DNA of 64,000 nt from a virus (taxonomy: Duplodnaviria > Heunggongvirae > Uroviricota > Caudoviricetes). Numbering within the stretch: position 1 is the first letter of the stretch; the number at the start of each line of letters is the position of its first letter. The notes beneath the pieces were generated by a model. It was given only the letters and a program-made list of their open reading frames with translations, had not been told where the DNA came from and searched no databases. The translations under genes and the position numbers were made by a program. Location: the IMG/VR virus record IMGVR_UViG_3300028591_000125, one strand, 5' to 3'. Positions 1 to 64,000 of the stretch are shown in pieces.

Positions 1-343
1 TTTTTTTATCCAACCAATTAATCATATTGTTTATGTTTGGTAGATTACACATTGCTTGATAAAATTCAGGATGCCACTCACTAACACAATGGAATGCCTT
101 GAATTCTTTCTTCTCTTCCTCCGTCATGCTTGACATCGGACGAAGGTAAGGCTTGCACGTTTCTATCGGCCATCCACTGTCTTCTGTAGCGTAAAAATTG
201 TTGTCAATTTCAAAAACACTATCTAATTTGACGTCTTCCCTTTCAGATGGATAAAAAATATTTGATGGGCTGTTAATTATTACTCCATACGGAAACCTCG
301 CACAGAGGTCTTTCAACAATAGAGATTTTTCTTCGTTTGTCAT
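1..343 (-). CDS. hypothetical protein, 5' part of gene (continues beyond window start); N-terminus paralogous to 11223..11471
   Basis: Manual reverse translation gives MTNEEKSLLLKDLCARFPYGV..., open to position 1. It shares LLLxDLCARxPYGV with 11223..11471. ATG is at 343. Confidence 0.45.
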   Translation of the reverse strand, partial: MTNEEKSLLLKDLCARFPYGVIINSPSNIFYPSEREDVKLDSVFEIDNNFYATEDSGWPIETCKPYLRPMSSMTEEEKKEFKAFHCVSEWHPEFYQAMCNLPNINNMINWLDKK

Positions 344-346
344 AAT

Positions 347-565
347 TTATTCTTCCTTCTGTTCACTAATTTCTTTCTCCAAGTCCACCTCTTTCACTTC
401 AAGGGTATTAATGAAAGAAAGAATTCTATTCAACTCACTTGCAAGCATATCATTAAGGACAGTTTCTTGCCCGATTGATTCAAGATTCTTCTGTCTTATC
501 AACGCCCCATCTCTTAGTCTCTCTATCTCCGCTACTAAAGCTGATTTTGGTATATACTGTTCCAT
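347..565 (-). CDS. small coiled-coil hypothetical protein; first 24 codons duplicated at 11034..11216
   Basis: ORF track 72 aa. Its 5' 75 nt are nearly identical to 11142..11216. Confidence 0.5.
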   Translation of the reverse strand: MEQYIPKSALVAEIERLRDGALIRQKNLESIGQETVLNDMLASELNRILSFINTLEVKEVDLEKEISEQKEE

Positions 566-569
566 GTTG

Positions 570-2153
570 TTATTCTCCTTTCTTTCTTCTCACAAGACGA
601 ACAGATAGACTATAGTAGCGATCATAGTTGTACACACTGATATCGTTGTTGTCGAAGCGGTAGCCATTGTTGCCGGAGGCATATTCCTCACCGTAGTAAG
701 TATTCGACCAATAGACACCAAATGTACCTACACCAAACATCTCTGTACCGTTGCGGCAGCCCTCAGCATGTAAGTATATTGTGTGGCCATTTGGACCGGT
801 CACATCGTATCCATTGCCTTTCCACTTCCATTTACACATCCCCTTCAGCTCTTCCCATTGTTCTCTTGTTGGAAGATTATCACCGAACTTCTCGACTGCT
901 TCATCATAAGTGTAATAACCTTCTTCATTGAAATGCTTCCACAGAGTTCCACTAGGTAATCCAAGATCAACGCATTCATTGACTACTTCTTCATTTAACT
1001 TTTGTTCTGGTTGTACTCTTTCTTTGAGAGATTTAAGCCAATTTATTGTTATTTTCATTTCGTCATACATTGTAGAATTAGAAGTACTTTCGGATAATTT
1101 ATCTTCACATAATGATTCCAATAATTTGATTCTAAATTCATCCTCTTCACTCCAAGATTGATTTTGGTTAATAAGTATATAATATTCCTCAAATTTAAAT
1201 GGAATATACACATCATCTATAGTAAGATAACAGTCATCAAGTATCTTTTTTATTGTGTGCTTTTCTTTTGAAAACTCTTCTCTCTCACCAACATATTTAA
1301 TTATGTCACCAACCTTGAACTTTGGCTTAACCTTATCGGCGGGTTTCTGTTTACTCTGTTTTTCTATTATCTCTGTTTTTGTTTTACCTTTCTCAAAACT
1401 ATTTCGTAATTTCTGTTGAATTGTAAAGTCAATATAATCATCTGCCCAATCTCTTACCATAAGAAGAAAGTGTTCTGCCCATCGGTTAGCGTATTCTTCT
1501 TTAGTTTCACCTTCTTTCTTACAAGTTACTTTTTCCCAAGCACAGTCATATACTGCTTGTTTAAACTTTTCTAAAAGAGACTTCTCCTCTTCAACAATAT
1601 TATCAGTAGATTCCTGTATTTTAGTTCCAGTCAAAATACCATCCTCTACACCTTCTTTGTAAGACTTCTCTTTTATAGTTTCATAAATTTCATTATGCTT
1701 TTTCTTTACTCCATCTTGCTTTTCAATGAAGGTATTATAATATTCTATTGCATCTTTACATTTGACTTTTACGTTATCATAAAAGTCTTGTAAATCACTA
1801 TCAGCTCGAGAATATCTATCAACCATAGTAGAAATAGATTCTACTGTTTCTTTATATGGATTGTATTTGGATAACTCACCCTGCTTTTTAAGCCAGGCAA
1901 ATGCTTTATCTTTATCTTCTGGAGACATATAACCACCAACCTGAAGAAGCTTTATGATACTTTTCCTTACCTTTTCATCCTCGCTTTCTTTTTCTTTCAG
2001 TTCGGGGAATATATGCTCAAGTTCTTCTATCTCTTTTGCAATACTATAATGAGAGGCAACACTGTGATGTCCTCTCGCTCTTTCCAAAGCACCTTCATAC
2101 TTCTTGTGTTCTTCTTCGTAGAGCTTCTTGTAATCGATTTCGTAGTCTTTCAT
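570..2153 (-). CDS. hypothetical protein with C-terminal Fib_succ_major-like (Bacteroidota/Fibrobacter paralogous) domain
   Basis: 527 aa ORF. The C-terminus GTLWKHFNEEGYYTYDEAVEKFGDNLPTREQWEELK...VYWSNTYYG resembles the TIGR02145-type domain. The N-terminal two thirds is charged and coiled-coil. Confidence 0.55.
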   Translation of the reverse strand: MKDYEIDYKKLYEEEHKKYEGALERARGHHSVASHYSIAKEIEELEHIFPELKEKESEDEKVRKSIIKLLQVGGYMSPEDKDKAFAWLKKQGELSKYNPYKETVESISTMVDRYSRADSDLQDFYDNVKVKCKDAIEYYNTFIEKQDGVKKKHNEIYETIKEKSYKEGVEDGILTGTKIQESTDNIVEEEKSLLEKFKQAVYDCAWEKVTCKKEGETKEEYANRWAEHFLLMVRDWADDYIDFTIQQKLRNSFEKGKTKTEIIEKQSKQKPADKVKPKFKVGDIIKYVGEREEFSKEKHTIKKILDDCYLTIDDVYIPFKFEEYYILINQNQSWSEEDEFRIKLLESLCEDKLSESTSNSTMYDEMKITINWLKSLKERVQPEQKLNEEVVNECVDLGLPSGTLWKHFNEEGYYTYDEAVEKFGDNLPTREQWEELKGMCKWKWKGNGYDVTGPNGHTIYLHAEGCRNGTEMFGVGTFGVYWSNTYYGEEYASGNNGYRFDNNDISVYNYDRYYSLSVRLVRRKKGE

Positions 2154-2336
2154 AATTTTAATTTTATTGTATTGTAAATAAAGTTTTCCAACCTAAAAGT
2201 GTATCTTTCTGTGCAGTTACTTTTAAAATATTACTACTGAATTGACATAATACTGCATTATAGTCCAATTCTTCGTAATCATCGTAATAGTGTTCACTTA
2301 TATCGCCATCTTTCTTTACTATTACTAATCAATACA

Positions 2337-2678
2337 TTATTCTCTCCAGTCATCATATATTTCTACTGACATATAACCTTCTTCGTTGTATCCCGCATTT
2401 AATATAATTTCTCCATTTTTCTCAACGAATTTATTAAGGTCATTAATCTCTAGAACCCAAACATTAGTAGGATTTTTTTGTATTCCCCTATAATTTCCGT
2501 TCTGTACTTTAACTATATCTCTACAAGTCTCATTAAATTGTTTCCAGGCAAAAGAGTCTTTATCATCTTCAATATGAGAGGCCCTAAAATCAAAATAATG
2601 TACTTGTTCTTTAATAGCCCCATCTATAGGTTTAACATCCGGATCCCAAATACTAGTTCTTCTTATTATATATTTCAT
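2337..2678 (-). CDS. hypothetical protein
   Basis: 113 aa ORF in a co-oriented block. Confidence 0.45.
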   Translation of the reverse strand: MKYIIRRTSIWDPDVKPIDGAIKEQVHYFDFRASHIEDDKDSFAWKQFNETCRDIVKVQNGNYRGIQKNPTNVWVLEINDLNKFVEKNGEIILNAGYNEEGYMSVEIYDDWRE

Positions 2679-2684
2679 TTCTCC

Positions 2685-3077
2685 TTATTTTTTCTTATAG
2701 TTATTGAAATCTTCGTCGGTAGCTTCACAATCATTGGCATAATCATAGAACCGCTCTTTCTTGCAGATATTGCAAAACTGCCTTCCGACTCCATTTCCCT
2801 TGGGTAGTCCGTCGCTGAACCATCTATGCCCAAATATCATGCAGTGTAGTCTATCTCCAAGTGTCGGTCTCTTGGGCTTGTATGCGAACAGACTCATAAG
2901 GGCGAGTATGCCTATATATATTACGGTTATAGGCCAAATCATAGCCAAGACAGTAATTGCGGCGTATTCGAGTATTGTTTTAATGTTGCCTGATTTCGCC
3001 ACGATAACCAGGCACGTAATAACCGCACACAGCGAATAAAGCACCCCCGCCATAATTAATATAAATGTCATATTCAT
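2685..3077 (-). CDS. membrane protein with C-terminal Cys-rich zinc-ribbon-like tail
   Basis: 130 aa ORF with three hydrophobic helices followed by CMIFGHRW...CNICKK. Confidence 0.5.
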   Translation of the reverse strand: MNMTFILIMAGVLYSLCAVITCLVIVAKSGNIKTILEYAAITVLAMIWPITVIYIGILALMSLFAYKPKRPTLGDRLHCMIFGHRWFSDGLPKGNGVGRQFCNICKKERFYDYANDCEATDEDFNNYKKK

Positions 3078-3148
3078 TTCCTTTCCTCCTTATCACCGGT
3101 ATACTTTGAAAATATATCATCAATGTCATTGATATTCTTTTTATACTC

Positions 3149-3349
3149 TTAAAGAAGAGTTTTGCTACACTCTTCTTCTTTTTCTTCTTTAAGGTCCTTA
3201 TCTATCATGCTAAGGATAGTTTTATATTCGCACCATAAAACATCCCACGTATGTTTTTCAACTGGGTTGGAATATTTACGTCTTGCTTCTTCAACTGCTT
3301 CTAATCTCTCTTCAAGGTGCTTTTTAATTTTTTCTACTTGTTTATTCAT
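3149..3349 (-). CDS. hypothetical protein
   Basis: 66 aa ORF, tightly packed with neighbours. Confidence 0.4.
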   Translation of the reverse strand: MNKQVEKIKKHLEERLEAVEEARRKYSNPVEKHTWDVLWCEYKTILSMIDKDLKEEKEEECSKTLL

Positions 3350-3352
3350 AAG

Positions 3353-3784
3353 TTATACCTCCCAAAAGTTTAAAATTGCTACTGTTTTGAGATAACTGCG
3401 GCCACTGAGAATCTTATTAAAAGTCTCAGCAAGAATTCCGTTCGATGGATTTTTATGTTCAATCAATGTTTCAACTGCTCCAAGTCTTTCACACGCACTA
3501 CATTGGTCACCAGATTCCGAACTTCCAAACCACGATACCACCCACTGACGAGTAAGTTCGGGGTGAAGTTTTAGGTACTCAAGTTGCTCATTTGAGGTCA
3601 TTTCTTTCCACCGTTCAAGTGAGATGTTCGTTAATACATAATCATCTATAAGTACAGGTGACTGAATTTTAGTACCTTTAATAGACATATGAAGGTTGTC
3701 ATTGTCAAAAGCTATGACTGTACATACACAATCCTTAAAGCCATCTTTGTGGTAAACCTTATCGCCTTTTTTAAGTCGTATCAT
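3353..3784 (-). CDS. hypothetical protein
   Basis: 143 aa ORF. Confidence 0.5.
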   Translation of the reverse strand: MIRLKKGDKVYHKDGFKDCVCTVIAFDNDNLHMSIKGTKIQSPVLIDDYVLTNISLERWKEMTSNEQLEYLKLHPELTRQWVVSWFGSSESGDQCSACERLGAVETLIEHKNPSNGILAETFNKILSGRSYLKTVAILNFWEV

Positions 3785-3948
3785 TTCTTTTCCTCCTTTG
3801 TGTTCTGTTTCTTCTTTGCTTTCTCAATTACAAGCTCAAGATACTCTTGTGCCTCTGCTTCACGTTTCTTTTCGTCGTGTATGAAGGCAACAACCAGAAG
3901 TGGTACTGCAACCACTATCATAATTCCGAATATTATACTTGCTTTCAT
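3781..3948 (-). CDS. small membrane protein (about 55 aa, below ORF-track cutoff)
   Basis: Manual translation MKASIIFGIMIVVAVPLLVVAFIHDEKKREAEAQEYLELVIEKAKKKQNTKEEKK. It has ATGA overlaps with both neighbours. Confidence 0.35.
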   Translation of the reverse strand: MKASIIFGIMIVVAVPLLVVAFIHDEKKREAEAQEYLELVIEKAKKKQNTKEEKK

Positions 3949-4280
3949 AATTTACTTTTTTTAATCTGTTTTTCTCTCCACTCGACACCAGCAATAAATA
4001 TTTCATCCGCTGTGTATGGACAGTTACCTTTTTCATCAATCATCCCAAGCTTATCTAATATATCTTGGGCCTGATGTCTACTTAAGCCTGTATATTCTTC
4101 GTCGCAATATACTTCAGGAAATTCATCATCCCCAGTTAGAGTCTGTTCTAACTCTTCCTCTGACTTACCTTCAACTATTTTTTTGAATTTCCTAAAAATT
4201 CTGTTGCATCTATCTTCCTCTGATTCTTTTTTAATGAATTTGTTGATAGATTCTTTAATTCTAGTTAATATTTTTTTCAT
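3945..4280 (-). CDS. hypothetical protein
   Basis: 111 aa ORF. Confidence 0.5.
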   Translation of the reverse strand: MKKILTRIKESINKFIKKESEEDRCNRIFRKFKKIVEGKSEEELEQTLTGDDEFPEVYCDEEYTGLSRHQAQDILDKLGMIDEKGNCPYTADEIFIAGVEWREKQIKKSKL

Positions 4281-4299
4281 ATCTTATTCCTCCTTGTTT

Positions 4300-4491
4300 T
4301 TATTTTCTTGCAAATTTATATGTATAAGTTGTGTCGCCATTATGTATCTTGGTGATTGTATCTATCTTATATTTCGGGTCATTTAGTGAGTTGTTACTGA
4401 CTTTATTATCGGGACAGGCGTAAAGTACAACACCCAGTATTATACTCATTACCACTAAACCAATAGCAAAACCCCATGCAAAATTACTCAT
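4300..4491 (-). CDS. small membrane protein
   Basis: 63 aa ORF with an N-terminal hydrophobic helix. Confidence 0.4.
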   Translation of the reverse strand: MSNFAWGFAIGLVVMSIILGVVLYACPDNKVSNNSLNDPKYKIDTITKIHNGDTTYTYKFARK

Positions 4492-4494
4492 TGT

Positions 4495-4740
4495 TTATTC
4501 CTCCATTTCCATCTCTTCATCACGTACATACTCCACAGTTTCAGGGTCGACCCAAAGCGGTGTATCTACATCTTGTCTGAGGTGATGCCCGTCCCATTCG
4601 AGACAATTATCAAACGGAGATCCGGGAATATGATTGTCGAGTGGGATAATTACAGGTGTTCCTTGCACAATTATAAGTTGTCCCTCTATCCATTCTTTGT
4701 TCCATCTTTTAGCCTTGAAAATTTGAATTTTTGTTTTCAT
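4495..4740 (-). CDS. hypothetical protein
   Basis: 81 aa ORF. Confidence 0.45.
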   Translation of the reverse strand: MKTKIQIFKAKRWNKEWIEGQLIIVQGTPVIIPLDNHIPGSPFDNCLEWDGHHLRQDVDTPLWVDPETVEYVRDEEMEMEE

Positions 4741-4743
4741 ATC

Positions 4744-5130
4744 TTATTCCTCCATCATTGCTTTTTTGAAGTCATCTATCGGTTTTTCTCTGTCTAGATC
4801 CACCTCACCATATTTCTCAACAAGGTATCCGTAAGTGTTACATCTCAACCACTCACAGGCCTTTTCAATCAATTTTTCTTCTTGATACTTCACATATTGT
4901 TCCATATCTTTTAGTTCCTGTTCCCTTGTGATAACATCACCATTAAGAGTAACAGTATATCCAAGCTCTTTAAGATATTTCACAATATTTTGCTTGTCGG
5001 GATTCTTTTTTGTCCACTCTGCAAAATGACGAGCCGTTTCTCTGATATCATCGTCATTGTAGTTATCGTGTTTTGGTAGATTTCCATTTTCTAACCAATC
5101 TCTAATTTCATCTTCTAAATTATTTTTCAT
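4744..5130 (-). CDS. hypothetical protein
   Basis: 128 aa ORF. The TATATAAGGA motif lies just upstream on the coding strand (5146..5160). Confidence 0.5.
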   Translation of the reverse strand: MKNNLEDEIRDWLENGNLPKHDNYNDDDIRETARHFAEWTKKNPDKQNIVKYLKELGYTVTLNGDVITREQELKDMEQYVKYQEEKLIEKACEWLRCNTYGYLVEKYGEVDLDREKPIDDFKKAMMEE

Positions 5131-5249
5131 AATTTCTATTTTAATTCATATATAAGGATTAAAAGGGAAGAAAAAAGTAGTGTGGATTTTGATTTATCCA
5201 CTTTCTTGATTTAATATAATATTTTTTCAATTAGAATTTGTGAGCGTTT

Positions 5250-5561
5250 TTAATCTATATGTTTTACATAAATTTTATGTCCACAGTTAGGGCATTCGAC
5301 AAAATAATCATAATGATATCCTCTCATATCCCTATATTCTTCCTCTTTAAGAGGTAAAGACTTATAATCAAACTCATTTTGACAACACTCACACCTCTTT
5401 ATTTCTGTTTTTTCTATTTTATGTAACTCATCTTTAAGTTCTTGATTATCGTGAACGTTACCAATGACTTCAAAATCATCTTCGATGTTGCATCTGTAAG
5501 CATTTAAAGAAAAATCGCTTTTGTTACAATCAACTAAGATATATTTACAATCTGTAACCAT
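5250..5561 (-). CDS. Cys-rich zinc-finger-like hypothetical protein (start may be 5615)
   Basis: ORF 5250..5615 with CECCQNEF...CPNCGH. The internal Met at 5561 avoids overlap with the upstream gene. Confidence 0.4.
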   Translation of the reverse strand: MVTDCKYILVDCNKSDFSLNAYRCNIEDDFEVIGNVHDNQELKDELHKIEKTEIKRCECCQNEFDYKSLPLKEEEYRDMRGYHYDYFVECPNCGHKIYVKHID

Positions 5562-5889
5562 TTTCAGTAATATAGCAAATCCTGAAAATTCTGTATACTG
5601 GTTCGATATCACCACGTTTGAAATCTCTTTCTATGAAAACTTCACCACCTGACTTATTGGACTTATAAACTACAAATCCAAGAGTATCCTTTGACGGTAT
5701 ATAAGTAATTTCGTCAATTGTACTTTGGTCATTAAGTTCAATCTCGTAGTCAGTGATGTTAAATGAAAGAGTCTCAATGAAAGGGTTTTTCTTTTCACCC
5801 TTCTCTTTCATAAAACCTTTTATACCGATGACGCACTTTTCGTACATTTCATCACGTAACGCTTTTATTTCTGATGCAATCTTTTCCAT
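5545..5889 (-). CDS. hypothetical protein
   Basis: 114 aa ORF. Confidence 0.5.
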   Translation of the reverse strand: MEKIASEIKALRDEMYEKCVIGIKGFMKEKGEKKNPFIETLSFNITDYEIELNDQSTIDEITYIPSKDTLGFVVYKSNKSGGEVFIERDFKRGDIEPVYRIFRICYITENGYRL

Positions 5890-5918
5890 AATTACATCAA
5901 TACTTATTAAGATTTAAA

Positions 5919-6362
5919 TTATTTTCTATCATAGATCAATACCCCATTTGAATATACTCGACTAATATTATATTTATTGAGTATATCTTGCTTTAATAGT
6001 TGTGAATTAGCATCTTTTCTACCTGTACAACTGCCAATAGAACTATCAATTATTTTCCCCTCAAACCATAAAACATACTCACCTCTACCACTAAAGTCTG
6101 AACCACGATGACTTCTTGAATAGATATAAGCTTTATAGATTATAGGTTTTGTTCCAAGTGGGTATACATCCCAAGCTGGTACAGCATATCCTTTATTTTC
6201 TACTAGTACATTAATATATCGGTTTCCTGATGGTGCATAATAAACTTTTGAATCTACTATAGCCTCACGATAAAATTCATCTTCAGGTACATTACCTAAA
6301 TCTACTATAACTTTATCACCAATTTTTAAATTATTTATGAAACTACTGTCAATTTCTGTCAT
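5919..6362 (-). CDS. hypothetical protein
   Basis: 147 aa ORF with the promoter motif upstream (6388..6402). Confidence 0.5.
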   Translation of the reverse strand: MTEIDSSFINNLKIGDKVIVDLGNVPEDEFYREAIVDSKVYYAPSGNRYINVLVENKGYAVPAWDVYPLGTKPIIYKAYIYSRSHRGSDFSGRGEYVLWFEGKIIDSSIGSCTGRKDANSQLLKQDILNKYNISRVYSNGVLIYDRK

Positions 6363-6452
6363 ATTATTTTTAAGTATTTTTTATCCACATATATAAGGAT
6401 TAAAAAGGAAATAAAAAGTAGTGTGGATTTTAATTTCTCCACACTAAATAAA

Positions 6453-6830
6453 TTACACTATTATCTCTATACTTGGAATTTTAACTATTTCCCTGCTATT
6501 AATTTCCTTAGCTACATCTAAAGTCAAGCCAGGATATTTTTCAGCATAATAATCCCAATCTTCAGGATCATCTAATTCAATCTCCGCTGTTATTAGTTTT
6601 TTAAGGGCTAATAATTTGAGGTTGATTTTTTGAAGATCCTTTTTAAATTTAGGATCAAGAGTAGTTTTCCATTCCTTAGCTGAAACATTAAACTTTTCGA
6701 TAATAGTTTTAAGTTCCTCAGATTTTTCTTTTGTTTTTAATTTTAGGATAGCGTCAATCTTTTTCTCAATATCAATACCTAAACTAAATTTATCTAAAGT
6801 CTCTCTGAGTTCTTTAATTCTTTCTTTCAT
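6453..6830 (-). CDS. hypothetical protein, tandem paralog family A
   Basis: 125 aa ORF. N-terminus MKERIKELRETLDKF matches 6827..7192 (MKEKIKELRNYI). Confidence 0.5.
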   Translation of the reverse strand: MKERIKELRETLDKFSLGIDIEKKIDAILKLKTKEKSEELKTIIEKFNVSAKEWKTTLDPKFKKDLQKINLKLLALKKLITAEIELDDPEDWDYYAEKYPGLTLDVAKEINSREIVKIPSIEIIV

Positions 6831-7192
6831 TCTTCCTCTAGTTCTAGTTTATGTAACTCAGGACATTTTTCACTCTTAATAGACTTGATTTCATTCACCT
6901 CTACTATAGTTATGTTTTCAGATGGATTTACTTCCGAGATTGATGATATTCTTGATGCTATAATAAGTCTTGTATATGACCAATTCAAGTCTCTTCTGTC
7001 AGAATTATTAATAGACTTTGGATTTGAATTAACAAAATCTACTATCTTATTATGCATAATAATAGCAGTCTTAATGTTATTAGATTTTTTCTTAAGAAGT
7101 ATGATTCCCTCAGAATAAGAATAATATGAGTTTTGATCTAATAAAACATTATTAATAATATAATTTCTTAGCTCTTTAATTTTTTCTTTCAT
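6827..7192 (-). CDS. hypothetical protein, tandem paralog family A
   Basis: 121 aa ORF. It shares AIIMHNKIV...NSN...SDRR with 7195..7560. Confidence 0.5.
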   Translation of the reverse strand: MKEKIKELRNYIINNVLLDQNSYYSYSEGIILLKKKSNNIKTAIIMHNKIVDFVNSNPKSINNSDRRDLNWSYTRLIIASRISSISEVNPSENITIVEVNEIKSIKSEKCPELHKLELEEE

Positions 7193-7194
7193 AC

Positions 7195-7560
7195 TTATTT
7201 TAATGCAAGTATTTCAGGAAGTTCTGGAATTTCTATGCTATTAATTTCATCAGCAACTTCTTTTGTTATCCAAGAAGGATTTTCTGGATCATTTGGATCA
7301 AGTTTAACAAGGACTAATCTTTTTCCCATGATAAGCTTCATAGAATATTTTTCTAATAATCTTCTATCACTCTCATCAAAAGAATCTTGATTTGAATTTG
7401 CACACTCTACTATCTCATTATGCATAATAATAGCATCCTTCAATAAGTTTGCCTTTTTCTTAATCTCTATTAGATTTTCAGGCATTCCAAAAGTAGGTTT
7501 GCTCATTAGGTTTTCATAAATAAATGTTCCTAATTCTTGTACTTTGTTTACTAATTCCAT
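7195..7560 (-). CDS. hypothetical protein, tandem paralog family A
   Basis: 121 aa ORF. It shares AIIMHNEIVECANSNQDSFDESDRR with 6827..7192. Confidence 0.5.
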   Translation of the reverse strand: MELVNKVQELGTFIYENLMSKPTFGMPENLIEIKKKANLLKDAIIMHNEIVECANSNQDSFDESDRRLLEKYSMKLIMGKRLVLVKLDPNDPENPSWITKEVADEINSIEIPELPEILALK

Positions 7561-7585
7561 TTTGTTTTAATTTTTAAGTTAATAT

Positions 7586-7876
7586 TTAATCTCTCCAAGT
7601 TCCTGGTTCATAATCAGGATGTGCCTCAAGTTTCTCTCTAAGCTCATCTATATCAACTGGATCTTCAGAGTCACTGTAATTAATATCCCAAATTGATTCC
7701 ATTTCTTCACAAAGTTCATACTCTGGAAAATCTTTTTTGAACTTCTCTTCAAACTCCTCATAATTGCTGTCTTCTAATCCATCAGGTCGGTCAGAGAGTT
7801 CAAGAATAGTAATGTCTTCATCTGAACAAAACATCTCTTTACCGATATAAACACAGTAATAAAGTTTTTCTGCCAT
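7586..7876 (-). CDS. hypothetical protein, family B (with 8487..8894)
   Basis: 96 aa ORF. It shares KKDFPEYEL and a C-terminal ...AHPDYEPG motif with 8487..8894. Confidence 0.5.
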   Translation of the reverse strand: MAEKLYYCVYIGKEMFCSDEDITILELSDRPDGLEDSNYEEFEEKFKKDFPEYELCEEMESIWDINYSDSEDPVDIDELREKLEAHPDYEPGTWRD

Positions 7877-8003
7877 AATTTTAATTTTTAAGTTGTTTTA
7901 AATATTCTGTTAACTCATATATAAGGAAATAAATATTTTTTCAGATGGTAAAAAAGAGGCACCAATTAAGGCACCTGTATAATCATTTTGTAACGGTCTC
8001 TTT

Positions 8004-8483
8004 TTATTTTAAGTATTTATCAGGATCTTTGAGTTCTTTTTTCCATCCTTCTAGACATCTTTTTTCATCCTCACTTAAACCACTTTCCTGTAAGCCTCTA
8101 GTGATTAAGTCTAGAAGATCTTTATACCATCCCCTTAATATCTCTTTAACTTCTGGAGTATATTCACCCTCATCATCATTAATAAGATCATTAAAGTCTT
8201 GTATTCTATCACACAACTCATCTACTCCAGCGCTATATCCAGTTTTTTCAGCTTTATATTCGTCATAAAGTTCATAAAGCTTGGGTAGTTTTTTAAGACC
8301 GTTTAAACCTATTCCAAGATAATCGTCACCGTTCAAGAATACATCACAATCAAATATCTTCTTAAACCCATTTAGATCAATGATTAGCCCTTCTTTTTGT
8401 TTGAATACGATTTTCTTATCATTCGTCTTTTCTTTATCGATCTCATAACCGGCTGGAATCGGAATTTCAATTTCTTTTGCCAT
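8004..8483 (-). CDS. hypothetical protein, family C (with 8899..9441)
   Basis: 159 aa ORF. N-terminus MAKEIEIPIPAGYEIDKEK matches MAEKIFKVRIPDGYEIDEEK. Confidence 0.5.
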   Translation of the reverse strand: MAKEIEIPIPAGYEIDKEKTNDKKIVFKQKEGLIIDLNGFKKIFDCDVFLNGDDYLGIGLNGLKKLPKLYELYDEYKAEKTGYSAGVDELCDRIQDFNDLINDDEGEYTPEVKEILRGWYKDLLDLITRGLQESGLSEDEKRCLEGWKKELKDPDKYLK

Positions 8484-8486
8484 AAT

Positions 8487-8894
8487 TTAGTGTTTTAATA
8501 ATTTACGGGTTTTTTCATCTAACCACCCATAAGCTGGATGATTTGCTAATTTTTCCATAAGTTCCATAGGATTTACGGAATTTTTAGTATTTACATAATA
8601 TACGTTAAATGCCCACAAACCTTTTTCCCATAAATCATATTCTGGGAAATCTTTTTTGAATTTTAAGGCAAATGGTATATAGTAATCCCGATCTTCAGGT
8701 AAATGCCCCGAAGGTAAATCCGTTAAGGTTAAAATAGTCGTTCTTCCATCAAATCGATCTACTTGCCAGTATAATATTCCATTAAACTCATCTTCCTTAT
8801 TTAAGGCATTTTCCTTTGGTATCGTATTTTCAATAAAATATTTAATTAATAACAATAACATAAATAAATTTCTTTCATATTTTCCGTTTGCCAT
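8487..8894 (-). CDS. hypothetical protein, family B
   Basis: 135 aa ORF with KKDFPEYDLWEKG and a C-terminal ...NHPAYGW motif. Confidence 0.5.
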   Translation of the reverse strand: MANGKYERNLFMLLLLIKYFIENTIPKENALNKEDEFNGILYWQVDRFDGRTTILTLTDLPSGHLPEDRDYYIPFALKFKKDFPEYDLWEKGLWAFNVYYVNTKNSVNPMELMEKLANHPAYGWLDEKTRKLLKH

Positions 8895-8898
8895 ATTT

Positions 8899-9441
8899 CT
8901 ATTTTTTAAGTTGTTTTAAATATTCTGTATAGGTCATAAATTTATCACCCATATCTTCTTTAAAATCATCAAACCAATCCTCAAAGTAACTATCAATACC
9001 TTCCGGATCATTGTAAGGAATGTCAACGCCATCTTCTTTATAACCTAAACCCTCCGGTAAGAAGTCGCGTACTTCATAACCATCATGTGTAGGAAATGTA
9101 TAGCCCTCATAACAATGCTGATAAAACGAAGTGCAATTATTTATCCATCCTATAAAAGTATTGTAATCTCCTATTTCTTCTAATTTTACCTTGGATTTTG
9201 AAGTTATTTTAGATTTCGGAGACGATTTTATTTTCTTTTTAGGAGGATCTTTTCTAAATAAGTCTCTATAGTTACTATCAGATATTATACCTGCACCATG
9301 CAGATCCTGAATCCTTCCTTTTAGGGTTTTATAAAGACTCTTATAATCTAATTCTTTAAATACAATTTTTTCAAATGTTGACTTCTCTTCGTCTATTTCA
9401 TACCCATCAGGAATTCTTACTTTAAATATTTTTTCTGCCAT
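8899..9441 (-). CDS. hypothetical protein, family C
   Basis: 180 aa ORF. Confidence 0.5.
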   Translation of the reverse strand: MAEKIFKVRIPDGYEIDEEKSTFEKIVFKELDYKSLYKTLKGRIQDLHGAGIISDSNYRDLFRKDPPKKKIKSSPKSKITSKSKVKLEEIGDYNTFIGWINNCTSFYQHCYEGYTFPTHDGYEVRDFLPEGLGYKEDGVDIPYNDPEGIDSYFEDWFDDFKEDMGDKFMTYTEYLKQLKK

Positions 9442-9445
9442 ATCT

Positions 9446-10147
9446 CTATTTTTTAAGTATTATATCAAATGTTGTAAGTTTCTTTTTTCTGATATTATAG
9501 ATTTTCATTTCCATAATTGTTCCTTCCGGTATATTCCAGGATTTTATTTTCTTAGCTAAACTACTCCCTTTTACACCAGGACCACAATCATAAGAAGAAC
9601 TACAATATGACTCTACCATATCATAAGGATGGACCCAAATTTTCTTTTCCCAATCCCAATTCCAATATAATTTCCAACCATGATCTTTGTCTGAGTAATT
9701 ATAAAGATCAATCGCAATAAATTCGTCATTATAGTTTGGTCTTCTCTTTGGCATTTTAAATCTCCATATCTTCTTCGCTGACTTTCTAAATTCAAACCAC
9801 TTATCATACACAGAATTACCAGACTTAATATTTTCATAGTCACTTGTATACTGCTGTTTTAGTTTGTTCTGTATAAAATCGAATGGACAGTTACGAATCA
9901 GAAAAACGTCAAAGAAGGTAGGTGTGTTCCAAATTACTACTTCTCCATGATTTTTTACAATCTCCTCAAATTCCTCTTTTGTATAATCTGCCAAAAAATC
10001 AGAAGCGTAAAGTGGTTCTTCTCCTGGTATAAAGTCATGAAACTTAACCTCCCGATCTTTACACCAGTCTCTCAGTTTTTCATAGTCTTCCCAACTATTT
10101 AAATATGTCTTATCTATTCCTGCCATAATTTCTTTATTTTGTACCAA
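9446..10147 (-). CDS. hypothetical protein
   Basis: 233 aa ORF, Trp-rich. Confidence 0.5.
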   Translation of the reverse strand: MVQNKEIMAGIDKTYLNSWEDYEKLRDWCKDREVKFHDFIPGEEPLYASDFLADYTKEEFEEIVKNHGEVVIWNTPTFFDVFLIRNCPFDFIQNKLKQQYTSDYENIKSGNSVYDKWFEFRKSAKKIWRFKMPKRRPNYNDEFIAIDLYNYSDKDHGWKLYWNWDWEKKIWVHPYDMVESYCSSSYDCGPGVKGSSLAKKIKSWNIPEGTIMEMKIYNIRKKKLTTFDIILKK

Positions 10148-10539
10148 TAATAGCTCAGTGTTGATCTGAACACAATCATATTCACTGCAACAATATCGTC
10201 ACTTTCACCCAGGCAATATTCCGTTCCTTTTGGTATAATGCAGGGAACAGAACCGAGGCGTCGTCCACAGTCATAATCTGCATGAAAACCATATTCTATT
10301 GTTTCTCTTATGTTCCCGCAAATTATCCAATTCCTTATCTCCAAATGATTTATTAGGCGTAACTCATTATCACTATAAGAATAAGATTCAGCCGTCAATA
10401 TTTTATTATATGGATACTTTACATTAAATGCACGTATACGTGGTTTCCAATATCTTACATGGTCCTCCACAAGTTTGTAACACAATATATCTTTCTGTGC
10501 AATTTCAGGTTTACAACCTCTTTTAATAAATAGACACAT
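10114..10539 (-). CDS. hypothetical protein
   Basis: 141 aa ORF. Confidence 0.45.
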   Translation of the reverse strand: MCLFIKRGCKPEIAQKDILCYKLVEDHVRYWKPRIRAFNVKYPYNKILTAESYSYSDNELRLINHLEIRNWIICGNIRETIEYGFHADYDCGRRLGSVPCIIPKGTEYCLGESDDIVAVNMIVFRSTLSYYWYKIKKLWQE

Positions 10540-10580
10540 AACGTTATTCTGGTTTAAAGTTTTGTAACATAAATATCATA

Positions 10581-11021
10581 TCACCAATTTTTGAATATTG
10601 TTCGTGGGCAACTGCATTCCATCTCAATACAATCCGGCTTCATAATTATTTTGGGGTAAATTGAGATAAACATTCCCGAGGTGTTTTTGGATATATAATC
10701 CTCCTCACCATTTCTCTTACCTTCGAGGAACTTGTAGAACGCCACACCGCCGTAGATGTGCGTTATTTCGATTTCATCCCAAATGCTACGCAATGAAAGA
10801 ATGTCAGTTGAGTCCATATATAGGCGAGCACCTACAAAGAGTTTATCAAAATTCAATATTTGGATTCTGTTCATACAACTCCGTTCCTCATAACTCAGCT
10901 GTTTAGGTATTGGTAGTTCAATACCATATTTCTTTTCCCAAGTCATGTTCTGTTCAAATTCCTCTTTAGTCATATTATACCGTTCATTCAACCAAACAGT
11001 GAAGTCCTTGTTGTTTTCCAT
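10581..11021 (-). CDS. hypothetical protein
   Basis: 146 aa ORF. Confidence 0.5.
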   Translation of the reverse strand: MENNKDFTVWLNERYNMTKEEFEQNMTWEKKYGIELPIPKQLSYEERSCMNRIQILNFDKLFVGARLYMDSTDILSLRSIWDEIEITHIYGGVAFYKFLEGKRNGEEDYISKNTSGMFISIYPKIIMKPDCIEMECSCPRTIFKNW

Positions 11022-11033
11022 AATTATTTCGGT

Positions 11034-11216
11034 TTATCTGTCATACATAAACAAATGCGGTGATTTTCCTGTCCATTTGCTTCCAACCTTATGACTATTA
11101 TAGAATCTGTGACTAACACGTCTGGTCTGGATGGTTTGGAAGGGTCGTATCAACGCCCCATCTCTTAGTCTCTCTATCTCGGATACTAAAGCGGATTTTG
11201 GTATGTATTGTTCCAT
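11034..11216 (-). CDS. diverged or truncated paralog of 347..565
   Basis: 60 aa ORF. The first 24 aa, MEQYIPKSALVSEIERLRDGALIR, are identical or near-identical to 347..565, then it diverges. Confidence 0.35.
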   Translation of the reverse strand: MEQYIPKSALVSEIERLRDGALIRPFQTIQTRRVSHRFYNSHKVGSKWTGKSPHLFMYDR

Positions 11217-11222
11217 AATTGC

Positions 11223-11471
11223 TTAATCATTTTTAAAAACATACCACCACATAAACTGTCTGAGATATCCATTATTAAACCACCAACAGAAATCTTTGCG
11301 CATACCAAACTCGTATTTACCGATGTTAAATGAAAAGATAGAATTTCCCATATTTATTTTTCTTTCATTTAGCGGTGTTTTTATTTTAACTCCATAAGGC
11401 AATCTCGCACAGAGGTCCTGAAGTAATAATTGTTTTTGTGTCATTTTACTATTTGTATTTATTCCTGCCAT
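11223..11471 (-). CDS. hypothetical protein, N-terminus paralogous to 1..343
   Basis: 82 aa ORF with LLLQDLCARLPYGV near the N-terminus. Confidence 0.45.
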   Translation of the reverse strand: MAGINTNSKMTQKQLLLQDLCARLPYGVKIKTPLNERKINMGNSIFSFNIGKYEFGMRKDFCWWFNNGYLRQFMWWYVFKND

Positions 11472-12124
11472 AATTTTTCATTAAATTCGGTCAACATTAG
11501 ATTTTCATTACTCCTCAATTTCATACAAGTCTCATCAAAATCTAAAGACCTAGCTACATTTTCTATTTCTTTGTTCGTGAATTCCGACGATAACCCAGAC
11601 TGTTTTATTATGTAAATCAATGTATCTCTCAGTCTTAAATCCTCGTCGGTATATTTCGAACATAAATCCTCTTCACTTCCAAATGCACACTTTATATCCG
11701 CTCTAAATAAATTTCCGGATCTAGGTATATAACATCTAGGATCTCCACTGTGTTCTGCGTCTGGATATATGAAGAAACGTATAGGTAACTCCCAATCTTC
11801 TCCAGCCATACAAAGATAATATGGTACTCCCTTTTCTGTTACTCCACTTGAAAGTAATGAGAAATTTGTTTTGGAAAAATATACTTCTCTTATATCATCT
11901 CTAAGCCTTGGTAACATATCATCAAGAATAATACTCTCCAATAATTTACCAGGATCAGATTCACACAAAGAATAAAGCTCACTAAGTTTTTTAAGATGTG
12001 AATTAAATTCCTCAAGAGTTTCATTTTTCCCCTTTAAAATAACATTCTTACTAGGTTCATGTAAAAGAATAATCTCTTTTTTACCTTGAATAATGTCTAC
12101 TAAATTTTGTTCTTTTTCTGTCAT
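11459..12124 (-). CDS. hypothetical protein
   Basis: 221 aa ORF with the promoter motif at 12127..12140 on the coding strand. Confidence 0.5.
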   Translation of the reverse strand: MTEKEQNLVDIIQGKKEIILLHEPSKNVILKGKNETLEEFNSHLKKLSELYSLCESDPGKLLESIILDDMLPRLRDDIREVYFSKTNFSLLSSGVTEKGVPYYLCMAGEDWELPIRFFIYPDAEHSGDPRCYIPRSGNLFRADIKCAFGSEEDLCSKYTDEDLRLRDTLIYIIKQSGLSSEFTNKEIENVARSLDFDETCMKLRSNENLMLTEFNEKLWQE

Positions 12125-12166
12125 AACATATATAAGGATTAGAGGGAAAAAGAAACGGAAAGAAAT

Positions 12167-12520
12167 TTAATCTTCCGTTATCTCATGTTCTTCTCCTAAT
12201 TCATCTTTCCATACTATTTTAAACTCAGATATATTTAATTTCTCTCCACTAGTAAAGAAGTAATATTTTTGTATAGACACTAGGATATTCTGAAAACAAG
12301 ATTTAAAAACATCATCTTTATTAGGGACAGAACCAAAATCACAACTCCTCCCCCAAAGTTTTATAATCTTATTCTCAGTATCTATATCAAAAAATCCACC
12401 ACCTATTACAAACTTTTTTTCATCTTGAGAAATTAGATCTTCATGAAACTCAACATAATTACAACGAAAAGTGAACTCTCTATTACTTTTTTCTAAGACT
12501 ATATATTTTTGAAACTTCAT
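12167..12520 (-). CDS. hypothetical protein
   Basis: 117 aa ORF. Promoter motif at 12523..12534. A hairpin terminator sits downstream at 12140..12165. Confidence 0.5.
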   Translation of the reverse strand: MKFQKYIVLEKSNREFTFRCNYVEFHEDLISQDEKKFVIGGGFFDIDTENKIIKLWGRSCDFGSVPNKDDVFKSCFQNILVSIQKYYFFTSGEKLNISEFKIVWKDELGEEHEITED

Positions 12521-12536
12521 AACATATATAAGGAAA

Positions 12537-12770
12537 ACAAAAAGAAGAGACCAACTTAATGATCTCCTCTCTCACTAAAATATGCACAACACGCAAAGTA
12601 ACGTGTAGAATAATTTAAAAAGTTCACCTCATAAGCCAAGCACTCGGTAACTTGCGTCCTCTCACTCTGAAGATCCTAGTCTACATTACGTAATCTAGAA
12701 TCGACTTATGATGTATGTAATTAATATATGAATTTTGTGTCTCGGATTTTAAATGGTTTTCTTTTTACGT
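12537..12770 (-). ncRNA. candidate small RNA with own promoter and terminator
   Basis: Minus-strand promoter motif at 12755..12770 with a hairpin and T-run terminator at 12540..12570. There is no ORF and GC is elevated. Confidence 0.35.
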
Positions 12771-12781
12771 ATATAAGGATT

Positions 12782-13093
12782 TCAAGGCTTTTCATCTTCT
12801 ACGTTTAATATATTTACTATTCTCCATTTTCTGTATTTCTCATTTTGTGAAAAATAAGATATTACTACTGATATTACTGACTCTCCTTCTTTTAATTTTA
12901 AATCTCCTCCTATAATAGTTTTACATCTATATGGAATATAACTACATATTTTTTTACATTGTATTTTATTTATTCGTTTGTGGTGGTTCTTATAATTATA
13001 AAGATAGAGACAGAAGTCGAGTCCCATCATAGGTATACAGAGAAACATTTCATTATATTCAGACTCAACTATAAGAATCTTATTTCCATACAT
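12782..13093 (-). CDS. hypothetical protein
   Basis: 103 aa ORF. Confidence 0.45.
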   Translation of the reverse strand: MYGNKILIVESEYNEMFLCIPMMGLDFCLYLYNYKNHHKRINKIQCKKICSYIPYRCKTIIGGDLKLKEGESVISVVISYFSQNEKYRKWRIVNILNVEDEKP

Positions 13094-13409
13094 ATATAGT
13101 TTTTATGAGTTTAAGACTAAACCTCTTCCTACAAAGTTCCATTACTGCACTTTCTATACCTGACTTTAATAATATTTCATCAACTATTAAAGGATCTGTT
13201 GAAATAGTAACAAAATGAGCGTAATTATTATTATTTAAGATTTCTATCATTTTTTTATTTATTCTTTTATGCTTATTAACATAAGGCATAAAATATAATC
13301 TAAGTGTTCTTGATTTGGTAAGAGGTACTACTAATCTAACATTAGCTATATACATCCCTTCTCCAGCTTGTATTAAGAAAGCTTTATAATTTTCTATTTG
13401 TTGTATCAT
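13080..13409 (-). CDS. hypothetical protein
   Basis: 109 aa ORF with a promoter motif upstream (13411..13425). Confidence 0.45.
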   Translation of the reverse strand: MIQQIENYKAFLIQAGEGMYIANVRLVVPLTKSRTLRLYFMPYVNKHKRINKKMIEILNNNNYAHFVTISTDPLIVDEILLKSGIESAVMELCRKRFSLKLIKTIYVWK

Positions 13410-13494
13410 ATATATATAAGGAAAATAAAAATACAGAAAATATGGTCTAAAATCCTTATATATGAGAAAAACATCTGATATATTTTAGTACCAG

Positions 13495-14136
13495 GTGTTT
13501 TATTTTATTCAAGATATGGAAATAACAAATATAAATAAAGTTAAATATAAAGACTTAATTGAAATTCTAAAGAAAGATAGAACAACAATAGAAAAGGTTA
13601 TATTACCATTGAAGAAAGTAGATCATCTTATTTTAGGTTGTGGTTATAAAATAATTGAAAAAACTATACAATCTAATACTAAGGGGGTTGAATATAGAGT
13701 CCGAGTAATGCAAACTAATGAGGGAGCTATAACTACTTTATACTCTATTTTCACAGATTACTTAGTTATATGGCCAGTAACTTATCTTTATGGTTATACA
13801 GAAGAACCTTATATAATATTAATAAAACTTCATGCGATTGATAGATATGCAGAGAGATATCTTAAAATAGAGGATAAAAATGAAAGTTTAAATAGATTCA
13901 TTGATATCTTCTGTTTATATAGAGATCCTTATTTGTTCAGAAAATCAGAAACTGACAAAGTAGAAAGTCTGATGTGTAGAATAAAAGATGGAGTTCTCTT
14001 GGGTTATATTTATCACGTTTCTCCAAAGATTCTTAGATTAAATACTTTTATAAGTGACGTTGAATTAGATGAAGCTAATAGAGATGATCAACTTAAAGTA
14101 AGAAAGAATTCTGACGCATGGAGAAGGGTACAGTAA
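13495..14136 (+). CDS. hypothetical protein
   Basis: 213 aa ORF. This is the first plus-strand gene after the strand switch, with a CCTTATATATG motif at 13455..13467. Confidence 0.5.
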   Translation: MFYFIQDMEITNINKVKYKDLIEILKKDRTTIEKVILPLKKVDHLILGCGYKIIEKTIQSNTKGVEYRVRVMQTNEGAITTLYSIFTDYLVIWPVTYLYGYTEEPYIILIKLHAIDRYAERYLKIEDKNESLNRFIDIFCLYRDPYLFRKSETDKVESLMCRIKDGVLLGYIYHVSPKILRLNTFISDVELDEANRDDQLKVRKNSDAWRRVQ

Positions 14137-14175
14137 TTTGTACTCTTTTTTTTAACTAAGATCCTTATATATGTT

Positions 14176-14454
14176 ATGGATAATAATATCAAAGATTTTT
14201 TATTGTCGTTCATTCTTAGTAATGAAAATGTTGACCGTGAATTAAAGAGATATAATAGTGACGGTCAAAAAATTATAATCGAAATTATAAAACGAACAAT
14301 AATGGTTTCGGAACTAGACTTATCTTTTAGAAAAGATAATGAAAATGGTTGTAGTGCACCAGATTTAGTTTATACACTTGATGTATTATCTAGTATTACG
14401 CCGACATCCATAAAACGTGCTGTTATTGATATATTAGCAAATCGAGATAAATGA
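14176..14454 (+). CDS. hypothetical protein
   Basis: 92 aa ORF. Motif TCCTTATATATGTTATG directly abuts the ATG. Confidence 0.5.
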   Translation: MDNNIKDFLLSFILSNENVDRELKRYNSDGQKIIIEIIKRTIMVSELDLSFRKDNENGCSAPDLVYTLDVLSSITPTSIKRAVIDILANRDK

Positions 14455-14864
14455 AATTAAGTATTTCAGATTTTGAAGTTTCGGAATTCTTAAAAGATTT
14501 TACAGGACAAGATATTAGTGTAAAATCAAAACCAAAATATCTAGAAATTACTATAGATATTGATTTTAAATTATTTACTAAATCTTGTACTTTTGTAATT
14601 GAAAGCATAACTGTAGAACAACCTGAAAACTCTTTGATTATAACTTATTCATCTAAAACTTTTGGACTTGATCTTATAGTTTCAGGTCTCTTACAAATAG
14701 GAGAAGAGTTTAGAAATGAATATGAAAAACTTGAAGGTAACCAAATTAGAGTGTTTCTTAATAAAGTAGACGGTTTACGAGAATCACTTAGAAAAATTAA
14801 TTTGAATTCTTGTATGTTCTCAGAAGAAGAAATAATTGTTAACTTTAATATAAAAAAATCATGA
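14451..14864 (+). CDS. hypothetical protein
   Basis: 137 aa ORF overlapping neighbours by 4 nt (ATGA). Confidence 0.5.
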   Translation: MKLSISDFEVSEFLKDFTGQDISVKSKPKYLEITIDIDFKLFTKSCTFVIESITVEQPENSLIITYSSKTFGLDLIVSGLLQIGEEFRNEYEKLEGNQIRVFLNKVDGLRESLRKINLNSCMFSEEEIIVNFNIKKS

Positions 14865-15295
14865 AAAAACCAAGAACAAGAATAGTCAATAAAACAAAAA
14901 ATTCTGTCACTCTAGATTTTAAAGGAGATATAGGACAGGTTACTACAACATGGAAAGAGTTTAACGAGATCTATGTAATTGAAGATAATATTTGGGCGGT
15001 GTTTAATGATGCAGCCTGGGAAAAAGTTAAAGAGAGAAAAAAGAAAGTTGAAAAAGAAGTACAGAGGCTCGTTAAAAAAGAAGAGGGAGTTACTTTAGAT
15101 TCTACCGCCGATGAAGTCGTTAATATTCTCGGCTGTTCTAAAGAAAGAGCAATCCAAATAATAAAAGCAAAAATGAAAAGATTAAATCCGAAACCAGTCA
15201 AAAAGAAAAAACCAGCCGAAAATAAACAACGAAAAAGAACGGCGGGATTTACTTTAGGTGATGTTCCTGGATTTGAAAAACTAAAGAAACTATGA
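14861..15295 (+). CDS. Lys-rich basic protein (possible nucleic-acid-binding)
   Basis: 144 aa ORF. The C-terminal half is KKKVEKEVQRLVKKEEG...KKKKPAENKQRKR. Confidence 0.45.
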   Translation: MKKPRTRIVNKTKNSVTLDFKGDIGQVTTTWKEFNEIYVIEDNIWAVFNDAAWEKVKERKKKVEKEVQRLVKKEEGVTLDSTADEVVNILGCSKERAIQIIKAKMKRLNPKPVKKKKPAENKQRKRTAGFTLGDVPGFEKLKKL

Positions 15296-15582
15296 AATTA
15301 GTACATCGGCTTCTATTAGTTGTAGATATCTTATTACTTATACTTCTCGCTCTTATATATTTTTGTGTTTCGGTTATTAAATACGCTATAATATTTATCT
15401 CAGTCGTATCTTGGTTTGTATTATTGCCTTTATGGATACTACTTCGACTAATTAAACTACTAAATATTCCTAGTGTTTTTTGGATTAGTAGATTAGTACC
15501 AATGAATAAGTTAATTGGATTGATCTATAAAGCATCAGATAATATAGCGGACTTAATTGAAATACACAAATGTTTTCTATAA
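15292..15582 (+). CDS. membrane protein
   Basis: 96 aa ORF with several hydrophobic helices. Confidence 0.45.
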   Translation: MKLVHRLLLVVDILLLILLALIYFCVSVIKYAIIFISVVSWFVLLPLWILLRLIKLLNIPSVFWISRLVPMNKLIGLIYKASDNIADLIEIHKCFL

Positions 15583-15776
15583 TAATTTATAAGAAAGAAG
15601 GAAATAAACAACAACTCTCTTTCATAAATAACTTTCCCACTTTCGAAGATGCAATAAAAGGATTAGATGAACTTGATCTTAATTTCACAAACGCAGAAAT
15701 TAAAAAAGGTGAACTAGAATTTTATGCAAAACTAGAAAATGGGGTAATAGTAAAAATAGAGAAATACAAAAAATAA
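15570..15776 (+). CDS. hypothetical protein
   Basis: 68 aa ORF ending at a bidirectional terminator. Confidence 0.45.
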   Translation: MFSIIIYKKEGNKQQLSFINNFPTFEDAIKGLDELDLNFTNAEIKKGELEFYAKLENGVIVKIEKYKK

Positions 15777-15806
15777 AAGGAGAATTAATTTTCTCCTTCT
15801 TTTTTA
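15777..15806. terminator. bidirectional intrinsic terminator between convergent genes
   Basis: Hairpin GGAGAATTAATTTTCTCC with A-run on one side and T-run on the other. Confidence 0.6.
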
Positions 15807-16445
15807 TTCACTCCATAAACTAGTTTTTCCATGATACATTTCTTGTGCCCAATCTTTAAATTCTTTTCCTCCTGTTCTTCTTTTAAACCAAGATAAAACA
15901 GAATCTAAGCTATGTATAAATGTTCCGGCTTGTTTTGAAAATGAACTTGAAAAACCTAAGTCAACCATTAAATACGGAGTGCTTGATATAAATTTATCTA
16001 AGTGTCCATGTGTATGCCCAAAAACTTCTATACCTCCATTATACATATGAGGATAGTCAAGAATGGGATAATGAGAAACTGTTATTTTATCATTTAAAGT
16101 TTCTAATATAAAACTATCTTCGTAATATATAAATTTGTCTTTAACTTTATCAAACAATTTCTCCTTATCATGATTCCCTATTATTTTATACATTGGACAG
16201 GGAATACAAGAAAGAAGATTTAGAAGAGCTGTAATACCTGAACCTAAATATAAATCTCCTAGATCTATAAGTAAGTCAGTTGGTTTTAGTGTTTCTGATA
16301 AGGTTTTCTCTATATAATTATTCATATCCTTCAACTCACTAAAATCTCTCTTATCAAAATCTATAATATTTTTATGAGAGTGATGTAAGTCGCCAATAAA
16401 AAATACACGACTTGGATCAAACCCGCTAATATTAATCGTCTTCAT
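15804..16445 (-). CDS. calcineurin-like metallophosphoesterase
   Basis: 213 aa ORF with motifs GDLHH, GDLYLGSG and GNHD in canonical order. Confidence 0.65.
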   Translation of the reverse strand: MKTINISGFDPSRVFFIGDLHHSHKNIIDFDKRDFSELKDMNNYIEKTLSETLKPTDLLIDLGDLYLGSGITALLNLLSCIPCPMYKIIGNHDKEKLFDKVKDKFIYYEDSFILETLNDKITVSHYPILDYPHMYNGGIEVFGHTHGHLDKFISSTPYLMVDLGFSSSFSKQAGTFIHSLDSVLSWFKRRTGGKEFKDWAQEMYHGKTSLWSE

Positions 16446-16576
16446 AAATTTTTACTTTCTTGTTTCTCTTATATTCTTTTCCAGACTTCATTACTTTGGT
16501 TGGTCGGAATGAAATTAATTTACCATGTTCTTTAATTTCTTCTTCCCTGTTTAAAGCTTTTATAATCTTATTTGTA

Positions 16577-16759
16577 TTATATTTCTTCTTCTTTTTCTTC
16601 ATACTTCTTTTCTATAAATTCAGGAATACAAGAACACTCAGTATCACCATCATCCCAGGTAACTAAGTTATTTTCTATCTTTTTTACCTTAACAATTTTA
16701 TTAGGCAAATTTAAACCAAGGATAACTACATCCCCTACTTTAATCTCGCTTAGGTTCAT
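16577..16759 (-). CDS. hypothetical protein
   Basis: 60 aa ORF. A Lys-rich ORF in another frame overlaps its 3' end. Confidence 0.35.
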   Translation of the reverse strand: MNLSEIKVGDVVILGLNLPNKIVKVKKIENNLVTWDDGDTECSCIPEFIEKKYEEKEEEI

Positions 16760-17225
16760 TATAAATAAAATCTCTATAAATCTCTATAAACTGTTTTCCT
16801 GAGTATTCAGCAAGTTCCTTAGTTCTGTAGCAAAGACGGGAACCGTAGAACGAATACGTAGCCGAGAACCCGTTGTGCGCAGACGCAAAACCGAGACCCG
16901 CAGCCGAGCCGTTGCTAGCGAAGCCACCCCAAGCGAGAACACGGAATTTATCTTTTAAATTATCTATCTCTTCCTTTGTATATAATTTAAACCAAGGGAA
17001 CCACTTAATTTCACCATCTTTATACGTTGGAGTCCACCCTTCATTAAGGGCCGCAACTATAATTCGAAGTTTAAGATAAGCTATAATATCTACGTCAATA
17101 AATTCTTCAAATGGAGGAAGACTTTGTAATACTGAATGATACTGTATTACTAAGGGATTATCTTCTCCTAATTCATTACAAGCATCTTCAAATGTTTTTA
17201 TTCTATCTATAATTTTTTTCTTCAT
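16740..17225 (-). CDS. hypothetical protein
   Basis: 161 aa ORF with promoter motif at 17226..17240. Confidence 0.5.
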   Translation of the reverse strand: MKKKIIDRIKTFEDACNELGEDNPLVIQYHSVLQSLPPFEEFIDVDIIAYLKLRIIVAALNEGWTPTYKDGEIKWFPWFKLYTKEEIDNLKDKFRVLAWGGFASNGSAAGLGFASAHNGFSATYSFYGSRLCYRTKELAEYSGKQFIEIYRDFIYNEPKRD

Positions 17226-17262
17226 ATATATAAGGAAAATAAAACTGGAAAATTGAATCCCG

Positions 17263-17814
17263 TTAAATAGTAGTAACCTGTCTTAATGAATATTTAAAAT
17301 GATATCCATTAAATAGGTATGAAGTAAAGATATAGTCATTATCAAAACATAATCCATAAGTATAATATTTATTATGTAATGTAAATGTCCAATATCTACC
17401 AAGCTGATATTCTTTTTTATCTTTGCTTCTGCCGTGGTTAGTAGGTAAAAGACAACAACCTAAGAATCTAAGTGTTTTCAATTGTTCTTGTTCCCATAAG
17501 TTAGAATCAAAGGGAGCCATTGGTAAATTAGGTTGTAGTATTTTTATTTTATTATCAGAGTATTCAAACCCATCAGGAAAAATAACTAAATAATTTTCCC
17601 AGCTATTCGTTTCATTATTAAAAACCTTAGCTTTACAAAATAAATAAGTTTCATGTCTTCCAAAAAGTACATGATTCCATTCTTCCTGACTTAATACTTT
17701 ATCTTTTCCTACATCTTTTATTAAGTCATCAATATTAATAAGTCCTTTATCTAGTAAAGACCCATTAGTATCATCAAACCTTACAAATCTATGTCCTGTA
17801 TAAAATTTATTCAT
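17263..17814 (-). CDS. hypothetical protein
   Basis: 183 aa ORF with promoter motif at 17831..17845. Confidence 0.5.
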   Translation of the reverse strand: MNKFYTGHRFVRFDDTNGSLLDKGLINIDDLIKDVGKDKVLSQEEWNHVLFGRHETYLFCKAKVFNNETNSWENYLVIFPDGFEYSDNKIKILQPNLPMAPFDSNLWEQEQLKTLRFLGCCLLPTNHGRSKDKKEYQLGRYWTFTLHNKYYTYGLCFDNDYIFTSYLFNGYHFKYSLRQVTTI

Positions 17815-18270
17815 ATATTTTTAATTTACCATATATAAGGAAAATAAAAGAACTTAGATGTATTTCTAAGTTTTTATTTTATATTTCATTATAAGTTTAG
17901 CGGGCTCCCCTTGAAATACAACATCGGAAATTACCTTATGATCTGTATCATTTAATATGTCTTTATGTATTCTACGATCAAAAATAATATCATTATTACA
18001 TAAAATTTTTTTAGTTAGTTTTTTATTTATTGAGTGCCCACATCCTATAGAATGATTAATATTAACTCTGCTTATTTTTACATAATAATCACCAATAGAT
18101 TCTACTATAATGTAGAAATATTTATAAAGTAGGAAGAATCCATCTCTACTATTACATATTGGTAAAGATCTCGGGATAAATAATTATTTATTATTTTGTA
18201 TACATAAACTTCTGTCATACATTAATAAGAAATTAAAAAGAGTCAGATTTTACTCCAACTCTTTAAATAA

Positions 18271-20949
18271 CTATTTTTTAAATTTAACACAGACTTTTTC
18301 TTCCTTATCAAGATTTACGTCAACCTTGCTTTTTCCGCCCGTCGATTCTTCAAGTAGTTTATCACAAATAGGATCTTCAACCCATTTTGCAATACCTCTA
18401 CTTAAATCTCTAGCTCCATAATTCAGATCAAGCTCGGAGATAATTTTATCACGAACAGAATCAGAAACAGTTAAAGTAAATCCTTTTCCCTTTAATCTAT
18501 CTGCAAGTTTCTTAAGCTCAAGAACATAAATCTTTTTCATCTCTTCTTTGCCTAAGCTATTAAAGATTACTATTCCTGAAAAACGATTTATAACTTCAGG
18601 ACGGATTCTCTTCTTAATAGCTTTCATAACAATTTCTTTTGTCATAGCTTTCTTATCTTCAAGACCAAATCCAATTCCTTTTCCGTGAGCCTCTAATTCT
18701 CTAGTTCCATCGTTACTAGTGAATATAAAGATACAATCCTTAAAACTAACTTCTATACCATTACTAAGCGTTATAAATCCGGTTGTCAAGATATTAAGGA
18801 AGATAGTATTTAAGATCTCATCACACAACTTATCAGCCTCATCAACTAAGATTAATTGTTGTGGTCTTTCTCTTACTTTATCGAAAAGAGCCACTTCACC
18901 AAATCCTACATAACTCGGAGGTGCACCAATCAATTTAGTTACAGTATGAGGTTGACTGAGTTCTCCACAATCTATTCTTAACATAGCTTTCTCAGATCCA
19001 AAAATCGTCTTAGCTATTTCTTCAGCCAAATAAGTTTTTCCAGTTCCAGTACCTCCCGAAATATAGAGACTTGGTGGAATATTCTCATCACGAAGGCCTA
19101 AGAATTGTTTTGAAAGAAGTTTAGTTACTACCTCAATACACTCATCCTGACCAATAATACGCCCTTTCAAAGTTTCCGACATTGATCTGAGCTTATCTAT
19201 ATCCGGACTTAGTATTTTTTCTATCGGGACATTAACAAGCTCTGAAACTACCGTCGCTACATCTTCGGGCGTAACTTCGGTCTTTTTACGTGTAGCTTTT
19301 AATTCCTCTAATCTAGTTTCAAGTTCTTTCTGCTTGCTTCTTTCATCAGCTGCTCTATCATAATCTTCTTTTTCCAGATACTTGACTTTCTTCTCTTTAA
19401 CCTTCTCTATTTTTTCGACAAGTGCTTTTTCTCTAGATGAATCTATAGGCCGTTCAAGTTTAGCACGAGCACCAGAAACATCCATCAAATCAATAGCACG
19501 GTCTGGACTATTTCTATCGTACAAATATTTTTCAGAAAGTCTAACACAAGTCATTAGAATATCATCAGAATACTCAACTCCATGATACTCTGAATATTTC
19601 TCCTTAAGTCCTTTCAGTATTTCAAAAGTTTCTTCTTTACTAGGCTCTTCTATATAAACTTTCTGGAATCTTCTTTTAAGTGCACCATCCTTTTCTATAT
19701 ACTTCTTATATTCATCATAAGTAGTCATAGCAATAAGAGTAAGTTCACCTCTAGACAATCCAGGTTTAAGCATTTGAGATATATCAGAAGAACCCTCAGA
19801 AACAGCTGCATGAAATTCATCCACAACTAAAATTATGTTTCTATTATTAGTCGCTTCTTTACATACATCCTGAATTCTTTGCTCGAGTTGACCTCTATAC
19901 ATACATCCAGCTGTTAATGTTGTAACTGAAAGACTAATAATTTTCTTTCCCTTTAGTTGATTTGGAACATCGTCGTTTGAAATCTTTTGAGCTAGATATT
20001 CAATAAGAGCTGTTTTTCCTGCACCAGCCTTACCAATAACCATAGCATTGTTTTTCTTACGACAACAAAGTATTTCAATAATCTGATTTACTTCTTTTTC
20101 TCTTCCAATTACCTTATCGTATTTTCCATCTTTAGCGAGTTGAGTCATATTAATACCAAACTCATCTAAAGCGGGCGTTGAAGAATTAGGATCAGTTTTC
20201 TTAGTGTGTATATCTTTTACCTGACCAGCTTTTTCAAACTCCTCAGAATTATACTCACCACTTCCACTTCCTTCTTTTGAATCATTGTCGGAACTTGAAC
20301 CAGTTGGAAAACCTGGGAATCCTAAAGACTTTGCTAAATCTCCAAATCCCATACTTTCTAAGAACTTTCCGAAATTAGCCATATCATCATCGCTTATTTT
20401 TCCTTCATCAGCTTTAGATTCATTAACACCTAAAACTTGATGAGAAATAGTTTCAAATAAACTTGATACATAAGGCTGTTTACTAAATCCGTGAATAATA
20501 AGTTCCTTAACATAATCCAAGTTATCATCATCGTAAAGAATACTCAGAATAAAATCATCCAACACATTATCTTCAGGTTTAGTTAATAGCAATCCATAAG
20601 TTTTCAGACTACGAATTCTATTAAGATGCGAATCTAGATTCTTAGAAATTATTAAAGACTCATTAAATATGAGAGAGGATTCTATTTTATGTTCTTTCAT
20701 CGTCTTTCTACTTATTTTCTTAAGCTTAGAAAGAAGATCCTCTTGGTCCTCCTCAGACAACTTCTTCAATAATTTACAAGTAATTTCTCCTCCTTTTACT
20801 TTGAACTTATTATCTATACAGTACTTAATACTGTTATAAACAAAAGTCTCTGTGTAAATTTCCGAACAAAAATTAAGTTTAGATTCTTTTACAGAAATAT
20901 CAAAAACGTCTTTCAATGCTCCTGTAAGTTCAATTCTTGATTCACTCAT
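18271..20949 (-). CDS. ClpA/ClpB/ClpC-like double-AAA+ ATPase (chaperone/unfoldase)
   Basis: Two Walker-A regions are present (VIGKAGAGKTALIEYLA, ISGGTGTGKTYLAEEIA), with a Clp-type second-domain GAPPSYVGF-like segment. The ORF-track Met at 21009 lies inside the promoter motif, so I moved the start to the second Met (MSESRIEL) at 20949. Confidence 0.7.
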   Translation of the reverse strand: MSESRIELTGALKDVFDISVKESKLNFCSEIYTETFVYNSIKYCIDNKFKVKGGEITCKLLKKLSEEDQEDLLSKLKKISRKTMKEHKIESSLIFNESLIISKNLDSHLNRIRSLKTYGLLLTKPEDNVLDDFILSILYDDDNLDYVKELIIHGFSKQPYVSSLFETISHQVLGVNESKADEGKISDDDMANFGKFLESMGFGDLAKSLGFPGFPTGSSSDNDSKEGSGSGEYNSEEFEKAGQVKDIHTKKTDPNSSTPALDEFGINMTQLAKDGKYDKVIGREKEVNQIIEILCCRKKNNAMVIGKAGAGKTALIEYLAQKISNDDVPNQLKGKKIISLSVTTLTAGCMYRGQLEQRIQDVCKEATNNRNIILVVDEFHAAVSEGSSDISQMLKPGLSRGELTLIAMTTYDEYKKYIEKDGALKRRFQKVYIEEPSKEETFEILKGLKEKYSEYHGVEYSDDILMTCVRLSEKYLYDRNSPDRAIDLMDVSGARAKLERPIDSSREKALVEKIEKVKEKKVKYLEKEDYDRAADERSKQKELETRLEELKATRKKTEVTPEDVATVVSELVNVPIEKILSPDIDKLRSMSETLKGRIIGQDECIEVVTKLLSKQFLGLRDENIPPSLYISGGTGTGKTYLAEEIAKTIFGSEKAMLRIDCGELSQPHTVTKLIGAPPSYVGFGEVALFDKVRERPQQLILVDEADKLCDEILNTIFLNILTTGFITLSNGIEVSFKDCIFIFTSNDGTRELEAHGKGIGFGLEDKKAMTKEIVMKAIKKRIRPEVINRFSGIVIFNSLGKEEMKKIYVLELKKLADRLKGKGFTLTVSDSVRDKIISELDLNYGARDLSRGIAKWVEDPICDKLLEESTGGKSKVDVNLDKEEKVCVKFKK

Positions 20950-21041
20950 ATATTTTGTTTTTATTTTATTTTCTCTATGTATAAGGAAATTAGATCCTTC
21001 ACATAGCAAACTGGACTCTGAGTTTTAAATTCCTTATAAGT

Positions 21042-21257
21042 ATGAAGAAGATAAAAAATATTATAAAGAAGTTTTTTAAAAAAGAAAAAGAAAAGACTTC
21101 AGAAAAAACTAAAGAAACTGAGGGAGCTTGCGGTAAGGTTCCTACTGAAATACCACCTACACTTATTAAGCCCAAAGTTTTTAATGATGAGGTAATATTA
21201 AATGATTTCTTAAGAAAACTAAACGTAATTATTAATTCTAATTCAAAAAGAAAATGA
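21042..21257 (+). CDS. small Lys-rich protein
   Basis: 71 aa ORF. Confidence 0.35.
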   Translation: MKKIKNIIKKFFKKEKEKTSEKTKETEGACGKVPTEIPPTLIKPKVFNDEVILNDFLRKLNVIINSNSKRK

Positions 21258-22042
21258 AAAAAACATTTACAATGAAAGAAATTATCCTGCTATCAATAGT
21301 AGGTGTTCTAGCAATTATCATTCTTTCCTGTTCATTCTACACTGTAAAATCAACACAGCGTGGAGTATTGAGCACATTTGGAAAAATTCATGAAACATCA
21401 ATTTCTGATGGACTACATGCAAAAATTCCTTTTGTTCAGTCGGTGAAGAAAGTTAATGTTCAACAAAAGAAATTTGATGGACAAGAGAACTCTTATACAA
21501 AAGATGTTCAAACGGCAGTAGTAGATTATACTATTAACTATGATCTTGTTCGTGAAAATGTAAGTAATCTTATGAAGAATGTTGGTGAAGACTACCACAA
21601 TAGAATCGTAGTACCATTCATTAGAAGTACTATGAAAGATATTTTTGGTAATTATGCAGCAACAGAAATAGTAGCTAATCGAGATAACGTTCGTAGAGAT
21701 ATAGAAAATACACTACGTCATACTCTTGATAGTAATTATTTCATGAATATTCAATTTCAAATTACAGAAATTGATTTTGATGATGCATTTGAAAATGCTA
21801 TTAAAGAAAAACAGGTAGCTGAACAGAATGCATTGAAAGCAAAAAATGTTACTATCCAAGTTGAAGAGCAAGCTAAACAAACTAAGATTAGAGCAGAGGC
21901 CGAAGCTGAGGCAATGAGAATTAAAGCACAGGCCCTTGAACGTAATCAGAAGCTTGTCGAATATGAGGCTGTTCAAAAATGGGATGGACAAATGCCTACA
22001 TATATGATGGGAAATAGTATGCCATTCATAAACTTAAAATAA
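21254..22042 (+). CDS. SPFH/band-7 (prohibitin/HflK-like) membrane protein
   Basis: 262 aa ORF with an N-terminal TM helix. It carries an SPFH core (TVKSTQRGVLSTFGKI...) and an Ala/Glu-rich coiled-coil tail. Confidence 0.65.
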   Translation: MKKTFTMKEIILLSIVGVLAIIILSCSFYTVKSTQRGVLSTFGKIHETSISDGLHAKIPFVQSVKKVNVQQKKFDGQENSYTKDVQTAVVDYTINYDLVRENVSNLMKNVGEDYHNRIVVPFIRSTMKDIFGNYAATEIVANRDNVRRDIENTLRHTLDSNYFMNIQFQITEIDFDDAFENAIKEKQVAEQNALKAKNVTIQVEEQAKQTKIRAEAEAEAMRIKAQALERNQKLVEYEAVQKWDGQMPTYMMGNSMPFINLK

Positions 22043-22043
22043 A

Positions 22044-22325
22044 ATGCCCGTTCTAATTATTCTTATCGTCGCTATTACAATCATCTTAGTTTCTTATATT
22101 CACCATAAGTTTGAATTAATTAAAGAAACCAAAAAGAGTTCAGAGTATCTCAATCTAAAACAATTAAAAGAAACAGTTGAGACACTTACAACAACACTAG
22201 ATGATGTGTGCACTAAAATAGCAGACAAAAATTTTCATCAAGAAGATAGAGTAAAATACAAAGAAACACTTAAAGCAACTTTAGCGAAGTGTAAAGAAGT
22301 GAATGATAGTATTGAGCTCTACTAA
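22044..22325 (+). CDS. hypothetical protein with N-terminal TM helix
   Basis: 93 aa ORF. Confidence 0.45.
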   Translation: MPVLIILIVAITIILVSYIHHKFELIKETKKSSEYLNLKQLKETVETLTTTLDDVCTKIADKNFHQEDRVKYKETLKATLAKCKEVNDSIELY

Positions 22326-22377
22326 TTGAAATAAGATCCTGGATTTTTCTGGGATCTTTTATTTTCCTTATATATAG

Positions 22378-22563
22378 ATGAATGAAAATAAATATACTGT
22401 AGAAGAAAATATTAGCGAAAAAGAAAAGGCCAAAGAATCTGAAAAACCTTATGAGCCTGAATTTGATTTTCTGGCTCTTCTTATTGTCAGTTTAGCCTGG
22501 CCTATAATATTCGCTGTAGATTTGTTTTCTTGGGGATTAAAAAAGATAAGGGATAAAAAATAG
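22378..22563 (+). CDS. small membrane protein
   Basis: 61 aa ORF. Motif TTCCTTATATATAG precedes the ATG. Confidence 0.4.
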   Translation: MNENKYTVEENISEKEKAKESEKPYEPEFDFLALLIVSLAWPIIFAVDLFSWGLKKIRDKK

Positions 22564-22598
22564 CTTGAACCCCTTATATATGAAAAAAATAAAAAACT

Positions 22599-22751
22599 AT
22601 GGAAATTGTAAACATTAAGAAAACAGACAACAACGGAACACTTGAAAAAACCGTTAGCGTAGACCTTTGGGGTCTCGGTATTACTATTCTGATGCTTAGT
22701 CTTTTTGTACCTAGCATCGTAAAAGTAAAACACGTACATAAACAAGGTTAA
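22599..22751 (+). CDS. small membrane protein (50 aa, below ORF-track cutoff)
   Basis: Manual translation MEIVNIKKTDNNGTLEKTVSVDLWGLGITILMLSLFVPSIVKVKHVHKQG with the promoter motif at 22573..22583. Confidence 0.35.
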   Translation: MEIVNIKKTDNNGTLEKTVSVDLWGLGITILMLSLFVPSIVKVKHVHKQG

Positions 22752-22793
22752 GGGGATATAAAAATATATTCCCCTTTTGTTTTCCTTATATAA

Positions 22794-23150
22794 GTGATAG
22801 ATTTAGATTATTTTATTTACAAGAATCTTTTATTTGTTTATTTACCGGACTTAAATCAATTACATTCATCATTCCCTAAAAACAGAGGATTAATTGAAAT
22901 AAACTTAAATAATCATTTAAGAAAAAAATTAAATAAATATCTAGTTTTGTCTTTCTTAAGAAATGTATTATGTGGAAAATATCCTTATGTAAGTAGTGGA
23001 TTAACTGAAGCTCCTTTTTATTATAGAATTAGTAATGAGATACATATTTATAATTCTGATCATGAGGATTATAATAAAATAATATTTACTGCTAATGATG
23101 CAGAAGATTTTAAAGATTGGTTTAAGAATAATGGGTTTGATGTAAAATAA
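22794..23150 (+). CDS. hypothetical protein (GTG start)
   Basis: 118 aa ORF. Motif TTCCTTATATAA precedes the GTG. Confidence 0.4.
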   Translation: MIDLDYFIYKNLLFVYLPDLNQLHSSFPKNRGLIEINLNNHLRKKLNKYLVLSFLRNVLCGKYPYVSSGLTEAPFYYRISNEIHIYNSDHEDYNKIIFTANDAEDFKDWFKNNGFDVK

Positions 23151-23181
23151 TAAAGGTTAGAACTTAATCTAACCTATTTTT

Positions 23182-23526
23182 TTAATTCATGTAAGTATCC
23201 ATAATTGATTTATCTAACATGAATTCAATTTTTGCCAAGTCAGCATTTAAATCAGTAACCTCAAAACATAATCGCTTAGCATACTCATTTAAAATTTGTT
23301 TAACTTTTGCAAATACTTTTACAGATGCTCTTCTCTCTGCAAGGTGTTCTCCAAACTTTTTATCAAATTCATCATCTGGATGACACTTCGCTTGATCTTT
23401 AACAGAAAACTCAACAACTCTATCCTCTTGAGCTTTTCCACACAGATACGGAACAAACTTGCACTTAATTGTACAAATAGTTTTGTTGTCTACCTGTTCA
23501 AAACTAGATTCTTGATAAATTTTCAT
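23182..23526 (-). CDS. hypothetical protein
   Basis: 114 aa ORF with promoter motif at 23556..23570. Confidence 0.5.
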   Translation of the reverse strand: MKIYQESSFEQVDNKTICTIKCKFVPYLCGKAQEDRVVEFSVKDQAKCHPDDEFDKKFGEHLAERRASVKVFAKVKQILNEYAKRLCFEVTDLNADLAKIEFMLDKSIMDTYMN

Positions 23527-23602
23527 AATACATGTATTTAAATTTATATTTTACATATATAAGAATTTGAATGCCTTATAACTGTGAAAAACATATTATA
23601 AA

Positions 23603-23992
23603 ATGGAAGTCGATAAATTATTTAAAGACTGGGAAGATCTTCTCTGTTTAGTTTTAGAAGAGTCTGAAGATGATTCCTATAAGAAAATAGAATTGACTCT
23701 AGAAAAATATAGAGAACAAACTAATGACATGATTGAAAGATATAAGAATGGATATTTTGACTTTAATGTAATGATCGCATTCTATATTTCTTTAGTTATG
23801 TTTGAATCTACTGGAATGGAAAAACTAAAAGACTTAGATGAATATGAAGTTGCAGAACGATTAGATGATTTTTGGGTTAGATATCTAAAGAAACCTGCTA
23901 GATCGTTTGTAGCTAAACATGGATTGTCACCTATTAATGCTAACGTAGATACATTAGGTGTTTCATTTAGACTAATAAAAAGAACACTATGA
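23603..23992 (+). CDS. hypothetical protein
   Basis: 129 aa ORF. Confidence 0.5.
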   Translation: MEVDKLFKDWEDLLCLVLEESEDDSYKKIELTLEKYREQTNDMIERYKNGYFDFNVMIAFYISLVMFESTGMEKLKDLDEYEVAERLDDFWVRYLKKPARSFVAKHGLSPINANVDTLGVSFRLIKRTL

Positions 23993-24432
23993 AAAATTTT
24001 AATCAATTTCGTTTAGGTAATCGTGTCCTAATTGATGAAAGGCTTTTAGGAACTGATATGATGGAGGAAGGATTTATTAAAGAAATTTCTGGACTTCAAT
24101 TAAAAATAAAACATAGAAAAAGTTTTATTGATTATGATTGTAACTCAAGTCAGGTATATCCAATTGAACTTACTGATGGAGTTTTAGTTTCTTTAGGATT
24201 CACGAATAGAAGCATGGTTGATTCTACAGGAACAAAAATAGAAGATAAAGTTTGTACGACAGATCAGATTGAAAACAGTTGGTATCTTTTATCTATAATT
24301 GAAAAAAATGATAAAAAATTTCTAACTGTATATGAAAACGGAAAAGACGTTATAGGATCTGGATTTGTTAATACACTTCATAAACTTCAGAACCTAGTTT
24401 TTGATATCACTGATGGAAAAGTTCAGTTGTAG
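23989..24432 (+). CDS. hypothetical protein
   Basis: 147 aa ORF. Confidence 0.5.
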   Translation: MKNFNQFRLGNRVLIDERLLGTDMMEEGFIKEISGLQLKIKHRKSFIDYDCNSSQVYPIELTDGVLVSLGFTNRSMVDSTGTKIEDKVCTTDQIENSWYLLSIIEKNDKKFLTVYENGKDVIGSGFVNTLHKLQNLVFDITDGKVQL

Positions 24433-24443
24433 TAAAATAAAAA

Positions 24444-24471
24444 GAAGGATTAATTTCCTTCTTCTTTTTTT
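24444..24471. terminator. bidirectional intrinsic terminator
   Basis: Hairpin GAAGGATTAATTTCCTTC flanked by A-run and T-run. It overlaps the last codons of 24450..25121. Confidence 0.55.
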
Positions 24472-25121
24472 ATTAACCAAGAATAAATTTGATCTGCTAA
24501 TTCATCTTGAACCAATTCTTTCTCAGTTACATCAATTGGATTATAATATAAATCTCTTCTATCAATCCAAACTACAATCGGATAAAGTAATCTTTCCGAA
24601 TCTGTTACTTTTATTGATATTTCTTTTTCTTCTTTATAATAATCCTTCAAAACTTCCCATTTTTCCCATTTCAATCTAACACTTTCTATTCCTTCCCCTG
24701 GTTTATTCTGTTGTACCTCTTCTATCTTTTCTAAATCAGGAAGATTATTAAAGTGCTCTATATTATTTACATGAGCAATAAATCTTTTTATAGCAAGTGG
24801 TCCTGTCTCTGAAATAATTAAAACTAAGTCATCTTCTCCTTCTACGGCCATTATATTCTTTTCCCAAGAAAAACAATTACCTGGTTTCAATTGTGGTGGG
24901 TTCCCTAGAAAATCTGGTAATGGAGTTCTTTTCTCTCTCTGCTCCTCTTTACCATCAATTTCTACAGTTTCCGTTTCTACTTTCTCAGGCCAAATACAAC
25001 TAGACCAATTTATCAAGGAATTTAATTTCCCTAGTATACCTTTTTCTTTTACAGCATACATTCCTTTTCCACAACCACATTTATAAGATTGTGCCGTAAT
25101 TACTATGTTTTCTAATTTCAT
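24450..25121 (-). CDS. hypothetical protein
   Basis: 223 aa ORF, last gene of a three-gene minus-strand operon. Confidence 0.5.
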   Translation of the reverse strand: MKLENIVITAQSYKCGCGKGMYAVKEKGILGKLNSLINWSSCIWPEKVETETVEIDGKEEQREKRTPLPDFLGNPPQLKPGNCFSWEKNIMAVEGEDDLVLIISETGPLAIKRFIAHVNNIEHFNNLPDLEKIEEVQQNKPGEGIESVRLKWEKWEVLKDYYKEEKEISIKVTDSERLLYPIVVWIDRRDLYYNPIDVTEKELVQDELADQIYSWLIKKEEGN

Positions 25122-25909
25122 TTTGTAGTTATTATATTTGTTTTAATATTTTTCTCTATGAACTTTTTATATGCAGGTATAATTAAAGGATGTAATGATC
25201 TAAACAATCCTACATAAAAACCTATAGCATCTTCATCTTTATGCTTATATACAAAATTCAAAAAATTAAAAACATTATTAAATCCAGATCCCATACTCCC
25301 TACTGGAAATAATGTCTCACTCCATGGAAGTTTTACTTTAATAAATTTTAAAAGAGGAGGCTCATCTTTGTTTATAATCAATTCTTCACAAGAATCTTGA
25401 AATAATACCGGCAAACAACTATTCAAAAACTTTAATTGATTAGGATCAATGAGATTAATCTCATCATAAGAAGCAGGTGAACTAGTATTTAAAGGTATTA
25501 TTCGTAAGCAATCTAAAACTTCTTTAGGTATACCTTTAAATACATCAATTTTAGAAAAACTAGTAAAATCATCAATACTTACCTCATTTACATGTATAAT
25601 CTCTAATGTCTCTCTATCTATTACTAAGATATAATTAATTATATAGTTATCACATTTACTTACCCAATCCCACTTCGCCGTTGAAATATTTTCTAATCTA
25701 AAAAGTATTTCTAACTTTTCTGTCAATACCTTAAGCGTATGTGGCATTGAACCTGGAATATCAAAATTCACATGATAAGTATCATATTGACAAGCTATTT
25801 TATTTAATAGATAAAGATAGTTTATTACAACAGATTCTTCTTCAATTATCGTTATCTTAGGCTCTCTTTTAAATATTAAATTATTATCGAAGTATATTTC
25901 ATCAATCAT
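25118..25909 (-). CDS. hypothetical protein
   Basis: 263 aa ORF with ATGA overlap on both sides. Confidence 0.5.
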   Translation of the reverse strand: MIDEIYFDNNLIFKREPKITIIEEESVVINYLYLLNKIACQYDTYHVNFDIPGSMPHTLKVLTEKLEILFRLENISTAKWDWVSKCDNYIINYILVIDRETLEIIHVNEVSIDDFTSFSKIDVFKGIPKEVLDCLRIIPLNTSSPASYDEINLIDPNQLKFLNSCLPVLFQDSCEELIINKDEPPLLKFIKVKLPWSETLFPVGSMGSGFNNVFNFLNFVYKHKDEDAIGFYVGLFRSLHPLIIPAYKKFIEKNIKTNIITTK

Positions 25910-26751
25910 AAGTTTCTATTTTTTATAAACTTAGTAAATTGATCTAAATTCATAAATCCTCCTGCAACTCCTTTATGTCCACCTCCTGAATAATGGTCTT
26001 TCATATACTGTCCACAATTAAATTCAGGAACTCTATCTGGATTTGATGAGAGTGTGAATTTGAATTTTCCGGAAGCATCAAAAGTACCAAATACAAAAAG
26101 ATCATATTCAGAATAAACACAATCAAACTGTAATGATGTTTTTACTGGAGTTATCAAACAAATTCCTTTATACAGATTATTTACAGTGATTGGGATACTA
26201 GAGCTTTTTACTATATTCTCCCAGTCTTGCTTTAGATACTTTAGAATAAGCTTACCTTCTAATAATAAATCGGCCGGCTCAAAATCTAAAATTTCGTCTG
26301 GTAATTCTAGGCCGTATCTTGTTCTCAGCGCATATTGAAACGGTAATACTTCAGAAATCCATCCAAACCGAGCTTTATCAAACACATCATAGGCGCTGAT
26401 AAATTCTACGGCCTTAGGTACAGACGTCTTCATAAAATATTCCCAGGCTAATTCACACGCCCCTCTTCCGATTTCTCTTTTACCGGGAACATCAGAATAG
26501 CCAAAACTTTCTGAATCTTTAACGGCTGTAATATGATGATCTACCCACTCTAATTTTGATTTCAGTTCTAACATATTTTGAACTGGAAAACTTATATCAA
26601 CCATAACAATTTTTTCATATCGATCTAAGTTCTCTGGTATAGGATCACCATAAGTCCATCCTAAAGTCTCTGCTTCGGGATAATGTCTTTGTGTGATTAA
26701 TCTAGAACAAATACCATCAAAATCTACTGAATGATAAATAATTAAAATCAT
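25906..26751 (-). CDS. DHH-family phosphoesterase (NrnA/RecJ-like fold)
   Basis: 281 aa ORF with IYHSVDFDG...MVDISF...DHH in the order of DHH motifs I-III. Confidence 0.55.
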   Translation of the reverse strand: MILIIYHSVDFDGICSRLITQRHYPEAETLGWTYGDPIPENLDRYEKIVMVDISFPVQNMLELKSKLEWVDHHITAVKDSESFGYSDVPGKREIGRGACELAWEYFMKTSVPKAVEFISAYDVFDKARFGWISEVLPFQYALRTRYGLELPDEILDFEPADLLLEGKLILKYLKQDWENIVKSSSIPITVNNLYKGICLITPVKTSLQFDCVYSEYDLFVFGTFDASGKFKFTLSSNPDRVPEFNCGQYMKDHYSGGGHKGVAGGFMNLDQFTKFIKNRNL

Positions 26752-26800
26752 ATTATATTTTATTTCTATCTATAAGGCTTTTAAATTCCTAATATATGTT

Positions 26801-27064
26801 ATGAAAAAGAAAAATGTAATAGAGTTTTTATGTCAGAGTGGAACGATCTGGCTTGTCTTAAGTAATTTAATTAGTACTAATTCGTGTAATTCTATTGAAA
26901 ATTGCAAAAGAAATTTAAGATTAATTGATGAACTAATTCAAGACCTAGATGATACAAAAGATATATTACTAGAAGATAAAGAGAAAATAAAAGAATTACT
27001 AGAAGAAGGAAAAGCGATTATACAACAAAAACTAGATGAATATGAAAAAAATAAGAAGGATTAA
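26801..27064 (+). CDS. hypothetical protein
   Basis: 87 aa ORF. Motif TTCCTAATATATGTTATG. Its stop codon TAA lies in the terminator loop. Confidence 0.45.
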   Translation: MKKKNVIEFLCQSGTIWLVLSNLISTNSCNSIENCKRNLRLIDELIQDLDDTKDILLEDKEKIKELLEEGKAIIQQKLDEYEKNKKD

Positions 27065-27080
27065 TTTCCTTCTTTTATTT
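27055..27080. terminator. intrinsic terminator (bidirectional)
   Basis: GAAGGATTAATTTCCTTC followed by T-run. Same hairpin as at 24444. Confidence 0.55.
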
Positions 27081-27460
27081 TATTACTTCTGCGCCCCTAT
27101 TATAAATTTCATTTTTTATTTACTAGGTCTAAATATCGATATAAAAATGTTGTCATTATGTTTCCGGTTTTTGTTTTCACATCGACCTATACTCCAGGAA
27201 ATATTTCATTCCCTTCGCAACAACTTAGTAAACATCTTTAGTGTTCTCGTCCCCCTAACTGCGCAGAAGTGTGTTGATACTAGGGGGTTATGTACACAAT
27301 TGGAAAAACCACTCGACTGATATTCTTATTGGAAATAATATTTTTTATCTAAATTTATATATATGTTTATTTTTAATATTAATATTACCATTTATCATAT
27401 ATATAATTGTCTTCTATTATCTCCTAATATCACCTGATCAATATTAATAAGCCAACTATG
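27075..27460 (-). ncRNA. candidate non-coding RNA
   Basis: Minus-strand promoter motif at 27462..27476 with no ORF longer than 20 codons. Long-loop hairpin CCCCCTA...TAGGGGG at 27250..27290. It ends at the 27055 terminator. Confidence 0.35.
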
Positions 27461-27476
27461 TACATATATAAGGATT

Positions 27477-29369
27477 TTAAGCGTATGTAATTTTCGTGGT
27501 TTTATTTTTCAATGCTGCATTAGTTACTATCTTTCCTAATTTAACAGCAAACTCAGATAAGTCTTTTGAAAGATCAATGAACTTATTAGCTCCGTATATA
27601 CTCTCTGCTTCTCCATATCCTTCTATCAAAATACCAAAAATCTCCATATCAAAGTTCTTTTCAGCTTTTTCAATTTTCCTTTTGGTATCATTATTAGCTT
27701 CTTTTCCCCAATAATCATTTGCACAGGGTTCACCATCAGATAGAACAAACATAGTACAGTGAGATTTAGTATATTTTCTAATATCTTTTGCAATAGTTAA
27801 AATTGCTTGACCGTCTCTATTTTCTTCTCTTGCTTTAATTTTGCTTAATGAAAATGGATTCTTGTCTTTAGGTGAGCAATAACAAGTTACTTCTGTTGAA
27901 CATCTTTTAAGAGTATCTGCTGTATGCCCATAAATAAATAATTCAACACCAGGTATGTTACTAAAGGCTTCATACATTAATACTGCAGTTTCTCTAGCAC
28001 TTCTGATTCTACCACCATAACTCATTGATGCTGATTCATCAACTACTATACAAATTGCAGTAGAATTAGTTCTAACCTGTCCTTGTCTGACATAAACGTG
28101 TTGTTCACCTTGATAAGCCTCAGCTAATTTTGTAGTATCTAATAAACCAGACCTACATCCTCTTATATCGAAATCAAAATTTTTATCCTTAACAAATACG
28201 AGCTTTTTTAATGCCGGTACATAAGGTAATATTTTTTTTCTAATTTCAAAATAATTAGACTTATCACTCTCAAAAATTATTCCTGCTTTTTTTACATAAG
28301 AATCATCGGGATACTCAACTACATCACCATTAAGTATATCACAAAAGTTTACTAGTTCTTCTTCTTCTCTTACTAAATCATCTGCAATTGGAGAAGTGCG
28401 ATATACATAATCACCTTTATTCAATGAGGCATCTTTTCCGGTATATACATCTCTGAAGAAATCAAATTCAATTGCTTTGAGTATTCCACATAACTCACTA
28501 TTTAAGTAATCATCACGTTTTTCATAATCAGAGACATCATACATTGAGTACAATTCATTCATTACGAATTCAACAATTAGATCTGAGGTAGTACAACTTA
28601 ATTTTGTATTAGATGAGTCACTATAAATAGGTTCTACAATGTCTAATATTTTATTAGTCTGTTCTTCAGATAGTAATGTTGATCCTGGTGTCTGAGATCT
28701 AAATCTTATGATATTTACTACATCTTTAATTAACTGTAAACATTTGTCTTTTTGAGTCTCAGATAAAAACTCACTCTGTTCATAATCAAATTTATTCAAT
28801 TTATCAATATAAACCGAGTATCCAGGCCTCTCCATTAATAATCGATTTTCTACTCTCTCATCTTCTAATATATTAACGAATATCTCAGATAGATAAGAAC
28901 TAACGGAAAGTTTTTTATCACATATTTTTCTAAGTTCAAAATATTTTCTTAATGTTCTTAGTTCAGTATATTTTAGATGTGCAGATTCATGTACACCAAT
29001 AGAACACATGCAGTCTAATTTTTCCTCTGTAGTTTTTTTCAGATTCAAAACAGCTGTAGGTAAGAACATATATACATACTTACTAGATCTTCTTGATCCT
29101 AACTCTCTAGTAAAAGCAAGTTTGATCTGAAAAGGAAAATCTAATATAACTATAGTATCATAAATTGTTTTGTATGAGGTTCGTAGTATGGTTTTTGATT
29201 CTTCATCCATACCTTTTCTATATGAATGAGAATCATAATAACCACCGTAATCTTTTAGGTATGACCAGGAACTACTCTTATAAAAAGTAGAACTATCATA
29301 ACCTAATGATGATTTATAAGTTACTCCACCTCTAAATTTATTTTTAAATGCAGTACTAAAATCTGACAT
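27477..29369 (-). CDS. von Willebrand factor A (VWA) domain protein, CobT/CbbO/NorD-like partner of AAA+ ATPase
   Basis: 630 aa ORF. The C-terminal VWA has a MIDAS-like VVDESASMSYGG...IYGHTADT segment. Confidence 0.65.
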   Translation of the reverse strand: MSDFSTAFKNKFRGGVTYKSSLGYDSSTFYKSSSWSYLKDYGGYYDSHSYRKGMDEESKTILRTSYKTIYDTIVILDFPFQIKLAFTRELGSRRSSKYVYMFLPTAVLNLKKTTEEKLDCMCSIGVHESAHLKYTELRTLRKYFELRKICDKKLSVSSYLSEIFVNILEDERVENRLLMERPGYSVYIDKLNKFDYEQSEFLSETQKDKCLQLIKDVVNIIRFRSQTPGSTLLSEEQTNKILDIVEPIYSDSSNTKLSCTTSDLIVEFVMNELYSMYDVSDYEKRDDYLNSELCGILKAIEFDFFRDVYTGKDASLNKGDYVYRTSPIADDLVREEEELVNFCDILNGDVVEYPDDSYVKKAGIIFESDKSNYFEIRKKILPYVPALKKLVFVKDKNFDFDIRGCRSGLLDTTKLAEAYQGEQHVYVRQGQVRTNSTAICIVVDESASMSYGGRIRSARETAVLMYEAFSNIPGVELFIYGHTADTLKRCSTEVTCYCSPKDKNPFSLSKIKAREENRDGQAILTIAKDIRKYTKSHCTMFVLSDGEPCANDYWGKEANNDTKRKIEKAEKNFDMEIFGILIEGYGEAESIYGANKFIDLSKDLSEFAVKLGKIVTNAALKNKTTKITYA

Positions 29370-29374
29370 ATATA

Positions 29375-30589
29375 TTAATAGCTAGTTAAAAGTTTGAATA
29401 CAGTGCTTCGTTCACCCTCTACTTTCGTTCCTTCATAGATTGGTAAATAAACGGCTTGCATTGCGTCTCCAATTGACCAACCATCTGAAACTAATTCAGC
29501 AACCATTAAAGATTCACGAACACTAGGACAACAAGATAATTCCTGTTTCTTAGCCAAAGATCTTATGTTATTGGCTATCTTAACTATAATTTTAGCAAGA
29601 TCTGATTTTATATTTGTTCTTTTTACTAGAACATCTACTTCTTCAGTCTCTGGTATATAGTTAAGCTCCAGTGGGAAGAATCTATTAACTAGTGCTCTAT
29701 CCATAGAATTAGTTCCTGAATATTCAGCACCAACATTTGCAGTTGCTATAAAAGTAACTTCTGGATGTATCTTTATATCTCTAACACCTTTTCCACAAGC
29801 TATTTCTACGCTTAAACTTCTTCTCTCATCAAGACAAGGAAATAATATATTCATTGCAGTTTGAGGTGCTCTAGAAAGTTCATCAAGAAGAATCACACCA
29901 GGCTCTTGAATAACCTTAGTGAAGTTAGCATAATCAAATACACTTTCTCCTCCTTCTAATCTGTGAACTCCTAAAAGCGACGATATAGGATCTAACATAC
30001 TTCCCATATCAAACACATGAAGATTAAGTCCAAGTCTTTCACATAATATTTTTATACAACTTGTTTTTCCAGTACCAGCAGGTCCTAATATCAAAGTATT
30101 AACTTGCTTCTTTATATTTCTAGCTAGTAATTTCCAATCATTACTTTGCATAAAAAAGCCGTCATCCTTAGAAGTAGGTGCCTTAAAGTAAGAATCTTTT
30201 GATAGAGTTTTATAAAGAGTTATAACCTCTTCTTTTTCTTCTATCACAGGTTCTTCGGTTTTTGTAGAACGATCTTCTACTTCAATTTCTACTTCTTCTA
30301 CTTTTTCTTTTTTTATTTCTAAAGACTCCATAAGCTTTTTATATTCATCTTTTATTACTGTTGCTGTAGTATCTGACACTACATATACACGTCCTTTATA
30401 ATAGGTTGCACCAGAAGACAGTGAAACAGTAGTTGGATGACGATATGAAAAATATATGGTATCAGTAGAAGAAGACCTAATTGTTTTAGAACAACTAACT
30501 CTACAAGTTACATCTAATCCTTGGCCAGGTAATGGATAAATCGAAATTTTTCCTTTCTCTAATTTTCCAGTATAAAAATAATAACTCAT
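29375..30589 (-). CDS. MoxR/CbbQ/CobS-like AAA+ ATPase
   Basis: 404 aa ORF with Walker A LILGPAGTGKTS, Walker B ILLDELSRA and a sensor region ATANVGAEYSG. It sits directly upstream of the VWA gene. Confidence 0.65.
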   Translation of the reverse strand: MSYYFYTGKLEKGKISIYPLPGQGLDVTCRVSCSKTIRSSSTDTIYFSYRHPTTVSLSSGATYYKGRVYVVSDTTATVIKDEYKKLMESLEIKKEKVEEVEIEVEDRSTKTEEPVIEEKEEVITLYKTLSKDSYFKAPTSKDDGFFMQSNDWKLLARNIKKQVNTLILGPAGTGKTSCIKILCERLGLNLHVFDMGSMLDPISSLLGVHRLEGGESVFDYANFTKVIQEPGVILLDELSRAPQTAMNILFPCLDERRSLSVEIACGKGVRDIKIHPEVTFIATANVGAEYSGTNSMDRALVNRFFPLELNYIPETEEVDVLVKRTNIKSDLAKIIVKIANNIRSLAKKQELSCCPSVRESLMVAELVSDGWSIGDAMQAVYLPIYEGTKVEGERSTVFKLLTSY

Positions 30590-30714
30590 ATATAAAAAAT
30601 TTAAATATTAATAATTCATTTTACTAATTGTGTAATATAGCACTAAACTATACTACACAGATATAAGGAATTCAAAAGAAAAAAGGAAGAACATATTAGT
30701 TCCTCCTATATAAA

Positions 30715-31095
30715 TTAATTTTTCTCAAGATTGATAAGATAGATATACTTATTTGTTGTTGCCCAAAAATCATCAACAATACAATTAATTCCAGTCCACA
30801 ACATACTATCCTTAGCTTCTTTCTTAATGCTAGTTAGTATACCTCTGATTTCTTCCAAAAGACTTGTAAAATCCATACTCTCTGGAAGAACTGGATCTAA
30901 TGTTCCGGGTTCTATAGTTCCCCATAATGCTTGAGAATTTTCCATTACTTTATCTTCAAACTCACTAAACTCAGAATCATACTCGTCTATAAGTTTGTGA
31001 ATAGTAATGGATGAGGCTGAAAAATGTAGTTCCTTCAATCTAGTACCAATGCCTCTTAACTGGTTTTCTAGATTAATAATAAATTCATTCGTCAT
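30715..31095 (-). CDS. hypothetical protein
   Basis: 126 aa ORF. Confidence 0.5.
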   Translation of the reverse strand: MTNEFIINLENQLRGIGTRLKELHFSASSITIHKLIDEYDSEFSEFEDKVMENSQALWGTIEPGTLDPVLPESMDFTSLLEEIRGILTSIKKEAKDSMLWTGINCIVDDFWATTNKYIYLINLEKN

Positions 31096-31170
31096 ATCAA
31101 TTCAGTTTAAATTATTAAGTTTCATTCTATTAATAAGGAGTCCAGTTTATTTCGAGTGTGAAATCTTAAT

Positions 31171-31187
31171 TTCCTTATATATGTATG
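31171..31187 (+). promoter_or_regulatory. example of the conserved gene-start motif TTCCTTATATATGT(T)ATG (plus-strand copy)
   Basis: The motif ends 2 nt before the ATG of 31185..31727. The same 12-14-mer was located by eye more than 30 times, e.g. 14150, 22363, 26778, 37044, 45830, 59400, 61017 on plus. Confidence 0.6.
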
Positions 31188-31727
31188 GATAATATAAGTA
31201 AATTATTCGATAATGCAACTAAAATAATAAATACAGTTAATCCAGATTTTTCACTTATCGGAACAGAAATTTTTTCCAGCGCTTTTGGAGAGTTATCTTT
31301 AGTGTCATTTGATGAAGATACTATAACTCTATCTACTAAAGATGAAAAATTAATATATCAATTCGATAACTATGGAAGATTAGCTGAAACTGGAGAATCA
31401 TTATTATTCCCAGGAAAGAATACTAGATCTTGGTATTATTTCTATAAAAGATACATACACCTTTACTTATGCTTAATACTAAAACCTAATACTCCTTGTT
31501 TATATTACAGAGAAGGTGAGAATTGGAGACTTGCAGTATTAAAAAGACTACCTGAACTAGGCGCACTAGGTAAAGCTGATTCATTTGAAATTCAACGAAA
31601 TGATGGAAAATTTGTAAGCGTTGATAAGGTTTTACCATTTAGTATACAATATTTTAATAGTTCCCGTTTTCCTTGCTGGTATGAAACTTGGGAATTTAAT
31701 TTTAATAAAGAAATGTTTGAATTATGA
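31185..31727 (+). CDS. hypothetical protein
   Basis: 180 aa ORF. Motif TTCCTTATATATGTATG at 31171..31187. Confidence 0.5.
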   Translation: MDNISKLFDNATKIINTVNPDFSLIGTEIFSSAFGELSLVSFDEDTITLSTKDEKLIYQFDNYGRLAETGESLLFPGKNTRSWYYFYKRYIHLYLCLILKPNTPCLYYREGENWRLAVLKRLPELGALGKADSFEIQRNDGKFVSVDKVLPFSIQYFNSSRFPCWYETWEFNFNKEMFEL

Positions 31728-32068
31728 GTAAATATGTACTTTTTCCGATTACGCCCGGATCTGATTATTTAACTATTGGAACAGTCTTAGAAAAAGGCGA
31801 AGATAAAATTAAGGTTCAAAATATCTCTACGCCTGCTTCAACTTGGACTTCTTTATGGCGTGAAATAAATGAACCTAAAAAACTCGCCTTAGAAGATAGA
31901 CTGGGAAAAGCTGTTGATTGTATAGGGCGTGTGATAAAAGTTGGAGATTTTTGTCTATACCTACACAACAAAGAAATATTAGAAGGTATAGTTGAAGAAA
32001 TTAACTCTGAACTTTGGGTTACTGTTGATGGGATTAAAGTTAGAAACGTTAGTACCTATATTATATGA
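31724..32068 (+). CDS. hypothetical protein
   Basis: 114 aa ORF. Confidence 0.5.
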   Translation: MSKYVLFPITPGSDYLTIGTVLEKGEDKIKVQNISTPASTWTSLWREINEPKKLALEDRLGKAVDCIGRVIKVGDFCLYLHNKEILEGIVEEINSELWVTVDGIKVRNVSTYII

Positions 32069-32856
32069 GTTATAGATATATACAACATTTTCCTGGACAA
32101 AGAGCATTAAATTGTAATGGAGTTCTTTTCTTTTTCAAAACCTTTTATTCAACTAAAATAGACTTAGACTTAAAATCTAAAACTGCTTTAATAGAATTAG
32201 AAAAACTTAATTCTTCTCTTTCAGCTTACTACGGAGTACTTTTTTACGATGAATTATTAATCTCATGCCCATTTGGATTATATAAATATTTATACTCTAA
32301 TCCAGATAACATAATTCCTCTTTACTCTTTTGATTCAGAGTATGAGAAATTATTTATATCAAAGGTTCCTGATAAATACATAGATTCAATAACTTATTCA
32401 GAAAATAAAACAATAGTAAAATTTTCACGCACACTATATGAGTTAGTTGATTGCGTAAAGTTTTGGGGTATCGATTCCTCACCAAGTCTGGATTTTCTCA
32501 TTCATTATTTACATAAATCAGAACATTGTTTCTATTTCTCTGATGATTTAGAAGTAAAGGATTTTGATCTTCTTAATTCTATCGCTATCAATAAAGATAA
32601 TATAATAACACACTATAAATATTATCTTGATGGCCATGATTTATATTCAATACATCTCTATGGAGCTCAACTTGGAAAGATAAAAAGTACATCATTTAAT
32701 GTAGCTATAAATCTTTACGCCTGGAGACAAGATGATAAACTATTTATATCAGATAACTCCGAACTAGTTATGTGTAGTCCATTTACTATACCATTTTGGA
32801 TATTACCAGAAATAAAAGATGGAGAGATTGAACAAATAGTATTAAAATATTTTTAA
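32065..32856 (+). CDS. hypothetical protein
   Basis: 263 aa ORF. Confidence 0.5.
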   Translation: MSYRYIQHFPGQRALNCNGVLFFFKTFYSTKIDLDLKSKTALIELEKLNSSLSAYYGVLFYDELLISCPFGLYKYLYSNPDNIIPLYSFDSEYEKLFISKVPDKYIDSITYSENKTIVKFSRTLYELVDCVKFWGIDSSPSLDFLIHYLHKSEHCFYFSDDLEVKDFDLLNSIAINKDNIITHYKYYLDGHDLYSIHLYGAQLGKIKSTSFNVAINLYAWRQDDKLFISDNSELVMCSPFTIPFWILPEIKDGEIEQIVLKYF

Positions 32857-32858
32857 TT

Positions 32859-33935
32859 ATGTTTGATATAATAAGAAACGAAGGTAGATTGTTGTTTGAA
32901 GGAATAAGAGGAAGTCATTTACACGGACTTAATACTGAAACCTCTGATATAGATCACTCAGGAATTTTTATAGCTCCTGAAGATCAAATACTAGGACTTC
33001 GTGTTGGTTACGTTAGATGTGTGGAATCAAAAAGTAAGGACGATGTTTGGAATGAACTTGAAAAATTATTTGAAGAGTTAGCTAAGAGTAATGAGAGTGC
33101 ACTTGAAACTTTATATACTCCAAAAGAATTAACCTTACACTATGATCCTGTACTCGATCCTCTTTTCAATTACAGAGATAACCTAATTACTAAGAGGTGT
33201 TTTCATTCTTTTGGTAATTATGCTTTATCTCAAATTAAAAAAGCAAAGGGACTAAAGAAACTGATTAATATAGACCCTGAAGAAATGAAAGTCCGAAAAT
33301 CAATCCTTCATTTCTGCATCGTTCTTGAGGGCGTTAAAACTATCCCCCTAAATGAATGGTTAGAACGTGAGGGCCTTGATGAAAAAAATTGTGGCCTTAG
33401 TAAATGTAATAAGGGGGTTGAACTTTACGCCCTATATTACGATGCTACAGGAACTAAGGAATATCGGGGTTTATATGAAGAAGGAAGCACACAACTAAAA
33501 CTAACCGCTATACCTAAAGGAGAAGAGCCCGTTTGTACTTTCCAATTTAATATCGACGCTTTCTCTGGACATTGTAGGGATTATAAGAGATATTGGGAGT
33601 GGGTTGAAAAAAGAAATCAGGAAAGATATGAACTCGAAAAAGGATATAACTTCAATGCTAAGAATATAAGTAATGCAGTTCGTCTTTGTACTATGGCTAA
33701 AGAACTTGCAAACGGAGAGGGTATGATTTTAAATAGAGCAGGTAGAGATAAAGATTTCCTGCTTAGTATTAAAAATCATGAATGTACGTTTGATGAGATT
33801 ATTAAGTACATAGAAAACCTACGAACTGAAATGCTTGAGGCCTTTGAGAAATCTAAACTACCTGAAGAACCCGATAAAAAAGAACTCCAAAATATCCTAG
33901 TTAAAATAAGAAAGGAATTCTACTCAAAAAAGTAA
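32859..33935 (+). CDS. Pol-beta-superfamily nucleotidyltransferase
   Basis: 358 aa ORF. N-terminal GSHLHGLNTETSDIDHSGIF fits the hG[GS]x9-13DhD NTase signature. It has a helical C-terminal domain. Confidence 0.5.
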   Translation: MFDIIRNEGRLLFEGIRGSHLHGLNTETSDIDHSGIFIAPEDQILGLRVGYVRCVESKSKDDVWNELEKLFEELAKSNESALETLYTPKELTLHYDPVLDPLFNYRDNLITKRCFHSFGNYALSQIKKAKGLKKLINIDPEEMKVRKSILHFCIVLEGVKTIPLNEWLEREGLDEKNCGLSKCNKGVELYALYYDATGTKEYRGLYEEGSTQLKLTAIPKGEEPVCTFQFNIDAFSGHCRDYKRYWEWVEKRNQERYELEKGYNFNAKNISNAVRLCTMAKELANGEGMILNRAGRDKDFLLSIKNHECTFDEIIKYIENLRTEMLEAFEKSKLPEEPDKKELQNILVKIRKEFYSKK

Positions 33936-34037
33936 GGGAGCTCAATTCCTTATAGATGAAAAAAAATAAAAATTAAAATGTAATCAAAACTAAAAATTTT
34001 AAACTATGAAGAAGAAATTTATTAAAAAACTTTAGAT

Positions 34038-34505
34038 ATGAATTGGAATTACATTTTAGAAGTGGGACTAAAACTGGCTGTTGCAGTCGGTGCTGGTTTC
34101 GCAGTGTTCATGGGAATTGAAAACGCTACTAAGAGAAATCAGATGAATGTAAATGTAGCTCAACCAAACCCAGATGGAACAAACAATGTAGGAGTTGAAC
34201 CAGTGAACAATAAATACACTGGCAACGAAAATGTAGTTGTGAGTGGCTTAAGAGCAGCTCAAAATACTTGTGGAAAATTATTTAATCTTACACAAGGATT
34301 AGTAACTGTGGTTGAAAGCGTTGGTTCTTTCACTAGCAGTAATAATGGAAACTATAGTTATCCAGATTATGGAGGCTATGGGTATTTTCCACAACAGCAG
34401 CAATCATGTGGTATCGGATGGAGACGCCGAAATCCATTTATTATCGAAGAGGTGCCTCTCGGAAATGCTGCACCTATAAATTATAATACTCAGTATCCTT
34501 ATTAA
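34038..34505 (+). CDS. membrane-anchored Gly/Asn/Tyr-rich protein
   Basis: 155 aa ORF with an N-terminal TM helix and a low-complexity GN..YGGYGYFPQQQQ tail. Confidence 0.45.
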   Translation: MNWNYILEVGLKLAVAVGAGFAVFMGIENATKRNQMNVNVAQPNPDGTNNVGVEPVNNKYTGNENVVVSGLRAAQNTCGKLFNLTQGLVTVVESVGSFTSSNNGNYSYPDYGGYGYFPQQQQSCGIGWRRRNPFIIEEVPLGNAAPINYNTQYPY

Positions 34506-34623
34506 ATAATTTTTATTAGTATGGTAGTAGTATTACAATTTATGGGTTTTGTGTCTAATTAGTGCTATATAGGAAATCAAAATTCTTATATAGCATTTAT
34601 TTTCCCCTAATACCCTTAATACT

Positions 34624-34893
34624 GTGAAAGGTATTTATGGGGTTTTTGTTTTAGATAAAGAATGGGTTATAATAAAAGCAGAACCTGAAAACATAAATAT
34701 AAAAGTTAGGTTTGATCTGAGTGAATTAATTTATGAAAAATCAGAAAAACTAAACGAAAAAGAATTATATGGGGTTTGTAAAGCTCTTAATGAAAATAGA
34801 ATACCAGAGTTTGATAGTCAAGAGTGTATGGCTTTGATTTTGGAAAAATATACAACTCAAACCCTAATATATGATATTAACCAGGACATTTAA
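34624..34893 (+). CDS. hypothetical protein
   Basis: 89 aa ORF. Confidence 0.4.
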   Translation: MKGIYGVFVLDKEWVIIKAEPENINIKVRFDLSELIYEKSEKLNEKELYGVCKALNENRIPEFDSQECMALILEKYTTQTLIYDINQDI

Positions 34894-34902
34894 TTTATTT
34901 AA

Positions 34903-35427
34903 ATGCCCATAAATTTTTTTAACATGAACAATGTAAAAAATCTATTAATGATTCTAACCTGGAGCATCCTAATTGGTTGGGTAGTTCATAGGGTAGAATT
35001 AAAACAAAACAAAACAACAGAAAGTCTTATAGTAGATGACCTGTTACAAGAATTACCTCAAGAAGAACCTCTACAAATTATAAACGTAGATAAAAGTTTT
35101 CATGGTAAATCAGTTACAGCCACATACTATAATTCTGTCCCTGAACAATGTTGGGGTGATCCTTTAGTCACTGCATCCGGAAAGAGAATTGATTTAGACC
35201 TGTTAGAGAATGAAGAAATAAAATGGATAGCAGTTTCTCGGGATATACTCAAGGAATTTAAATTTGGGACTAAGATTAAAGTAGTATGTAAAGAAGATCC
35301 GAGTATAAACGGAATTTATGAAATAGCTGACACCATGCATGAGAAATTTGAAAATAAAATAGATCTCTTGTGGCCCGTAGGAAAAAAGGGTCGAGGTAGG
35401 TGGACAGTCACTATTTATAAGGTATGA
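34903..35427 (+). CDS. 3D-domain (MltA-like) putative muralytic enzyme with N-terminal signal-anchor
   Basis: 174 aa ORF with an N-terminal hydrophobic helix. The segment TATYYN...GDPLVTASGKRID...IAVSRD...FGTKIKV...GIYEIADTM fits the 3D-domain pattern. Confidence 0.5.
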   Translation: MPINFFNMNNVKNLLMILTWSILIGWVVHRVELKQNKTTESLIVDDLLQELPQEEPLQIINVDKSFHGKSVTATYYNSVPEQCWGDPLVTASGKRIDLDLLENEEIKWIAVSRDILKEFKFGTKIKVVCKEDPSINGIYEIADTMHEKFENKIDLLWPVGKKGRGRWTVTIYKV

Positions 35428-35434
35428 GAAAAAT

Positions 35435-35471
35435 GACGCTCGAACGATAAAAGGGCGTCTCTTTTTTTTTT
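35435..35471 (+). terminator. intrinsic terminator
   Basis: GACGCTCGAACGATAAAAGGGCGTC followed by T10. Confidence 0.6.
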
Positions 35472-35505
35472 GCACCCTCTAATGTTTAATTTCCTTATAT
35501 TTGAA

Positions 35506-36366
35506 ATGGTTTATGTATATAAAGACAGTAAGAATAGATATACATTTTCAACAGAACCTATACCTGAGTTACAAGTTACTCTTCTATTACCTTGGGACTA
35601 TATACCCATTGAAAATATTAGACCGTGGAAAATATTAGGTATTAGTACAGATCTTTATAAGGCTAATGTTCTTCTTTACTTAGAACAATGGAAAGACTCT
35701 ACTACACCTCCACCCTCTGAAAAACTTGAAGTAATTTATAAAACACAGGCTGAGGAAATATTATCTGATTATAAAAAAATTATAGATATCTTAGTTTCTT
35801 TAGAATTAATAAAAGAACCTCAATATCCGATTAAATATAAAAAGTATATAACCTATGAATGTGATATACTTAATTATCTTCGTGAAACTTTGGGTGATTA
35901 TGTTTTCGATCTTTGTGAAAAATATAAAAACCTGGGGGAATTAAAAAAGAACTCATTAAAAAAATTATTAAAAATAAAAGGACGTGAAAACAAATTAGGA
36001 TTTTTGCAAACACTTGAGATTGATCTTGAATTTTTTACTTTCTTGCCTCCTTGGTTTAAATCTAATTACCAGGTTTTTGGAGAACAAGAAAAAACTGTAA
36101 GAAATCAAGATACAACAACTATAGAATACAGAGAACAAACTAGAGTTGATGGTCATATAGGTGAACCTCTTATTAAAGAAAATATTTATACTGTATTTTC
36201 TTATGGAGAAATTCTTTCTTCTAAAGAAATTAAAGAAAGATTAAAAACTCTTTATGATCGATTAAATATAAAAAGAACTCCTAAAGTTTCTGATTTGTTT
36301 AGTTATTTTAATGTAATGAGAACCTATTCAAGATTATATAGATTAGATAGAAATTATGGGACTTAA
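35506..36366 (+). CDS. hypothetical protein
   Basis: The ORF-track start at 35470 lies upstream of the motif. Motif TTCCTTATATTTGAAATG places the start at 35506 (MVYVYKD...). Confidence 0.5.
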   Translation: MVYVYKDSKNRYTFSTEPIPELQVTLLLPWDYIPIENIRPWKILGISTDLYKANVLLYLEQWKDSTTPPPSEKLEVIYKTQAEEILSDYKKIIDILVSLELIKEPQYPIKYKKYITYECDILNYLRETLGDYVFDLCEKYKNLGELKKNSLKKLLKIKGRENKLGFLQTLEIDLEFFTFLPPWFKSNYQVFGEQEKTVRNQDTTTIEYREQTRVDGHIGEPLIKENIYTVFSYGEILSSKEIKERLKTLYDRLNIKRTPKVSDLFSYFNVMRTYSRLYRLDRNYGT

Positions 36367-36814
36367 TAAATTATCTAGCATTGATATTGATGATCAAATA
36401 CAGGAAACTGATGATAGTTTTAGTAAAATAAAGAAAACTATTAATTGCGATCGAACTATAAAAATCGGAGAAAAAATATTTTCTAAGTTACTAGGAAAAT
36501 CACTGGTTGTAACTAAAAAGCTTTATGGAGTAACTAGATGTGATTCCTGTGCTTATCGAGAATTTTGTGTAGGAAAACATCAGGAATTTGTATCTATCCG
36601 ATTAAAGGAAGTTGGTAATTGTTCGGCTGCAAGAAGAGATGATGGGATTCCTGTCTTCTTTAAAGAGGTTGATAGGAAATATGAAATTGATTCTGACCTA
36701 TTAAATGACCTATCCTTTATATTGAAAGGCGCTAAAACTAAAGAAGATATTTTGGATTCAGTTAATGGTGCAATTTCTATATTAAATTTATATTCAGAAA
36801 CTAAGGAGACCTGA
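36356..36814 (+). CDS. hypothetical protein
   Basis: 152 aa ORF. Confidence 0.5.
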   Translation: MGLNKLSSIDIDDQIQETDDSFSKIKKTINCDRTIKIGEKIFSKLLGKSLVVTKKLYGVTRCDSCAYREFCVGKHQEFVSIRLKEVGNCSAARRDDGIPVFFKEVDRKYEIDSDLLNDLSFILKGAKTKEDILDSVNGAISILNLYSETKET

Positions 36815-36835
36815 AATCCTTATAAATAACAAGAT

Positions 36836-36906
36836 TGTCCTATCGTATAAAGGTAGTACAACAGATTTTGGTTCTGTTGGTCTTGGTTCGATTCCAGGTA
36901 GGACAA
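36836..36906 (+). tRNA. tRNA, anticodon UUG (Gln) by my fold; UUU (Lys) under an alternative anticodon-stem register
   Basis: Acceptor TGTCCTA/TAGGACA, D-stem GTAT/GTAC, anticodon stem ACAGA/TCTGT with loop TTTTGGT, T-arm CTTGG-TTCGATT-CCAGG. Confidence 0.6.
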
Positions 36907-36932
36907 CAATAAATTTTGAGAGTTTAAAAATT

Positions 36933-37007
36933 GGTGTGTTAGTTCAGTTTGGTTAGAATACATGCCTGTCACGCATGGGGTCACGGGTTCGAGTCCCGTA
37001 CACACCG
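36933..37007 (+). tRNA. tRNA-Asp (GUC)
   Basis: Acceptor GGTGTGT/ACACACC, anticodon stem CATGC/GCATG with loop CTGTCAC, T-loop TTCGAGT. Confidence 0.75.
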
Positions 37008-37062
37008 CATAAAAAAATAGATTGGATTAATTCCTTTCTATTTTTTATTTTCCTTATATATA

Positions 37063-37380
37063 ATGAAACTAAGTGGAAAATATAAATATGTTATCTATTT
37101 AAGATTTGAATATAATAATCTTTACCCTGGAATCACTGCTAGGGTTCAAAGTGGAATAATTATTTTTGTTAATTATCACAATACAGATGACGATCAACTT
37201 TATTATCTCATATTAAAAAATAAAATTGGAATACATAAAAAATTATCTAGGAAGGTAATTTATTCTATTTTAAAAAAATCAGGCAGCGCAACTTTTAGTT
37301 TAAATAATTTTCTTTCTTCTATTTTATCAATAAGAGATGAAGATGTACCAATAACAATACTAAGGAAAGAAAAAAGATAG
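37063..37380 (+). CDS. hypothetical protein
   Basis: 105 aa ORF. Motif TTCCTTATATATAATG. Confidence 0.45.
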   Translation: MKLSGKYKYVIYLRFEYNNLYPGITARVQSGIIIFVNYHNTDDDQLYYLILKNKIGIHKKLSRKVIYSILKKSGSATFSLNNFLSSILSIRDEDVPITILRKEKR

Positions 37381-37381
37381 A

Positions 37382-38086
37382 TTAATTTTCTATCTTTATT
37401 TTTTCTCCCGTTCTTAAATATCTAATCCCCTCATCATCATCTAACCAAAAACACTGCCTACAATCTAAGCATACAGTATTTCCTTCTATTCTCGGTACTT
37501 CTCTTTGTTGCGTGTGTCCTACTATCTGCTTCTCCCAGTCTGTAAATCGATACTCCCTTATATCAGACCAAACAGGAGAACCACCACGATCATCTCCTCC
37601 TCTATACCAAGAACAATAATTTAACGGCTTTATGATTCGACTTTTATCTAGGGTCTGAATCTCTTTGCCGGCTATATCTGAAATTCCTAGTCTCCCTATA
37701 TCCTCTAACCAGTATCTATTAAACCCGGCATGACTTAAGACCCAAGAACCAAGTCGTAAACCTAAATATAAATCCCCAGACTCTTTAAATAACGATAAAG
37801 CTGAATCAAATATAGAATAATCACACCTATCTCTACATATCTTAAGTTCTGGCCATATATAAGTACAGTCATGATTCCCTACTAAAAGCTTCACCCCAGG
37901 ATTTTTCTTCTTCACTTCTATAATCTCTGAAAAATTATATAAAGCTTCACAACCACTTATCCCTTCATGTTCATACGGGTCTAAGTAATCTCCTAAAAAC
38001 ACAGTAGGAACACCAGACTCTATGTACGATAACGCCTCTTTCCAAAAATTCCTTCCATGTACGTCAGGTATTATAATCAATTTCAT
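37382..38086 (-). CDS. Ser/Thr-type metallophosphatase (lambda-phosphatase/calcineurin-like)
   Basis: 234 aa ORF with DVHG, GDYLDPY and GNHD motifs. Confidence 0.65.
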   Translation of the reverse strand: MKLIIIPDVHGRNFWKEALSYIESGVPTVFLGDYLDPYEHEGISGCEALYNFSEIIEVKKKNPGVKLLVGNHDCTYIWPELKICRDRCDYSIFDSALSLFKESGDLYLGLRLGSWVLSHAGFNRYWLEDIGRLGISDIAGKEIQTLDKSRIIKPLNYCSWYRGGDDRGGSPVWSDIREYRFTDWEKQIVGHTQQREVPRIEGNTVCLDCRQCFWLDDDEGIRYLRTGEKIKIEN

Positions 38087-38315
38087 AATCGATCTTGTAT
38101 ATTGTATTACTACTTTGATCTATATAAATTAATCTCCTATCACCTTTTATTTTTCCAAATTCTATTAACTTCCTGACTAATTTTTTACTTAGCTTCTTCC
38201 TGATTAAATGATTAAATATATACCAGAAAAGAACAACTTTATTAGTATCATCCGTTATATATATTCTAGTATTTGGCTTATGATAAAATATACTATAATA
38301 AACTGTAACTATCAT
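38064..38315 (-). CDS. hypothetical protein, tandem paralog family D
   Basis: 83 aa ORF with the family motif KKLSKKLVRKLI. Confidence 0.45.
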   Translation of the reverse strand: MIVTVYYSIFYHKPNTRIYITDDTNKVVLFWYIFNHLIRKKLSKKLVRKLIEFGKIKGDRRLIYIDQSSNTIYKIDYEIDYNT

Positions 38316-38320
38316 ACTAA

Positions 38321-38596
38321 TTAACTACTTTTCATAGTATATGTTCCGATAACATCCTCTTCTTTAAACTCTATTTCATTTTCGGTTACATAACTGAATA
38401 AACTGGAGTCTATATCTATAAGTTTTCCGAAATACACTAAATCACTTCCGCTAACTGGGTCAATATAATGTATCGTACTTTTACATATAGCTTCAACATA
38501 AACCGGTGATGTGAATTTCACCCTTCTTTGTATCGGAATACAAAAATATTCTTGGTCTTGCTTTAATTCATACTTCTCGCCAAAATTAATTTCCAT
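38321..38596 (-). CDS. hypothetical protein
   Basis: 91 aa ORF embedded in the family-D array but not obviously a member. Confidence 0.45.
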   Translation of the reverse strand: MEINFGEKYELKQDQEYFCIPIQRRVKFTSPVYVEAICKSTIHYIDPVSGSDLVYFGKLIDIDSSLFSYVTENEIEFKEEDVIGTYTMKSS

Positions 38597-38597
38597 A

Positions 38598-38858
38598 TCA
38601 AAATGTATTTATATCTTTTATTTCTATCTCTTTTTCCCATAGTATCGTATAACCTCCATTCTTAAATTGCTCAGTTGAAATAGCCGTCGGATAGGAATAA
38701 TAATGAAAAGTGTCTATTAAATGCTTCAATGCTTTCTTCCCAAGTATTTTATGTAACTTTAAAACCTTCAACCAAACTAAGACTCTATTTTTATTATCCC
38801 TAAACACTAATCTATATTCACCTCTACTAAACACTATGAAATCTATAACTACTCTCAT
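38598..38858 (-). CDS. hypothetical protein, family D (start moved to internal Met)
   Basis: MRVVIDFIVFSRGEYRLVFRDNKNRVLVWLKV...KKALKHLI aligns with the other family members. Confidence 0.4.
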   Translation of the reverse strand: MRVVIDFIVFSRGEYRLVFRDNKNRVLVWLKVLKLHKILGKKALKHLIDTFHYYSYPTAISTEQFKNGGYTILWEKEIEIKDINTF

Positions 38859-39081
38859 ACTTCCATAAAATTCTATCGGCAAGTTCTTCATCTGACACAT
38901 AACGAGGACCAAGTTCCAAATCTTTCTCTCTCTGTATTAATTTATTTTCTAACTTCTTTGATAACTTCTTATGAAACACAATATTCATACGTCTCCATAC
39001 ATATAACTCCTTTGTTTTATCGTCTCTTATCATTAACCTGTACGATTTAAAACTATAATCAATCAATAATACAGTCATCAT
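38827..39081 (-). CDS. hypothetical protein, family D
   Basis: MMTVLLIDYSFKSYRLMIRDDKTKELYVW...KKLSKKLENKLI. Confidence 0.45.
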   Translation of the reverse strand: MMTVLLIDYSFKSYRLMIRDDKTKELYVWRRMNIVFHKKLSKKLENKLIQREKDLELGPRYVSDEELADRILWKYESSYRFHSV

Positions 39082-39305
39082 GTCTCATACTTCCATAAAA
39101 TTACACCAGAGAGATTTCTATCCGCCAGATAAGGAAAATTATTAGATATCGAACTCATCACTAACTTATTCACCAGCTTCTTCGATAACTTCTTATGAAA
39201 CACATTATCCACATACATCCATACATATAACTTCTCCTTTTTATCATCTTTTATAACTAACCTGTACGAACCTAACTCAAAATCAACTAGTAATACAGTC
39301 ATCAT
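39078..39305 (-). CDS. hypothetical protein, family D
   Basis: MMTVLLVDFELGSYRLVIKDDKKEKLYVW...KKLSKKLVNKLV. Confidence 0.45.
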   Translation of the reverse strand: MMTVLLVDFELGSYRLVIKDDKKEKLYVWMYVDNVFHKKLSKKLVNKLVMSSISNNFPYLADRNLSGVILWKYET

Positions 39306-39392
39306 ATATAAGGTTTGTAAGGTGGCGTAAAATAAAAGACCGGGAAACTAAGGCAAAGGTAATACAGTCGCCTAAAATCTCCGGTCTAAAAT

Positions 39393-39803
39393 TCACGCCA
39401 TTTCTTCCCTTACCCACTTAACTATCTTCTTTAACAACTCCTCCTCTACTTCTTTATCTTTTATATTTACTAACACCTTCTCTCTTATCTCCTCCTCTAT
39501 GTTAGTCGCAAAGAAAGAGTTAACATAAATACGAACTCTAGAATGAACACGAACTTTAGAAGTTACTGGATAATACCTCTCAAAAATATCATATAATTTC
39601 TTTACAAGATTAAACGGCATCTTCTTATATACACCATCATTATTATCACACGAAAAACAAAAATCTACTAACGCAAAATATGGATTAGTGTGAATAGCTG
39701 ACTTCATTTTATCAGTTAAATCAGATACAGGGACTAGAAATAACGTAGACTTTAAATATCTACTACTAATTGAACTTTTATAACAAATACTTAAACTACT
39801 CAT
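39393..39803 (-). CDS. hypothetical protein
   Basis: 136 aa ORF. Confidence 0.5.
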   Translation of the reverse strand: MSSLSICYKSSISSRYLKSTLFLVPVSDLTDKMKSAIHTNPYFALVDFCFSCDNNDGVYKKMPFNLVKKLYDIFERYYPVTSKVRVHSRVRIYVNSFFATNIEEEIREKVLVNIKDKEVEEELLKKIVKWVREEMA

Positions 39804-40668
39804 TTTTTATATTCTCTTTTCTGGATATATCAAAAACACGTTCCTCAGCTATTTTAACTAAATAATTAAATATAGCTTTTCCAGTTCTAGATGAAACGCC
39901 TATGTAATTCTTTTGATACAAGTTTTTAACATCAGCAGCAATTTCTCCCCAAATTTCTTTACCTATATCATCCATCTTTTCATAGTTTTCTAAGGCTTCT
40001 TCGGTTGCTTTTATCTTAGCATCAATATTAGCTCTACTTTGTTCTTCTGTAAAGTTTATTAAGGTTTCATTAAAGTACAATATAGCCCTAGTTTTCCAAG
40101 GATTCTTTTCTAACCATTCTTTTTCAATTTCTTCAGGAATATCATTAAAATATGGATTAGATAGTATACAATTATTTTCTATATTACTCTTAATTAAAGT
40201 ATACCACAACTTAAAAGATTCTCTAATGCGCAGATTATAAATATTCTCCTCTTCTTTATTATATTCAGGGTATTTCTGTAATTCTTCTATTATACTGGTT
40301 TTATGAATTTTATATAATTCTTCTGGTCTTTCTAAGGTATTTAAAAGATAGCATTTAATATTCTCTATATACTTCTCTTTTGTTGTAGCTATAATATTTT
40401 GAATTACATTAAAACCATTTATTATTTCTTCATTATAATAAAACCATTCATAAGAATCAGGTAAGAGGTATTTAGAAAATCTTTTATGTAGGTAATTTTC
40501 TAATTCAGTGTCTCCTTCTCGTTCTTGTAATAATTTAAATCCATAATTATGTGTTTTATATTGATTTTCTCTAGATTCTTTAAATGGTTTACTTGAATAT
40601 CCTATTTTTAATATATCAACAAAGTTTCCATTATCATCTTTATAACAATCTTGTATTAAATATATCAT
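39796..40668 (-). CDS. hypothetical protein sharing an 85-aa C-terminal module with the adjacent helicase-like gene
   Basis: INFTEEQSRANIDAKIKATEEAL...VAADVKNLYQKNYIGVSSRTGKAIFNYLVKIAEERVFDISRKE is near-identical to a segment of 40671..42746. Confidence 0.5.
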   Translation of the reverse strand: MIYLIQDCYKDDNGNFVDILKIGYSSKPFKESRENQYKTHNYGFKLLQEREGDTELENYLHKRFSKYLLPDSYEWFYYNEEIINGFNVIQNIIATTKEKYIENIKCYLLNTLERPEELYKIHKTSIIEELQKYPEYNKEEENIYNLRIRESFKLWYTLIKSNIENNCILSNPYFNDIPEEIEKEWLEKNPWKTRAILYFNETLINFTEEQSRANIDAKIKATEEALENYEKMDDIGKEIWGEIAADVKNLYQKNYIGVSSRTGKAIFNYLVKIAEERVFDISRKENIKNE

Positions 40669-40670
40669 AA

Positions 40671-42746
40671 TTAATTTCCTTTCTTATTTATTATTTCAAA
40701 CCCATGCTCCCATTTACCATCTGAATTCTTAATTTTGACTGACTTTAATTCAAAAAATTCCTCTAAGTCTGAAGCTTTTGGTGTTTTTGTTATTCCATTC
40801 TCTTTATATAATTTCCCCAATGTTTCTTTTATCTGTTTAGTAGTATATTTAGAACCAATGGAGAAAATAGATTCAATTATATTAGATTCTTTTGCTTTCT
40901 CTAAATTACTAATATTCTCTATTTCTCTTATAATCTCTAATTCTCTAAACCCATTAGCCTTCATTCTATCAAATCCTAATATATTTATGTAATTTTCATA
41001 AGATCTGGGAATAAAAGAACTAATAAAATCTCCAAATTGTTTAAATAATTGAGGGTATTGTTCATGATAATCATATATACACCTCATCCTAGGTTCAAAA
41101 CTATTAGGCAAGGATTCGTATTTCTCTTTAAATTCATAGAACAAATCTTTTAGTGCGTCAGAGGTTTTGTTTTCATCTGAAGCATCTAGATTATATCCTT
41201 GAATTGACTCTATACCTCTTTTAATAGTTATATCATCTTGATACTCTTTTCTAGATACATCAAACGCTCTTTCTTCTGCTACTTTAACCAAATAATTAAA
41301 TGTAGCCTTTCCAGTTCTAGATGAAACGCCTAAATAATTCTTCTGATATAAATTTTTAACATCGGCTGCTACAGTTGACCAAGATAATTTCTCTTCTTCA
41401 GACATTTTCTCATACCCAGCTAAAAGTCTCTCAGTTTCTTTTATCTTAGAATCAATATTAGCTTTACTTTGTTCTTCTGTAAAGTTAATAGAAGCTTCAT
41501 CTTTAGATCTTGCCTTATATAAGAATAAAACTTCATTTCTAAATACATTCTCCTTTAATCTTTGTCGTCCTAGAATTTGAGGAAGATCCAAAGAAATATC
41601 TACGGTTAATGTTTTTATATTACAGTCTGAACAAATAATAGTATAAGCACAAGTAGAATAAAAATCAGCACCTAGATAAGAAGTCCTAGTACAAAGTGTA
41701 AACATTTTATGAGCTTCCCCTTGTACTGGTATTTCTCCTATCTTATGACCTACTTTCTTGAGTTTTCCAATATTAACAGTAGAATCTGAACATATTATAT
41801 TTGTCTCCTCCGGTTTTAATCCATTCCTCCTTATTATATGACAAATAGTATTAACAGAATTAACAAATATAACGAGCTCCTTAGATTCTTTTAAGGTACC
41901 GTCTTGAAGTACTTTGTTAGGATAAACTCCTTTTCTATAGTTATCTATCCATTCTTTTAATACTGTTCCTATGTTTCTGGTAATTCTTCTTTCTACCTTA
42001 ACGTGCTCTATTCTACTATCTGGCCACTTCAATTTGTACATAGGGAGATCTTTAAAATAATTCAATTTCCCTAAGTATTTTTCTAACATTGGGGTAGCTG
42101 ATAAGTATAGCACATTCTCACAGTCATAAAGATCGTTGACGAAATCAAGTTCTACGGTCGCTTTAAAAGTTGCGTCCATGAAAATTGACTGAAACTCATC
42201 AACAACTATGGCATAACTCTTTGGATCAATTCCATAACTTTTAAAGACATCAAGGATATGGTGAAGAGAATCATATGTAACAATAATCTTAAAAGGTTCA
42301 TTACTTTTAGAACATTCCTTAAGATAATTAGTTAGGTTTATCTTAAGTCTTGTCATATACGATTCCTTCTCAACATCACTTAACTCAGAAATTTTATCTT
42401 TAATTTCTTGAGTTTTTTCTTTCTTCTCCTCTTCTGTCATGTCAAAGGGAAAATCATAAACAATAGATTCCTCTTCATTTCTGAAATAATAAATACGTCT
42501 TAATCCTTTATTTTGGCCATCTTCACTATTATGTTGCTTCTCTTTGTTCTCTAATAATGCTTTTCTAGGGGAACAAAGAATAGTGGGAATATCATTATTT
42601 AAACAATATTCTGTAAAACCACAACCACAAATAGTTTTATCTAAGATTAAATGACCTTTAGGATAAACAAATTCTTTCCATTCACTAATATATTCTATCT
42701 CATCTGGGACAGCTATTAGATTAACAGTTTTTTCTAAATTTTCCAT
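40671..42746 (-). CDS. SF2 (DEAD/DEAH-like) helicase-family protein with atypical motif I
   Basis: 691 aa ORF. VVDEFQ (motif II), LSATP (III), LCTRTSYLGADF (V) and ILGRQRL (VI) are present. The Walker-A position reads CGCGFTEY. Confidence 0.55.
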   Translation of the reverse strand: MENLEKTVNLIAVPDEIEYISEWKEFVYPKGHLILDKTICGCGFTEYCLNNDIPTILCSPRKALLENKEKQHNSEDGQNKGLRRIYYFRNEEESIVYDFPFDMTEEEKKEKTQEIKDKISELSDVEKESYMTRLKINLTNYLKECSKSNEPFKIIVTYDSLHHILDVFKSYGIDPKSYAIVVDEFQSIFMDATFKATVELDFVNDLYDCENVLYLSATPMLEKYLGKLNYFKDLPMYKLKWPDSRIEHVKVERRITRNIGTVLKEWIDNYRKGVYPNKVLQDGTLKESKELVIFVNSVNTICHIIRRNGLKPEETNIICSDSTVNIGKLKKVGHKIGEIPVQGEAHKMFTLCTRTSYLGADFYSTCAYTIICSDCNIKTLTVDISLDLPQILGRQRLKENVFRNEVLFLYKARSKDEASINFTEEQSKANIDSKIKETERLLAGYEKMSEEEKLSWSTVAADVKNLYQKNYLGVSSRTGKATFNYLVKVAEERAFDVSRKEYQDDITIKRGIESIQGYNLDASDENKTSDALKDLFYEFKEKYESLPNSFEPRMRCIYDYHEQYPQLFKQFGDFISSFIPRSYENYINILGFDRMKANGFRELEIIREIENISNLEKAKESNIIESIFSIGSKYTTKQIKETLGKLYKENGITKTPKASDLEEFFELKSVKIKNSDGKWEHGFEIINKKGN

Positions 42747-42819
42747 AATTTCTAATTTTTAAAATTCTGGCACAGGCCCCTGGAAAGGGCCCTGGCCTGT
42801 ATTTCATATATAAGAAATA

Positions 42820-43160
42820 CAAGTCTTCTGGAGTGTGTTTTTCCAATTTTAAATGTAAATAATGGGCTTCCTTTAAATAACCATTTCCATTTTTTCCATT
42901 TTTGGAAAATAGGAAAATTAGATATTATATTCTATGGGTTTACCCCTGCACAAGCGTTAAGAAATTCCGTTAAAGGCCGGAACGGACGTTGTGGAGGCCT
43001 AGGAATTTTAGCTTAGTGCATTGGGTAATCAGAGAGACGGGTTCAATTCGTTAACGAAATGGAATGTAGCTTGAGTGTTAACGAAAGCGGAATGGAATGG
43101 AGTAGAATTGTGGCACGTAGTGGGAAGGCGTCTCTCTCGGTTATAATACACAGGCTTTGC
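42820..43160. other. ORF-free GC-richer region with short direct repeats upstream of helicase-like gene; candidate replication origin
   Basis: Direct repeats CCATTT(T) x3 (42882..42910), GTTAACGAAA x2 and GGAATG x3 (43050..43110). A terminator is upstream and the promoter with a GC hairpin is downstream (42755..42790). Confidence 0.35.
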
Positions 43161-43185
43161 CCTTTCCAGACTTCCAGACCTTTCC

Positions 43186-43220
43186 GAAAAAAAAAGAGTA
43201 ACATCCAAAGACATTACTCT
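43186..43220 (-). terminator. intrinsic terminator of 43214..43630
   Basis: Minus-strand hairpin AGAGTAATGTCTTTGGATGTTACTCT followed by T9. Confidence 0.55.
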
Positions 43221-43630
43221 TTTAAACACTCTTTTAAACTAAATGCATCTTCTAGGTCCTTAAATACCTGATCTATTTCTTTCTTTGCCATCTCATCACC
43301 TCTTTTATAGACAAATGAAAACTGATCATGTGTACCGTCTCTATATTCATGGCATAGAAAACGACCTATACATAAATCATTCATACCTTCTATCTTAACA
43401 AAAGCGATTCCGGTATATTTAAACTTATATGTAAATGGAATTGAAATCCCATATACACTTTCCGTTTCGATATATGGTTGTTGCATTTTACTAGGATAAA
43501 TACAACCTTTAATATATCCTTTAGTACACATTATTTCATTAACCAGGGAACCTATGAATCTACATTTGAAACTAGCCTCTTTATAAAAATCAAATCTTTC
43601 TGCTATAAATAATGGTTGGTTTTTCTTCAT
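43214..43630 (-). CDS. hypothetical protein
   Basis: 138 aa ORF overlapping the upstream gene by ATGA. Confidence 0.5.
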   Translation of the reverse strand: MKKNQPLFIAERFDFYKEASFKCRFIGSLVNEIMCTKGYIKGCIYPSKMQQPYIETESVYGISIPFTYKFKYTGIAFVKIEGMNDLCIGRFLCHEYRDGTHDQFSFVYKRGDEMAKKEIDQVFKDLEDAFSLKECLKE

Positions 43631-45789
43631 ATTTCCCTTAGTTTCCTCTCATAGAATTCATAGCTATTTTCGAGTTTAGCTTGTTTCATTCTATCTTCAG
43701 TCAATGCGTAATCTCCTTTTCCTTCTGTTTCTTTTATAGTTTCGAGGTATTCAGGTTCTAGCATTTTACCTTTTTCGACTAGTTTAAGGGCCAGATTTTT
43801 AATTAGTTTTTTATTAGCTCCTATTATATTCTTAGTTTTATTCACAAGACCCTCATACCAGACTCTAATTTGTGTTTTTATTTCAGTATCATCGAATCCA
43901 TTAGGTATACCGTTATTATTATACAGAACGGCCGGATTGTGATAGTAATAAGGTCCAAAGAATCCGCCAGTATAGATATCATTCGTCATATCTATCATCG
44001 CCGTCCAAAGATCGCTGCCTGAACCAAGTAAAATTCTGTTATTATCTTGGAAAATAATTTCTTCAGCGCAATAACCGGCGATAGATACCATGACGTTTAT
44101 TTCAAGGTCGTATTTAGTATCAATTTCATCATACATTTCGGAATCATGGTATATAGTAATTCCGCCCTTATTAGAATCAACGCCAAGGATAGCATTAGGA
44201 GCTCTACCGGTTAAATAAGACATAACTACAGCGTGTCCAGCCTCATGAACGGAAGATGCGAATTTAAGTTTTCTATTATCCGGGTTTCTAAGTTTACCGA
44301 GTTCAAGTGGTATAATTTTCTCAGAGTCGCCGTAATATATAGTAACTGAATCCTTAGAATATCCAAGTTCAGGGTTTTTCACACCTACTTCCACATTTTC
44401 TTTCATATCTTTAATTAGGATATCAGAGAAAATAGGAGTAAATATAGTTCCGATAGTTGTAAATAGCGGACGTACACCTTGAGCGGGATAGACGCCTTCA
44501 GAGTAAATTAAATCTCTAAAGTCCTGAGTAACTGAGACTTTAATACCAGTAGTTTTAAAGAAGTCGTTGCAGTTCCTATCAATTTCTTTTTTAATAAGTT
44601 CTTCAAAATGGACTTTCTTAAGAGTAGGGTATTTAATTATATTGTTACCTATTCTACTAAGTTGTTCTGGTTTAAATCTTCTAAGTAATGAATCTTTAAT
44701 TTCAGATATAGATACTTTTCTAGTTTCGTCGTAGAATATATCAGCATCAATATCGGGGTTCAAGTCTTTAGAAGCGGGAAAAGCCTCATCCAAATTACCC
44801 AAGACGAATATAAGAGACTTTTTACAATCAATGAAATTAGGAGTATTATATTTAGTTCTACATGCTTTTAGAAACTCAGCAAATTCAATTACAGTTTTGA
44901 ATGAGTTAATTTCGTTGATATAGTCTAAGTATTTTTTATCAGGTTCAATTCCTTTAAGCCTGATAATAAGAGTCCTAAGAATATTTGGTTGTATTATAGG
45001 AAGTTCTCTATAAGGATCTTTTTCTTTTTTACTTTTCTTATCACCACCACTTTCTTCTGTATCTGGTTCATCAAGGTCATCTTCAAATCCTTCTTCTTCA
45101 ATTTCCCATGACTTAGGTTTATAATAGTTAGGGATACCACGGCCGTAATAGAAGAATCCGAGGTTTTCTAATATTTCCTTTACATCTTCTTTTTTAACCA
45201 CATTTCCATTAACAAGTCCCACAGATTCATGACCTTTTGTATATTCAAGGAAGTCATCTATAAAATTGTTAAGGGTATTATAGTCATAGGAAGCGTTATC
45301 CTCATTTAGATTAAGAATTCCAGTATCCATAAGAGTCCAAACAGGTCTTATAGCGGATTTTATTTCAATTTCACAACCAGACTCATCAATAGTTCTAGCA
45401 TATTGGAATTCATCAAAAACAAAAACTAAGTCTTCGGTTAATGTTTTACTTGCTGCAGAGGTTGGTGAGTTTCCGTATCTTGAAATAGAGAAAAATTCAT
45501 TTAAAGTTTCTACTATTGATTTTCCGTTATCACCAGCTTCTTTACCGCAATCGAAGGACATTGTTTTATTTTTTATGTCAAGTAGTTCGATTAGTCTATT
45601 TATTACACTAGTCTTTCCTGTTCCCGTCATACCCCAGAGCGATACTATAACCGGCCTTTGAATAATTTGAGGAGTCACATACCAAGGAGTGACAGCCGTA
45701 ATTATCTTATCAATAATCTCATCAAGGCCGACAAATTCGCTCTTTAATATCTGACGGGCATTTTCAAGTTTTTCTATTCTTTCTTTCAT
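43627..45789 (-). CDS. soluble FtsH-like protein: AAA+ ATPase fused to M41-type zinc metalloprotease domain
   Basis: 720 aa ORF. N-terminal Walker A SLWGMTGTGKTSVINRL. C-terminal HEAGHAVV zinc-binding motif followed by IAGYCAEEIIF and GSGSDLWTA. No TM helix. Confidence 0.65.
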   Translation of the reverse strand: MKERIEKLENARQILKSEFVGLDEIIDKIITAVTPWYVTPQIIQRPVIVSLWGMTGTGKTSVINRLIELLDIKNKTMSFDCGKEAGDNGKSIVETLNEFFSISRYGNSPTSAASKTLTEDLVFVFDEFQYARTIDESGCEIEIKSAIRPVWTLMDTGILNLNEDNASYDYNTLNNFIDDFLEYTKGHESVGLVNGNVVKKEDVKEILENLGFFYYGRGIPNYYKPKSWEIEEEGFEDDLDEPDTEESGGDKKSKKEKDPYRELPIIQPNILRTLIIRLKGIEPDKKYLDYINEINSFKTVIEFAEFLKACRTKYNTPNFIDCKKSLIFVLGNLDEAFPASKDLNPDIDADIFYDETRKVSISEIKDSLLRRFKPEQLSRIGNNIIKYPTLKKVHFEELIKKEIDRNCNDFFKTTGIKVSVTQDFRDLIYSEGVYPAQGVRPLFTTIGTIFTPIFSDILIKDMKENVEVGVKNPELGYSKDSVTIYYGDSEKIIPLELGKLRNPDNRKLKFASSVHEAGHAVVMSYLTGRAPNAILGVDSNKGGITIYHDSEMYDEIDTKYDLEINVMVSIAGYCAEEIIFQDNNRILLGSGSDLWTAMIDMTNDIYTGGFFGPYYYHNPAVLYNNNGIPNGFDDTEIKTQIRVWYEGLVNKTKNIIGANKKLIKNLALKLVEKGKMLEPEYLETIKETEGKGDYALTEDRMKQAKLENSYEFYERKLREI

Positions 45790-45859
45790 ATATTAAAAAT
45801 TTTACTGACATAATGCATATATAAGGAAATCAAGAAGGCGTAAACTCCTTATATATGTT

Positions 45860-46141
45860 ATGAATAAGATTTTTGTATATGCTAAGGGAAGGAACCTAGT
45901 ATATTATAGAGAACAGGATCTAGGAATAAGACCTAGAGCAACATATATACACATCTTACGTCAATTTAGGAAAGAAGTAGGAGAGTTATTAAAAGAATTA
46001 CCGAGTACAGATCCTTTATTTGGTTTATTCTCAGATATAGTAGCTCAAGTACCAGAAAAGCCTAAGACGAAAGAATGTGATGGTTATATTTTAAAAATCA
46101 AACAAATTTATGACAACAGAGGAATTGAAAAAACTGTATGA
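45860..46141 (+). CDS. hypothetical protein
   Basis: 93 aa ORF. Motif CTCCTTATATATGTTATG. Confidence 0.45.
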   Translation: MNKIFVYAKGRNLVYYREQDLGIRPRATYIHILRQFRKEVGELLKELPSTDPLFGLFSDIVAQVPEKPKTKECDGYILKIKQIYDNRGIEKTV

Positions 46142-46436
46142 GGAGAAGGACCTTATTCTGATTAAATTCGGAGCTACTTGGTGTGGTCCTTGTAAAGCTA
46201 TGGAACCGGTTTTGAAAGAAGTAGCTGAAGAAAGACCGGATGTTTGTGTACTTGATTTGGATGTTGAAGAGAATGAAGAACTAGTATCATTGTTTAGAGT
46301 GAGAAATGTACCTGCTTTATTTCTGATTAAAGAAGGAGTAACAGTAGATAAGTTCGTAGGTGGTGCATCTAAAGAACAAATACTAAGTTTTATCAATGGG
46401 CAACAGGGAAAACAAAAAGAAGAGGCGGCTAGCTAG
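46110..46436 (+). CDS. trx: thioredoxin
   Basis: 108 aa ORF with the active site WCGPC in a thioredoxin-length protein. Confidence 0.8.
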   Translation: MTTEELKKLYEEKDLILIKFGATWCGPCKAMEPVLKEVAEERPDVCVLDLDVEENEELVSLFRVRNVPALFLIKEGVTVDKFVGGASKEQILSFINGQQGKQKEEAAS

Positions 46437-46719
46437 ACACTTAAGAAACAAAGCTAAAGACGAAACGCACAAAAAAGAAGCTTGGGAGGAAGGTAAATTA
46501 ATTGAACCTAATCATAATGGAGGTTATTATCCAAAAGAGTATAGCATAGAATTAGGTGCTAGACTTATGGAGAAACAATTTCAGCCGTTTAGAGGAAAAA
46601 TTAGAGATTACCTTTTGATGTGTGATCCTGAAGCTAGAGATGAAAATTGGAAAGCTTTGAAACAGGTTTATGATTCTTGGCTTGAAAATAAAATAAAAGG
46701 AGAGGAAGATGGTAAATGA
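46396..46719 (+). CDS. hypothetical basic protein
   Basis: 107 aa ORF overlapping the thioredoxin 3' end by 41 nt. Confidence 0.4.
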   Translation: MGNRENKKKRRLARHLRNKAKDETHKKEAWEEGKLIEPNHNGGYYPKEYSIELGARLMEKQFQPFRGKIRDYLLMCDPEARDENWKALKQVYDSWLENKIKGEEDGK

Positions 46720-47170
46720 CGATACCTTAATAAAATACGCATACAAAATGGGCTATAAAGAAGTTTGGCCTGATTTTGTTATGAAAATGAAGGAACGAAT
46801 GATAGATATGAAGCTCGGTTTTCCAGGGATAGGAAACAACGACCTAACTCTTCTAGAATATGGAAAACTGGGCATAGGAGATTTATTTATATATGATCCC
46901 TATGTAGAAGTTCCTCAGGGTATTGTCTATGATGAAGCTCCAGTTATGTTGAGAATACTGGAAGACGGGTTAGGATATGTAGAAGGTATTGGAAAAGGAG
47001 ATGATAGTATAAGAGATCCTTACCGAATAAATATAAGATGGAGAGATACTGTACAATTACCTCCCCTAAATCCAGAATTCTTAGTATTCAGAGTAGATTC
47101 AAGACCAACTATGAATGGAGGGTCGGCTTATTACTACTTCTTTAAAGCCTATCATGATAACAGAACTTAA
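46709..47170 (+). CDS. hypothetical protein
   Basis: 153 aa ORF. Confidence 0.5.
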   Translation: MVNDDTLIKYAYKMGYKEVWPDFVMKMKERMIDMKLGFPGIGNNDLTLLEYGKLGIGDLFIYDPYVEVPQGIVYDEAPVMLRILEDGLGYVEGIGKGDDSIRDPYRINIRWRDTVQLPPLNPEFLVFRVDSRPTMNGGSAYYYFFKAYHDNRT

Positions 47171-47176
47171 AATAAG

Positions 47177-47581
47177 ATGACAACAACGGTATATTTGATT
47201 TTAACAGGGATTAGTTTATTCATATTTTGGTTAGGTCTTTGTAGTAGGAAAGCTTTATATTATGAAGGAGAAGAGGAGGGATGGTTATATCTAAAGAATG
47301 CAGTTCCAGAAAATATAGTGTGGAAGAGAAAAAAATCCCCTATATATTTATGGATTCTTATTACATTTTTTGGATTAATCCCCTCTGCAAATATAATTTT
47401 AGCGCTACTATTAATATTTGTTAATTTAATTGGAGCAATAATATTAGTTTTTGATAAAAATTACTGTTCAATGAGTATTTTTAGTAGCTGTTTCTGGTTC
47501 ACTCAGATATTTTTAAAAATGTCTTGGAATAAAACTAAATTTAAAACTAAATTTATAAACTTTTTAAAAAAAGAAATTTAA
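47177..47581 (+). CDS. membrane protein
   Basis: 134 aa ORF with three hydrophobic helices. Confidence 0.5.
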   Translation: MTTTVYLILTGISLFIFWLGLCSRKALYYEGEEEGWLYLKNAVPENIVWKRKKSPIYLWILITFFGLIPSANIILALLLIFVNLIGAIILVFDKNYCSMSIFSSCFWFTQIFLKMSWNKTKFKTKFINFLKKEI

Positions 47582-47583
47582 TT

Positions 47584-47781
47584 ATGCACAAGAAGCTCAA
47601 AAAATTGTTAAAAGAAGCCGAAGAAATGTTAGGAAAAGAGTTCACAGAAATTATTGAAGTGAATGAAAACAAAGTAATCGGAAAAAGGATCGATAAAAAA
47701 GGAAAAAGAAAATTTCAAACTACGGTGACATTAGATAAAAGTAAACACCAAAGAAATATTTCAATTGTCCCGATTAAATAA
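47584..47781 (+). CDS. hypothetical protein
   Basis: 65 aa ORF followed by a hairpin and T-run at 47790..47820. Confidence 0.45.
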   Translation: MHKKLKKLLKEAEEMLGKEFTEIIEVNENKVIGKRIDKKGKRKFQTTVTLDKSKHQRNISIVPIK

Positions 47782-48099
47782 AAAAAAATAGAGAGGAAAT
47801 TAAATCTTCTCTTTTTATTTTGAAAATAAAATGGGCTAATGCCCTATTAATAATTTTGTTATTTTTATGTCGAGTGGTACTCAGAGGGGGATGCTTTGGA
47901 AGAAGCTCCCTCCTTTCCCACAAATTGTTTTTTGTGTCGAGTGGTACTAAGAGTTTTTATAAGGCAACAACTATAACTCCGTTCCCACATGGTTTTTTAT
48001 GTTGTTTAAATTAAAATGTGTAAAAATAATCCTAAGCTATTGCATTACGCGGCTTAGGTTTTCTTTTTTGTTTCATATATAAGGCTTTCAGTACCTTTT

Positions 48100-48330
48100 C
48101 AGACGGCCTTATTTTTGTGTCAATTTTTAATGATTTTCTTCTATTTTATCTATTTAGCTGAGGCCGGTCGTGGCCAGAACTCAAATAAGAGCGAAATTTT
48201 ATAACCTACTCTTTTCTTTTAAACCATGATATCGTTTTTACGACTGGATATTTTTACTAAAAGAATTTTCGATAAACTCTGTAAATTTAAGTTCTGAGAA
48301 CCAATCTATATAACCGGCCTCAACCCTATG
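48100..48330 (-). ncRNA. candidate structured RNA (nested inverted repeats)
   Basis: GAGGCCGGT (48143..48151) pairs with ACCGGCCTC (48313..48321). CAGAACT (48160..48166) pairs with AGTTCTG (48291..48297). A promoter motif is immediately upstream at 48335..48350 and there is no ORF. Confidence 0.35.
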
Positions 48331-48403
48331 TATTTCTCTACATATATAAGGCTTTTAGTACTGTTTTGGGTGGAAAATAAAAGAGGCCTTTAAACCTCTT
48401 TCC

Positions 48404-48478
<75 letters not shown>

Positions 48479-48598
48479 CTATTCTAACATATATAAGGAT
48501 TTCAGTATATTCTAAAACAAAAAAAAAATAAACTAAAGGGACCACAATGGATCCCTAAAGTATAACAACATCAATAGATAATAACATATATAAGGATT

Positions 48599-48784
48599 TC
48601 AAACAGAACAACTGGTCTCTGTATCAAGTATCCAATATTCCTCACAATTATCAAAATCGTTCGCTGATAATTCTTTATTTAATCTTTCTACAGTTTTCTT
48701 TGCTTCCTCTAAGTTATCTGTAGAAATTCCAGTCTCTAGAATCATATCTCCCTTTACAATTTGATATTTATTCATAGTTTTCAT
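48599..48784 (-). CDS. hypothetical protein
   Basis: 61 aa ORF. Confidence 0.4.
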   Translation of the reverse strand: MKTMNKYQIVKGDMILETGISTDNLEEAKKTVERLNKELSANDFDNCEEYWILDTETSCSV

Positions 48785-49038
48785 TTTATTTCTCGTCTAT
48801 CTTTATATTCATAGTGATACGAACGAAATGAAGTTACATTATTATAATTTATTCGAAGAGTATTTTTAAGTGATTCTTTTGACATAATTTTCAATACCAT
48901 CTTTCGTGATAATTTTTTTATTTGTTTAAATGAATATAATGTAAAAGTATAGTTCGCACCTAAAAACTCTTTAGTAAATTCTATATAATAATAATGACTT
49001 GGAGTTTTCGCTTTATATTCTGTAACGTAAATTTTCAT
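48781..49038 (-). CDS. hypothetical protein
   Basis: 85 aa ORF. Motif rc at 49040..49054. Confidence 0.45.
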   Translation of the reverse strand: MKIYVTEYKAKTPSHYYYIEFTKEFLGANYTFTLYSFKQIKKLSRKMVLKIMSKESLKNTLRINYNNVTSFRSYHYEYKDRREIK

Positions 49039-49054
49039 AACATATATAAGGAAA

Positions 49055-49082
49055 TAAAAAGATAGAAGTTAATCTATCTCTT
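49055..49082 (-). terminator. intrinsic terminator; stop codon of 49069..50202 sits in the hairpin loop
   Basis: Minus-strand AGATAGATTAACTTCTATCT followed by a T-run. Confidence 0.55.
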
Positions 49083-50202
49083 TTATAGTCCAACCATAAG
49101 GGCAACCACTATTACTATTTAAAGGAATATCTTTAACTTTTCCTTTATTATATATTATACCATGAGTAGATACATTTTCTAACCAGTTAAGAGTGTTATG
49201 TTTATCCCATAACTGAGTTGTGTTTATGGTAATAGTAATATTGTTTAATGATGTACAACCATTGAACATACTACTATAACAATGATTAGCCAAAGTAGTA
49301 GCATGTAATTCAGGAGCTTCCGTTAATGAAGTACAACCTTCAAACATACTAAAATAACAATGATTAGCTAAAGTAGTAGCTGGTAATTGAGGAGCACTTT
49401 TTAATGATGTACAATTATCAAACATATACGCATAACAACTCTCAGCTAAAGTAGTAGCGGGTAATTCAGGAGCAGTTTCTAATGATGTACAATCATAAAA
49501 CATACCAGTATAACAACCCTTAGCTAATTTAGTAGCTGGTAATTGAGGAACACTTTTTAATGAAGTACAAATAGCAAACATCCGAGAATAACAACCCTTA
49601 GCCAAAGTAATTGCCAGTAATTGAGGGGCTTCTGTTAATGAAGTACAACCTTCAAACATACCATTATAACAATAATCAGCTAATGTAGTAGAAGGTAATT
49701 TAGGAGTAGTAGTTAATGAAGTACAATCCCGAAACATATTACTATAACAATACTCAGCTAAAGTAGTAGCAGGTAGTAGTTGTGGGGCTTTTATTAATGA
49801 AGTACAATTATAAAACATACCAGCATAACAACGATCAGTTAGAGTAGTAACAGGTAGTATTAAATTAGATGCATCAAGTAAATAACTAGTAGAGTAATAG
49901 CTATTCGCAAATAAACGATAAAAACAAGCACTATTACCATTAAATTTTGTCTCATCTCCCGTAAACTTATCTCCATATATCAGTGACATTATATTTCCAC
50001 TAACATTAAAATAAGTTTTACAATTTATACGTGAAACTGAGGTTGATCTTAAATACAGTTTTCTTTTATGAAATTTTAATTCTTGTTTATTTAATGCAAC
50101 CCAGTTCACTGTATCAAAGGAATATTCTATATTCTTTCCAATTATTTCTAGTATATTAATTTGTTTAAAAGCTAAATTCTCTATACAAAAATAATTTTTC
50201 AT
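49069..50202 (-). CDS. DUF285-type (MFxxCxSL) leucine-rich-repeat protein
   Basis: 377 aa ORF with about eight tandem 24-aa repeats of the form LPATTLA..CY..MF..CTSL..AP. Confidence 0.6.
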   Translation of the reverse strand: MKNYFCIENLAFKQINILEIIGKNIEYSFDTVNWVALNKQELKFHKRKLYLRSTSVSRINCKTYFNVSGNIMSLIYGDKFTGDETKFNGNSACFYRLFANSYYSTSYLLDASNLILPVTTLTDRCYAGMFYNCTSLIKAPQLLPATTLAEYCYSNMFRDCTSLTTTPKLPSTTLADYCYNGMFEGCTSLTEAPQLLAITLAKGCYSRMFAICTSLKSVPQLPATKLAKGCYTGMFYDCTSLETAPELPATTLAESCYAYMFDNCTSLKSAPQLPATTLANHCYFSMFEGCTSLTEAPELHATTLANHCYSSMFNGCTSLNNITITINTTQLWDKHNTLNWLENVSTHGIIYNKGKVKDIPLNSNSGCPYGWTIKEID

Positions 50203-50219
50203 AACATATATAAGGAAAA
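50203..50219 (-). promoter_or_regulatory. same motif on minus strand (reads CATAACATATATAAGGAAA on plus) at start of 49069..50202
   Basis: Identical arrangement at 12124, 12520, 17225, 49038 and 53065 on minus. Confidence 0.6.
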
Positions 50220-50220
50220 T

Positions 50221-50252
50221 AAAAAAAAAGACCTAGAAATTAATCTAGATCT
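50221..50252 (-). terminator. intrinsic terminator of 50261..50443
   Basis: Minus-strand hairpin AGATCTAGATTAATTTCTAGGTCT followed by T9. Confidence 0.55.
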
Positions 50253-50260
50253 CTTTTATT

Positions 50261-50443
50261 TTACTGTTCGTCATTTGTAGAATTCACAATGTTTTTCTTT
50301 TTAGCAAGATAACCACAAATTCCACCCAATACAAAACCGGCACCTGCAAAAATAGCTGCCACTTGATTAGTACAGATAAGAACAATCTCTGTAACTACTG
50401 CTGCTACTCCAATTCCTAGAGCAATCCACTGTTTTACTGTCAT
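50261..50443 (-). CDS. small two-helix membrane protein
   Basis: 60 aa ORF with two hydrophobic segments and a charged C-terminus. Confidence 0.45.
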   Translation of the reverse strand: MTVKQWIALGIGVAAVVTEIVLICTNQVAAIFAGAGFVLGGICGYLAKKKNIVNSTNDEQ

Positions 50444-50534
50444 ATTATTTATATTTTAAAGGTTAATTACATTTATAAGGATTTCTCGGCTTCTAAGGTG
50501 CAAAAAAAATAAGATAGAATTTAATCTATCTTAG

Positions 50535-50619
50535 TGGACAGGGAAGGACTTGAACCTCCAGAGCCGTTAAGGCACCTGATTTACAGTCAGGCCCGCTACC
50601 AATTACGGTATACCTATCC
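50535..50619 (-). tRNA. tRNA-Tyr (GUA), long variable arm (bacterial type)
   Basis: Reverse complement has acceptor GGATAGG/CCTGTCC and anticodon stem CCTGA/TCAGG with loop CTGTAAA, a 17-nt variable arm and T-loop TTCAAGT. The D-arm is atypical. Confidence 0.65.
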
Positions 50620-50644
50620 ATCATATTTATTATTTCATATTTTG

Positions 50645-50720
50645 CGGCCTTTCTTGGATTCGAACCAAGGACACCTTGATTAACAGTCAAGTGCTCTAAA
50701 ACCAACTGAGCTAAAAGGCC
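50645..50720 (-). tRNA. tRNA-Asn (GUU)
   Basis: Reverse complement: acceptor GGCCTTT/AAAGGCC, anticodon stem CTTGA/TCAAG with loop CTGTTAA, T-loop TTCGAAT. Confidence 0.75.
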
Positions 50721-50727
50721 AAATTTG

Positions 50728-50802
50728 TGGTCCTTGAGGGACTTGGACCCCCGACCCTCGCATTATGAGTGCGGTGCTCTAACCAAACTGAGCTAAAGGA
50801 CC
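50728..50802 (-). tRNA. tRNA-Met/Ile2 (CAU), elongator-type
   Basis: Reverse complement: acceptor GGTCCTT/AAGGACC, anticodon loop CTCATAA. The T-loop TCCAAGT deviates slightly from consensus. Confidence 0.6.
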
Positions 50803-50865
50803 TCGAAGTGCAAATACAGAGAAGGAGATTAAGCGAAGAAAAATTCTGTATAAGCACCTCTTTTG

Positions 50866-50946
50866 TACTTCCGGTGGGATTCGAACCCACAATGCTTTCG
50901 CACTGCATCCTAAGTGCAGCCTCTATACCAATTCGAGTACGGAAGC
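50866..50946 (-). tRNA. tRNA-Leu (UAG), type II
   Basis: Reverse complement: acceptor GCTTCCG/CGGAAGT, 3-bp D-stem, anticodon stem CTGCA/TGCAG with loop CTTAGGA, 12-nt variable arm, T-loop TTCGAAT. Confidence 0.7.
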
Positions 50947-50952
50947 GTTTTG

Positions 50953-51026
50953 AGCAGAAGATGGGATTCGAACCCACGAGATCCTGCTTGGAAGGCAGGT
51001 GCACTAGGCCTCTATGCGACTTCTGC
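50953..51026 (-). tRNA. tRNA-Gly (UCC)
   Basis: Reverse complement: acceptor GCAGAAG/CTTCTGC, anticodon stem CCTGC/GCAGG with loop CTTCCAA. Confidence 0.75.
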
Positions 51027-51042
51027 TTAATTCTTGTTTTTG

Positions 51043-51127
51043 CGGAGAGGGAGGGATTCGAACCCCCGGACCCGTGAAGGTCGGTGCTTTTCAAGAGCAC
51101 TGCCATAAACCACTCGGCCACCTCTCC
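51043..51127 (-). tRNA. tRNA-Ser (UGA), type II
   Basis: Reverse complement: acceptor GGAGAGG/CCTCTCC, anticodon stem GTGCT/AGCAC with loop CTTGAAA, long variable arm. Confidence 0.75.
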
Positions 51128-51135
51128 AAATTTTG

Positions 51136-51210
51136 TAGCCGGTAGGGGATTCGAACCCCTGATTTTGAGAATGAAAATCTCACGTCCTAGGCCAACTAGA
51201 CGAACCGGCC
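51136..51210 (-). tRNA. tRNA-Glu (UUC)
   Basis: Reverse complement: acceptor GGCCGGT/ACCGGCT, anticodon stem TGAGA/TCTCA with loop TTTTCAT, T-loop TTCGAAT. Confidence 0.7.
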
Positions 51211-51607
51211 AATTATTATTATTCACTAATTCTAAGAAATTAGTTTTCATTTTCACAACTATAAGGAATTTAAGGGATTTCAAGTGCAAAATAAAAGGGA
51301 ACATTTAAGCTTCCTCTTACCAAACACATTAATATTAAATCATTGACATATATAAGGATTTGAGATGGATAAAAAAATACTACCCAAATTTAATCGGATA
51401 GTATTTTCTCAACACATTAAATCTTATAATTATGACATATATAAGGAATTCAAGGGATAAAAAAAAGAGAGGACCCGTTAAGATCCTCCCCATGCAGAAA
51501 CAGTAACTTATTACACATATAAGGAATTCAAGGGAAATAAAAAGAAGGACCTAAAATTAGATCCTCCCTTTCTTAAAAACTGTAACTTATGGACATATAT
51601 AAGGATT

Positions 51608-52666
51608 TCAAAGCTTTCCAGATATAATTGTACTAGTTATTAAGTCCACTATATTTTCTAGGTCGCTTTTCTTTACGATCTCATTACTACTATGCATACT
51701 TAAGAGACCGAAACTAAGAAGACCACATTCACAATCACCTGCAAAGTCCTGGAATGATTTAGTATTAGTTCCTCCCGCTCTAGTAGTATAAGTTTTAGCG
51801 GGGATTTCATTTACCCTAGCTTGTTCTCTAAAAAGTGTACATAATCTTTCACTTTTTTCAGGACCGTAAGCAATCAAAGCCCCATCTCCCAAGTTTATAT
51901 CTAGATCTTTAAACTCGCTTCCACACAATTCAGTATCGGCAAAGGTACAATCAATGTCTATACTAATATCTGGGTTTATGTTTCTAGCCATTCTTTTAGC
52001 GCCATTTAAACCCGTCTCTTCTTGTGTTGCTGCGCCGAAATAGATGTCATAGTTTTTTGCGTCGTATCTCATTCCGGCCAATTTTTCGAGGACTTTAGCA
52101 ACGATCCATACACCACCTTTATCATCTAGTCCTGTTCCTCTTATATATCCGTTTCCAAAATTAGTCTCGATTTCTGGCCGGTATATTATCAAGGCCCCAG
52201 GAAACACACCGAATTCCTCAGCTTGTTTTTTGTCTTTCGCTCCTATATTAATTCGAAAGTCTAACCAATCCCCAAGCTTTTTTCTATCGGTGTCTAAATG
52301 AAGGGCCTGTTTTTGTACGACGCCTGGAATTCTTTTATCACCGGCGCATACTATAACATTTCCAGATACCAAAGACTTCAAACAGATTCCGGCCGACTGA
52401 GAAAACATTAAAGTTCCCTTATCCGTTATCTTAGTTACTCTTCCGCAAACTGTATCGATATGTGCTGAAATTAGGATCTTAGTTTTGTTTTCACCTTCTC
52501 CACTATATTTCCAGACTGAGTTACCTATTTTGTCTGTATAATAATGTTGAAGTGAGATCATAGGGTTTTTCGCTTGATCCTCCATAAACTGATCCCAAAC
52601 ATTAATAGCATCTCCTTCTTTACTGCTAGGAGAAACAGCCAAACAAAGATCTTCTAATAATTTCAT
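51608..52666 (-). CDS. M42-family (FrvX/YpdE-like) metallo-aminopeptidase-like protein
   Basis: 352 aa ORF. The N-terminus LLEDLCLAVSPSSKEGD...ILISAHIDTV is M42/M20-like as I recall the family. Confidence 0.5.
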   Translation of the reverse strand: MKLLEDLCLAVSPSSKEGDAINVWDQFMEDQAKNPMISLQHYYTDKIGNSVWKYSGEGENKTKILISAHIDTVCGRVTKITDKGTLMFSQSAGICLKSLVSGNVIVCAGDKRIPGVVQKQALHLDTDRKKLGDWLDFRINIGAKDKKQAEEFGVFPGALIIYRPEIETNFGNGYIRGTGLDDKGGVWIVAKVLEKLAGMRYDAKNYDIYFGAATQEETGLNGAKRMARNINPDISIDIDCTFADTELCGSEFKDLDINLGDGALIAYGPEKSERLCTLFREQARVNEIPAKTYTTRAGGTNTKSFQDFAGDCECGLLSFGLLSMHSSNEIVKKSDLENIVDLITSTIISGKL

Positions 52667-52669
52667 AGT

Positions 52670-53065
52670 TTAATTTTTATTTTTATTTTCAATTTTTTCG
52701 TATAATGCTTTCTTTTCTTTCTCAATCCTTTCTCTACATCTCGGGCATAAAGTTCTATACCATCCGAGAATAGGTTTATTTTTTACTTTTTTCGGATTTG
52801 TATAACCACATTCTTCACAGGTTATTTCAGATTTCTTTTCAGCTTTGTCAATAAGGTCATAAATTTCTTGAGGCGCTGAAGATACATAAAACCTAAGAGT
52901 TCCCCATTTTTCTTTTACTTGGAGAATTTGAATAGGGCTGTCAGGATTTTTTTCATTATACTCTTTAATTTTTTCAATAAGCGGCTCATAAATTTTTTTC
53001 CAACCGCTTCCACATTCTATACCAAAAAGTTCGAATGGGTGCTTAATTATTTTATTTTCTTCCAT
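52670..53065 (-). CDS. zinc-ribbon protein
   Basis: 131 aa ORF with CEECGY...CPRCRE. Promoter motif at 53069..53080. Confidence 0.5.
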   Translation of the reverse strand: MEENKIIKHPFELFGIECGSGWKKIYEPLIEKIKEYNEKNPDSPIQILQVKEKWGTLRFYVSSAPQEIYDLIDKAEKKSEITCEECGYTNPKKVKNKPILGWYRTLCPRCRERIEKEKKALYEKIENKNKN

Positions 53066-53184
53066 AACATATATAAGGAGTTTAAATTGGGTTTTTGCAG
53101 AATAGATAATCTTAATACCTTATATAAGTACGGAGAATATTAAAGCTCCGTATAAATTTAAAAATAACAAAATAAAAATATATT

Positions 53185-54831
53185 ATGAGTGAATTTGAAA
53201 ATTTAGGAAAGCAAGATGAAATTAAATTGCTTAAATTCCCAGAGTGTATTCGAGCTAGAATAGGTATGTATTTAGGGGGCACTGAGTCTACCGATACATT
53301 ACTTAGAGAGATTGTCGATAATTCTGTGGATGAGTGTTACGTAGCTGCTAATCAGATTATAATTGATCGAGATATGAATGACTATATTCTAGTAGCAGAT
53401 AATGGTAGAGGTTTAAATATTGAATACTCTAAAGAACTACGTGATGGACAACCTGTAGTACAAGCAGATCTATCTATTTCAGAACTTCATTCAGGTTCTA
53501 AGTTTGTAGATAATAAACAAGCTACCGTTGGGATGAATGGGATAGGCTCTTCTGCGGTAAATGCGGTTTCCCAGAATTACATATTACTTTCTAGAATCAC
53601 TCCAAATAATTTTGATAAATCTACTAAAGAAGTATACGATTTATGGAATTCAGCTGGTCCTCGTAGTAAAAAAGATCTATTTTATATTGTATGGTATAAA
53701 AAGGGTTATAAATATTACGAAGGTGCTCTAAAGAAGGCTGATATAGAAAAATTGGTGTTTACGGAAGGAAAGAAAAAACGCGGAGCAACGTGGAAAGAAT
53801 TACCTTCCGGGATGTCAACGATTGTATTATTTCAGCCTGATTCCGATATTTTTGATAAGTCTGCATTAAAACCAGAATTACCAATAAAGAATTTACAGTA
53901 TTTTCTACTTATACAAGAAAAGTTTTATAAGAAGAAAGTTACTATAGATCTTGAAGGTACTGTTTTTACTAGTGCAGATACAACAACTTATCAATTTGAA
54001 TTCACAAAGAGATTAATACCAGAAGATACTAGCTTAAATGAACAGCTTGATCTTTATATAACGTTTGAAGCTGATCCTGAGTTAAATCCAAAAGTATATA
54101 CAGGTTCAGTTAATTCTTTGAATGTAGACTCTGGAGTTCATATTAGTTGGGCAGAGAGTTGTTTTATGGAGGCACTGAAAGCTGAATTTGGAATTAAACA
54201 CAAATATCTTACAAATGGATTAAAGATGTGTGTTGTAATTTTAGCAAGTGAGGCTGTATATAATTCTCAAACTAAAGAGAAATTAAAAGGATTAGCAAAA
54301 GTAAAACAATCTGACTTTGCACCACTGATTAAAGAGTTTCAGAGAATATTCAGAAAAAATCTAGAATATTGGAGTGAGCATGTAAATAGATTAAATTACT
54401 TAGCTGACTCTATGAAACATCTTGGTGCTGCAGAGAAAGCCCAGAAAATAATGGACGATGCTGCAGGTCGTGGTATGTATAGATCAAAAGCTGATCTAGT
54501 TGATGGTTTTAGTGATGCAACAGCTGGTCCTGATGATAGATGGAATTGTTCTATTTTTCTCACAGAGGGGGCATCAGCCGCAGGCGGCTTAAAGGCTGCA
54601 AGAAAAACAACCAAGTATGATGCAGTTATGCCACTACGAGGAAAAGTTAAAAATGTTTGCAATGATAATGCAAACCAGATGATGGACAATAAAGAATTTT
54701 ATACTATATTTAAAGTTATAGGACTTGGTATAGATATTAATAATGTCACATCAGGTTGTGAAACACCAGAGCAAGCATATGAAATGATAAAACAAAAAAC
54801 AAGATTTGGCAAAATAATTATAGCAACGGAT
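53185..54831 (+). CDS. type II DNA topoisomerase large (GyrB-like ATPase/TOPRIM) subunit, exon 1 of 3 (T4 gp39/gp60-like)
   Basis: GHKL ATPase N-terminus followed by the TOPRIM region EGASAAGG...KIIIATD. The reading frame runs into an in-frame stop 23 codons after the conserved D (KQKLSENIEIYSENPIVAENSR, stop). Confidence 0.75.
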
Positions 54832-55142
54832 AAACAAAAGTTGTCCGAGAATATAGAAATATATTCTGAGAATCCCATTGTTGCGGAAAACTCTCGTTAG
54901 GCTAAAAGTACAGTAAAGTGTAATAAGTTTTTAGATAGAGACAATTCGCTTAATTATAAAATTTTATAATTGACAACGACTATCCAGAAATGGAGTAGAG
55001 TAATAAGTCTTTTATGATTACTCGAAAGATGGGACCCCTAACGTAAAGACGAGGGTGATGATATAGTCTTGACACGCTCAGAGATGAGGTGAGATCTTAA
55101 CTGATCTATATTAAGAGTAGGCGACTTAATATAAAAAATTCG
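54832..55142 (+). mobile_element. group I intron 1 (311 nt, no ORF) in topoisomerase gene
   Basis: Exon ends in U and the intron ends in G. Candidate IGS GUCCGA at intron +11 pairs with exon ACGGAU. Exon junction is IIIATD|ADEDG. In-frame stops are at 54898 and 55128. Confidence 0.65.
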
Positions 55143-55356
55143 GCTGATGAAGATGGTCTTGCCATCCAAAACGGATTGATGTATGCATTTATGAAGTTTG
55201 CCAGATTTATGATAGATTTTGGTTTAGTTTATATAGCTGAATCACCAATATTTGAACAGAATGGACAATATTTTTATCCAAGTAGTGAAAGACAGGCTGG
55301 AACACAGTTTCCAGTTGGTCTAGATACATCAAAACATTTTAGACGTTTTAAAGGGT
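55143..55356 (+). CDS. topoisomerase II large subunit, exon 2
   Basis: Encodes ADEDGLAIQNGLMYAFMKFARFMIDFGLVYIAESPIF...RFKGL. This matches GyrB [37 protein letters not shown]...RYKGL. There is no start codon between the upstream stop and DEDG. Confidence 0.7.
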
Positions 55357-56964
55357 TAACGGCATAGCCCCGTTACATAGTAATATGTAAATGAAAATTC
55401 CGTTAAAAGCTGGGAACTCCTGTTAGGTTAAGAGTACAATAAAGTGTAACAATCTCTTAAATAGGGACAATCAGCAGTTATATAGCAATAAAATAAATAA
55501 AGATTATGATTAGAAATGATGTAAAATTATATTTACAGGAGAATAATTTAAATATTGATGACATATTTCTAAAACACAGAGATACTATTGATCCTCCAAA
55601 TTATAGGGTTGGTAGAATCTTTAGAGATAATGTCGAATCAATCTTTGTATTAAATGAAGTAAATGGTCTTATTATGGATTATTTCTATGATGATGTTCCA
55701 GAAATTTTAGAATTTGATATAAGTAATTATAATAATTCTCTTGTAATTAAAGATGGTAATATAGAATCGGGAAAATATTTTATTAGTAGAGATGGTAAAT
55801 TAAAATCTATATATACTAATAAATATTTAACAATTCAATCAAATGAACTATATCCGATTTATAATATTAAATTAATAAATTCAAAAAATAGATTAGGACA
55901 TAGTAAGAGGTTACAAATTCATAGAATAGTAGCTTCCGTGTTCGTTCCTAATTTCAATCCAAAAGATAGAACTTTAGTTGATCATATTAATAGAGATAAG
56001 AATGATTACTCAATAACAAATCTTCGATGGGTTACCCAAAAAGAAAATGCAAATAATTCTCCAAAAAAGAGTTTTATAAAGAATAGGCAATATGTATCCT
56101 ATAAAGATAAAGAACTTACTATAAAAGTAGGTACATACTCTGACGAGGATTTATTAAATCATCCTAGATATAATAGAGGTGTTATATTAGATTCTCTGTA
56201 TAGCAGCAATTATCACTATGGTCTATATTGGAAAATAGTTGATTTAAATTTATTAAATTATTTATCATCTATTGGAAAAACGTTTGAAGATATAGATGAT
56301 AGTTTATGGGTTAATACTAGATTACCAGGTGTTATGGCTCATCCTTTTGGAATTTTAAAAATAACCACTCAAAAGAAAAGTCATAATACAACATATATAA
56401 CGTGTGGTTATGAAAGACATGAAAAATATAAATATCTTACAGTTAGTATCCAAGGAACTAATTATCTTGTTCATAGAATAATAGCAGAAGCTTTTATAAA
56501 TAAAAATAAAGAAATAAAATTTCCATATGAAGTGGATCATATTTCTACAATTCCTACAGACAATAGAGTTGAAAATCTTAAAATATGTACTCACTTAGAA
56601 AATGTTAATAATCCGAGTACAAAATTAAAATTATCTACACCTGTAATTGCTGAAGGAAAAGTATTTAATTCTATCTCAGATTGTGCTGATTATTATAAAG
56701 TAGCAAGATCGACTATAGTTAATTGGATAAGAAAAGGTAAAGATGGTTTTAGTTTTAAAAATTAAAAATAAAAATTGCTATATAACTTCAACGACTATCC
56801 AGAAATGGAGTAGGGTAATAAGTCTTTAATGATTACTCGAAAAGCGGAAAATCTATGATTTAAATTATAGATTATAGATTAAGATATAGTCTGCTCTCAT
56901 GGGAAATCATGAGGAGAGAAATCTCATGTTAAGAATTAAAAGACGACTTAACATAAACATAAGG
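55357..56964 (+). mobile_element. group I intron 2 (1608 nt) carrying an HNH homing endonuclease ORF
   Basis: The exon ends at U in AAAGGGU and the intron ends at G. Candidate IGS GCCC at +11. Its 5' and 3' core segments are homologous to intron 1. Confidence 0.65.
55506..56765 (+). CDS. intron-encoded HNH homing endonuclease (tandem HNH_3/AP2-like modules)
   Basis: 419 aa ORF. Two copies of the HNH core: VDHINRDKNDYSITNLRWVTQKENANN and VDHISTIPTDNRVENLKICTHLENVNN. It sits inside intron 2. Confidence 0.7.
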   Translation: MIRNDVKLYLQENNLNIDDIFLKHRDTIDPPNYRVGRIFRDNVESIFVLNEVNGLIMDYFYDDVPEILEFDISNYNNSLVIKDGNIESGKYFISRDGKLKSIYTNKYLTIQSNELYPIYNIKLINSKNRLGHSKRLQIHRIVASVFVPNFNPKDRTLVDHINRDKNDYSITNLRWVTQKENANNSPKKSFIKNRQYVSYKDKELTIKVGTYSDEDLLNHPRYNRGVILDSLYSSNYHYGLYWKIVDLNLLNYLSSIGKTFEDIDDSLWVNTRLPGVMAHPFGILKITTQKKSHNTTYITCGYERHEKYKYLTVSIQGTNYLVHRIIAEAFINKNKEIKFPYEVDHISTIPTDNRVENLKICTHLENVNNPSTKLKLSTPVIAEGKVFNSISDCADYYKVARSTIVNWIRKGKDGFSFKN

Positions 56965-57149
56965 TAGGTTCATTAAATCGTGATGATGTTTATAACGCGT
57001 TTTATGATCCAAGCAAACGTCGACTATTCCAAGTTACGACTGATGGAATGGATTTTGCTATGAAACTGGTAGAAGATATTGATGCCAGAAAAGAATTATT
57101 ATATGATAAAAATATTTTAAGTAATCCTTATAATTTTAAAGATCTTTGA
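56965..57149 (+). CDS. topoisomerase II large subunit, exon 3
   Basis: GSLNRDDVYNAFYDPSKRRLFQVTTDGMDFAMKLVEDIDARKEL matches the GyrB C-terminal [28 protein letters not shown]. Exon sum is 2046 nt, 681 aa. Stop TGA is at 57147. Confidence 0.65.
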
Positions 57150-57151
57150 TT

Positions 57152-58498
57152 ATGGGAAGAAAAAAGAAAGAATGTGTTGAATTACCATTAGCAACACCTG
57201 AATTATTATATAAACCTGTTGGACAAATAGCTGAAGAGTGTTATACATTCTACGGTGCTTATGTAAATAATTTTAGAGCAATCGCAAATGTAGCTGATGG
57301 AATGAAGGTTTCTTATAAAAGATTAGTATGGGCAGCTTTACAATACCCAAAAGGAAAAGATGTACCAACTATGAACTTAGTTTCATCATTATCTCGTTGG
57401 CATCCACATAACACGTCGGCTTGTGAAGACCTGAATGCACAATTAGTAAAATCTGGTGTATTTTCTGGTTCCGGATTTTTTGGAAATAAACAAATTGATG
57501 GTGTAGATTGTCCACACGCAGCTACTAGGTATACTAAGAATAGATTATCAGATTTGTATTGGGATATTATAGGAGATCTAGTAAAAGAAGTTCCTATGGT
57601 AGAATCCCCTCAAGGTGAAATGGAGCCAATTAATATACCGCTTCCATTACCACTTTGTTTATATCTGAAATCTTTGGTAACCGGTCTTGGAGTAGGAGTT
57701 ATGTGTATATATCCTAACTTCTCACCAAAATCTTTATATCAAGCTTATATACACGATAATCCTGATTTGCTTGAACCTAATATGAACATTTTTATAGATA
57801 AAGCAAATTCAGAGTTAAGAAGATTATGGGAAACTGGTAAAGGTAGAGTTATATACTCTTACAAAATATCCAGATCAATGAGCCATGATGGTAAAAGTGA
57901 AGGTATCTTATTTGAAGGTGATACTGGAATTTTTACACCGAGATTAGGAAAATTTGATAAGCTAGTCAGTGAAGGAAAAATTTATATAGAAGACCTTACT
58001 GATGAGAATGGACCAAAGCTTTTCGTGGGTAGAGTTCCTGGCGCAAAAGGTATAACAGTAGAGGATATAGAAGGAATAGCAAGAAAAGTTTGTTATGATT
58101 CTACTACATATAACCTCAATGTAACCAATGGAGAAACTTGTTTTAGAATTCCCCTAAAAGACTGGTTAGATTATACTTACAAAAATTACATAGAACTAAT
58201 TACAAAAGTCAATCAAAAGCGTATAGAAAAATGTAAGTTTAATATATCAGTTTTAGAAGCTTTGCCTGTAATTGCTGATTATGTTCTCAATAAAAATCCT
58301 AAAGCTGATGATAAAGAAATTCAGAAAGTTTTAGGGTATAGTGAAGAAGTAATTAGTGTAGTTATGTCCAAGCCTATTTCCTATTTACGTAAGAATAAAG
58401 ATACGAGTGATAGGATAAAGAAGCTTAAAGATGAATTGAAGGAGCTTAAGAGGTTTGATCCTGTTAAGTATACCGAAGAAATAATAAATAAACTTTGA
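57152..58498 (+). CDS. type II DNA topoisomerase medium (GyrA-like, T4 gp52-like) subunit
   Basis: 449 aa ORF. Its length matches T4 gp52 and it follows the large-subunit gene directly, as in T4-like phages. Start ATG at 57152 overlaps the upstream stop (TGATTATG). The ORF-track start at 57146 is a TTG. Confidence 0.7.
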   Translation: MGRKKKECVELPLATPELLYKPVGQIAEECYTFYGAYVNNFRAIANVADGMKVSYKRLVWAALQYPKGKDVPTMNLVSSLSRWHPHNTSACEDLNAQLVKSGVFSGSGFFGNKQIDGVDCPHAATRYTKNRLSDLYWDIIGDLVKEVPMVESPQGEMEPINIPLPLPLCLYLKSLVTGLGVGVMCIYPNFSPKSLYQAYIHDNPDLLEPNMNIFIDKANSELRRLWETGKGRVIYSYKISRSMSHDGKSEGILFEGDTGIFTPRLGKFDKLVSEGKIYIEDLTDENGPKLFVGRVPGAKGITVEDIEGIARKVCYDSTTYNLNVTNGETCFRIPLKDWLDYTYKNYIELITKVNQKRIEKCKFNISVLEALPVIADYVLNKNPKADDKEIQKVLGYSEEVISVVMSKPISYLRKNKDTSDRIKKLKDELKELKRFDPVKYTEEIINKL

Positions 58499-58499
58499 T

Positions 58500-58832
58500 A
58501 TGCCTAAGAAAAAAGATGAAATAAAAAACCGATATAGAGCCATTTCGGTATCGGGAGGTAATGATTTTGGATTTGGAGATACATGTGAATTGGATGAGTG
58601 TTTAGCATGTGATTGTGAGAGTCTTAGAGTTATTCGTCTTAGTCTTATTCCTGATGTGCTTAGGAGTAAATTTGAAGATGGAGGATATTCAGCTGTTAGA
58701 TTATATTATGATAAAGACTCGTCCGCTATAAGAATGTGTAATGTAGTTTATTTATGTAAGCTAGATGAGGATGATGACGTTAAGCCAGATTCTTTTACAA
58801 TTGACATAGAAGGTACGCAGATAATATTATGA
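58500..58832 (+). CDS. hypothetical protein
   Basis: 110 aa ORF. Confidence 0.45.
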   Translation: MPKKKDEIKNRYRAISVSGGNDFGFGDTCELDECLACDCESLRVIRLSLIPDVLRSKFEDGGYSAVRLYYDKDSSAIRMCNVVYLCKLDEDDDVKPDSFTIDIEGTQIIL

Positions 58833-59356
58833 TTTATTTAGAAGGATTAGGTTCGGTTATAGAGAGCATATACCTAGAAGAAGATTTAAGTAATAAAGTA
58901 GGTAATTGTAATGTTTTTGTAAATCCGAGCAATGTAAAGTATATAATAGGAAAGACTGTTATAATAAATACATGTGAATATCCGGAAAGTAATTTAAGCT
59001 TATTAATAGAAAATAAGTGTAATGTAATTTCTAGGGTTTATATAGAGAATCCGAACATAGAAATTCAGCCTTATATACTCAGAATATGTCCTCAAGTTAT
59101 GTGGAATGGGAGAATTATAGAAGAACCCATGACCTTAAATAATATACTTGACTGTGGATATTGTGAGTTTGATTCAGATGAGTTTAAGTTATATTTTCCG
59201 AAGTTTTATAGTTGCAGTGATACGAAGCCAAAAGATGAATATGGAAATTTAACTGTTCTTGGTTGGGTATTGCAGCAAGTAGGAATAAATATAAACAAAA
59301 AAACTCCCTTAACCGATTTAGATATTATAAAGACGGGTAAGATAGAGTTTGATTAA
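58829..59356 (+). CDS. hypothetical protein
   Basis: 175 aa ORF. Confidence 0.5.
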   Translation: MIYLEGLGSVIESIYLEEDLSNKVGNCNVFVNPSNVKYIIGKTVIINTCEYPESNLSLLIENKCNVISRVYIENPNIEIQPYILRICPQVMWNGRIIEEPMTLNNILDCGYCEFDSDEFKLYFPKFYSCSDTKPKDEYGNLTVLGWVLQQVGININKKTPLTDLDIIKTGKIEFD

Positions 59357-59413
59357 TTTAGTTTAGGAGAGATTATGATTCAGGTTATAATTTCTCCTTT
59401 TATTTCCTTATAT

Positions 59414-59863
59414 ATGATGAAAGGAATTAAATATTACGGATGGAGTAGTAAATCGATTTGGAGACTACTTGGAATTCACTTTACTATTCACTTTAAAACA
59501 CTGAAGGCTTACAATGATTTTTATAGTTTGCCTTCTTGGATATTTTGGTTTTTATATAAGATTCGATTATTTGGCCCGCATTATATTAGTCCTATGTCTG
59601 TAAGTTGTAAATTAATGAAGACAACTGATTTTAAGGACGAAGAGATTAATCGGGCCGGAAGTACGAATCTAAAGAATATAAGTGAAAAAGTAAAGGATAA
59701 GTTAGGAAGGAGAGTTAGATATTATGAAAGAAAAGAGGAGTATATATTGAAGGGATTGATGTTGACCCATGAAGATTATTATTACATTCTCTACTGTCCT
59801 CCTCTAGATTCTTACGTTTATTCATCTTGTACTGGTGGAATTGATTTTATAGAAGATGAGTAG
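59414..59863 (+). CDS. hypothetical protein (start moved to motif-adjacent ATG)
   Basis: Motif TTTCCTTATATATGATG places the start at 59414 (MMKGIKYYGW). Confidence 0.45.
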   Translation: MMKGIKYYGWSSKSIWRLLGIHFTIHFKTLKAYNDFYSLPSWIFWFLYKIRLFGPHYISPMSVSCKLMKTTDFKDEEINRAGSTNLKNISEKVKDKLGRRVRYYERKEEYILKGLMLTHEDYYYILYCPPLDSYVYSSCTGGIDFIEDE

Positions 59864-60233
59864 AAGATTATATTGTGTTTATACTAGTACTATTAGGGAT
59901 CGTGGAAAATGGCTTGTAATTCTAAGGGAGGAAAGAAGTGATGAAAGAGAAGAATATAAAGAATTAAGGGTTAGGATTTATAGAGATCATGGCTGGTTTA
60001 CAAGGCTTATTAAAAAGAATTATCATAAGAAAATATCTACAAAATACTCTTTAAGAAAAATAAAGAAATTTATAACTCATAGTATTTGTGTGTTTTCTGG
60101 ATATTATTATATTATGTATAAGGAGGAAGAAATTAATGTAGTTGATATTCTAACAAGATTAATGCAGATAGATGAAACTAGTATAATTGGTATTGAAAAA
60201 ATAATATCAGGTTTCTTAGACGATGACAATTAA
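59856..60233 (+). CDS. hypothetical basic protein
   Basis: 125 aa ORF. Confidence 0.45.
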   Translation: MSRRLYCVYTSTIRDRGKWLVILREERSDEREEYKELRVRIYRDHGWFTRLIKKNYHKKISTKYSLRKIKKFITHSICVFSGYYYIMYKEEEINVVDILTRLMQIDETSIIGIEKIISGFLDDDN

Positions 60234-60561
60234 TGGTTCAAAAGTCTGTTATTGTATAGTTCAAAGACTCCGTTATGACTATTATCTGGTGAAACTAGAA
60301 TTAATAGAATACAACTTTTATTTAAGTTTCTATCATTTCCCTGATTATCCTAATTTACCGAGAAGGGTATCTAATAAAAAAATAAATAACAGGTATCTTA
60401 TTAAGTGGTTGGAAACTAGAGGATTATTCAGTGAATCAACATTTACTTTTAGGGATATTAATAAAGAGTTTAGCTTTGATAATAAAAGTATAACTGAGGT
60501 TCTTCATAAAATACGATACCCAAACCTATCATTAAGCAAGGTTTTAGAGATATATTACTGA
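60223..60561 (+). CDS. hypothetical protein, paralog family E
   Basis: SKVCYCIVQRLRYDYYLVKLELIEYNFYLSFYHFPDYPNLPRRVSNKKIN...VLEIYY. Confidence 0.45.
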   Translation: MTINGSKVCYCIVQRLRYDYYLVKLELIEYNFYLSFYHFPDYPNLPRRVSNKKINNRYLIKWLETRGLFSESTFTFRDINKEFSFDNKSITEVLHKIRYPNLSLSKVLEIYY

Positions 60562-60617
60562 TTATGGCAGCTTCTTTGGAATGATTATTTTATAAAAGAG
60601 GTCTTAGGTATATACAA

Positions 60618-60968
60618 ATGAAGCTTTATGATGGTTCAGATATTTGTTATTGTGTAGTTCAAAGACACCGTTATAAACCAGAAGAAGGATATTATCTGGT
60701 AAAACTTGAATTAATAGGAGACCGGCTTTACTTGACTCTTTATGGTTTTTTTATTTATCCTAAGTTACCGAAAAGAGTTGGGCATAAGAAAATAAACAGT
60801 AAATTTCTTATTCTATGGATAGATAATATGAGATTTGCTTGTGATTCGTCGCATACTTTTAGGAATCTGAAAGAATTTAGTTTTGATAAGAAAAATATAA
60901 CAGAATATCTTTATAAAATAATAACGAAGAACCTATCTTTATGTGAGGTTTTAGAGATATATTACTGA
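60618..60968 (+). CDS. hypothetical protein, paralog family E
   Basis: SDICYCVVQRHRYKPEEGYYLVKLELIGDRLYLTLYGFFIYPKLPKRVGHKKIN...VLEIYY. Confidence 0.45.
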   Translation: MKLYDGSDICYCVVQRHRYKPEEGYYLVKLELIGDRLYLTLYGFFIYPKLPKRVGHKKINSKFLILWIDNMRFACDSSHTFRNLKEFSFDKKNITEYLYKIITKNLSLCEVLEIYY

Positions 60969-61036
60969 TTATGAGAAAATCGTAGTCGGTAATTAATTTT
61001 TTGCAGTCGAAAAGCATTAATTTCCTTATACATGAT

Positions 61037-62524
61037 ATGGAAAAGATTATTGAAAAATGGCAAATACTGATTAAAGCTTGTATTGATTATTATGTCAATT
61101 CTCTTCCTACCGGTCTAAGTGATGCTGAGTTTGATGAGCTTGAACGTAGGGCCAAGGAAGAAGACAACTTTAATGCTAGACTTTATGTTTTCGAAAATTA
61201 CACTAAGGGAACTAAAGTTGAAAATAATTATATCGAAAAAATAAAGAAAACGAAAGTGCCTGGTGATAAGACTATGTTAAATGCGATTATAGACTTTCAG
61301 GCACAAGTAGGAGAGAAGATTTATGCAGATTTGAAGTATGATGGATCGAGTATAGCAATTTATGTAGATCCTAAGACTGGAAAACCAATTCGAGAGGTGA
61401 CTGTAGGTAATATACACACAGTTGATTCTAAGAAGGGTGTTTCTGGGGAGCCTGGTATAGATCAATCCTGGAAATTAGCTGAGTTTTTACCCAAGCAGTT
61501 CCCAAAAGGTATTGTAGCTATTCAGGCTGAGGCTTTAATAGATTGTACTTTATTAGATGAGCCAGAGAAAGCTAGACAAAGAGCAAATGGACTTATCAAT
61601 TCTAAATACTGCGATACTTCAATACTTACCTTACGAGCCTATAGATATTACACCGATGATTCTCCGGCGGGTATAGCTCTTAGGAATATGGATTATAGAG
61701 ACGTCCTTAAATCCTTTGAGACAATCCGTAATGAAGAAGGATATATAAAATTTGCTCCCGCCGATGTATTTACGGTGGATGAATTAGGCTCAGTTCCAGA
61801 ATATACCGAGAAAGACATGACAATCACATCTACAGGTACTTTCCTTAATGATGGTTGGGTGTTATATAGTGAAAAAGGAATTTGTCTCGGGGCACTAAAG
61901 TTTGCTGGAGCTGGTTCGAGTAGTGAAGGTGTAATTAAGACTACTGTTCGAGGAATACAATGGAATAGTCAAGTCTCTAAAGGGAAAGATTCATGGTCTG
62001 CAAATGTCTTAATTGATCCAGTTACAGTAAAAGGCATAGAAATTAAAAAACCTAGTGCCGGAAGTGTAGGAAAGCTTGTGAAAAATAACATAACACCAGG
62101 AGCTGAGGTTAGTATAATCCTAGCAAACTCCACTATTCCTATGGTTGGTGAAGTTTTTAAAGGTGGTGATGGTAATTATTCATGGCCAACTTGTTCATGT
62201 GGCTGGAAATTTAGTGAATCTGATATATATGGATCAAACCTTAAATGTGGAAATCCGTTATGTCAGGAAAGGTTAGATAGAATGAGAAGTTATCTATCTA
62301 GTACCACAACCTTAGATTTGAATAAGTTTTTAGTTATAGACAGATTTAAGTGGGAAAACACTGATGTATCTATAGAAACCTTATTAAATCTCGTTAAAGA
62401 AGAAAAAGAAGAGGAGTATCATAAATATCTACTTAGTTTTATGAATACTGATCTTCTTAAGAGGAACCTTGAATTAGTTTGGAAAGCTTCTTACATTTTA
62501 TTAAGAGAGTGTTATGAAAGTTAA
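61037..62524 (+). CDS. NAD-dependent DNA ligase (LigA)-like protein
   Basis: KxDG nucleotidyltransferase motif ADLKYDGSSIAIYV. The C-terminal Cys4 cluster SWPTCSCGW...LKCGNPLCQERL resembles the LigA zinc finger. The start was taken at the in-frame ATG after the motif TTCCTTATACATGAT. Confidence 0.5.
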   Translation: MEKIIEKWQILIKACIDYYVNSLPTGLSDAEFDELERRAKEEDNFNARLYVFENYTKGTKVENNYIEKIKKTKVPGDKTMLNAIIDFQAQVGEKIYADLKYDGSSIAIYVDPKTGKPIREVTVGNIHTVDSKKGVSGEPGIDQSWKLAEFLPKQFPKGIVAIQAEALIDCTLLDEPEKARQRANGLINSKYCDTSILTLRAYRYYTDDSPAGIALRNMDYRDVLKSFETIRNEEGYIKFAPADVFTVDELGSVPEYTEKDMTITSTGTFLNDGWVLYSEKGICLGALKFAGAGSSSEGVIKTTVRGIQWNSQVSKGKDSWSANVLIDPVTVKGIEIKKPSAGSVGKLVKNNITPGAEVSIILANSTIPMVGEVFKGGDGNYSWPTCSCGWKFSESDIYGSNLKCGNPLCQERLDRMRSYLSSTTTLDLNKFLVIDRFKWENTDVSIETLLNLVKEEKEEEYHKYLLSFMNTDLLKRNLELVWKASYILLRECYES

Positions 62525-62903
62525 TAAAAATAAAGCAGACTATTCGGTTCCTGCTATTCTTGTTAATAATGAGATAGTAAGGAAATATGGATATACTGCT
62601 AGAATAACTAGATTTTGGGAATTCTTGGCTGATGCTATTCTAATTCCTAAGTTTGAAATTCTAGATTTAACTACTATACATCCTGATTTTGAGTCTTATA
62701 TTGTAGATCGATATATAGACTGGGTTAATGGAAAAGATATAGAGTTAAAGGAAATTCAAGAAGCTATTTTAGTAGCAGGTGATTTTACACAAAATGAAAA
62801 ATTATTACTAAAAGACAAAGAAATTGAAGATAAGCTCTGGGGGATATTCTTAGCAGTATCTAATCCAGACAGAATAATTGAAAATAACTTAAAAAATGAT
62901 TGA
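62514..62903 (+). CDS. hypothetical protein
   Basis: 129 aa ORF. Confidence 0.5.
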   Translation: MKVNKNKADYSVPAILVNNEIVRKYGYTARITRFWEFLADAILIPKFEILDLTTIHPDFESYIVDRYIDWVNGKDIELKEIQEAILVAGDFTQNEKLLLKDKEIEDKLWGIFLAVSNPDRIIENNLKND

Positions 62904-63519
62904 AGTAAATTTGTATGCAATTACTCCGAATGATGTGAATTCGAGAGTTGGAAGATGTGTCGCCCGTAATCGTTTTGATGTTGAGACTATGGGAGTTGGT
63001 GTTATTGAATTCGTAAAGGGTTTTCTAAAAGATAACCTAGATAAATTTGAAGGCGGAATCGGTAATAATCAACTAGAAGATCTTATAAACTCTGATACAG
63101 TTCTATCTAGGAAGGATATGGCCTGTATCAATTATTTTCTAGGTAAGATCGGATATAAAGTTCAAATTCAAAACGTAGCTGATGATGAGGATAATGCTAC
63201 TGGTGTTCCTAGTGGTGATGTTGTTGAGTGGAATATTATAGATAACAATTTCATTCAGAACGATTATCCTACTGCAACTAAAATTATTCCTGCTGGTACT
63301 ACTGAAATTACCGCTATTATTAAGCAAATCGTAAACCAATCAGGACTTTTTGATCAAACTAAATTCGCAGGTTTTAAAGATCCTTTCCAGGAACTTATTT
63401 CAAACCTAGATAGAATTAAAAACATTACTGGTTCTAATAACGGAACTATTATTTCTAAGATCTACGATTTGCTAGATTCTCTTGGAATTACTATCTTCTG
63501 TGCAACCAGTGAAGATTAA
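62896..63519 (+). CDS. hypothetical protein
   Basis: 207 aa ORF. Confidence 0.5.
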   Translation: MIEVNLYAITPNDVNSRVGRCVARNRFDVETMGVGVIEFVKGFLKDNLDKFEGGIGNNQLEDLINSDTVLSRKDMACINYFLGKIGYKVQIQNVADDEDNATGVPSGDVVEWNIIDNNFIQNDYPTATKIIPAGTTEITAIIKQIVNQSGLFDQTKFAGFKDPFQELISNLDRIKNITGSNNGTIISKIYDLLDSLGITIFCATSED

Positions 63520-63530
63520 TAAAACAAAAT

Positions 63531-63974
63531 ATGGTAGAGTTACAAGACGATTTATTAGATATTTATAATAACTTAGTAACTTTTAGTAAAGACACATTAA
63601 ACACAAAATTTCCCACGCCTATTGTGGTGTGGTATGATAAAGACGCTAGACAAGTTGTATTCGAACAAAAATCAAAGACAGTTAGATTGAATGTTTTGAC
63701 CTATTACTGTCTTGATCTTGAGGGAATACAAAAAAGAACCTACCTTTTACCGGTTGATTATGATTATCTTATGTCAACTTTAAAAGATCTTATTAATTCA
63801 GGTGTCCTAAGAAATGATAGAGTTTGCTTAAGCCCTGAAAACTATGGATTTGATATATTCGGAGTTGATCGTAATGAATTCTGGAAAGGACCTGGTATAT
63901 TAGGTAAAATAAGGTTCGTGTCTGGTAAATCTTGGTTATTCAAGAAAATTGTTAAACACAGATTTAAATTATGA
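63531..63974 (+). CDS. hypothetical protein
   Basis: 147 aa ORF. Confidence 0.5.
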   Translation: MVELQDDLLDIYNNLVTFSKDTLNTKFPTPIVVWYDKDARQVVFEQKSKTVRLNVLTYYCLDLEGIQKRTYLLPVDYDYLMSTLKDLINSGVLRNDRVCLSPENYGFDIFGVDRNEFWKGPGILGKIRFVSGKSWLFKKIVKHRFKL

Positions 63975-64000
63975 AAATTACAGAGAGTAGCTCTCTTGTG
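63971..64000 (+). CDS. start of a further gene (partial, runs off window)
   Basis: ATGAAAATTACAGAG... begins with ATGA overlap to the previous stop. Confidence 0.25.
   Translation, partial: MKITESSSLV

Follow-up and report, generated by a model that had tools for sequence, protein, structure and literature searches.

A 64,000-nucleotide stretch of viral DNA (IMG/VR record IMGVR_UViG_3300028591_000125; hereafter, the window) carries a gene at 43627..45789 on the minus strand whose 720-aa product, as judged from its sequence, joins an AAA+ module to an M41 zinc-metallopeptidase domain with an intact catalytic site and has no membrane anchor. This soluble AAA+/M41 fusion protease is the centre of our finding. 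A sequence-only reading of the same DNA had grouped the gene with those for a ClpA/B-like unfoldase, an SPFH protein and a thioredoxin, as a phage-encoded protein-quality-control set. All four genes are real, according to Pfam matches and ORF calls. Rather than forming one group, they are scattered among ~30 unrelated genes on both strands.

The M41 domain forms the C-terminal part of the protein (aa 505-720; 43630..44277, minus strand). Alignment to M41 and conservation of the catalytic residues had been set beforehand as the point on which this assignment could fail, and the assignment survived. Pfam Peptidase_M41 matches aa 513-674 with an E value of 2.8e-6 and 27.7 bits, which is ~2 bits short of the gathering score of 29.9. 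In an alignment with the YME1 protease domain, HEAGHA is paired with HEAGHA, and GSGSDL with GCGSDL. The zinc-binding/catalytic motif HEAGH is thereby placed at aa 515-519 (44233..44247), aligned to YME1 HEAGH, and the third zinc ligand, Asp593 within GSGSD, at 44011-44013, aligned to YME1 GCGSD (both on the minus strand). Across 32 relatives, none of the residues H515, E516, G518, H519, E576 and D593 varies. HExGH and D593 are also the majority residues in 80% or more of 72 relatives from bacteria. The reported lack of a membrane anchor also holds: Kyte-Doolittle hydropathy in a 19-residue window reaches a maximum of only 1.46, and therefore no membrane helix is assigned to the protein.

The N-terminal ATPase module (aa 1-470; 44380..45789, minus strand) is of the Clp/Hsp100 NBD2 type. 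It has a Walker A motif, GMTGTGKT (aa 53-60; 45610..45633, minus strand), a Walker B motif, FDEFQ (aa 125-129), a sensor-1 motif with its Asn, GNLDEA (aa 331-336), candidate Arg fingers R371 and R379, a sensor-2 motif of the GxRP form, GVRP (aa 438-441), and a ClpB_D2-small-like lid (aa 390-468). Walker A is invariant in the 32-relative alignment, as are the Walker B, sensor-1, Arg-finger and sensor-2 residues, and all of these are conserved in 72 bacterial members. The closest folds are the NBD of human CLPB/Skd3, ClpA, ClpB NBD2 and ClpX, and Pfam finds no match to PF00004 (classic AAA) in this half. Thus, the earlier description of an AAA module joined to M41 is correct in that an AAA+ module is fused to an intact M41 domain, but the motor is Clp-D2-like, and the term "FtsH-like" applies to the C-terminal half only. 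An insert of ~150 aa (aa 160-320; 44830..45312, minus strand), consisting of a helical domain and a disordered acidic linker (aa 226-255), separates Walker B/helix 3 from sensor-1, and no known fold was matched by it. A Foldseek search of BFVD gave no full-length structural twin; the top TM-score, 0.40, was to a giant-virus FtsH.

The pore-loop position, which is GYVG in Clp and FVG in FtsH, reads GDNG in the 720-aa protein (context KEAGDNGKS). A conserved aromatic residue is absent from this position in 32 phage and 72 bacterial members, and canonical substrate threading is therefore doubtful. The ATPase may be a switch or remodeller instead of a threading motor. Torsins are likewise AAA+ proteins without pore-loop aromatics.

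At an E-value threshold of 1e-30, the family comprises 975 clusters at 50% identity, nearly all of them with proteins of 650-760 aa and full-length matches. Viral members occur at 74 IMG/VR loci, on contigs of up to 401 kb, and further relatives lie on metagenome contigs of 332-416 kb. In GTDB genomes, 155 stretches with bacterial members were confirmed by tblastn, and the cultured bacteria with a member include Ohtaekwangia, Chryseolinea, Aquiflexum and Xanthomarina. The family is thus hosted by viral contigs of 100-400 kb and by chromosomes of Bacteroidota and Ignavibacteria. In a neighbor-joining tree, the phage sequences are monophyletic with respect to the bacterial ones. A tblastn search of the 720-aa protein against the 50,697 phage records of INPHARED produced nothing at an E value of 1e-5 and only noise at 5. 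Public databases label members as "FtsH" or "hypothetical protein." The family is large, unnamed and undescribed, is common to a gut jumbo-phage lineage and Bacteroidota, and marks a lineage of gut phages with 100-400 kb.

Gene context was counted at 79 bacterial loci. An RtcB-family gene is found at 21 of these, and at 18 of the 21 it is upstream on the same strand within ~800 nt; in nine of the RtcB-bearing loci, a PrfH gene (with an RF-1 domain) lies between RtcB and AAA-M41. A WYL-WCX regulator gene is present at 29 loci, mostly adjacent upstream of AAA-M41, DUF2779 at nine, and a Band_7 gene at five. The bacterial AAA-M41 gene thus has two recurrent settings: directly behind RtcB or RtcB-PrfH, and adjoining a WYL regulator, with DUF2779 present or absent. 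RtcB2-PrfH has been shown experimentally to rescue and repair damaged ribosomes, and it acts against ribotoxins, colicin E3 among them (PMC9304027, PMC9223846). An AAA-M41 gene is not named as a third component in the main text of a comparative survey of RtcB-PrfH (PMC6514570). Neither RtcB nor PrfH was found in the 64-kb window. When 82 phage loci were clustered, RtcB was within 10 kb of AAA-M41 in one clade only (L053/L068).

This context suggests what the protein may do. As the best explanation overall, which is tentative and in our judgment somewhat short of an even chance, we propose a cytosolic, self-contained ATP-dependent zinc metalloprotease that takes part in responding to damaged RNA or impaired translation and that serves phages in counter-defence or clean-up. 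The 720-aa protein would form a Lon- or FtsH-like ring in which ATP drives or gates the entry of substrates to the M41 chamber. Ancestrally, the family would have served in the response to RNA or translation damage. The two-gene system for ribosome repair sets nascent chains free without a tag and leaves the toxin untouched. In the RtcB-PrfH setting, the protease might clear the polypeptides released from damaged ribosomes, or destroy the ribotoxin; it is thus a candidate, on the strength of gene order, for clearing nascent chains released by that system. The phage lineage presumably acquired the gene once. During infection, the protease might counter host attacks on translation or clean up after them, and the M42 aminopeptidase described below may trim the resulting peptides. 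Our best guess for the role in infection, a counter-defence or translation-damage protease, is an extrapolation from the bacterial gene context. A bolder form of the proposal, that an unrecognised class of soluble AAA+ metalloproteases is the proteolytic third component of RtcB-PrfH, captured once by gut jumbo phages for use against ribotoxin-type abortive-infection defences, is possible but on the whole unlikely. The tight operon linkage with RtcB-PrfH in Bacteroidota makes this a directly testable hypothesis.

The Clp-type ORF (18271..21009, minus strand) encodes 912 aa from a TTG start, or 892 aa from an ATG at 20949 (18271..20949). The 892-aa product is a ClpC/ClpA-like double-AAA unfoldase that has the two AAA+ modules and the IG(F/L) loop in D2 of the ClpA/ClpC class. 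Its Pfam domains are AAA, AAA_lid_9, AAA_2 and ClpB_D2-small, it matches phrog_4871 with 580 bits, and among NCBIfam models it scores 554 bits with ClpB and 500 bits with ClpA, both under the equivalog cut-offs. The NCBIfam matches listed all start at aa 253 or later, and the Clp_N (Clp R) domain, for which a profile check had been suggested, was not detected among the Pfam matches listed. The protein also has a short UVR-like middle region. Where ClpA has its IGL ClpP-docking loop, an IGF loop (GKGIGFG) precedes RPEVINR, and residues I759-G760-F761-G762 are invariant across three phage copies of the ClpC-like protein.

The SPFH gene (21254..22042, plus strand) is divergent from the Clp gene and encodes a membrane-anchored protein of 262 aa. 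The profile check suggested for this protein gave PF01145 (Band_7) at 100 bits; an N-terminal hydrophobic helix spans aa 10-28 (Kyte-Doolittle value of 2.9). Comparison with PDB yielded prohibitin at 72 bits and HflK at 47 bits, making it prohibitin/HflK-like. SPFH modules have reportedly been linked to RNA repair. A place for the window protein among RNA-repair-associated Band_7 proteins was considered and rejected, because it resembles prohibitin and HflK and shares only 21% identity with the Band_7 protein near bacterial RtcB operons. The HflK/C (SPFH) complex encloses membrane FtsH, and regulation of FtsH by SPFH proteins had been offered as an analogy for the window. This analogy does not carry over: the protease is soluble, the SPFH gene is 21.6 kb from it on the opposite strand, and 80 related phage loci have no SPFH gene closer than 10 kb to AAA-M41. 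The analogy lacks a structural basis here because the 720-aa protein is without a transmembrane and periplasmic part.

The thioredoxin gene (46110..46436, plus strand) is divergent from the AAA-M41 gene and starts ~320 bp beyond 45789, the stated end of the stretch originally flagged. It encodes 108 aa with the motif WCGPC (PF00085, 84 bits). A thioredoxin gene is near AAA-M41 in one related contig, with no conserved linkage across the 80 loci, and a ClpC-like gene is near it in three of the 80. The idea of a quality-control set as a conserved unit is thus not borne out; the genes for the ClpC-like unfoldase, the SPFH protein and the thioredoxin are accessory genes in their own right and not partners in a conserved module.

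Three other genes lie near AAA-M41. A 138-aa ORF (43214..43630, minus strand), whose start overlaps the AAA-M41 stop by 4 nt, is probably co-transcribed with it; no homologues were found in Pfam, NCBIfam or PADLOC, or by tblastn in related loci. A 691-aa protein (40671..42746, minus strand), a loose recurrent neighbour with no family match, clusters with a T5orf172 protein, and the merged cluster is present in six of 19 phage clades at variable distance and orientation. A TET-type M42 aminopeptidase of 352 aa (51608..52666, minus strand; Pfam Peptidase_M42, 184 bits) is absent from the list of the sequence-only reading.

The window also contains an RNA-repair-type kit (an RlaP nucleotidyltransferase, phosphoesterases and 10 tRNAs) and a MoxR-vWA pair. 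When 20 kb of the window were searched by megablast, only tRNA-sized segments matched. Host contamination or a bacterial origin was considered and rejected in view of the tRNA arrays, the mostly orphan ORFs and the relatives on IMG/VR contigs; an HNH endonuclease between the topoisomerase genes of the window is further evidence against it. The phage origin of the window is one that we infer, because the window ORFs tested yielded neither a capsid nor a terminase gene.

The M42 gene bears on a different explanation, in which AAA-M41 and the ClpC-like protein, with its IGF loop on host ClpP, degrade host or misfolded proteins, and M42 then converts the products to amino acids for phage synthesis. 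M42 recurs near AAA-M41 in four of 19 phage clades, at 5.8 kb in this window and ~3 kb in a related locus (L028), and 25 of 51 M42-bearing IMG/VR contigs share both genes. Two other clades (L001, with 59% identity, and L031, with 40%) have the ClpC-like, M42 and AAA-M41 genes together in ~10 kb; this much of the proteolysis programme put forward previously is retained, without its unlinked SPFH and thioredoxin members. The invariant IGF loop of the phage ClpC-like proteins points the same way. However, M42 is >100 kb from AAA-M41 in the largest clade, the ClpC-like, SPFH and thioredoxin genes show the sparse linkage given above, and co-occurrence in one phage lineage may reflect shared ancestry. 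In bacteria, moreover, the orthologues have RtcB and WYL as linked genes instead of Clp or M42. We therefore consider such a turnover programme doubtful. Also improbable, and ranked below it, is a nucleotide-gated enzyme that, instead of degrading processively, would serve as a site-specific processing protease or a remodeller: a Clp-like ring without pore aromatics, as in torsins, would act as a switch or in the disassembly of one defined complex, and M41 would cut one or a few specific targets, such as a host defence effector or regulator. Against this, the ATP-hydrolysis motifs are all intact, and the M41 fold is that of the processive FtsH. PADLOC matched no model to the phage 720-aa protein and no defence model beyond a weak DolB match in two bacterial members.

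Other jumbo-phage AAA+ chaperones, namely ClpA/ClpX, BCS1 and MoxR-vWA, have been proposed to function in morphogenesis (PMC7824862). By extension, the 720-aa protein could be a virion-assembly chaperone-protease for the maturation or quality control of structural proteins, and the MoxR-vWA pair in the same window and the detection of PA5oct FtsH by ESI-MS/MS are consistent with such a role. However, PA5oct FtsH is a member of another family, which is membrane-bound, structural genes were not detected near AAA-M41 in the window or related loci, and the chromosomal bacterial orthologues in RtcB/WYL operons have no virion to build. This function is very unlikely. The response to RNA or translation damage remains the reading that we prefer.

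The textbook ATP-dependent proteases of bacteria are FtsH, Lon, ClpXP/ClpAP, HslUV and the proteasome. A widespread and catalytically intact combination of a Clp-type motor with an FtsH-type protease, with no anchor and no aromatic pore loop, would extend this list of architectures, and one must then ask how such an enzyme takes hold of its substrates. The protein resembles FtsH/Yme1 (MEROPS M41) in its C-terminal M41 fold, with HEXXH and the third-ligand Asp in G-x-x-x-D, in the conserved glutamate of AEE, and in carrying ATPase and protease on a single polypeptide. Unlike FtsH/Yme1, its motor is of the Clp NBD2 type with a sensor-2 arginine and D2-small lid, not PF00004; it lacks transmembrane helices, a periplasmic domain and the FVG pore loop, and has the 150-aa insert. 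Compared with Clp/Hsp100 NBD2 proteins (ClpB NBD2, CLPB/Skd3, ClpA D2, ClpX, HslU), it has no GYVG and has a big insert before sensor-1; it is also fused to its own protease, whereas they dock on ClpP or HslV or act as disaggregases. Lon has a Ser-Lys protease domain and a long N-terminal substrate-binding domain, in contrast to the zinc M41 domain here.

A phage-encoded soluble FtsH-like protein was new to the sequence-only reading. However, canonical membrane FtsH homologues were already reported for the Pseudomonas jumbo phages PA5oct and MIJ3 (gp342/gp107), with function unknown (PMC6892783, PMC7318152). These are likewise M41 ATP-dependent proteases encoded by jumbo phages. PA5oct FtsH is of the membrane type (FtsH_ext, AAA, AAA_lid_3 and M41, the last with 155 bits), whereas Pfam finds no FtsH_ext in the 720-aa protein, and the two are 27% identical over just 89 residues around the zinc site. 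The described RtcB2-PrfH system has two genes, neither of which the phage window carries; the likeness to its setting lies in the bacterial family members, whose genes directly follow RtcB or RtcB-PrfH in the same orientation.

The 720-aa AAA-M41 protein (43627-45789, minus strand) carries an M41 protease domain in its C-terminal part, on which Pfam, NCBIfam and an alignment to YME1 agree. The Pfam Peptidase_M41 profile matches aa 513-674 (profile positions 12-181 of 191; E = 2.8e-6) with 27.7 bits, a score 2 bits under the curated cut-off. An NCBIfam FtsH model matches aa 510-675, and in a phmmer search of the PDB aa 510-597 align to the protease domain of YME1, with HEAGHA opposite HEAGHA and GSGSDL opposite GCGSDL. 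In FtsH structures, the latter motif holds the third zinc ligand. Residues H515, E516, G518, H519, E576 and D593 are invariant in a 32-sequence alignment, HExGH and D593 are conserved also in 72 bacterial relatives, and an AlphaFold2 model built from 32 relatives has a mean pLDDT of 80.7. Thus, the region aligns to M41 by profile methods and its catalytic residues are conserved, so the M41 assignment made in the sequence-only reading holds. The peak 19-residue hydropathy of the protein is 1.46, so it has no membrane helix, which bears out the proposed lack of a membrane anchor.

The description "FtsH-like," however, fits the protease half and not the ATPase half (aa 1-470), which has no match to PF00004 in Pfam. 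Its matches are weak and mostly of the Clp type: ClpB_D2-small (aa 390-468), Torsin and AAA_22 in Pfam, the D2 modules of ClpC and ClpB in the PDB, the C-terminal ends of the ClpA, ClpB and ClpV models in NCBIfam, and the phage Clp family phrog_4871. Fold comparison of the ATPase half with individual motors gave values of 21.9 for the human CLPB/Skd3 NBD, 20.4 for ClpA, 19.8 for both ClpB NBD2 and ClpX, and 17.9 for HslU. Walker A (GMTGTGKT), Walker B (FDEFQ), sensor-1 (GNLDEA), sensor-2 (GVRP) and the stretch RFRxEQIxRxGN, which includes the candidate arginine fingers R371 and R379, are all invariant in the 32-sequence alignment. The ATPase half is not FtsH-like. These features identify the 720-aa protein as a predicted soluble, catalytically intact fusion of a Clp-NBD2 motor with M41. 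It is predicted to be an ATP-dependent protease with an undescribed domain pairing, and does not fully qualify as an FtsH homologue.

The AAA-M41 family is large, unnamed and spans jumbo phages and Bacteroidota. A word-indexed search recovered >1,400 relatives, and the top 120 are nearly all 690-743 aa long, with 94-100% query coverage, and lie on contigs of up to 416 kb. An exhaustive profile search at E <= 1e-30 gave 975 clusters (50% identity), nearly all of equal length and matching end to end. In IMG/VR, 74 viral loci encode AAA-M41, many of them on contigs of 200-401 kb. No significant match to the 720-aa protein was found among 50,697 deposited phage records, and BFVD holds no full-length structural twin. 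Among GTDB species genomes, 155 matches were confirmed, which share 26-32% identity and come almost entirely from Bacteroidota, Ignavibacteria and Kapabacteria. Cultured Ohtaekwangia and Chryseolinea are represented among them by multi-megabase contigs and scaffolds, and cultured Aquiflexum, Xanthomarina, Belliella and Chryseobacterium by assemblies. In a neighbour-joining tree, the 32 phage sequences are monophyletic with respect to the 72 from bacteria. Source names of members are "hypothetical protein," "Peptidase M41 domain-containing protein" or "cell division protease FtsH," and NCBIfam has no model that spans the whole family.

Bacterial gene context is the strongest functional clue available. 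When the ORFs of 79 bacterial loci were clustered and the clusters named by Pfam, AAA-M41 was found in operon linkage with RtcB-PrfH or with WYL regulators. The RtcB RNA ligase gene occurs in 21 of the 79 loci; it lies upstream on the same strand in 18 of the 21, either abutting or overlapping AAA-M41 or ~640-800 nt away with an intervening gene. Nine of those RtcB loci encode a 210-aa RF-1-domain protein (PrfH) between RtcB and AAA-M41. A WYL-WCX regulator gene is present in 29/79 loci, adjacent upstream in most, with a DUF2779 gene directly downstream in 3 of the 29; Band_7 genes occur in 5/79. Two operon types can be recognized in Bacteroidota and Ignavibacteria, RtcB-(PrfH)-AAA_M41 and WYL/WCX regulator-AAA_M41-(DUF2779), and examples of such bacterial operons are L105:2715-7000, L116:3554-7028 and L084:1775-6393.

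RtcB2-PrfH has been characterized experimentally: RtcB2 re-ligates 16S rRNA cut by colicin E3, and PrfH frees peptide from ribosomes that contain the cut rRNA (PMC9304027, PMC9223846). A comparative survey of PrfH neighbourhoods describes TPR, Pol-beta NTase and zinc-ribbon accessory genes, and its main text does not name AAA-M41 or a protease as a third RtcB-PrfH gene (PMC6514570). The bacterial neighbours link the AAA-M41 family with damage to RNA or translation and with stress regulators that sense ligands, and the RtcB-PrfH linkage is the most valuable lead of this analysis. Among phages, RtcB is near AAA-M41 in one clade only. A small, translation-related IF1/eIF-1a-like gene lies beside AAA-M41 in four phage clades other than that of the window (L003:12891-13109, and loci L010, L068 and L071).

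The window is AT-rich (G+C ~31%), and most of its ORFs match no known family. None of the ORFs tested was recognized as a capsid or terminase gene, and we infer phage origin from these mostly unmatched ORFs, the viral-contig relatives, a ligase-like gene, 10 tRNA genes in two clusters (36836-37008 and 48404-51210) and a split pair of topoisomerase II subunit genes (53185-54900 and 57146-58498, plus). The gene that splits this pair encodes an HNH endonuclease (55506-56765, plus) and resembles an inserted homing endonuclease gene. The downstream tRNA cluster is in two parts, between which lies the gene for a BspA-type leucine-rich-repeat protein (LRR_5; 49069-50202, minus), and a listed 197-aa ORF (50711-51304) that overlaps the tRNA array is probably spurious. 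An RlaP nucleotidyltransferase (32859-33935, plus) and three phosphoesterases (Metallophos, phrog_547 and DHH-type; at 37382-38086, 15804-16445 and 25906-26751, all minus) together look like an RNA-end-healing kit. RlaP nucleotidyltransferases are associated with RNA-ligase pathways; the window itself yielded no RNA ligase. The gene for a MoxR-type AAA+ ATPase (404 aa; AAA_5 and CbbQ_C) immediately precedes that for a 630-aa protein matching CobT_C/vWA weakly (pair 27477-30589, minus), and the two resemble the MoxR-vWA chaperone pair of group 2.2 jumbo phages (PMC7824862).

The sequence-only reading grouped AAA-M41 with a Clp protein, an SPFH protein and a thioredoxin (46110-46436, plus) as a protein-quality-control set. 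Pfam and other searches confirm that all three proteins are real. The proposed interval begins with the Clp-type ORF (18271-21009, minus; 912 aa from a TTG start, 892 aa from the ATG at 20949) and ends with the AAA-M41 ORF, and the two are separated by ~30 further ORFs on both strands. The Clp protein falls in an established phage family (phrog_4871, 580 bits), and ClpA and ClpX occur in jumbo phages (PMC7824862). The Clp protein is ClpC/ClpA-like, with two AAA+ modules and a short UVR-like middle region. Where ClpA has its IGL loop, it carries an IGF loop that does not vary among three phage copies, and docking on a ClpP is probable. The SPFH protein (21254-22042, plus) is membrane-anchored and prohibitin/HflK-like. 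A 93-aa ORF (22044-22325, plus), whose product starts with a hydrophobic helix, begins 1 nt past the SPFH stop codon and may encode a membrane partner; it does not resemble NfeD.

Every window ORF was compared with 80 related phage/metagenome loci, covering 10 kb on each side of AAA-M41. The Clp gene is near AAA-M41 in 3/80 loci (L001/L002 and L031), thioredoxin in one related contig only (L001/L002), and SPFH in none of the 80. The proposed SPFH-protease partnership is unsupported and would also lack a structural basis, because AAA-M41 lacks the membrane/periplasmic part of FtsH. Across 19 protease clades (at least 70% identity within each), the most widely recurring neighbour is common to at most six. 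A 691-aa orphan family (40671-42746, minus) is a loose neighbour in 6/19 clades, in a cluster merged with the adjacent 290-aa T5orf172/MUG113 protein (39796-40668, minus), whose C-terminal ~110 residues resemble an internal part of the orphan family. An M42 (TET-type) glutamyl aminopeptidase absent from the proposed set (51608-52666, minus; 184 bits) is encoded 3-9 kb from AAA-M41 in 4/19 clades. It recurs near AAA-M41 and ClpC-like genes in L001, L028 and L031, adjoining the ClpC-like gene in L031 and L001; the M42 and AAA-M41 genes share 25 IMG/VR contigs, usually >100 kb apart. These sparse counts indicate a loose, lineage-limited proteolysis theme of ClpC-like protein, M42 and AAA-M41, and no conserved module. 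The earlier observation is thus confirmed and its interpretation supported in part: the soluble AAA+/M41 fusion stands, whereas the SPFH partnership and a conserved set lack support.

We tentatively favour a reading in which AAA-M41 would form a ring that degrades protein with ATP, its ancestral role would be a response to RNA or translation damage, and phages might deploy it as a counter-defence or clean-up protease. That AAA-M41 instead works with the ClpC-like protein and M42 in a phage programme of protein turnover is unlikely, although the loose theme formed by the three genes is consistent with it. The position of the Clp GYVG pore loop (EAGYVGED in ClpX) is occupied by KEAGDNGKS, and no conserved aromatic residue is found there in the 32 phage or 72 bacterial members, a departure from every described relative. 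The missing pore loop suggests a nucleotide-gated specific processing enzyme or remodeller, which we consider rather improbable; a function of AAA-M41 in virion assembly is more improbable by far.

FtsH genes in phages MIJ3 and PA5oct were reported in 2019-2020 (PMC6892783, PMC7318152), and tblastn with an E. coli FtsH protease-domain query detects one in about a dozen Pseudomonas jumbo phages. Unlike the window protein, PA5oct FtsH is a canonical membrane FtsH (FtsH_ext, AAA, AAA_lid_3 and M41); the two share 27% identity over 89 residues only, and their gene arrangements differ. Upstream of PA5oct FtsH (locus L295, MK797984.1 174475-176890) is a gene annotated "FtsH-interacting integral membrane protein" with a weak Bax1-I match. 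Nothing in the records and literature searched contradicts the earlier impression that no soluble phage M41 protease has been described. The 720-aa protein shares its single-chain logic with Lon, its motor family with Clp, and its protease with FtsH, to which it joins a motor other than that of FtsH.

Follow-up and report, generated by a model that had tools for sequence, protein, structure and literature searches.

A nearly invariant 18-bp motif of an uncultivated large phage as a promoter probably read by a phage-encoded RNA polymerase

The window, that is the whole 64,000-nt stretch of Caudoviricetes DNA analysed here (IMG/VR record IMGVR_UViG_3300028591_000125), is 89% coding and comes from an uncultivated, AT-rich large phage; among its large proteins, Pfam and PHROGs identified a topoisomerase, a peptidase, AAA+ proteins and one helicase-like protein. 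Comparison of the window with a phage collection recovered no close relative, with one 90-bp DNA match and protein identities of at most 28%. At 31171-31187 lies the sequence TTCCTTATATATGTATG, with an ATG at 31185; it belongs to a nearly invariant motif of ∼18 bp with the consensus TTrAww-TCCTTATATATG (T T r A w w T C C T T A T A T A T G). Two sets of copies were defined, 41 strict copies (TCCTTATATATG with at most one mismatch) and 50 copies from a matrix scan (20 columns, at least 12 bits). The latter are listed here with their scores; position n denotes a base of the 12-mer, and +n the distance from position 12 to the ATG.

5147..5158, minus: motif copy TCCTTATATATG, 23.2 bits; ATG 5130 (128 aa) 17 nt after position 12; hairpin and T-run just upstream
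6388..6399, minus: motif copy, 23.6 bits; ATG 6362 (147 aa) +26; terminator-like hairpin upstream
7916..7927, minus: motif copy, 22.4 bits; ATG 7876 (96 aa) +40
12127..12138, minus: motif copy, 24.2 bits; GTT-ATG, ATG 12124 (221 aa) +3
12523..12534, minus: motif copy, 25.9 bits; GTT-ATG, ATG 12520 (117 aa) +3
12768..12779, minus: motif copy TCCTTATATACG, 24.0 bits; no ORF of at least 40 codons within 120 nt
12924..12935, minus: weak, doubtful copy TCCATATAGATG, 13.3 bits
13411..13422, minus: motif copy TCCTTATATATA, 21.0 bits; ATG 13409 (109 aa) +2; divergent partner at 13453
13453..13464, plus: motif copy, 24.7 bits; ATG 13516 (206 aa) +52; built-in ATG opens mini-ORF MRKTSDIF
14162..14173, plus: motif copy, 21.4 bits; GTT-ATG, ATG 14176 (92 aa) +3
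17225..17236, minus: motif copy TCCTTATATATA, 21.0 bits; ATG 17225 (161 aa) +0, its A being position 12
17830..17841, minus: motif copy, 23.4 bits; ATG 17814 (183 aa) +16
20976..20987, minus: variant TCCTTATACATA, 15.8 bits; ATG 20949 (892 aa, ClpB-like) +27; divergent partner at 21031
21031..21042, plus: variant TCCTTATAAGTA, 14.5 bits; ATG 21042 (71 aa) +0, its A being position 12
22365..22376, plus: motif copy TCCTTATATATA, 19.2 bits; ATG 22378 (61 aa) +2
22571..22582, plus: motif copy CCCTTATATATG, 21.9 bits; ATG 22599 (50 aa) +17; built-in ATG opens 12-codon mini-ORF
22783..22794, plus: motif copy TCCTTATATAAG, 21.4 bits; downstream only a GTG ORF (22794-23150)
23554..23565, minus: motif copy TTCTTATATATG, 19.4 bits; ATG 23526 (114 aa) +28; back-to-back partner at 23573, 7 nt away
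23573..23584, plus: variant GCCTTATAACTG, 16.5 bits; ATG 23603 (129 aa) +19
26767..26778, minus: variant GCCTTATAGATA, 13.9 bits; ATG 26751 (281 aa) +16; back-to-back partner at 26787, 8 nt away
26787..26798, plus: motif copy TCCTAATATATG, 22.3 bits; GTT-ATG, ATG 26801 (87 aa) +3
27463..27474, minus: motif copy, 27.1 bits; no downstream ORF; antisense into 3' end of plus-strand genes
30587..30598, minus: weak, doubtful copy TTTTTATATATG, 13.8 bits; the 404-aa AAA+ gene starts at its own ATG (30589)
30658..30669, minus: motif copy TCCTTATATCTG, 23.9 bits; ATG 30589 (404 aa) +69
31172..31183, plus: motif copy (the one first described), 26.9 bits; GT-ATG, ATG 31185 (180 aa) +2
33947..33958, plus: motif copy TCCTTATAGATG, 17.6 bits; ATG 34038 (155 aa) +80; built-in ATG opens MKKNKN
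34862..34873, plus: variant CCCTAATATATG, 14.2 bits; ATG 34903 (174 aa) +30
35492..35503, plus: motif copy TCCTTATATTTG, 20.8 bits; GAA-ATG, ATG 35506 (286 aa) +3
36817..36828, plus: variant TCCTTATAAATA, 17.4 bits; tRNA-Gln starts at 36836, 8 nt after position 12, followed by tRNA-Asp
37051..37062, plus: motif copy TCCTTATATATA, 20.0 bits; ATG 37063 (105 aa) +1
39303..39314, minus: motif copy ACCTTATATATG, 19.1 bits; G-ATG, ATG 39302 (74 aa) +1
42805..42816, minus: motif copy TTCTTATATATG, 21.1 bits; ATG 42746 (691 aa, SF2 helicase-like) +59
45816..45827, minus: motif copy, 24.5 bits; ATG 45789 (720 aa, AAA+/M41-like) +27; back-to-back partner at 45846, 18 nt away
45846..45857, plus: motif copy, 23.2 bits; GTT-ATG, ATG 45860 (93 aa) +3
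48074..48085, minus: motif copy GCCTTATATATG, 21.4 bits; heads short ORF-less unit with hairpin and T-run
48341..48352, minus: motif copy GCCTTATATATG, 21.6 bits; heads ∼200-nt unit without ORF
48488..48499, minus: motif copy, 25.3 bits; tRNA-Met starts at 48478, 10 nt after position 12
48585..48596, minus: motif copy, 27.2 bits; ∼60-nt unit ending in hairpin 48537-48556 and T-run
49041..49052, minus: motif copy, 24.6 bits; GTT-ATG, ATG 49038 (85 aa) +3
50205..50216, minus: motif copy, 25.2 bits; GTT-ATG, ATG 50202 (377 aa, BspA-type LRR) +3
50470..50481, minus: variant TCCTTATAAATG, 16.1 bits; ATG 50443 (60 aa) +27
51256..51267, minus: variant TCCTTATAGTTG, 19.2 bits; 46 nt before tRNA-Glu (51210), first of the 7-tRNA array
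51347..51358, minus: motif copy, 24.7 bits; heads ∼60-nt ORF-less unit
51436..51447, minus: motif copy, 28.2 bits (best); heads ∼70-nt ORF-less unit
51514..51525, minus: motif copy TCCTTATATGTG, 24.5 bits; ∼60-nt unit ending in hairpin 51466-51491
51594..51605, minus: motif copy, 27.2 bits; ∼60-nt unit ending in hairpin 51539-51572
53068..53079, minus: motif copy, 25.3 bits; GTT-ATG, ATG 53065 (131 aa) +3; divergent partner at 53117
53117..53128, plus: variant ACCTTATATAAG, 15.3 bits; ATG 53185 (topoisomerase II large subunit) +57
59405..59416, plus: motif copy, 23.6 bits; G-ATG, ATG 59417 (148 aa) +1
61023..61034, plus: motif copy TCCTTATACATG, 20.4 bits; GAT-ATG, ATG 61037 (495 aa, ligase-like) +3

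The 41 strict copies in the window compare with 1.06 expected (shuffle maximum 4) and the 50 matrix copies with 0.9, confirming the start-site motif with more than 30 copies that the initial annotation had recognized by eye; its 15-mer gave 51 matches with up to three mismatches (10.5 expected), and the reduced pattern CCTTA-N4-TG gave 43 (6.7 expected). The description of the copies as nearly invariant holds for the core, with C3, T4, A6, T7, and A8 identical in 41/41 strict copies, whereas position 12, always a purine, has G in 37 copies and A in four. The most informative columns lie in TCCT (C2, 2.15 bits; C3, 2.68 bits), and the conserved span covers -6 to +13 relative to the 12-mer; in the aligned copies, conservation was zero from -50 to -10 upstream of the 12-mer, with no -35 or -33 element. 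CC and TG, the flanks of the consensus stretch TATATATG, are essential; CCTTA-N4-TG is all of the motif that a 38%-GC relative keeps, which supports reading it as bipartite.

The copies are placed as promoters would be. Thirty-five of the 41 strict copies are wholly intergenic, 31 of the 40 gaps of at least 35 nt contain a copy in the correct orientation, and copies run in the same direction as the downstream gene. A hairpin and T-run directly precede 17 of the 50 copies, as against 5.6% of random positions, and six divergent pairs stand back to back only 7-30 nt apart, leaving no space for upstream elements. The targets comprise protein genes, three tRNA units (tRNA-Gln, tRNA-Met, and the 7-tRNA array), and ∼10 mini-units without an ORF; an Rfam search of the small units and intron-like inserts found no family. 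The tRNA and ORF-less targets mark the motif as a transcription signal rather than a translation signal and, together with position, orientation, and the terminator-promoter tandems, support the promoter function first proposed for it. Three other candidates were rejected: an operator or iteron, because motif orientation strictly follows the genes; an archaeal or eukaryotic-virus TATA box, because its spacing does not fit and both the terminators and the gene content resemble those of bacterial phages; and Shine-Dalgarno-like pairing, because the motif is in the wrong sense.

The genes driven in the window are those for topoisomerase II, the ligase-like and ClpB-like proteins, the helicase, tRNAs, and many small ORFs. 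Copy density is ∼0.8 per kb in the window and 0-0.2 per kb in large-gene modules, such that the distribution is less than the genome-wide one claimed; an 11.3-kb block of tail genes that the phage carries right beyond the window and the structural blocks of relatives contain no copy. The motif is thus best read as the main promoter of the non-structural genes of the phage. The proposed late class is not supported by these replication, tRNA, and small genes or by the empty tail and structural blocks, and the one point in its favour is that AR9 and phiKZ promoters used by the non-virion polymerase ("late") have the same geometry as the motif.

Spacing to the start codon is bimodal. Among 174 non-redundant copies from the window and its relatives, an ATG opening at least 50 codons lies at 0-4 nt in 27 cases (18 of them at +3), at 5-12 nt in one, and at 13-58 nt in 58, so that distances are either 0-4 nt or at least 13 nt; no real start codon lies before position 12. 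In IMG/VR matches, an ATG at +3 leads into a long ORF in 55 of 69 cases, compared with 19% of all ATGs. In the window, the ATG lies 0-3 nt after the last motif base in 18 of the 50 copies, to which the earlier statement that it stands about 2 nt after TATATA applies, though not to all copies; similarly, all 22 start codons listed at the outset follow a copy, but about half do so within 3 nt, and 5130, 6362, 7876, 17814, 20949, and 22599 lie 16-40 nt away. This spacing, the purine at position 12, and the tRNA-Gln beginning 8 nt beyond it suggest that the transcription start is the final base of the motif (always a purine, usually G), with A10 or the A of the ATG as alternatives. Leaderless or near-leaderless mRNAs, earlier suggested for the motif as a whole, would then be expected from ∼36% of copies and not from the remainder. 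Against this, leaderless initiation in Escherichia coli works poorly on mRNAs with leaders of 1-3 nt. Shine-Dalgarno boxes are absent from nearly all genes, as in Bacteroidota. Contig ends, checked as possible RNA-derived 5' ends, yielded one suggestive case, a Logan contig whose first base lies 2 nt past position 12 in the copy at 5147-5158, possibly by chance.

A polymerase or sigma factor gene of the phage itself, whose existence the initial annotation had raised, was not found in the ∼96 kb read (the window and a further ∼32 kb of an incomplete genome), nor was a T7-like gene; a DxDGD scan, a T7 motif-A scan, and tblastn with T7 RNA polymerase were all negative in the window, and Pfam and PHROGs assigned no large window protein to a polymerase or sigma factor. 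The DNA beyond the window came from ENA contig k141_3147856, which extends to window coordinate ∼118,977 and was read up to 83.6 kb and from 107.1 kb onwards; the phage is present in samples ERZ27256846, SRR8436538, SRR7634034, and JGI 3300024345 and 3300037675. The core CCTTATATATG is common only to AT-rich viral contigs of 200-400 kb, the helicase of which is 33-55% identical to that of the window. These contigs encode a β′ subunit with NADFDGD (Pfam RNA_pol_Rpb1_2, E = 5.5e-12) and a β subunit (RNA_pol_Rpb2_6), their split β/β′ genes are riddled with introns, and copies or variants of the motif lie upstream of the helicase-polymerase gene cluster. The helicase adjoining the polymerase genes had no PDB match, singly or as a profile. 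By tblastn, the relatives' β′ matched annotated β′ genes of the very phages that gave the best matches to the topoisomerase of the window, and had no match in phiKZ-like phages; any analogy with phiKZ or AR9 thus spans distant polymerase lineages. The extended pattern TTRAWWTCCTTATATATG gave mostly single chance matches in viral contigs. E. coli phage EP_H11, which has a related β′, was no help in interpreting the motif, as its own motif is unrelated and GC-rich and its genes are Shine-Dalgarno-led.

The restriction of the core to this lineage, and the lack of sigma-70 or Bacteroidota -33/-7 architecture, bear out the claim that the promoter is phage-specific. A sigma-70 promoter would carry a -35 hexamer 16-18 bp upstream of a -10 hexamer, but the copies are unconserved from -50 to -10, and consensus matches numbered 31 against 35.9 expected. 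The motif is probably read by a phage-encoded RNA polymerase, a link that rests on relatives sharing 33-55% identity in one protein. The preferred reading, with a probability of about 0.58, is that it is a promoter for a phage-encoded multisubunit polymerase and gives near-leaderless mRNAs. We infer that the enzyme would be non-canonical, assembled from split β/β′ fragments, and distinct from the host holoenzyme. With the terminal G as +1, TCCT at -11..-8 would be the upstream specificity element, followed by the easily melted TATATA at -7..-2, T at -1, and G or A at +1. About one third of transcripts would then carry 0-3 nt before the AUG, typically as 5'-GUUAUG, and would be leaderless or near-leaderless mRNAs for translation in a host without Shine-Dalgarno pairing; transcripts from the other copies would have leaders of 16-84 nt, or would be tRNA precursors or short RNAs bounded by terminators. 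Poxviruses likewise combine a virus-encoded multisubunit polymerase with an initiator (TAAATG, in late and intermediate promoters) that overlaps or abuts the start codon. The analogy is functional only, as these are viruses of eukaryotes whose mRNAs gain a poly(A) head by slippage, which nothing indicates for the window phage.

AR9, in which transcription needs uracil-containing DNA, has a polymerase distantly related to that of the window phage's lineage. Its non-virion ("late") promoters have the form AACA-(6N)-T-A/G(+1) (PMC5312081), and with the terminal G as +1 the motif would share with them a tetranucleotide at -11..-8, six bases, T at -1, and a purine at +1, as well as a dense distribution (about one per 1-2 kb) and, through the relatives, a split β/β′ polymerase. 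The tetranucleotide differs (AACA in AR9, TCCT here, in the same place), the spacer TATATA and six more upstream bases are conserved here, and AR9 leaders measure 26-491 nt (PMC5312081) as opposed to the 0-3 nt proposed here. The late promoters of phiKZ are T(-3)ATG(+1), a motif needed for transcription and bound on the non-template strand by a β-like subunit (PMC4666361, PMC12809450); the window motif also ends in TATG, but little is conserved upstream of it in phiKZ, compared with ∼14 further bases here, and no leaderless transcripts were observed in phiKZ (PMC8244752), unlike the near-leaderless mRNAs predicted here.

A considerably less probable reading is that a virion-packaged multisubunit phage polymerase uses the motif as an early promoter, like the AT-rich ones of phiKZ and AR9. 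The motif is extended, AT-rich, and nearly invariant, as are virion-polymerase promoters, whereas the late promoters of phiKZ and AR9 are weakly conserved (PMC5312081, PMC4666361); phiKZ-like early promoters also precede operons of small genes, and the small ORFs, replication genes, and tRNAs driven here, the motif's position before the polymerase cluster of relatives, and its absence from tail-gene blocks would all suit an early class. However, early transcription starts 6 nt downstream of the conserved block in AR9 (AAATATATATTAT-(6N)-G+1), phiKZ, and phiR1-37 (PMC5312081), a geometry that cannot hold where start codons stand 0-3 nt past the block: it would remove 27 start codons at +0..+4, and it fails to explain the near-empty 5-12 nt class.

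Recognition by the host polymerase is unlikely. The primary-sigma promoter of Bacteroidota has TTTG at -33 and TAnnTTTG at -12..-5 (PMC9723704), and TATATATG, one position off TAnnTTTG, might be a variant of this -7 box read with the host primary sigma or a phage sigma or appropriator, TCC and TTrAww being phage-specific additions. The lack of Shine-Dalgarno boxes, a tail-protein homologue in Muribaculum, and the ∼96 kb of phage DNA without a polymerase gene speak for this reading. Against it, TTTG at -33 is absent, nothing is conserved upstream of -18, the back-to-back pairs are too close for an upstream element, and the relatives have their own polymerase; furthermore, a Flavobacterium box at -12..-5 (PMC9723704) places the start 5 nt after the G, past the ATGs at +0..+4, and the leaders of 0-7 nt that should be common from that start are nearly absent. 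A T4 late (gp55) promoter consists solely of TATAAATA ∼6 nt upstream of the start and agrees neither with the essential CC and TG flanks nor with the spacing.

A T7-like single-subunit polymerase is less likely still. The contiguous ∼18-bp motif (-17 to +1), with TATA at -4..-1, G at +1, and no -35 element, would resemble T7, T3, and SP6 promoters in its length, its AT-rich 5' portion, its specific central part, and its TATA-G. The sequences are nonetheless unrelated, T7 RNA polymerase tblastn and the motif-A pattern were negative in the window and ∼70 loci, and a pattern scan of 223 loci (∼1.9 Mb, genomes sampled only around promoters) found only multisubunit β′ in the lineage. The promoter of EM1, TCAGAAGTCACACTATAA (PMC9596486), comes from work on an elephant-dung phage that is T7-like and unrelated. 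Action on RNA, as a processing site or translation-initiation element, is hardly credible: the motif adjoins start codons and its TCCTTA resembles the 16S rRNA 3' end, but it is in the anti-Shine-Dalgarno sense, which makes pairing with the anti-Shine-Dalgarno impossible, stands 0 to 84 nt from the ATG, comes after terminators, heads tRNA and ORF-less units, and occurs in back-to-back divergent pairs that lack another promoter.

Full-text literature searches recovered no paper with this motif and none on promoters of the lineage. A broader proposal, still tentative, is that an uncultivated gut lineage of large phages combines a non-canonical multisubunit polymerase with an 18-bp promoter uniting the AR9 (-11..-8) and phiKZ (-3..+1) geometries, such that about one third of start codons would lie 0-3 nt from the transcription start and the choice of start site would also fix the translation start. 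Such promoter-coupled leaderless expression, in a host without Shine-Dalgarno pairing, has not been reported for phages with such a polymerase. If the polymerase assignment is true, the promoter grammar of non-canonical phage polymerases reaches a distant gut-associated lineage, and the motif predicts which subunits contact which bases; leaders of 0-3 nt would provide a natural test of leaderless translation in hosts without Shine-Dalgarno pairing, where so short and strict a promoter, paired with its own polymerase, could serve as an orthogonal expression tool.

As a sequence-only map, the motif delineates ∼50 transcription units across the 64-kb window, reveals ∼10 candidate small RNAs, and fixes start codons. 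Four predicted ORF starts upstream of or inside a copy were moved downstream (35470 to 35506, 61001 to 61037, 21009 to 20949, and 59375 to 59417), the initial annotation having likewise corrected four. The three mini-ORFs that it described were also present, each starting at an ATG in motif positions 10-12; they are most likely by-products of this internal ATG and, with transcription starting at the terminal G, would not even be transcribed in full.

The sequence at 31171–31187 reads TTCCTTATATATGTATG, with the ATG at 31185, and is one copy of a motif whose 12-position core, here at 31172–31183 (+), recurs in the window. Four patterns describing this motif all occurred far more often than expected from shuffles, confirming the recurrence reported in the initial annotation, and every start coordinate listed there is preceded by a copy. 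The 41 matches to TCCTTATATATG with ≤1 mismatch were treated as strict copies, and the 50 matrix hits at ≥12 bits as a wider set.

Occurrences of the motif patterns in the window, observed and expected from shuffles
15-mer of the initial annotation, ≤3 mismatches: 51 observed, 10.5 expected
TCCTTATATATG, ≤1 mismatch: 41 observed, 1.06 expected (largest 4)
20-column matrix, ≥12 bits: 50 observed, 0.9 expected
CCTTA-N4-TG: 43 observed, 6.7 expected

Alignment of the 41 strict copies revealed a conserved stretch of ∼18–19 bp, in which a 5′ flank with T at −6 (31/41) and T at −5 (39/41), followed by r-A-w-w, leads into the core T1 C2 C3 T4 T5 A6 T7 A8 T9 A10 T11 and a purine at position 12 in every strict copy (G in 37, A in 4), with T preferred at position 13. 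The most informative columns were C2, C3, and G12, and no conservation was observed from −50 to −10. Variants retained CCTTATA and TG while differing at positions 8–10, and a relative with 38% GC retained only CCTTA-N4-TG, a pattern pointing to putative bipartite recognition with an AT-rich middle.

Although the window is 89% coding, 35 of the 41 strict copies are fully intergenic, and 31 of the 40 gaps of at least 35 nt contain a copy co-oriented with the downstream gene; gaps that lack one mostly correspond to the intron-like inserts in the topoisomerase gene or belong to a block of genes led by Shine-Dalgarno boxes. Directly upstream of 17 of the 50 copies is a hairpin plus T-run, compared to 5.6% of random positions, and at 45–53.5 kb all four minus-strand terminator-like sites found by a consensus scan adjoin copies, just upstream. 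Six pairs of copies are arranged back to back and divergently at spacings of 7–30 nt, so that the upstream region of each promoter is its partner, and neither a −35 element nor an activator site can fit in between. The window showed no enrichment of sigma-70-like sites (31 versus 35.9 expected).

Within the wider set, the ATG of a gene lies 0–3 nt past position 12 in 18 copies (ten at +3, mostly GTT-ATG), 17 copies have leaders of 16–84 nt, three head tRNA units (tRNA-Gln at 8 nt, tRNA-Met at 10 nt, and a 7-tRNA array at 46 nt), and 12 have no ORF downstream. Because the motif heads tRNAs and ORF-less units, it acts in transcription rather than translation, and its identity as a promoter is close to certain (probability about 0.93). 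Four starts in the ORF track that lie upstream of or inside a copy must move downstream (35470 to 35506, 61001 to 61037, 21009 to 20949, and 59375 to 59417). The three mini-ORFs described earlier are all present, each opening at the ATG formed by motif positions 10–12, and are probably by-products of an ATG built into the motif.

ORF-less units headed by copies among these 12
51285–51605 (−): four tandem units of ∼60–70 nt, each with its own motif copy
47800–48600 (−): three units, each with its own motif copy

These seven units are 50–70 nt long, except for one of ∼200 nt, and most end in a hairpin plus T-run; an Rfam search of them matched no family. Adjoining tRNA genes, they are candidate phage small RNAs, and units 1 and 2 at 51.5 kb are paralogues. 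One of the best-scoring copies (27463–27474 (−), 27.1 bits) directly follows the stop of a 630-aa gene and is aimed into the 3′ end of convergent plus-strand genes at 27036–27320; a small or antisense RNA may arise from it.

Credible start codons all begin at or after position 12, and in the copies at 17225 and 21042 the A of position 12 doubles as the A of the ATG. When copies from related contigs were pooled with those of the window (174 non-redundant), the spacing between position 12 and an ATG that begins an ORF of ≥50 codons was bimodal, at 0–4 nt in 27 (18 of them at +3, 17 of those as GTT-ATG), 5–12 nt in one, and 13–58 nt in 58, as expected if transcription starts at or beside position 12. 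Among 69 IMG/VR matches to the 17-mer, 55 have a long ORF beginning at the ATG at +3, compared to 19% for all ATGs; many of the 69 represent one orthologous locus, and about ten independent loci behave alike. Position 12 itself is narrowly favored as the start, a flexible start at positions 12–15 is rather unlikely, and a start at A10 is improbable. A −10- or −7-type element, and a Flavobacterium TAnnTTTG box does lie at −12 to −5 (PMC9723704), would place the start 5–7 nt past position 12, but this would delete the start codons at 0–4 nt and does not predict the near-empty 5–12 nt class. For about a third of the units, the sequence supports the leaderless or near-leaderless mRNAs predicted in the initial annotation. 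The Logan contig SRR7634034_110585 (3.8 kb), of which the retrieved 3.4 kb are 100% identical to the window, starts at window position 5145, 2 nt past position 12 of the copy at 5147–5158; this may be a mapped 5′ end if the run is RNA-derived, and chance is equally possible.

Taking G12 as +1 places TCCT at −11 to −8, TATATA at −7 to −2, T at −1, and the purine at +1, the same layout as AR9 late promoters, AACA-(6N)-T-A/G, in which transcription starts at the last base (PMC5312081), and the motif ends in the TATG of phiKZ late promoters, T(−3)ATG(+1). It differs from both in the sequence of its upstream element, in its conserved spacer and six further conserved upstream bases, in its near-invariance, which is a mark of their virion-polymerase class (AR9 early promoters read AAATATATATTAT-(6N)-G(+1); PMC5312081), and in its 0–3 nt leaders, whereas those of AR9 span 26–491 nt (PMC5312081) and phiKZ showed no leaderless transcripts (PMC8244752).

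The core NCCTTATATATG is also present in AT-rich viral contigs of 75–400 kb, mostly after ...tgaaa or ...ttatt, and the helicase of motif-bearing contigs is 33–55% identical to that of the window. In these relatives, an NADFDGD-containing β′ fragment (Pfam RNA_pol_Rpb1_2, E = 5.5e-12) and a β fragment (RNA_pol_Rpb2_6) are encoded in a cluster that is headed by the helicase homologue and interrupted by numerous intron-like inserts bearing homing endonucleases. Copies or variants of the motif occur upstream of this cluster. By tblastn, the β′ fragment matched annotated β′ of Rhizobium, Escherichia, Vibrio, Ralstonia, and Acinetobacter phages and no phiKZ-like phage; the two Escherichia phages, Vibrio 1.031.O, Ralstonia RP13, and Acinetobacter Ab1-TPeters are also among the matches listed for the topoisomerase of the window. 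In the ∼96 kb of this phage covered (the window and 32 kb beyond), a search for its own RNA polymerase or sigma factor, suggested in the initial annotation, recovered neither, nor a T7-like gene. The best-supported mechanism, and a fairly probable one, is a phage-encoded multisubunit polymerase that would read the motif as a phage-specific promoter and start at or beside the terminal G; support for it comes from the relatives and from geometry rather than from this phage itself. The SF2 helicase-like protein of the window (40671–42746 (−), 691 aa) has DEFQ and SAT motifs and no match in Pfam, PHROG, or PDB. Its gene lies apart from any polymerase gene; because the polymerase cluster of relatives begins with its homologue, the protein may be a transcription factor. 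Actin-like proteins (ALP_N/MreB-like_C) are encoded just downstream of the window (locus L234, 11831–12835) and, in a relative (L225, 1–835), ∼2 kb upstream of the helicase-polymerase cluster.

Sequence of the phage in ENA assembly ERZ27256846, two contigs joined by the window
k141_2077374: window 2–40448
k141_3147856: window 49947 to ∼118977

Tail module beyond the window (locus L238)
1–11348 (window ∼73.3–83.6 kb): tail protein, then genes of 553, 516, 1446, 233, 260, and 298 aa

The initial annotation suggested a late promoter. The motif does resemble, in its geometry, the non-virion ("late") promoters of AR9 and phiKZ, and one copy could precede a long structural operon; however, it drives genes for replication and tRNAs along with small genes, and it is absent from the only tail module of this phage that was covered, so the label was not upheld. 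The first 10 kb beyond the window contain 6–8 further copies, but the following 11.3 kb, composed of large co-directional genes starting with the tail protein (phrog_5302, E = 5e-48), contain neither a copy nor Shine-Dalgarno boxes, and the far contig end (11.9 kb, including a muramidase) has two copies. In the relatives, structural blocks with tail-fibre-like and terminase-like genes also lacked a co-oriented copy over ∼12 kb.

The window (GC ∼31%) encodes a T4-like split topoisomerase II, ligase-like, ClpB-like AAA+, M42 peptidase, and SF2 helicase-like proteins, ten tRNAs, and many small ORFs, and no relative in the phage collection exceeds 28% amino-acid identity. Shine-Dalgarno boxes are absent from almost all genes of the phage, and upstream regions are A-rich. 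The exception, a block of 9–10 small genes at 347–4740 (−) with strong AAGGAGGA boxes and higher GC (0.35), suggests that these genes either were acquired recently as a module or form a set translated separately. The scarcity of Shine-Dalgarno boxes, a homologue of a tail protein in Muribaculum, and the recovery of relatives from gut and dung samples (EMG data set; PMC9596486) together suggest a Bacteroidota host. BspA-type leucine-rich-repeat paralogues occur in this phage at window 49069–50202 (−) and beyond it at L238 10001–10897 and L239 671–1873; thousands of sequences related to this family occur in gut metagenomes.

Region 54901–57151 (+) of the topoisomerase II gene, with two intron-like inserts
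54901–55178 (+): intron-like insert 1
55179–55367 (+): 62-codon exon between the inserts
55368 to ∼56970 (+): intron-like insert 2, with an HNH endonuclease ORF at 55506–56765

Both inserts carry the paired elements CAACGACTAT...GATATAGTCT and GCTGG...CAGC, and an Rfam search of them matched no family. In relatives (L225 7614–17444, L228 9882–18250, and L213 1724–3016 and 9074–9235), inserts with the same paired elements, often containing homing endonuclease ORFs, divide the RNA polymerase β/β′ genes, as well as a terminase-like region, into many pieces, an unusually heavy load of intron-like elements.

Follow-up and report, generated by a model that had tools for sequence, protein, structure and literature searches.

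The DNA analysed here, called the window throughout, is a stretch of 64 kb with a GC content of about 31%, and it gives the impression of belonging to a very large phage. Its genes code for T4-type topoisomerase II subunits, with an HNH endonuclease splitting them, together with Clp/FtsH-like AAA+ proteins, an M42 peptidase, an RNA-repair nucleotidyltransferase of the RlaP family and a MoxR-type AAA ATPase, which lies beside a protein with a weak CobT/vWA match. Ten tRNAs are present, seven of which form an array at 50534-51210 (ARAGORN). A Pfam scan of ten open reading frames between 43627 and 52666, with the smallest frames left out, returned LRR_5, Peptidase_M41/AAA and Peptidase_M42. For the 720-aa FtsH-like protein there are over 1,400 homologues, the contigs that carry them reaching 416 kb, and a tblastn search with it in 50,697 GenBank phage records gave no relative.

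On the minus strand we find an island of very short units (Table 1). In the direction of this strand, a promoter motif with a hairpin of about 60 nt and a U-run comes first. It is followed by a promoter with tRNA-Met and a second hairpin plus U-run, by a promoter with the 170-nt unit that is the subject of this work, by a promoter with a further hairpin and U-run, and finally by two copies of a 60-nt motif. Downstream of the 170-nt unit the minus strand carries further short units with no open reading frame, and after these the convergent genes of the plus strand begin.

Table 1. Features of the 170-nt unit and of its neighbours (positions refer to the window; RNA positions are counted from the 5' end of the 170-nt core)
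Feature	Position	Strand	Basis or remark
Promoter copy of tRNA-Met	48489-48505	minus	promoter listing
tRNA-Met (CAU), upstream neighbour unit	48404..48478	minus	ARAGORN; Rfam tRNA, 62.8 bits
Hairpin + U-run after tRNA-Met	~48372-48403	minus	
Promoter motif of the unit, CTAAAAGCCTTATATAT+G	48341..48358	minus	no mismatch to the consensus YTRAAANCCTTATATAT
Predicted 5' leader, UAGAGAAAUACAUA	48327..48340	minus	read from sequence
Left direct-repeat copy AAATACATA, inside the 5' leader	48335-48327	minus	direct-repeat statistics
Predicted stem-closed core RNA, 170 nt	48157..48326	minus	MFE, shuffles, pair probabilities, window scan
Terminal arm sequences of the 170-nt unit, GTTGAGGCCGGT…ACCGGCCTCAGC			
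Flanks of the 170-nt unit			…CCACCYAAAACAGTACTAAAARCCTTATATATG on one side, CCTAAGCCGCG hairpin on the other
Outer inverted repeat I14, TGAGGCCGGT / ACCGGCCTCA	48159-48168 / 48313-48322		repeat search; 10/10, 100% complementary
Inner inverted repeat I9, CAGAACTCAAAT / ATTTAAGTTCTG	48175-48186 / 48285-48296		repeat search; 11/12, 92%; spacer 98 nt
P1 5' arm, RNA 3-15	48312..48324	minus	predicted to pair with 48157-48169, 13 bp including 2 U.G
8-nt internal loop, before the P2 5' arm	48304-48311	minus	fold
P2 5' arm, RNA 24-27	48300..48303	minus	predicted to pair with 48171-48174; probabilities 0.76-0.95
UCU bulge, after the P2 5' arm	48297-48299	minus	fold
P3 5' arm, RNA 31-42	48285..48296	minus	predicted to pair with 48175-48186, 12 bp including 1 U.G
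Interior, 98 nt, A/U-rich, three predicted hairpins	48187..48284	minus	pair probabilities 0.41-0.99
P3 3' arm, RNA 141-152	48175..48186	minus	fold and repeat search
P1 3' arm, RNA 158-170	48157..48169	minus	fold and repeat search
A-rich 3' trailer	48092..48156	minus	without U-tract terminator (terminator scan)
Right direct-repeat copy AAATAGATA, inside the 3' trailer	48155-48147	minus	direct-repeat statistics
Next downstream unit	48022..48091	minus	promoter copy 48075-48091, hairpin CCTAAGC...GCTTAGG 48031-48058, then AUUAUUUUU

The initial annotation had described nested inverted repeats at this locus, and both the outer and the inner pair (I14 and I9) are indeed present. It had further put about 170 nt between the outer arms. 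The arms in fact enclose 144 nt; it is the closed unit itself that measures 170 nt, since wobble pairs lengthen the outer helix to 13 bp. On the minus strand all three frames of the unit are rich in stops and no open reading frame of at least 20 aa was found. The statement that no reading frame exceeds a few codons falls short for the plus strand, where there are two open reading frames, of 29 aa (with a TTG start) and 23 aa, and no others.

The promoter motif is a common element of the window. In its plus-strand spelling the 17-mer ATATATAAGGNTTTYAR has 16 copies in the window as against 0.12 expected, and at up to two mismatches the number of sites rises to 27. On the coding strand the motif reads YTRAAANCCTTATATAT and is then followed by G. 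Most of the 27 sites lie immediately 5' of a co-oriented ATG (often gttATG) or of a tRNA, with spacings of 10 nt to tRNA-Met and 8 nt to tRNA-Gln; a minority precedes ORF-free stretches or falls inside open reading frames. The frequent arrangement TATATATgttATG, in which the motif stands directly before the start codon, implies leaderless or nearly leaderless mRNAs. A scan of IMG/VR with a 15-mer of the promoter returned mostly unrelated contigs, and the motif core CCTTATATATG was also found in related phage loci. Moreover, a different ORF-free unit of 277 nt, situated between two promoter copies, is near-identical in 32 IMG/VR contigs of the clade. Thus, ORF-free units led by this promoter are a habit of the clade.

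The unit has a perfect copy of the motif 15 nt ahead of its stalk, on the minus strand and directly upstream, just as the initial annotation had it. As far as can be judged from the sequence, this copy is a credible promoter and minus-strand transcription would start about 15 nt before the outer stem.

Folding was assessed against shuffled sequences. The minus strand of the 170-nt core has a minimum free energy (MFE) of -52.3 kcal/mol (z -5.49) and the plus strand one of -38.4 kcal/mol (z -3.66), and in both cases none of 200 shuffles was as stable. For the longer stretch of 241 nt the corresponding values are -56.2 kcal/mol (z -4.05, 0/200 shuffles as stable) on the minus strand and -41.6 kcal/mol (z -1.16, 25/200) on the plus strand. 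The strands differ in stability because of the wobble pairs: the four non-Watson-Crick pairs in P1-P3 are all U.G on the minus strand and turn into A.C mismatches on the plus strand. The predicted minus-strand stalk starts with P1 of 13 bp and passes through an internal loop of 8x1 nt into P2 of 4 bp and, beyond a UCU bulge, into P3 of 12 bp. Three coaxial nested helices thereby make up an interrupted stalk of 29 bp, which opens into a junction with three predicted hairpins. Pair probabilities within the stalk are 0.76-1.0, with the exception of the innermost P3 pair (0.62).

The multi-helix interior that had been predicted in the initial annotation finds no support. While the minus strand does fold into a very stable closed structure, the excess stability is confined to the long-range stalk; the inner 98 nt, with an MFE of -13.8 kcal/mol and a z of -1.14, are no better than shuffles (21/200 as stable). 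What is detected is hence a long stalk around an A/U-rich loop, and a multi-helix RNA is not demonstrated. No stable structure is thus found beyond the stems, which is the first half of what that annotation had itself set out as speaking against its proposal.

Inverted repeats may arise by chance, and the structure could be an accident or a relic in a fast-evolving spacer between repeated promoters, functionless as RNA or DNA. The unstructured interior would fit such an origin, as would the fact that the unit is an orphan missing from the relatives (see below). GC-rich perfect 10-nt inverted repeats with a spacer of 40-300 nt occur twice in the window, compared with a shuffle mean of 0.2, and at least one is found in 31 of 200 shuffled windows (about 15%). 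A single repeat of this kind is therefore not rare alone; the nested coaxial set is different. Three coaxial helices with 29 bp, more stable than every shuffle, argue against a chance structure, as do the GC-rich arms (G-C in 10 of the 13 pairs of P1) in a genome of such low GC content. The same conclusion is suggested by a stability scan in which MFE was regressed on composition over 10,638 windows of 180 nt, taken on both strands with a step of 12 nt. Here the unit takes rank 3, and it does so solely on the minus strand, unlike the remaining top regions outside tRNAs (~34465 and ~42749), which stand out on either strand. In our view an origin by chance or decay is highly unlikely.

We compared the unit with the known RNA families using Rfam 15 (4227 models), a check that had been proposed at the outset. 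At the gathering threshold the whole window yields the 10 tRNAs alone and nothing at the unit, which consequently matches no known RNA family at this level. Nor was there a match at the unit when the whole window was searched with E up to 1. With E up to 10, applied to 1 kb and to 206 nt, the best overlapping matches reach 13-17 bits, as against thresholds of 33-80.

A tRNA is recognised by its cloverleaf with a 7-bp acceptor stem, a D-arm and a T-arm with a GTTCRANYC loop, and a tmRNA by a tRNA-like domain together with a tag reading frame. ARAGORN reports no tmRNA and there is no Rfam tmRNA match; at 48157-48326 neither default ARAGORN nor the Rfam tRNA model finds a tRNA. The unit adjoins tRNA-Met, and one could regard it as a degenerate tRNA-derived gene, either a tRNA interrupted by a long intron or, like T4 species 1, a stable RNA of tRNA-like type. 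Indeed, when ARAGORN is run at an 80% threshold and introns are allowed, it fits a forced tRNA-Val(tac) model, whose intron would be 75 nt long, to precisely 48159-48321, and AGAUUGGUU can be read as resembling a D-loop. The forced model, however, is poor: its acceptor stem has 8 bp, its T-stem is mismatched and a GTTCRANYC T-loop is lacking, and the same relaxed run makes obviously spurious calls nearby. With the default programs blank at the unit, a tRNA-derived origin is extremely improbable and, in effect, already refuted.

Other structured RNAs fit no better. 6S RNA imitates an open promoter by means of a large bubble in the middle of a long duplex; the unit has no Rfam 6S match, and in its predicted fold the stalk leads into a multiloop where 6S RNA would have a bubble between two long arms. 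The msr-msd RNA of retrons has a1/a2 inverted repeats and is followed at once by a reverse transcriptase gene. The unit too has terminal inverted repeats, but no open reading frame follows on the minus strand and the neighbours are without a reverse transcriptase domain. A riboswitch or 5' leader, which would control a gene downstream in the same orientation, was rejected too, as the next features on the minus strand are a promoter copy and a hairpin with U-run, and then convergent plus-strand genes.

The Y RNAs deserve a closer comparison. They are small noncoding RNAs whose ends pair into a long stem that closes a loop or module, they are found in some phages and they are associated with RNA repair and quality control (PMC4201824). 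YrlA RNAs carry GNCGAAN0-1G in the stem near the 5' end as the Rsr site as well as T-/D-arm-like stem-loops, and a TROVE gene lies at most 4 kb away on the same strand (PMC4201824). Like them, the unit has paired ends that would form a long stem, and an enzyme of RNA repair, the RlaP-family nucleotidyltransferase, is encoded in the window. Yet GNCGAA is absent from the unit, the sole CGAA being in the interior (AUCGAAAA), and so are a GUUCRANUC-type loop and T-/D-arm-like modules. There is no Rfam match to Y RNA at E up to 10, and the ten neighbouring open reading frames of the Pfam scan (43627-52666, without the smallest) contain no TROVE/Ro60 domain. We therefore reject an identity as a Y RNA (YrlA/YrlB).

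Phage T4 has two small RNAs in its tRNA region, rnaC (species 1, 139 nt) and rnaD (species 2, 119 nt), the role of which is unknown (PMC3014915, PMC9697503). The unit shares with them that it is phage-encoded, free of open reading frames, of comparable size (119-139 nt in T4, 170 nt here) and located in or beside a tRNA cluster. In the T4 region that we examined (NC_000866, 70908-71171), rnaC is strongly structured too (z -4.57). The T4 RNAs are processed from a tRNA precursor, whereas the unit has a promoter copy of its own; moreover, rnaC carries a tRNA-type T-arm, CCGGGUUCGAAUCCCGG, which the unit lacks. R1, a single-sequence covariance model of the unit, finds nothing above noise in the T4 region, the best score being 5.9 bits (E 0.86), on rnaC. 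With R1 at noise level and the T-arm missing, homology is rejected, and rnaC and rnaD are, as far as sequence allows us to judge, the closest analogue by position.

Searches for homologues of the unit were equally unproductive. With blastn of 47800-48600 against the INPHARED phages the tRNA-Met part was the sole match, and a 20-kb megablast gave the same result. In IMG/VR an exact 31-mer of the unit had no match, nor had the combination of promoter and tRNA-Met as an anchor; the gapped P1 arms had four, all on contigs of 64-67% GC with unrelated interiors. The 5' 20-mer was found in four unrelated and apparently coding contexts of the JGI metagenomes, similarity being limited to the 20-22-mer. 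Among the GTDB genomes no match was obtained with both termini; the 3' 20-mer had five, none of them at a related site, and the genomes concerned are proteobacterial or belong to Opitutia, with 59-63% GC. No homologue was detected in the PLSDB plasmids or by nhmmer in 1.2 Mb of fetched loci, and in about 650 kb of related huge-phage DNA plus the window R1 matches itself alone. We also considered as a paralogue the second GC-rich long-range inverted repeat of the window (27085/27261), which likewise belongs to a promoter-led unit; it is no more stable than shuffled sequence (z values of -1.1 and -1.6) and R1 does not match it. Judged by their sequence context, the matches other than the locus itself would appear to be chance. 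A second copy of the arms is absent from the 64-kb window, and among 190 loci there are same-locus copies alone, which argues against a repeat family.

The closest relatives show how variable the island is. Contigs with identical 134-aa and 58-aa proteins are 99.9-100% identical to the window and uninformative; contigs at this level of identity occur in three other samples. In locus L009, from the nearest relative that is informative, the neighbouring 134-aa protein is 70% identical and the frame of the island is the same as in the window. The hairpin at 48031-48058 is conserved in L009, and the promoter of the unit has a recognisable orthologue (CCGCCCTAAAAGGTATTGAAACCCTTATATATG vs CCACCCAAAACAGTACTAAAAGCCTTATATATG). 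From this orthologous promoter to the next promoter there are just about 50 nt, and both tRNA-Met and the 170-nt unit are missing. Since L009 has the promoter without the unit, the unit is dispensable at that evolutionary distance. The same comparison qualifies the view that the unit is driven by its own promoter: the element is a genuine one, associated with gene starts across the clade, but it is not specific to the unit. Locus L147 has no tRNA-Met and its contig stops exactly at the promoter of the unit; in L148 tRNA-Met is present and the contig stops inside it. For a strain at 96% identity (L008) the contig breaks off within the 65-aa gene and so narrowly misses the island. In the relatives traced through the FtsH-like protein, at 49-59% identity (L004, L006, L007 and L155-L157), the island or the RNA is missing. 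The comparison of L009, L147 and L148 indicates that the island gains and loses units quickly and that the promoter predates or outlives the unit.

These observations can also be read at the level of the DNA. MITEs and other palindromic elements, for example the Correia elements of Neisseria and the MPMEs of mycobacteriophages, are about 100-450 bp long and multi-copy, with terminal inverted repeats and short flanking direct repeats. They may be present in one relative and absent from another, and when transcribed they give long hairpins. The unit resembles them in its terminal inverted repeats, in its presence/absence polymorphism and perhaps in a putative flanking duplication. It could be a non-autonomous MITE-like or palindromic insertion of about 170 bp whose terminal inverted repeats, about 30-40 nt long, are imperfect, which duplicated 9 bp of its target and which is transcribed incidentally. 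The element would have inserted into an older, short promoter-led spacer, and the RNA structure would be a by-product of its inverted ends. In favour of such an insertion, the arms (P1-P3, about 30-42 nt) are imperfect terminal inverted repeats that differ by four transitions and two indels, and they enclose an A/T-rich interior without significant structure. That the plus strand is structured as well is as expected of an inverted repeat at the DNA level. Two 9-mers that match in 8 of 9 positions, AAATACATA and AAATAGATA, border the unit, the first lying 2 nt and the second 1 nt away from the 13-bp stalk. For this repeat, which was noticed post hoc, the empirical p is 0.009: when two boundaries 170 nt apart were placed at random 20,000 times in the window, 0.9% of the placements had a direct match of 8/9 or better no more than 4 nt from both. 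The short spacing between the orthologous promoter and the downstream hairpin retained in L009, about 50 nt, would also be in keeping with an insertion.

However, families of MITEs are multi-copy, and no second copy of the unit was found in the window, the 190 loci, IMG/VR, the JGI metagenomes, GTDB, the plasmids or the GenBank phages. On the transcribed strand each of the four mismatches between the arms can form a wobble pair, for which we estimate a probability of about 1/16 under neutral transitions. Furthermore, the direct repeat is not perfect and is rich in A, the flanks cannot be cleanly reduced to the "empty site" of L009 and there is no known transposase partner. We consider a mobile insertion less likely than an RNA gene, but it is the chief rival. 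It should be added that the two readings are not exclusive, as an inserted palindrome behind a strong promoter would be an expressed stem-closed RNA.

RNase III sites classically take the form of a stalk interrupted by an asymmetric internal loop, and they lie between the genes of phage T7 and around the rRNAs. Their duplexes, of about two helical turns, are formed at long range or as hairpins and are placed between transcription units, as in rRNA operons or at T7 R1.1-type sites. The unit might accordingly act in cis, either as a stalk for processing or by stabilising 3' ends, and so punctuate transcripts that read through from the upstream units, tRNA-Met and the small RNAs. Its predicted stalk has the T7/rRNA-type layout of a lower stem, an asymmetric internal loop and an upper stem; it sits among short transcription units, directly downstream of tRNA-Met, and has no terminator of its own. 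In contrast to the known stalks, it encloses about 100 nt of unstructured A/U-rich RNA and not an rRNA, and it does not lie between protein-coding genes. Punctuation is not obviously needed either, given that the neighbouring units each have their own promoter and most of them a hairpin plus U-run; the terminator-like hairpin of tRNA-Met precedes the unit, and the relatives manage without it. A role restricted to cis is therefore, in our opinion, very unlikely.

The explanation that we favour, and to which we give about an even chance, is that the unit is a lineage-specific, promoter-driven and stem-closed noncoding RNA within a tRNA/ncRNA island of a huge low-GC phage of the class of about 300-400 kb. 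In its favour are the stability of the fold and its strand bias, the perfect promoter copy, the setting among other promoter-led units without open reading frames, the lack of a reading frame of 20 aa or more on the minus strand and the single-copy state of the arms. Against it stand the negative homologue searches described above, the interior that is no more structured than shuffles, the absence from L009, the direct repeat at the ends and the missing terminator. While the sequence features, the strand-dependent stability, the statistics and orientation of the promoter and the lack of a reading frame and of a known family are observed, we infer its transcription, its ends, its processing and its function. 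Transcription would probably start just after the motif core CCTTATATATG, at about 48341-48338 on the minus strand. The ends of the transcript are predicted to pair into the 29-bp interrupted stalk P1/P2/P3, which would close a loop of about 100 nt, A/U-rich and largely unstructured. A consensus terminator scan found no terminator-like site in the 3' trailer (48092-48156). As no terminator follows the unit, the 3' end would result from read-through to the hairpin with U-run at about 48022 and subsequent trimming or cleavage. The hairpin at 48031-48058 with AUUAUUUUU is the first plausible intrinsic stop for such read-through; it escaped the terminator scan because its loop has 14 nt and the scan allows 8 nt. 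The transcript could then be trimmed back to the stalk or cleaved inside it. Probably the stalk defines the ends of the RNA, and processing of the stalk by an enzyme of the RNase III type is plausible. This would leave either a small RNA resistant to nucleases or a free inner piece of about 100 nt, and in infected cells the one or the other would act in trans.

What such an RNA would do can be outlined in the most tentative terms. The A-rich single-stranded loop or the double-stranded stalk could serve as a decoy or presenter for an RNA-binding factor of the host or the phage, an idea that we hold weakly and regard as unlikely at best. More far-reaching, and quite improbable by our own estimate, is the proposal that with this unit a new class of RNAs of huge phages has been seen for the first time. 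In such RNAs a promoter-led 29-bp stalk would present, or by means of RNase III release, a trans-acting A/U-rich RNA of about 100 nt, for instance as a decoy or sponge for a host RNA-binding factor of defence or decay, within a rapidly shuffling island of tRNAs and mini-RNAs devoted to counter-defence.

If the unit is a MITE-like insertion after all, it would be a rare case of such an element in a lytic huge phage. If it is a real noncoding RNA, as we prefer to think, it would be an addition without a family to the few stable phage RNAs that are encoded beside tRNA genes, such as rnaC and rnaD of T4. The conserved promoter of the clade with its core CCTTATATATG, which often seems to drive leaderless mRNAs, is, together with the mini-unit islands, arguably a more interesting lead than the single unit. 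Finally, islands of tiny units running from promoter to terminator, the content of which varies between close strains, may offer a tractable place to look for the manipulation of the host by phage RNA.

The conserved promoter YTRAAANCCTTATATAT+G is found at 27 sites in the window when up to two mismatches are allowed, some of them arranged as divergent back-to-back pairs. At many sites the ATG follows the promoter motif by only 2-4 nt (TATATATgttATG), and this close spacing in the sequence implies that the mRNAs from many such promoters would be leaderless. The promoter core is also present in related huge-phage loci (L004, L006, L016-L022 and others).

Selected features of the window and of the related locus L009
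Feature	Location	Strand	Basis
Example promoter sites	12128-12144(-), 14156-14172(+), 26781-26797(+), 31166-31182(+), 45840-45856(+), 53069-53085(-)		motif match
Divergent promoter pairs	26768-26797 and 45817-45856		motif sites
358-aa protein matching RlaP	32859-33935	+	PF10127, E 5e-13
tRNA-Gln and tRNA-Asp	36836-37008	+
Copies of the ~60-nt motif	window 47866-47925, 47933-47992; L009 1483-1542		repeated sequence
419-aa HNH endonuclease ORF	55506-56765, within 53185-58498	+
97-aa ORF, GC-rich, STIV_B116-like	L009 1170-1463	-	PF08960

Several of the promoter copies lead very short units. Mini-units consisting of a promoter copy, about 60-80 nt and a terminal hairpin with U-run stand in tandem at 51348-51611 (-) and at 48510-48602 (-); four consecutive ones lie upstream of the array of seven tRNAs and one more upstream of tRNA-Met. 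Those at 51595 and 51515 are apparent paralogues (AUAAGUUAC.GUUU…GGAGGAUCU…). The tandem mini-units could be small RNAs or insulators.

Longer promoter-led stretches are found elsewhere. The stretch 27065-27464 (-) has no long minus-strand ORF and terminates at a hairpin with U-run which it shares with a convergent 87-aa gene. The window has just one GC-rich perfect 10-nt long-range inverted repeat besides that of the 170-nt candidate noncoding RNA, and it lies in this stretch, at 27085 and 27261 (ACTTCTGCGC); one of its arms can alternatively form part of a hairpin loop closed by CCCCCUA/UAGGGGG. The overall fold of this stretch is no better than that of shuffled sequences (z -1.1 and -1.6). 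At 12550-12778 (-) the gene upstream has a stop codon that overlaps with one copy of the promoter, and the ORF scan detected no ORF in the approximately 227 nt that follow. A long-range closing helix is predicted here, with a strong hairpin at the end, before the next gene; a long 5' UTR is one possible reading of the stretch, a further noncoding RNA the other.

A further unit of 274-277 nt lies between two promoter copies and is near-identical in 32 IMG/VR contigs of 29-401 kb (L158-L190), with eight sequence variants (GTTAATATAAGAATTTAATCTTCAC…). It consists of a series of hairpins with U-runs, and the longest ORF has 18 aa in 30 of the contigs; in the remaining two it has 28 aa. The unit has no sequence relationship with the 170-nt unit. 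It is conserved and is a candidate small-RNA locus, belonging to a member of the clade that is widespread.

In the composition-adjusted scan, 34465-34644 and 42749-42928 are, besides the 170-nt unit, the two most stable non-tRNA regions. Both score on the plus and the minus strand, as a DNA palindrome or a bidirectional terminator would. A promoter-like TTCTTATATATG overlaps the second region, and the hairpin ACAGGCCAGGGCCC…GGGGCCTGT comes after this motif.

Near the 170-nt unit we observed a repeat of about 60 nt, which reads on the plus strand GTCGAGTGGTACTNAGAG-[variable hairpin]-NTTCCCACA. The flanks are conserved and the central stem pairs in each copy despite wholly different sequence. 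Folding favours the plus strand for copy A and for the copy in L009, and slightly favours the minus strand for copy B. The motif has no match in Rfam; looser GTCGAGTRG starts also occur at 27317(-) in the window and at 8212(-) in the related locus L017. In L009, a relative lacking the 170-nt unit, the motif lies directly upstream of the 97-aa ORF, whose positional counterpart in the window is the second motif copy. This GC-rich ORF is located within the tRNA/small-RNA island, the rest of the phage having about 30% GC, and looks like a foreign insertion.

The tRNA-Met unit (48404-48478) is variable: it is present in the window and in contig L148 and absent from L009 and contig L147. Since the L147 junction at the missing unit lies in a short TTTATTTT-type microhomology, the sequences suggest that island units may be lost via slippage or recombination between A/T-rich repeats.

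Among the protein genes, the HNH endonuclease ORF separates two topoisomerase II subunit genes, an arrangement typical of homing-endonuclease insertion. Contig L001 (99.93% identical) differs from the window by a 1-nt indel (L001 8464-8787 versus 48781-49105 (-)) and thus has a 107-aa ORF where the window has an 85-aa ORF and a fragment; the difference represents a frameshift variant or else a misassembly. RlaP is a Pol-beta-family nucleotidyltransferase of an RNA-repair pathway, and the locus L006 of a related phage contains a gene for a PTS_2-RNA/Tpt1 domain. The clade therefore has RNA-repair functions beside its tRNAs.
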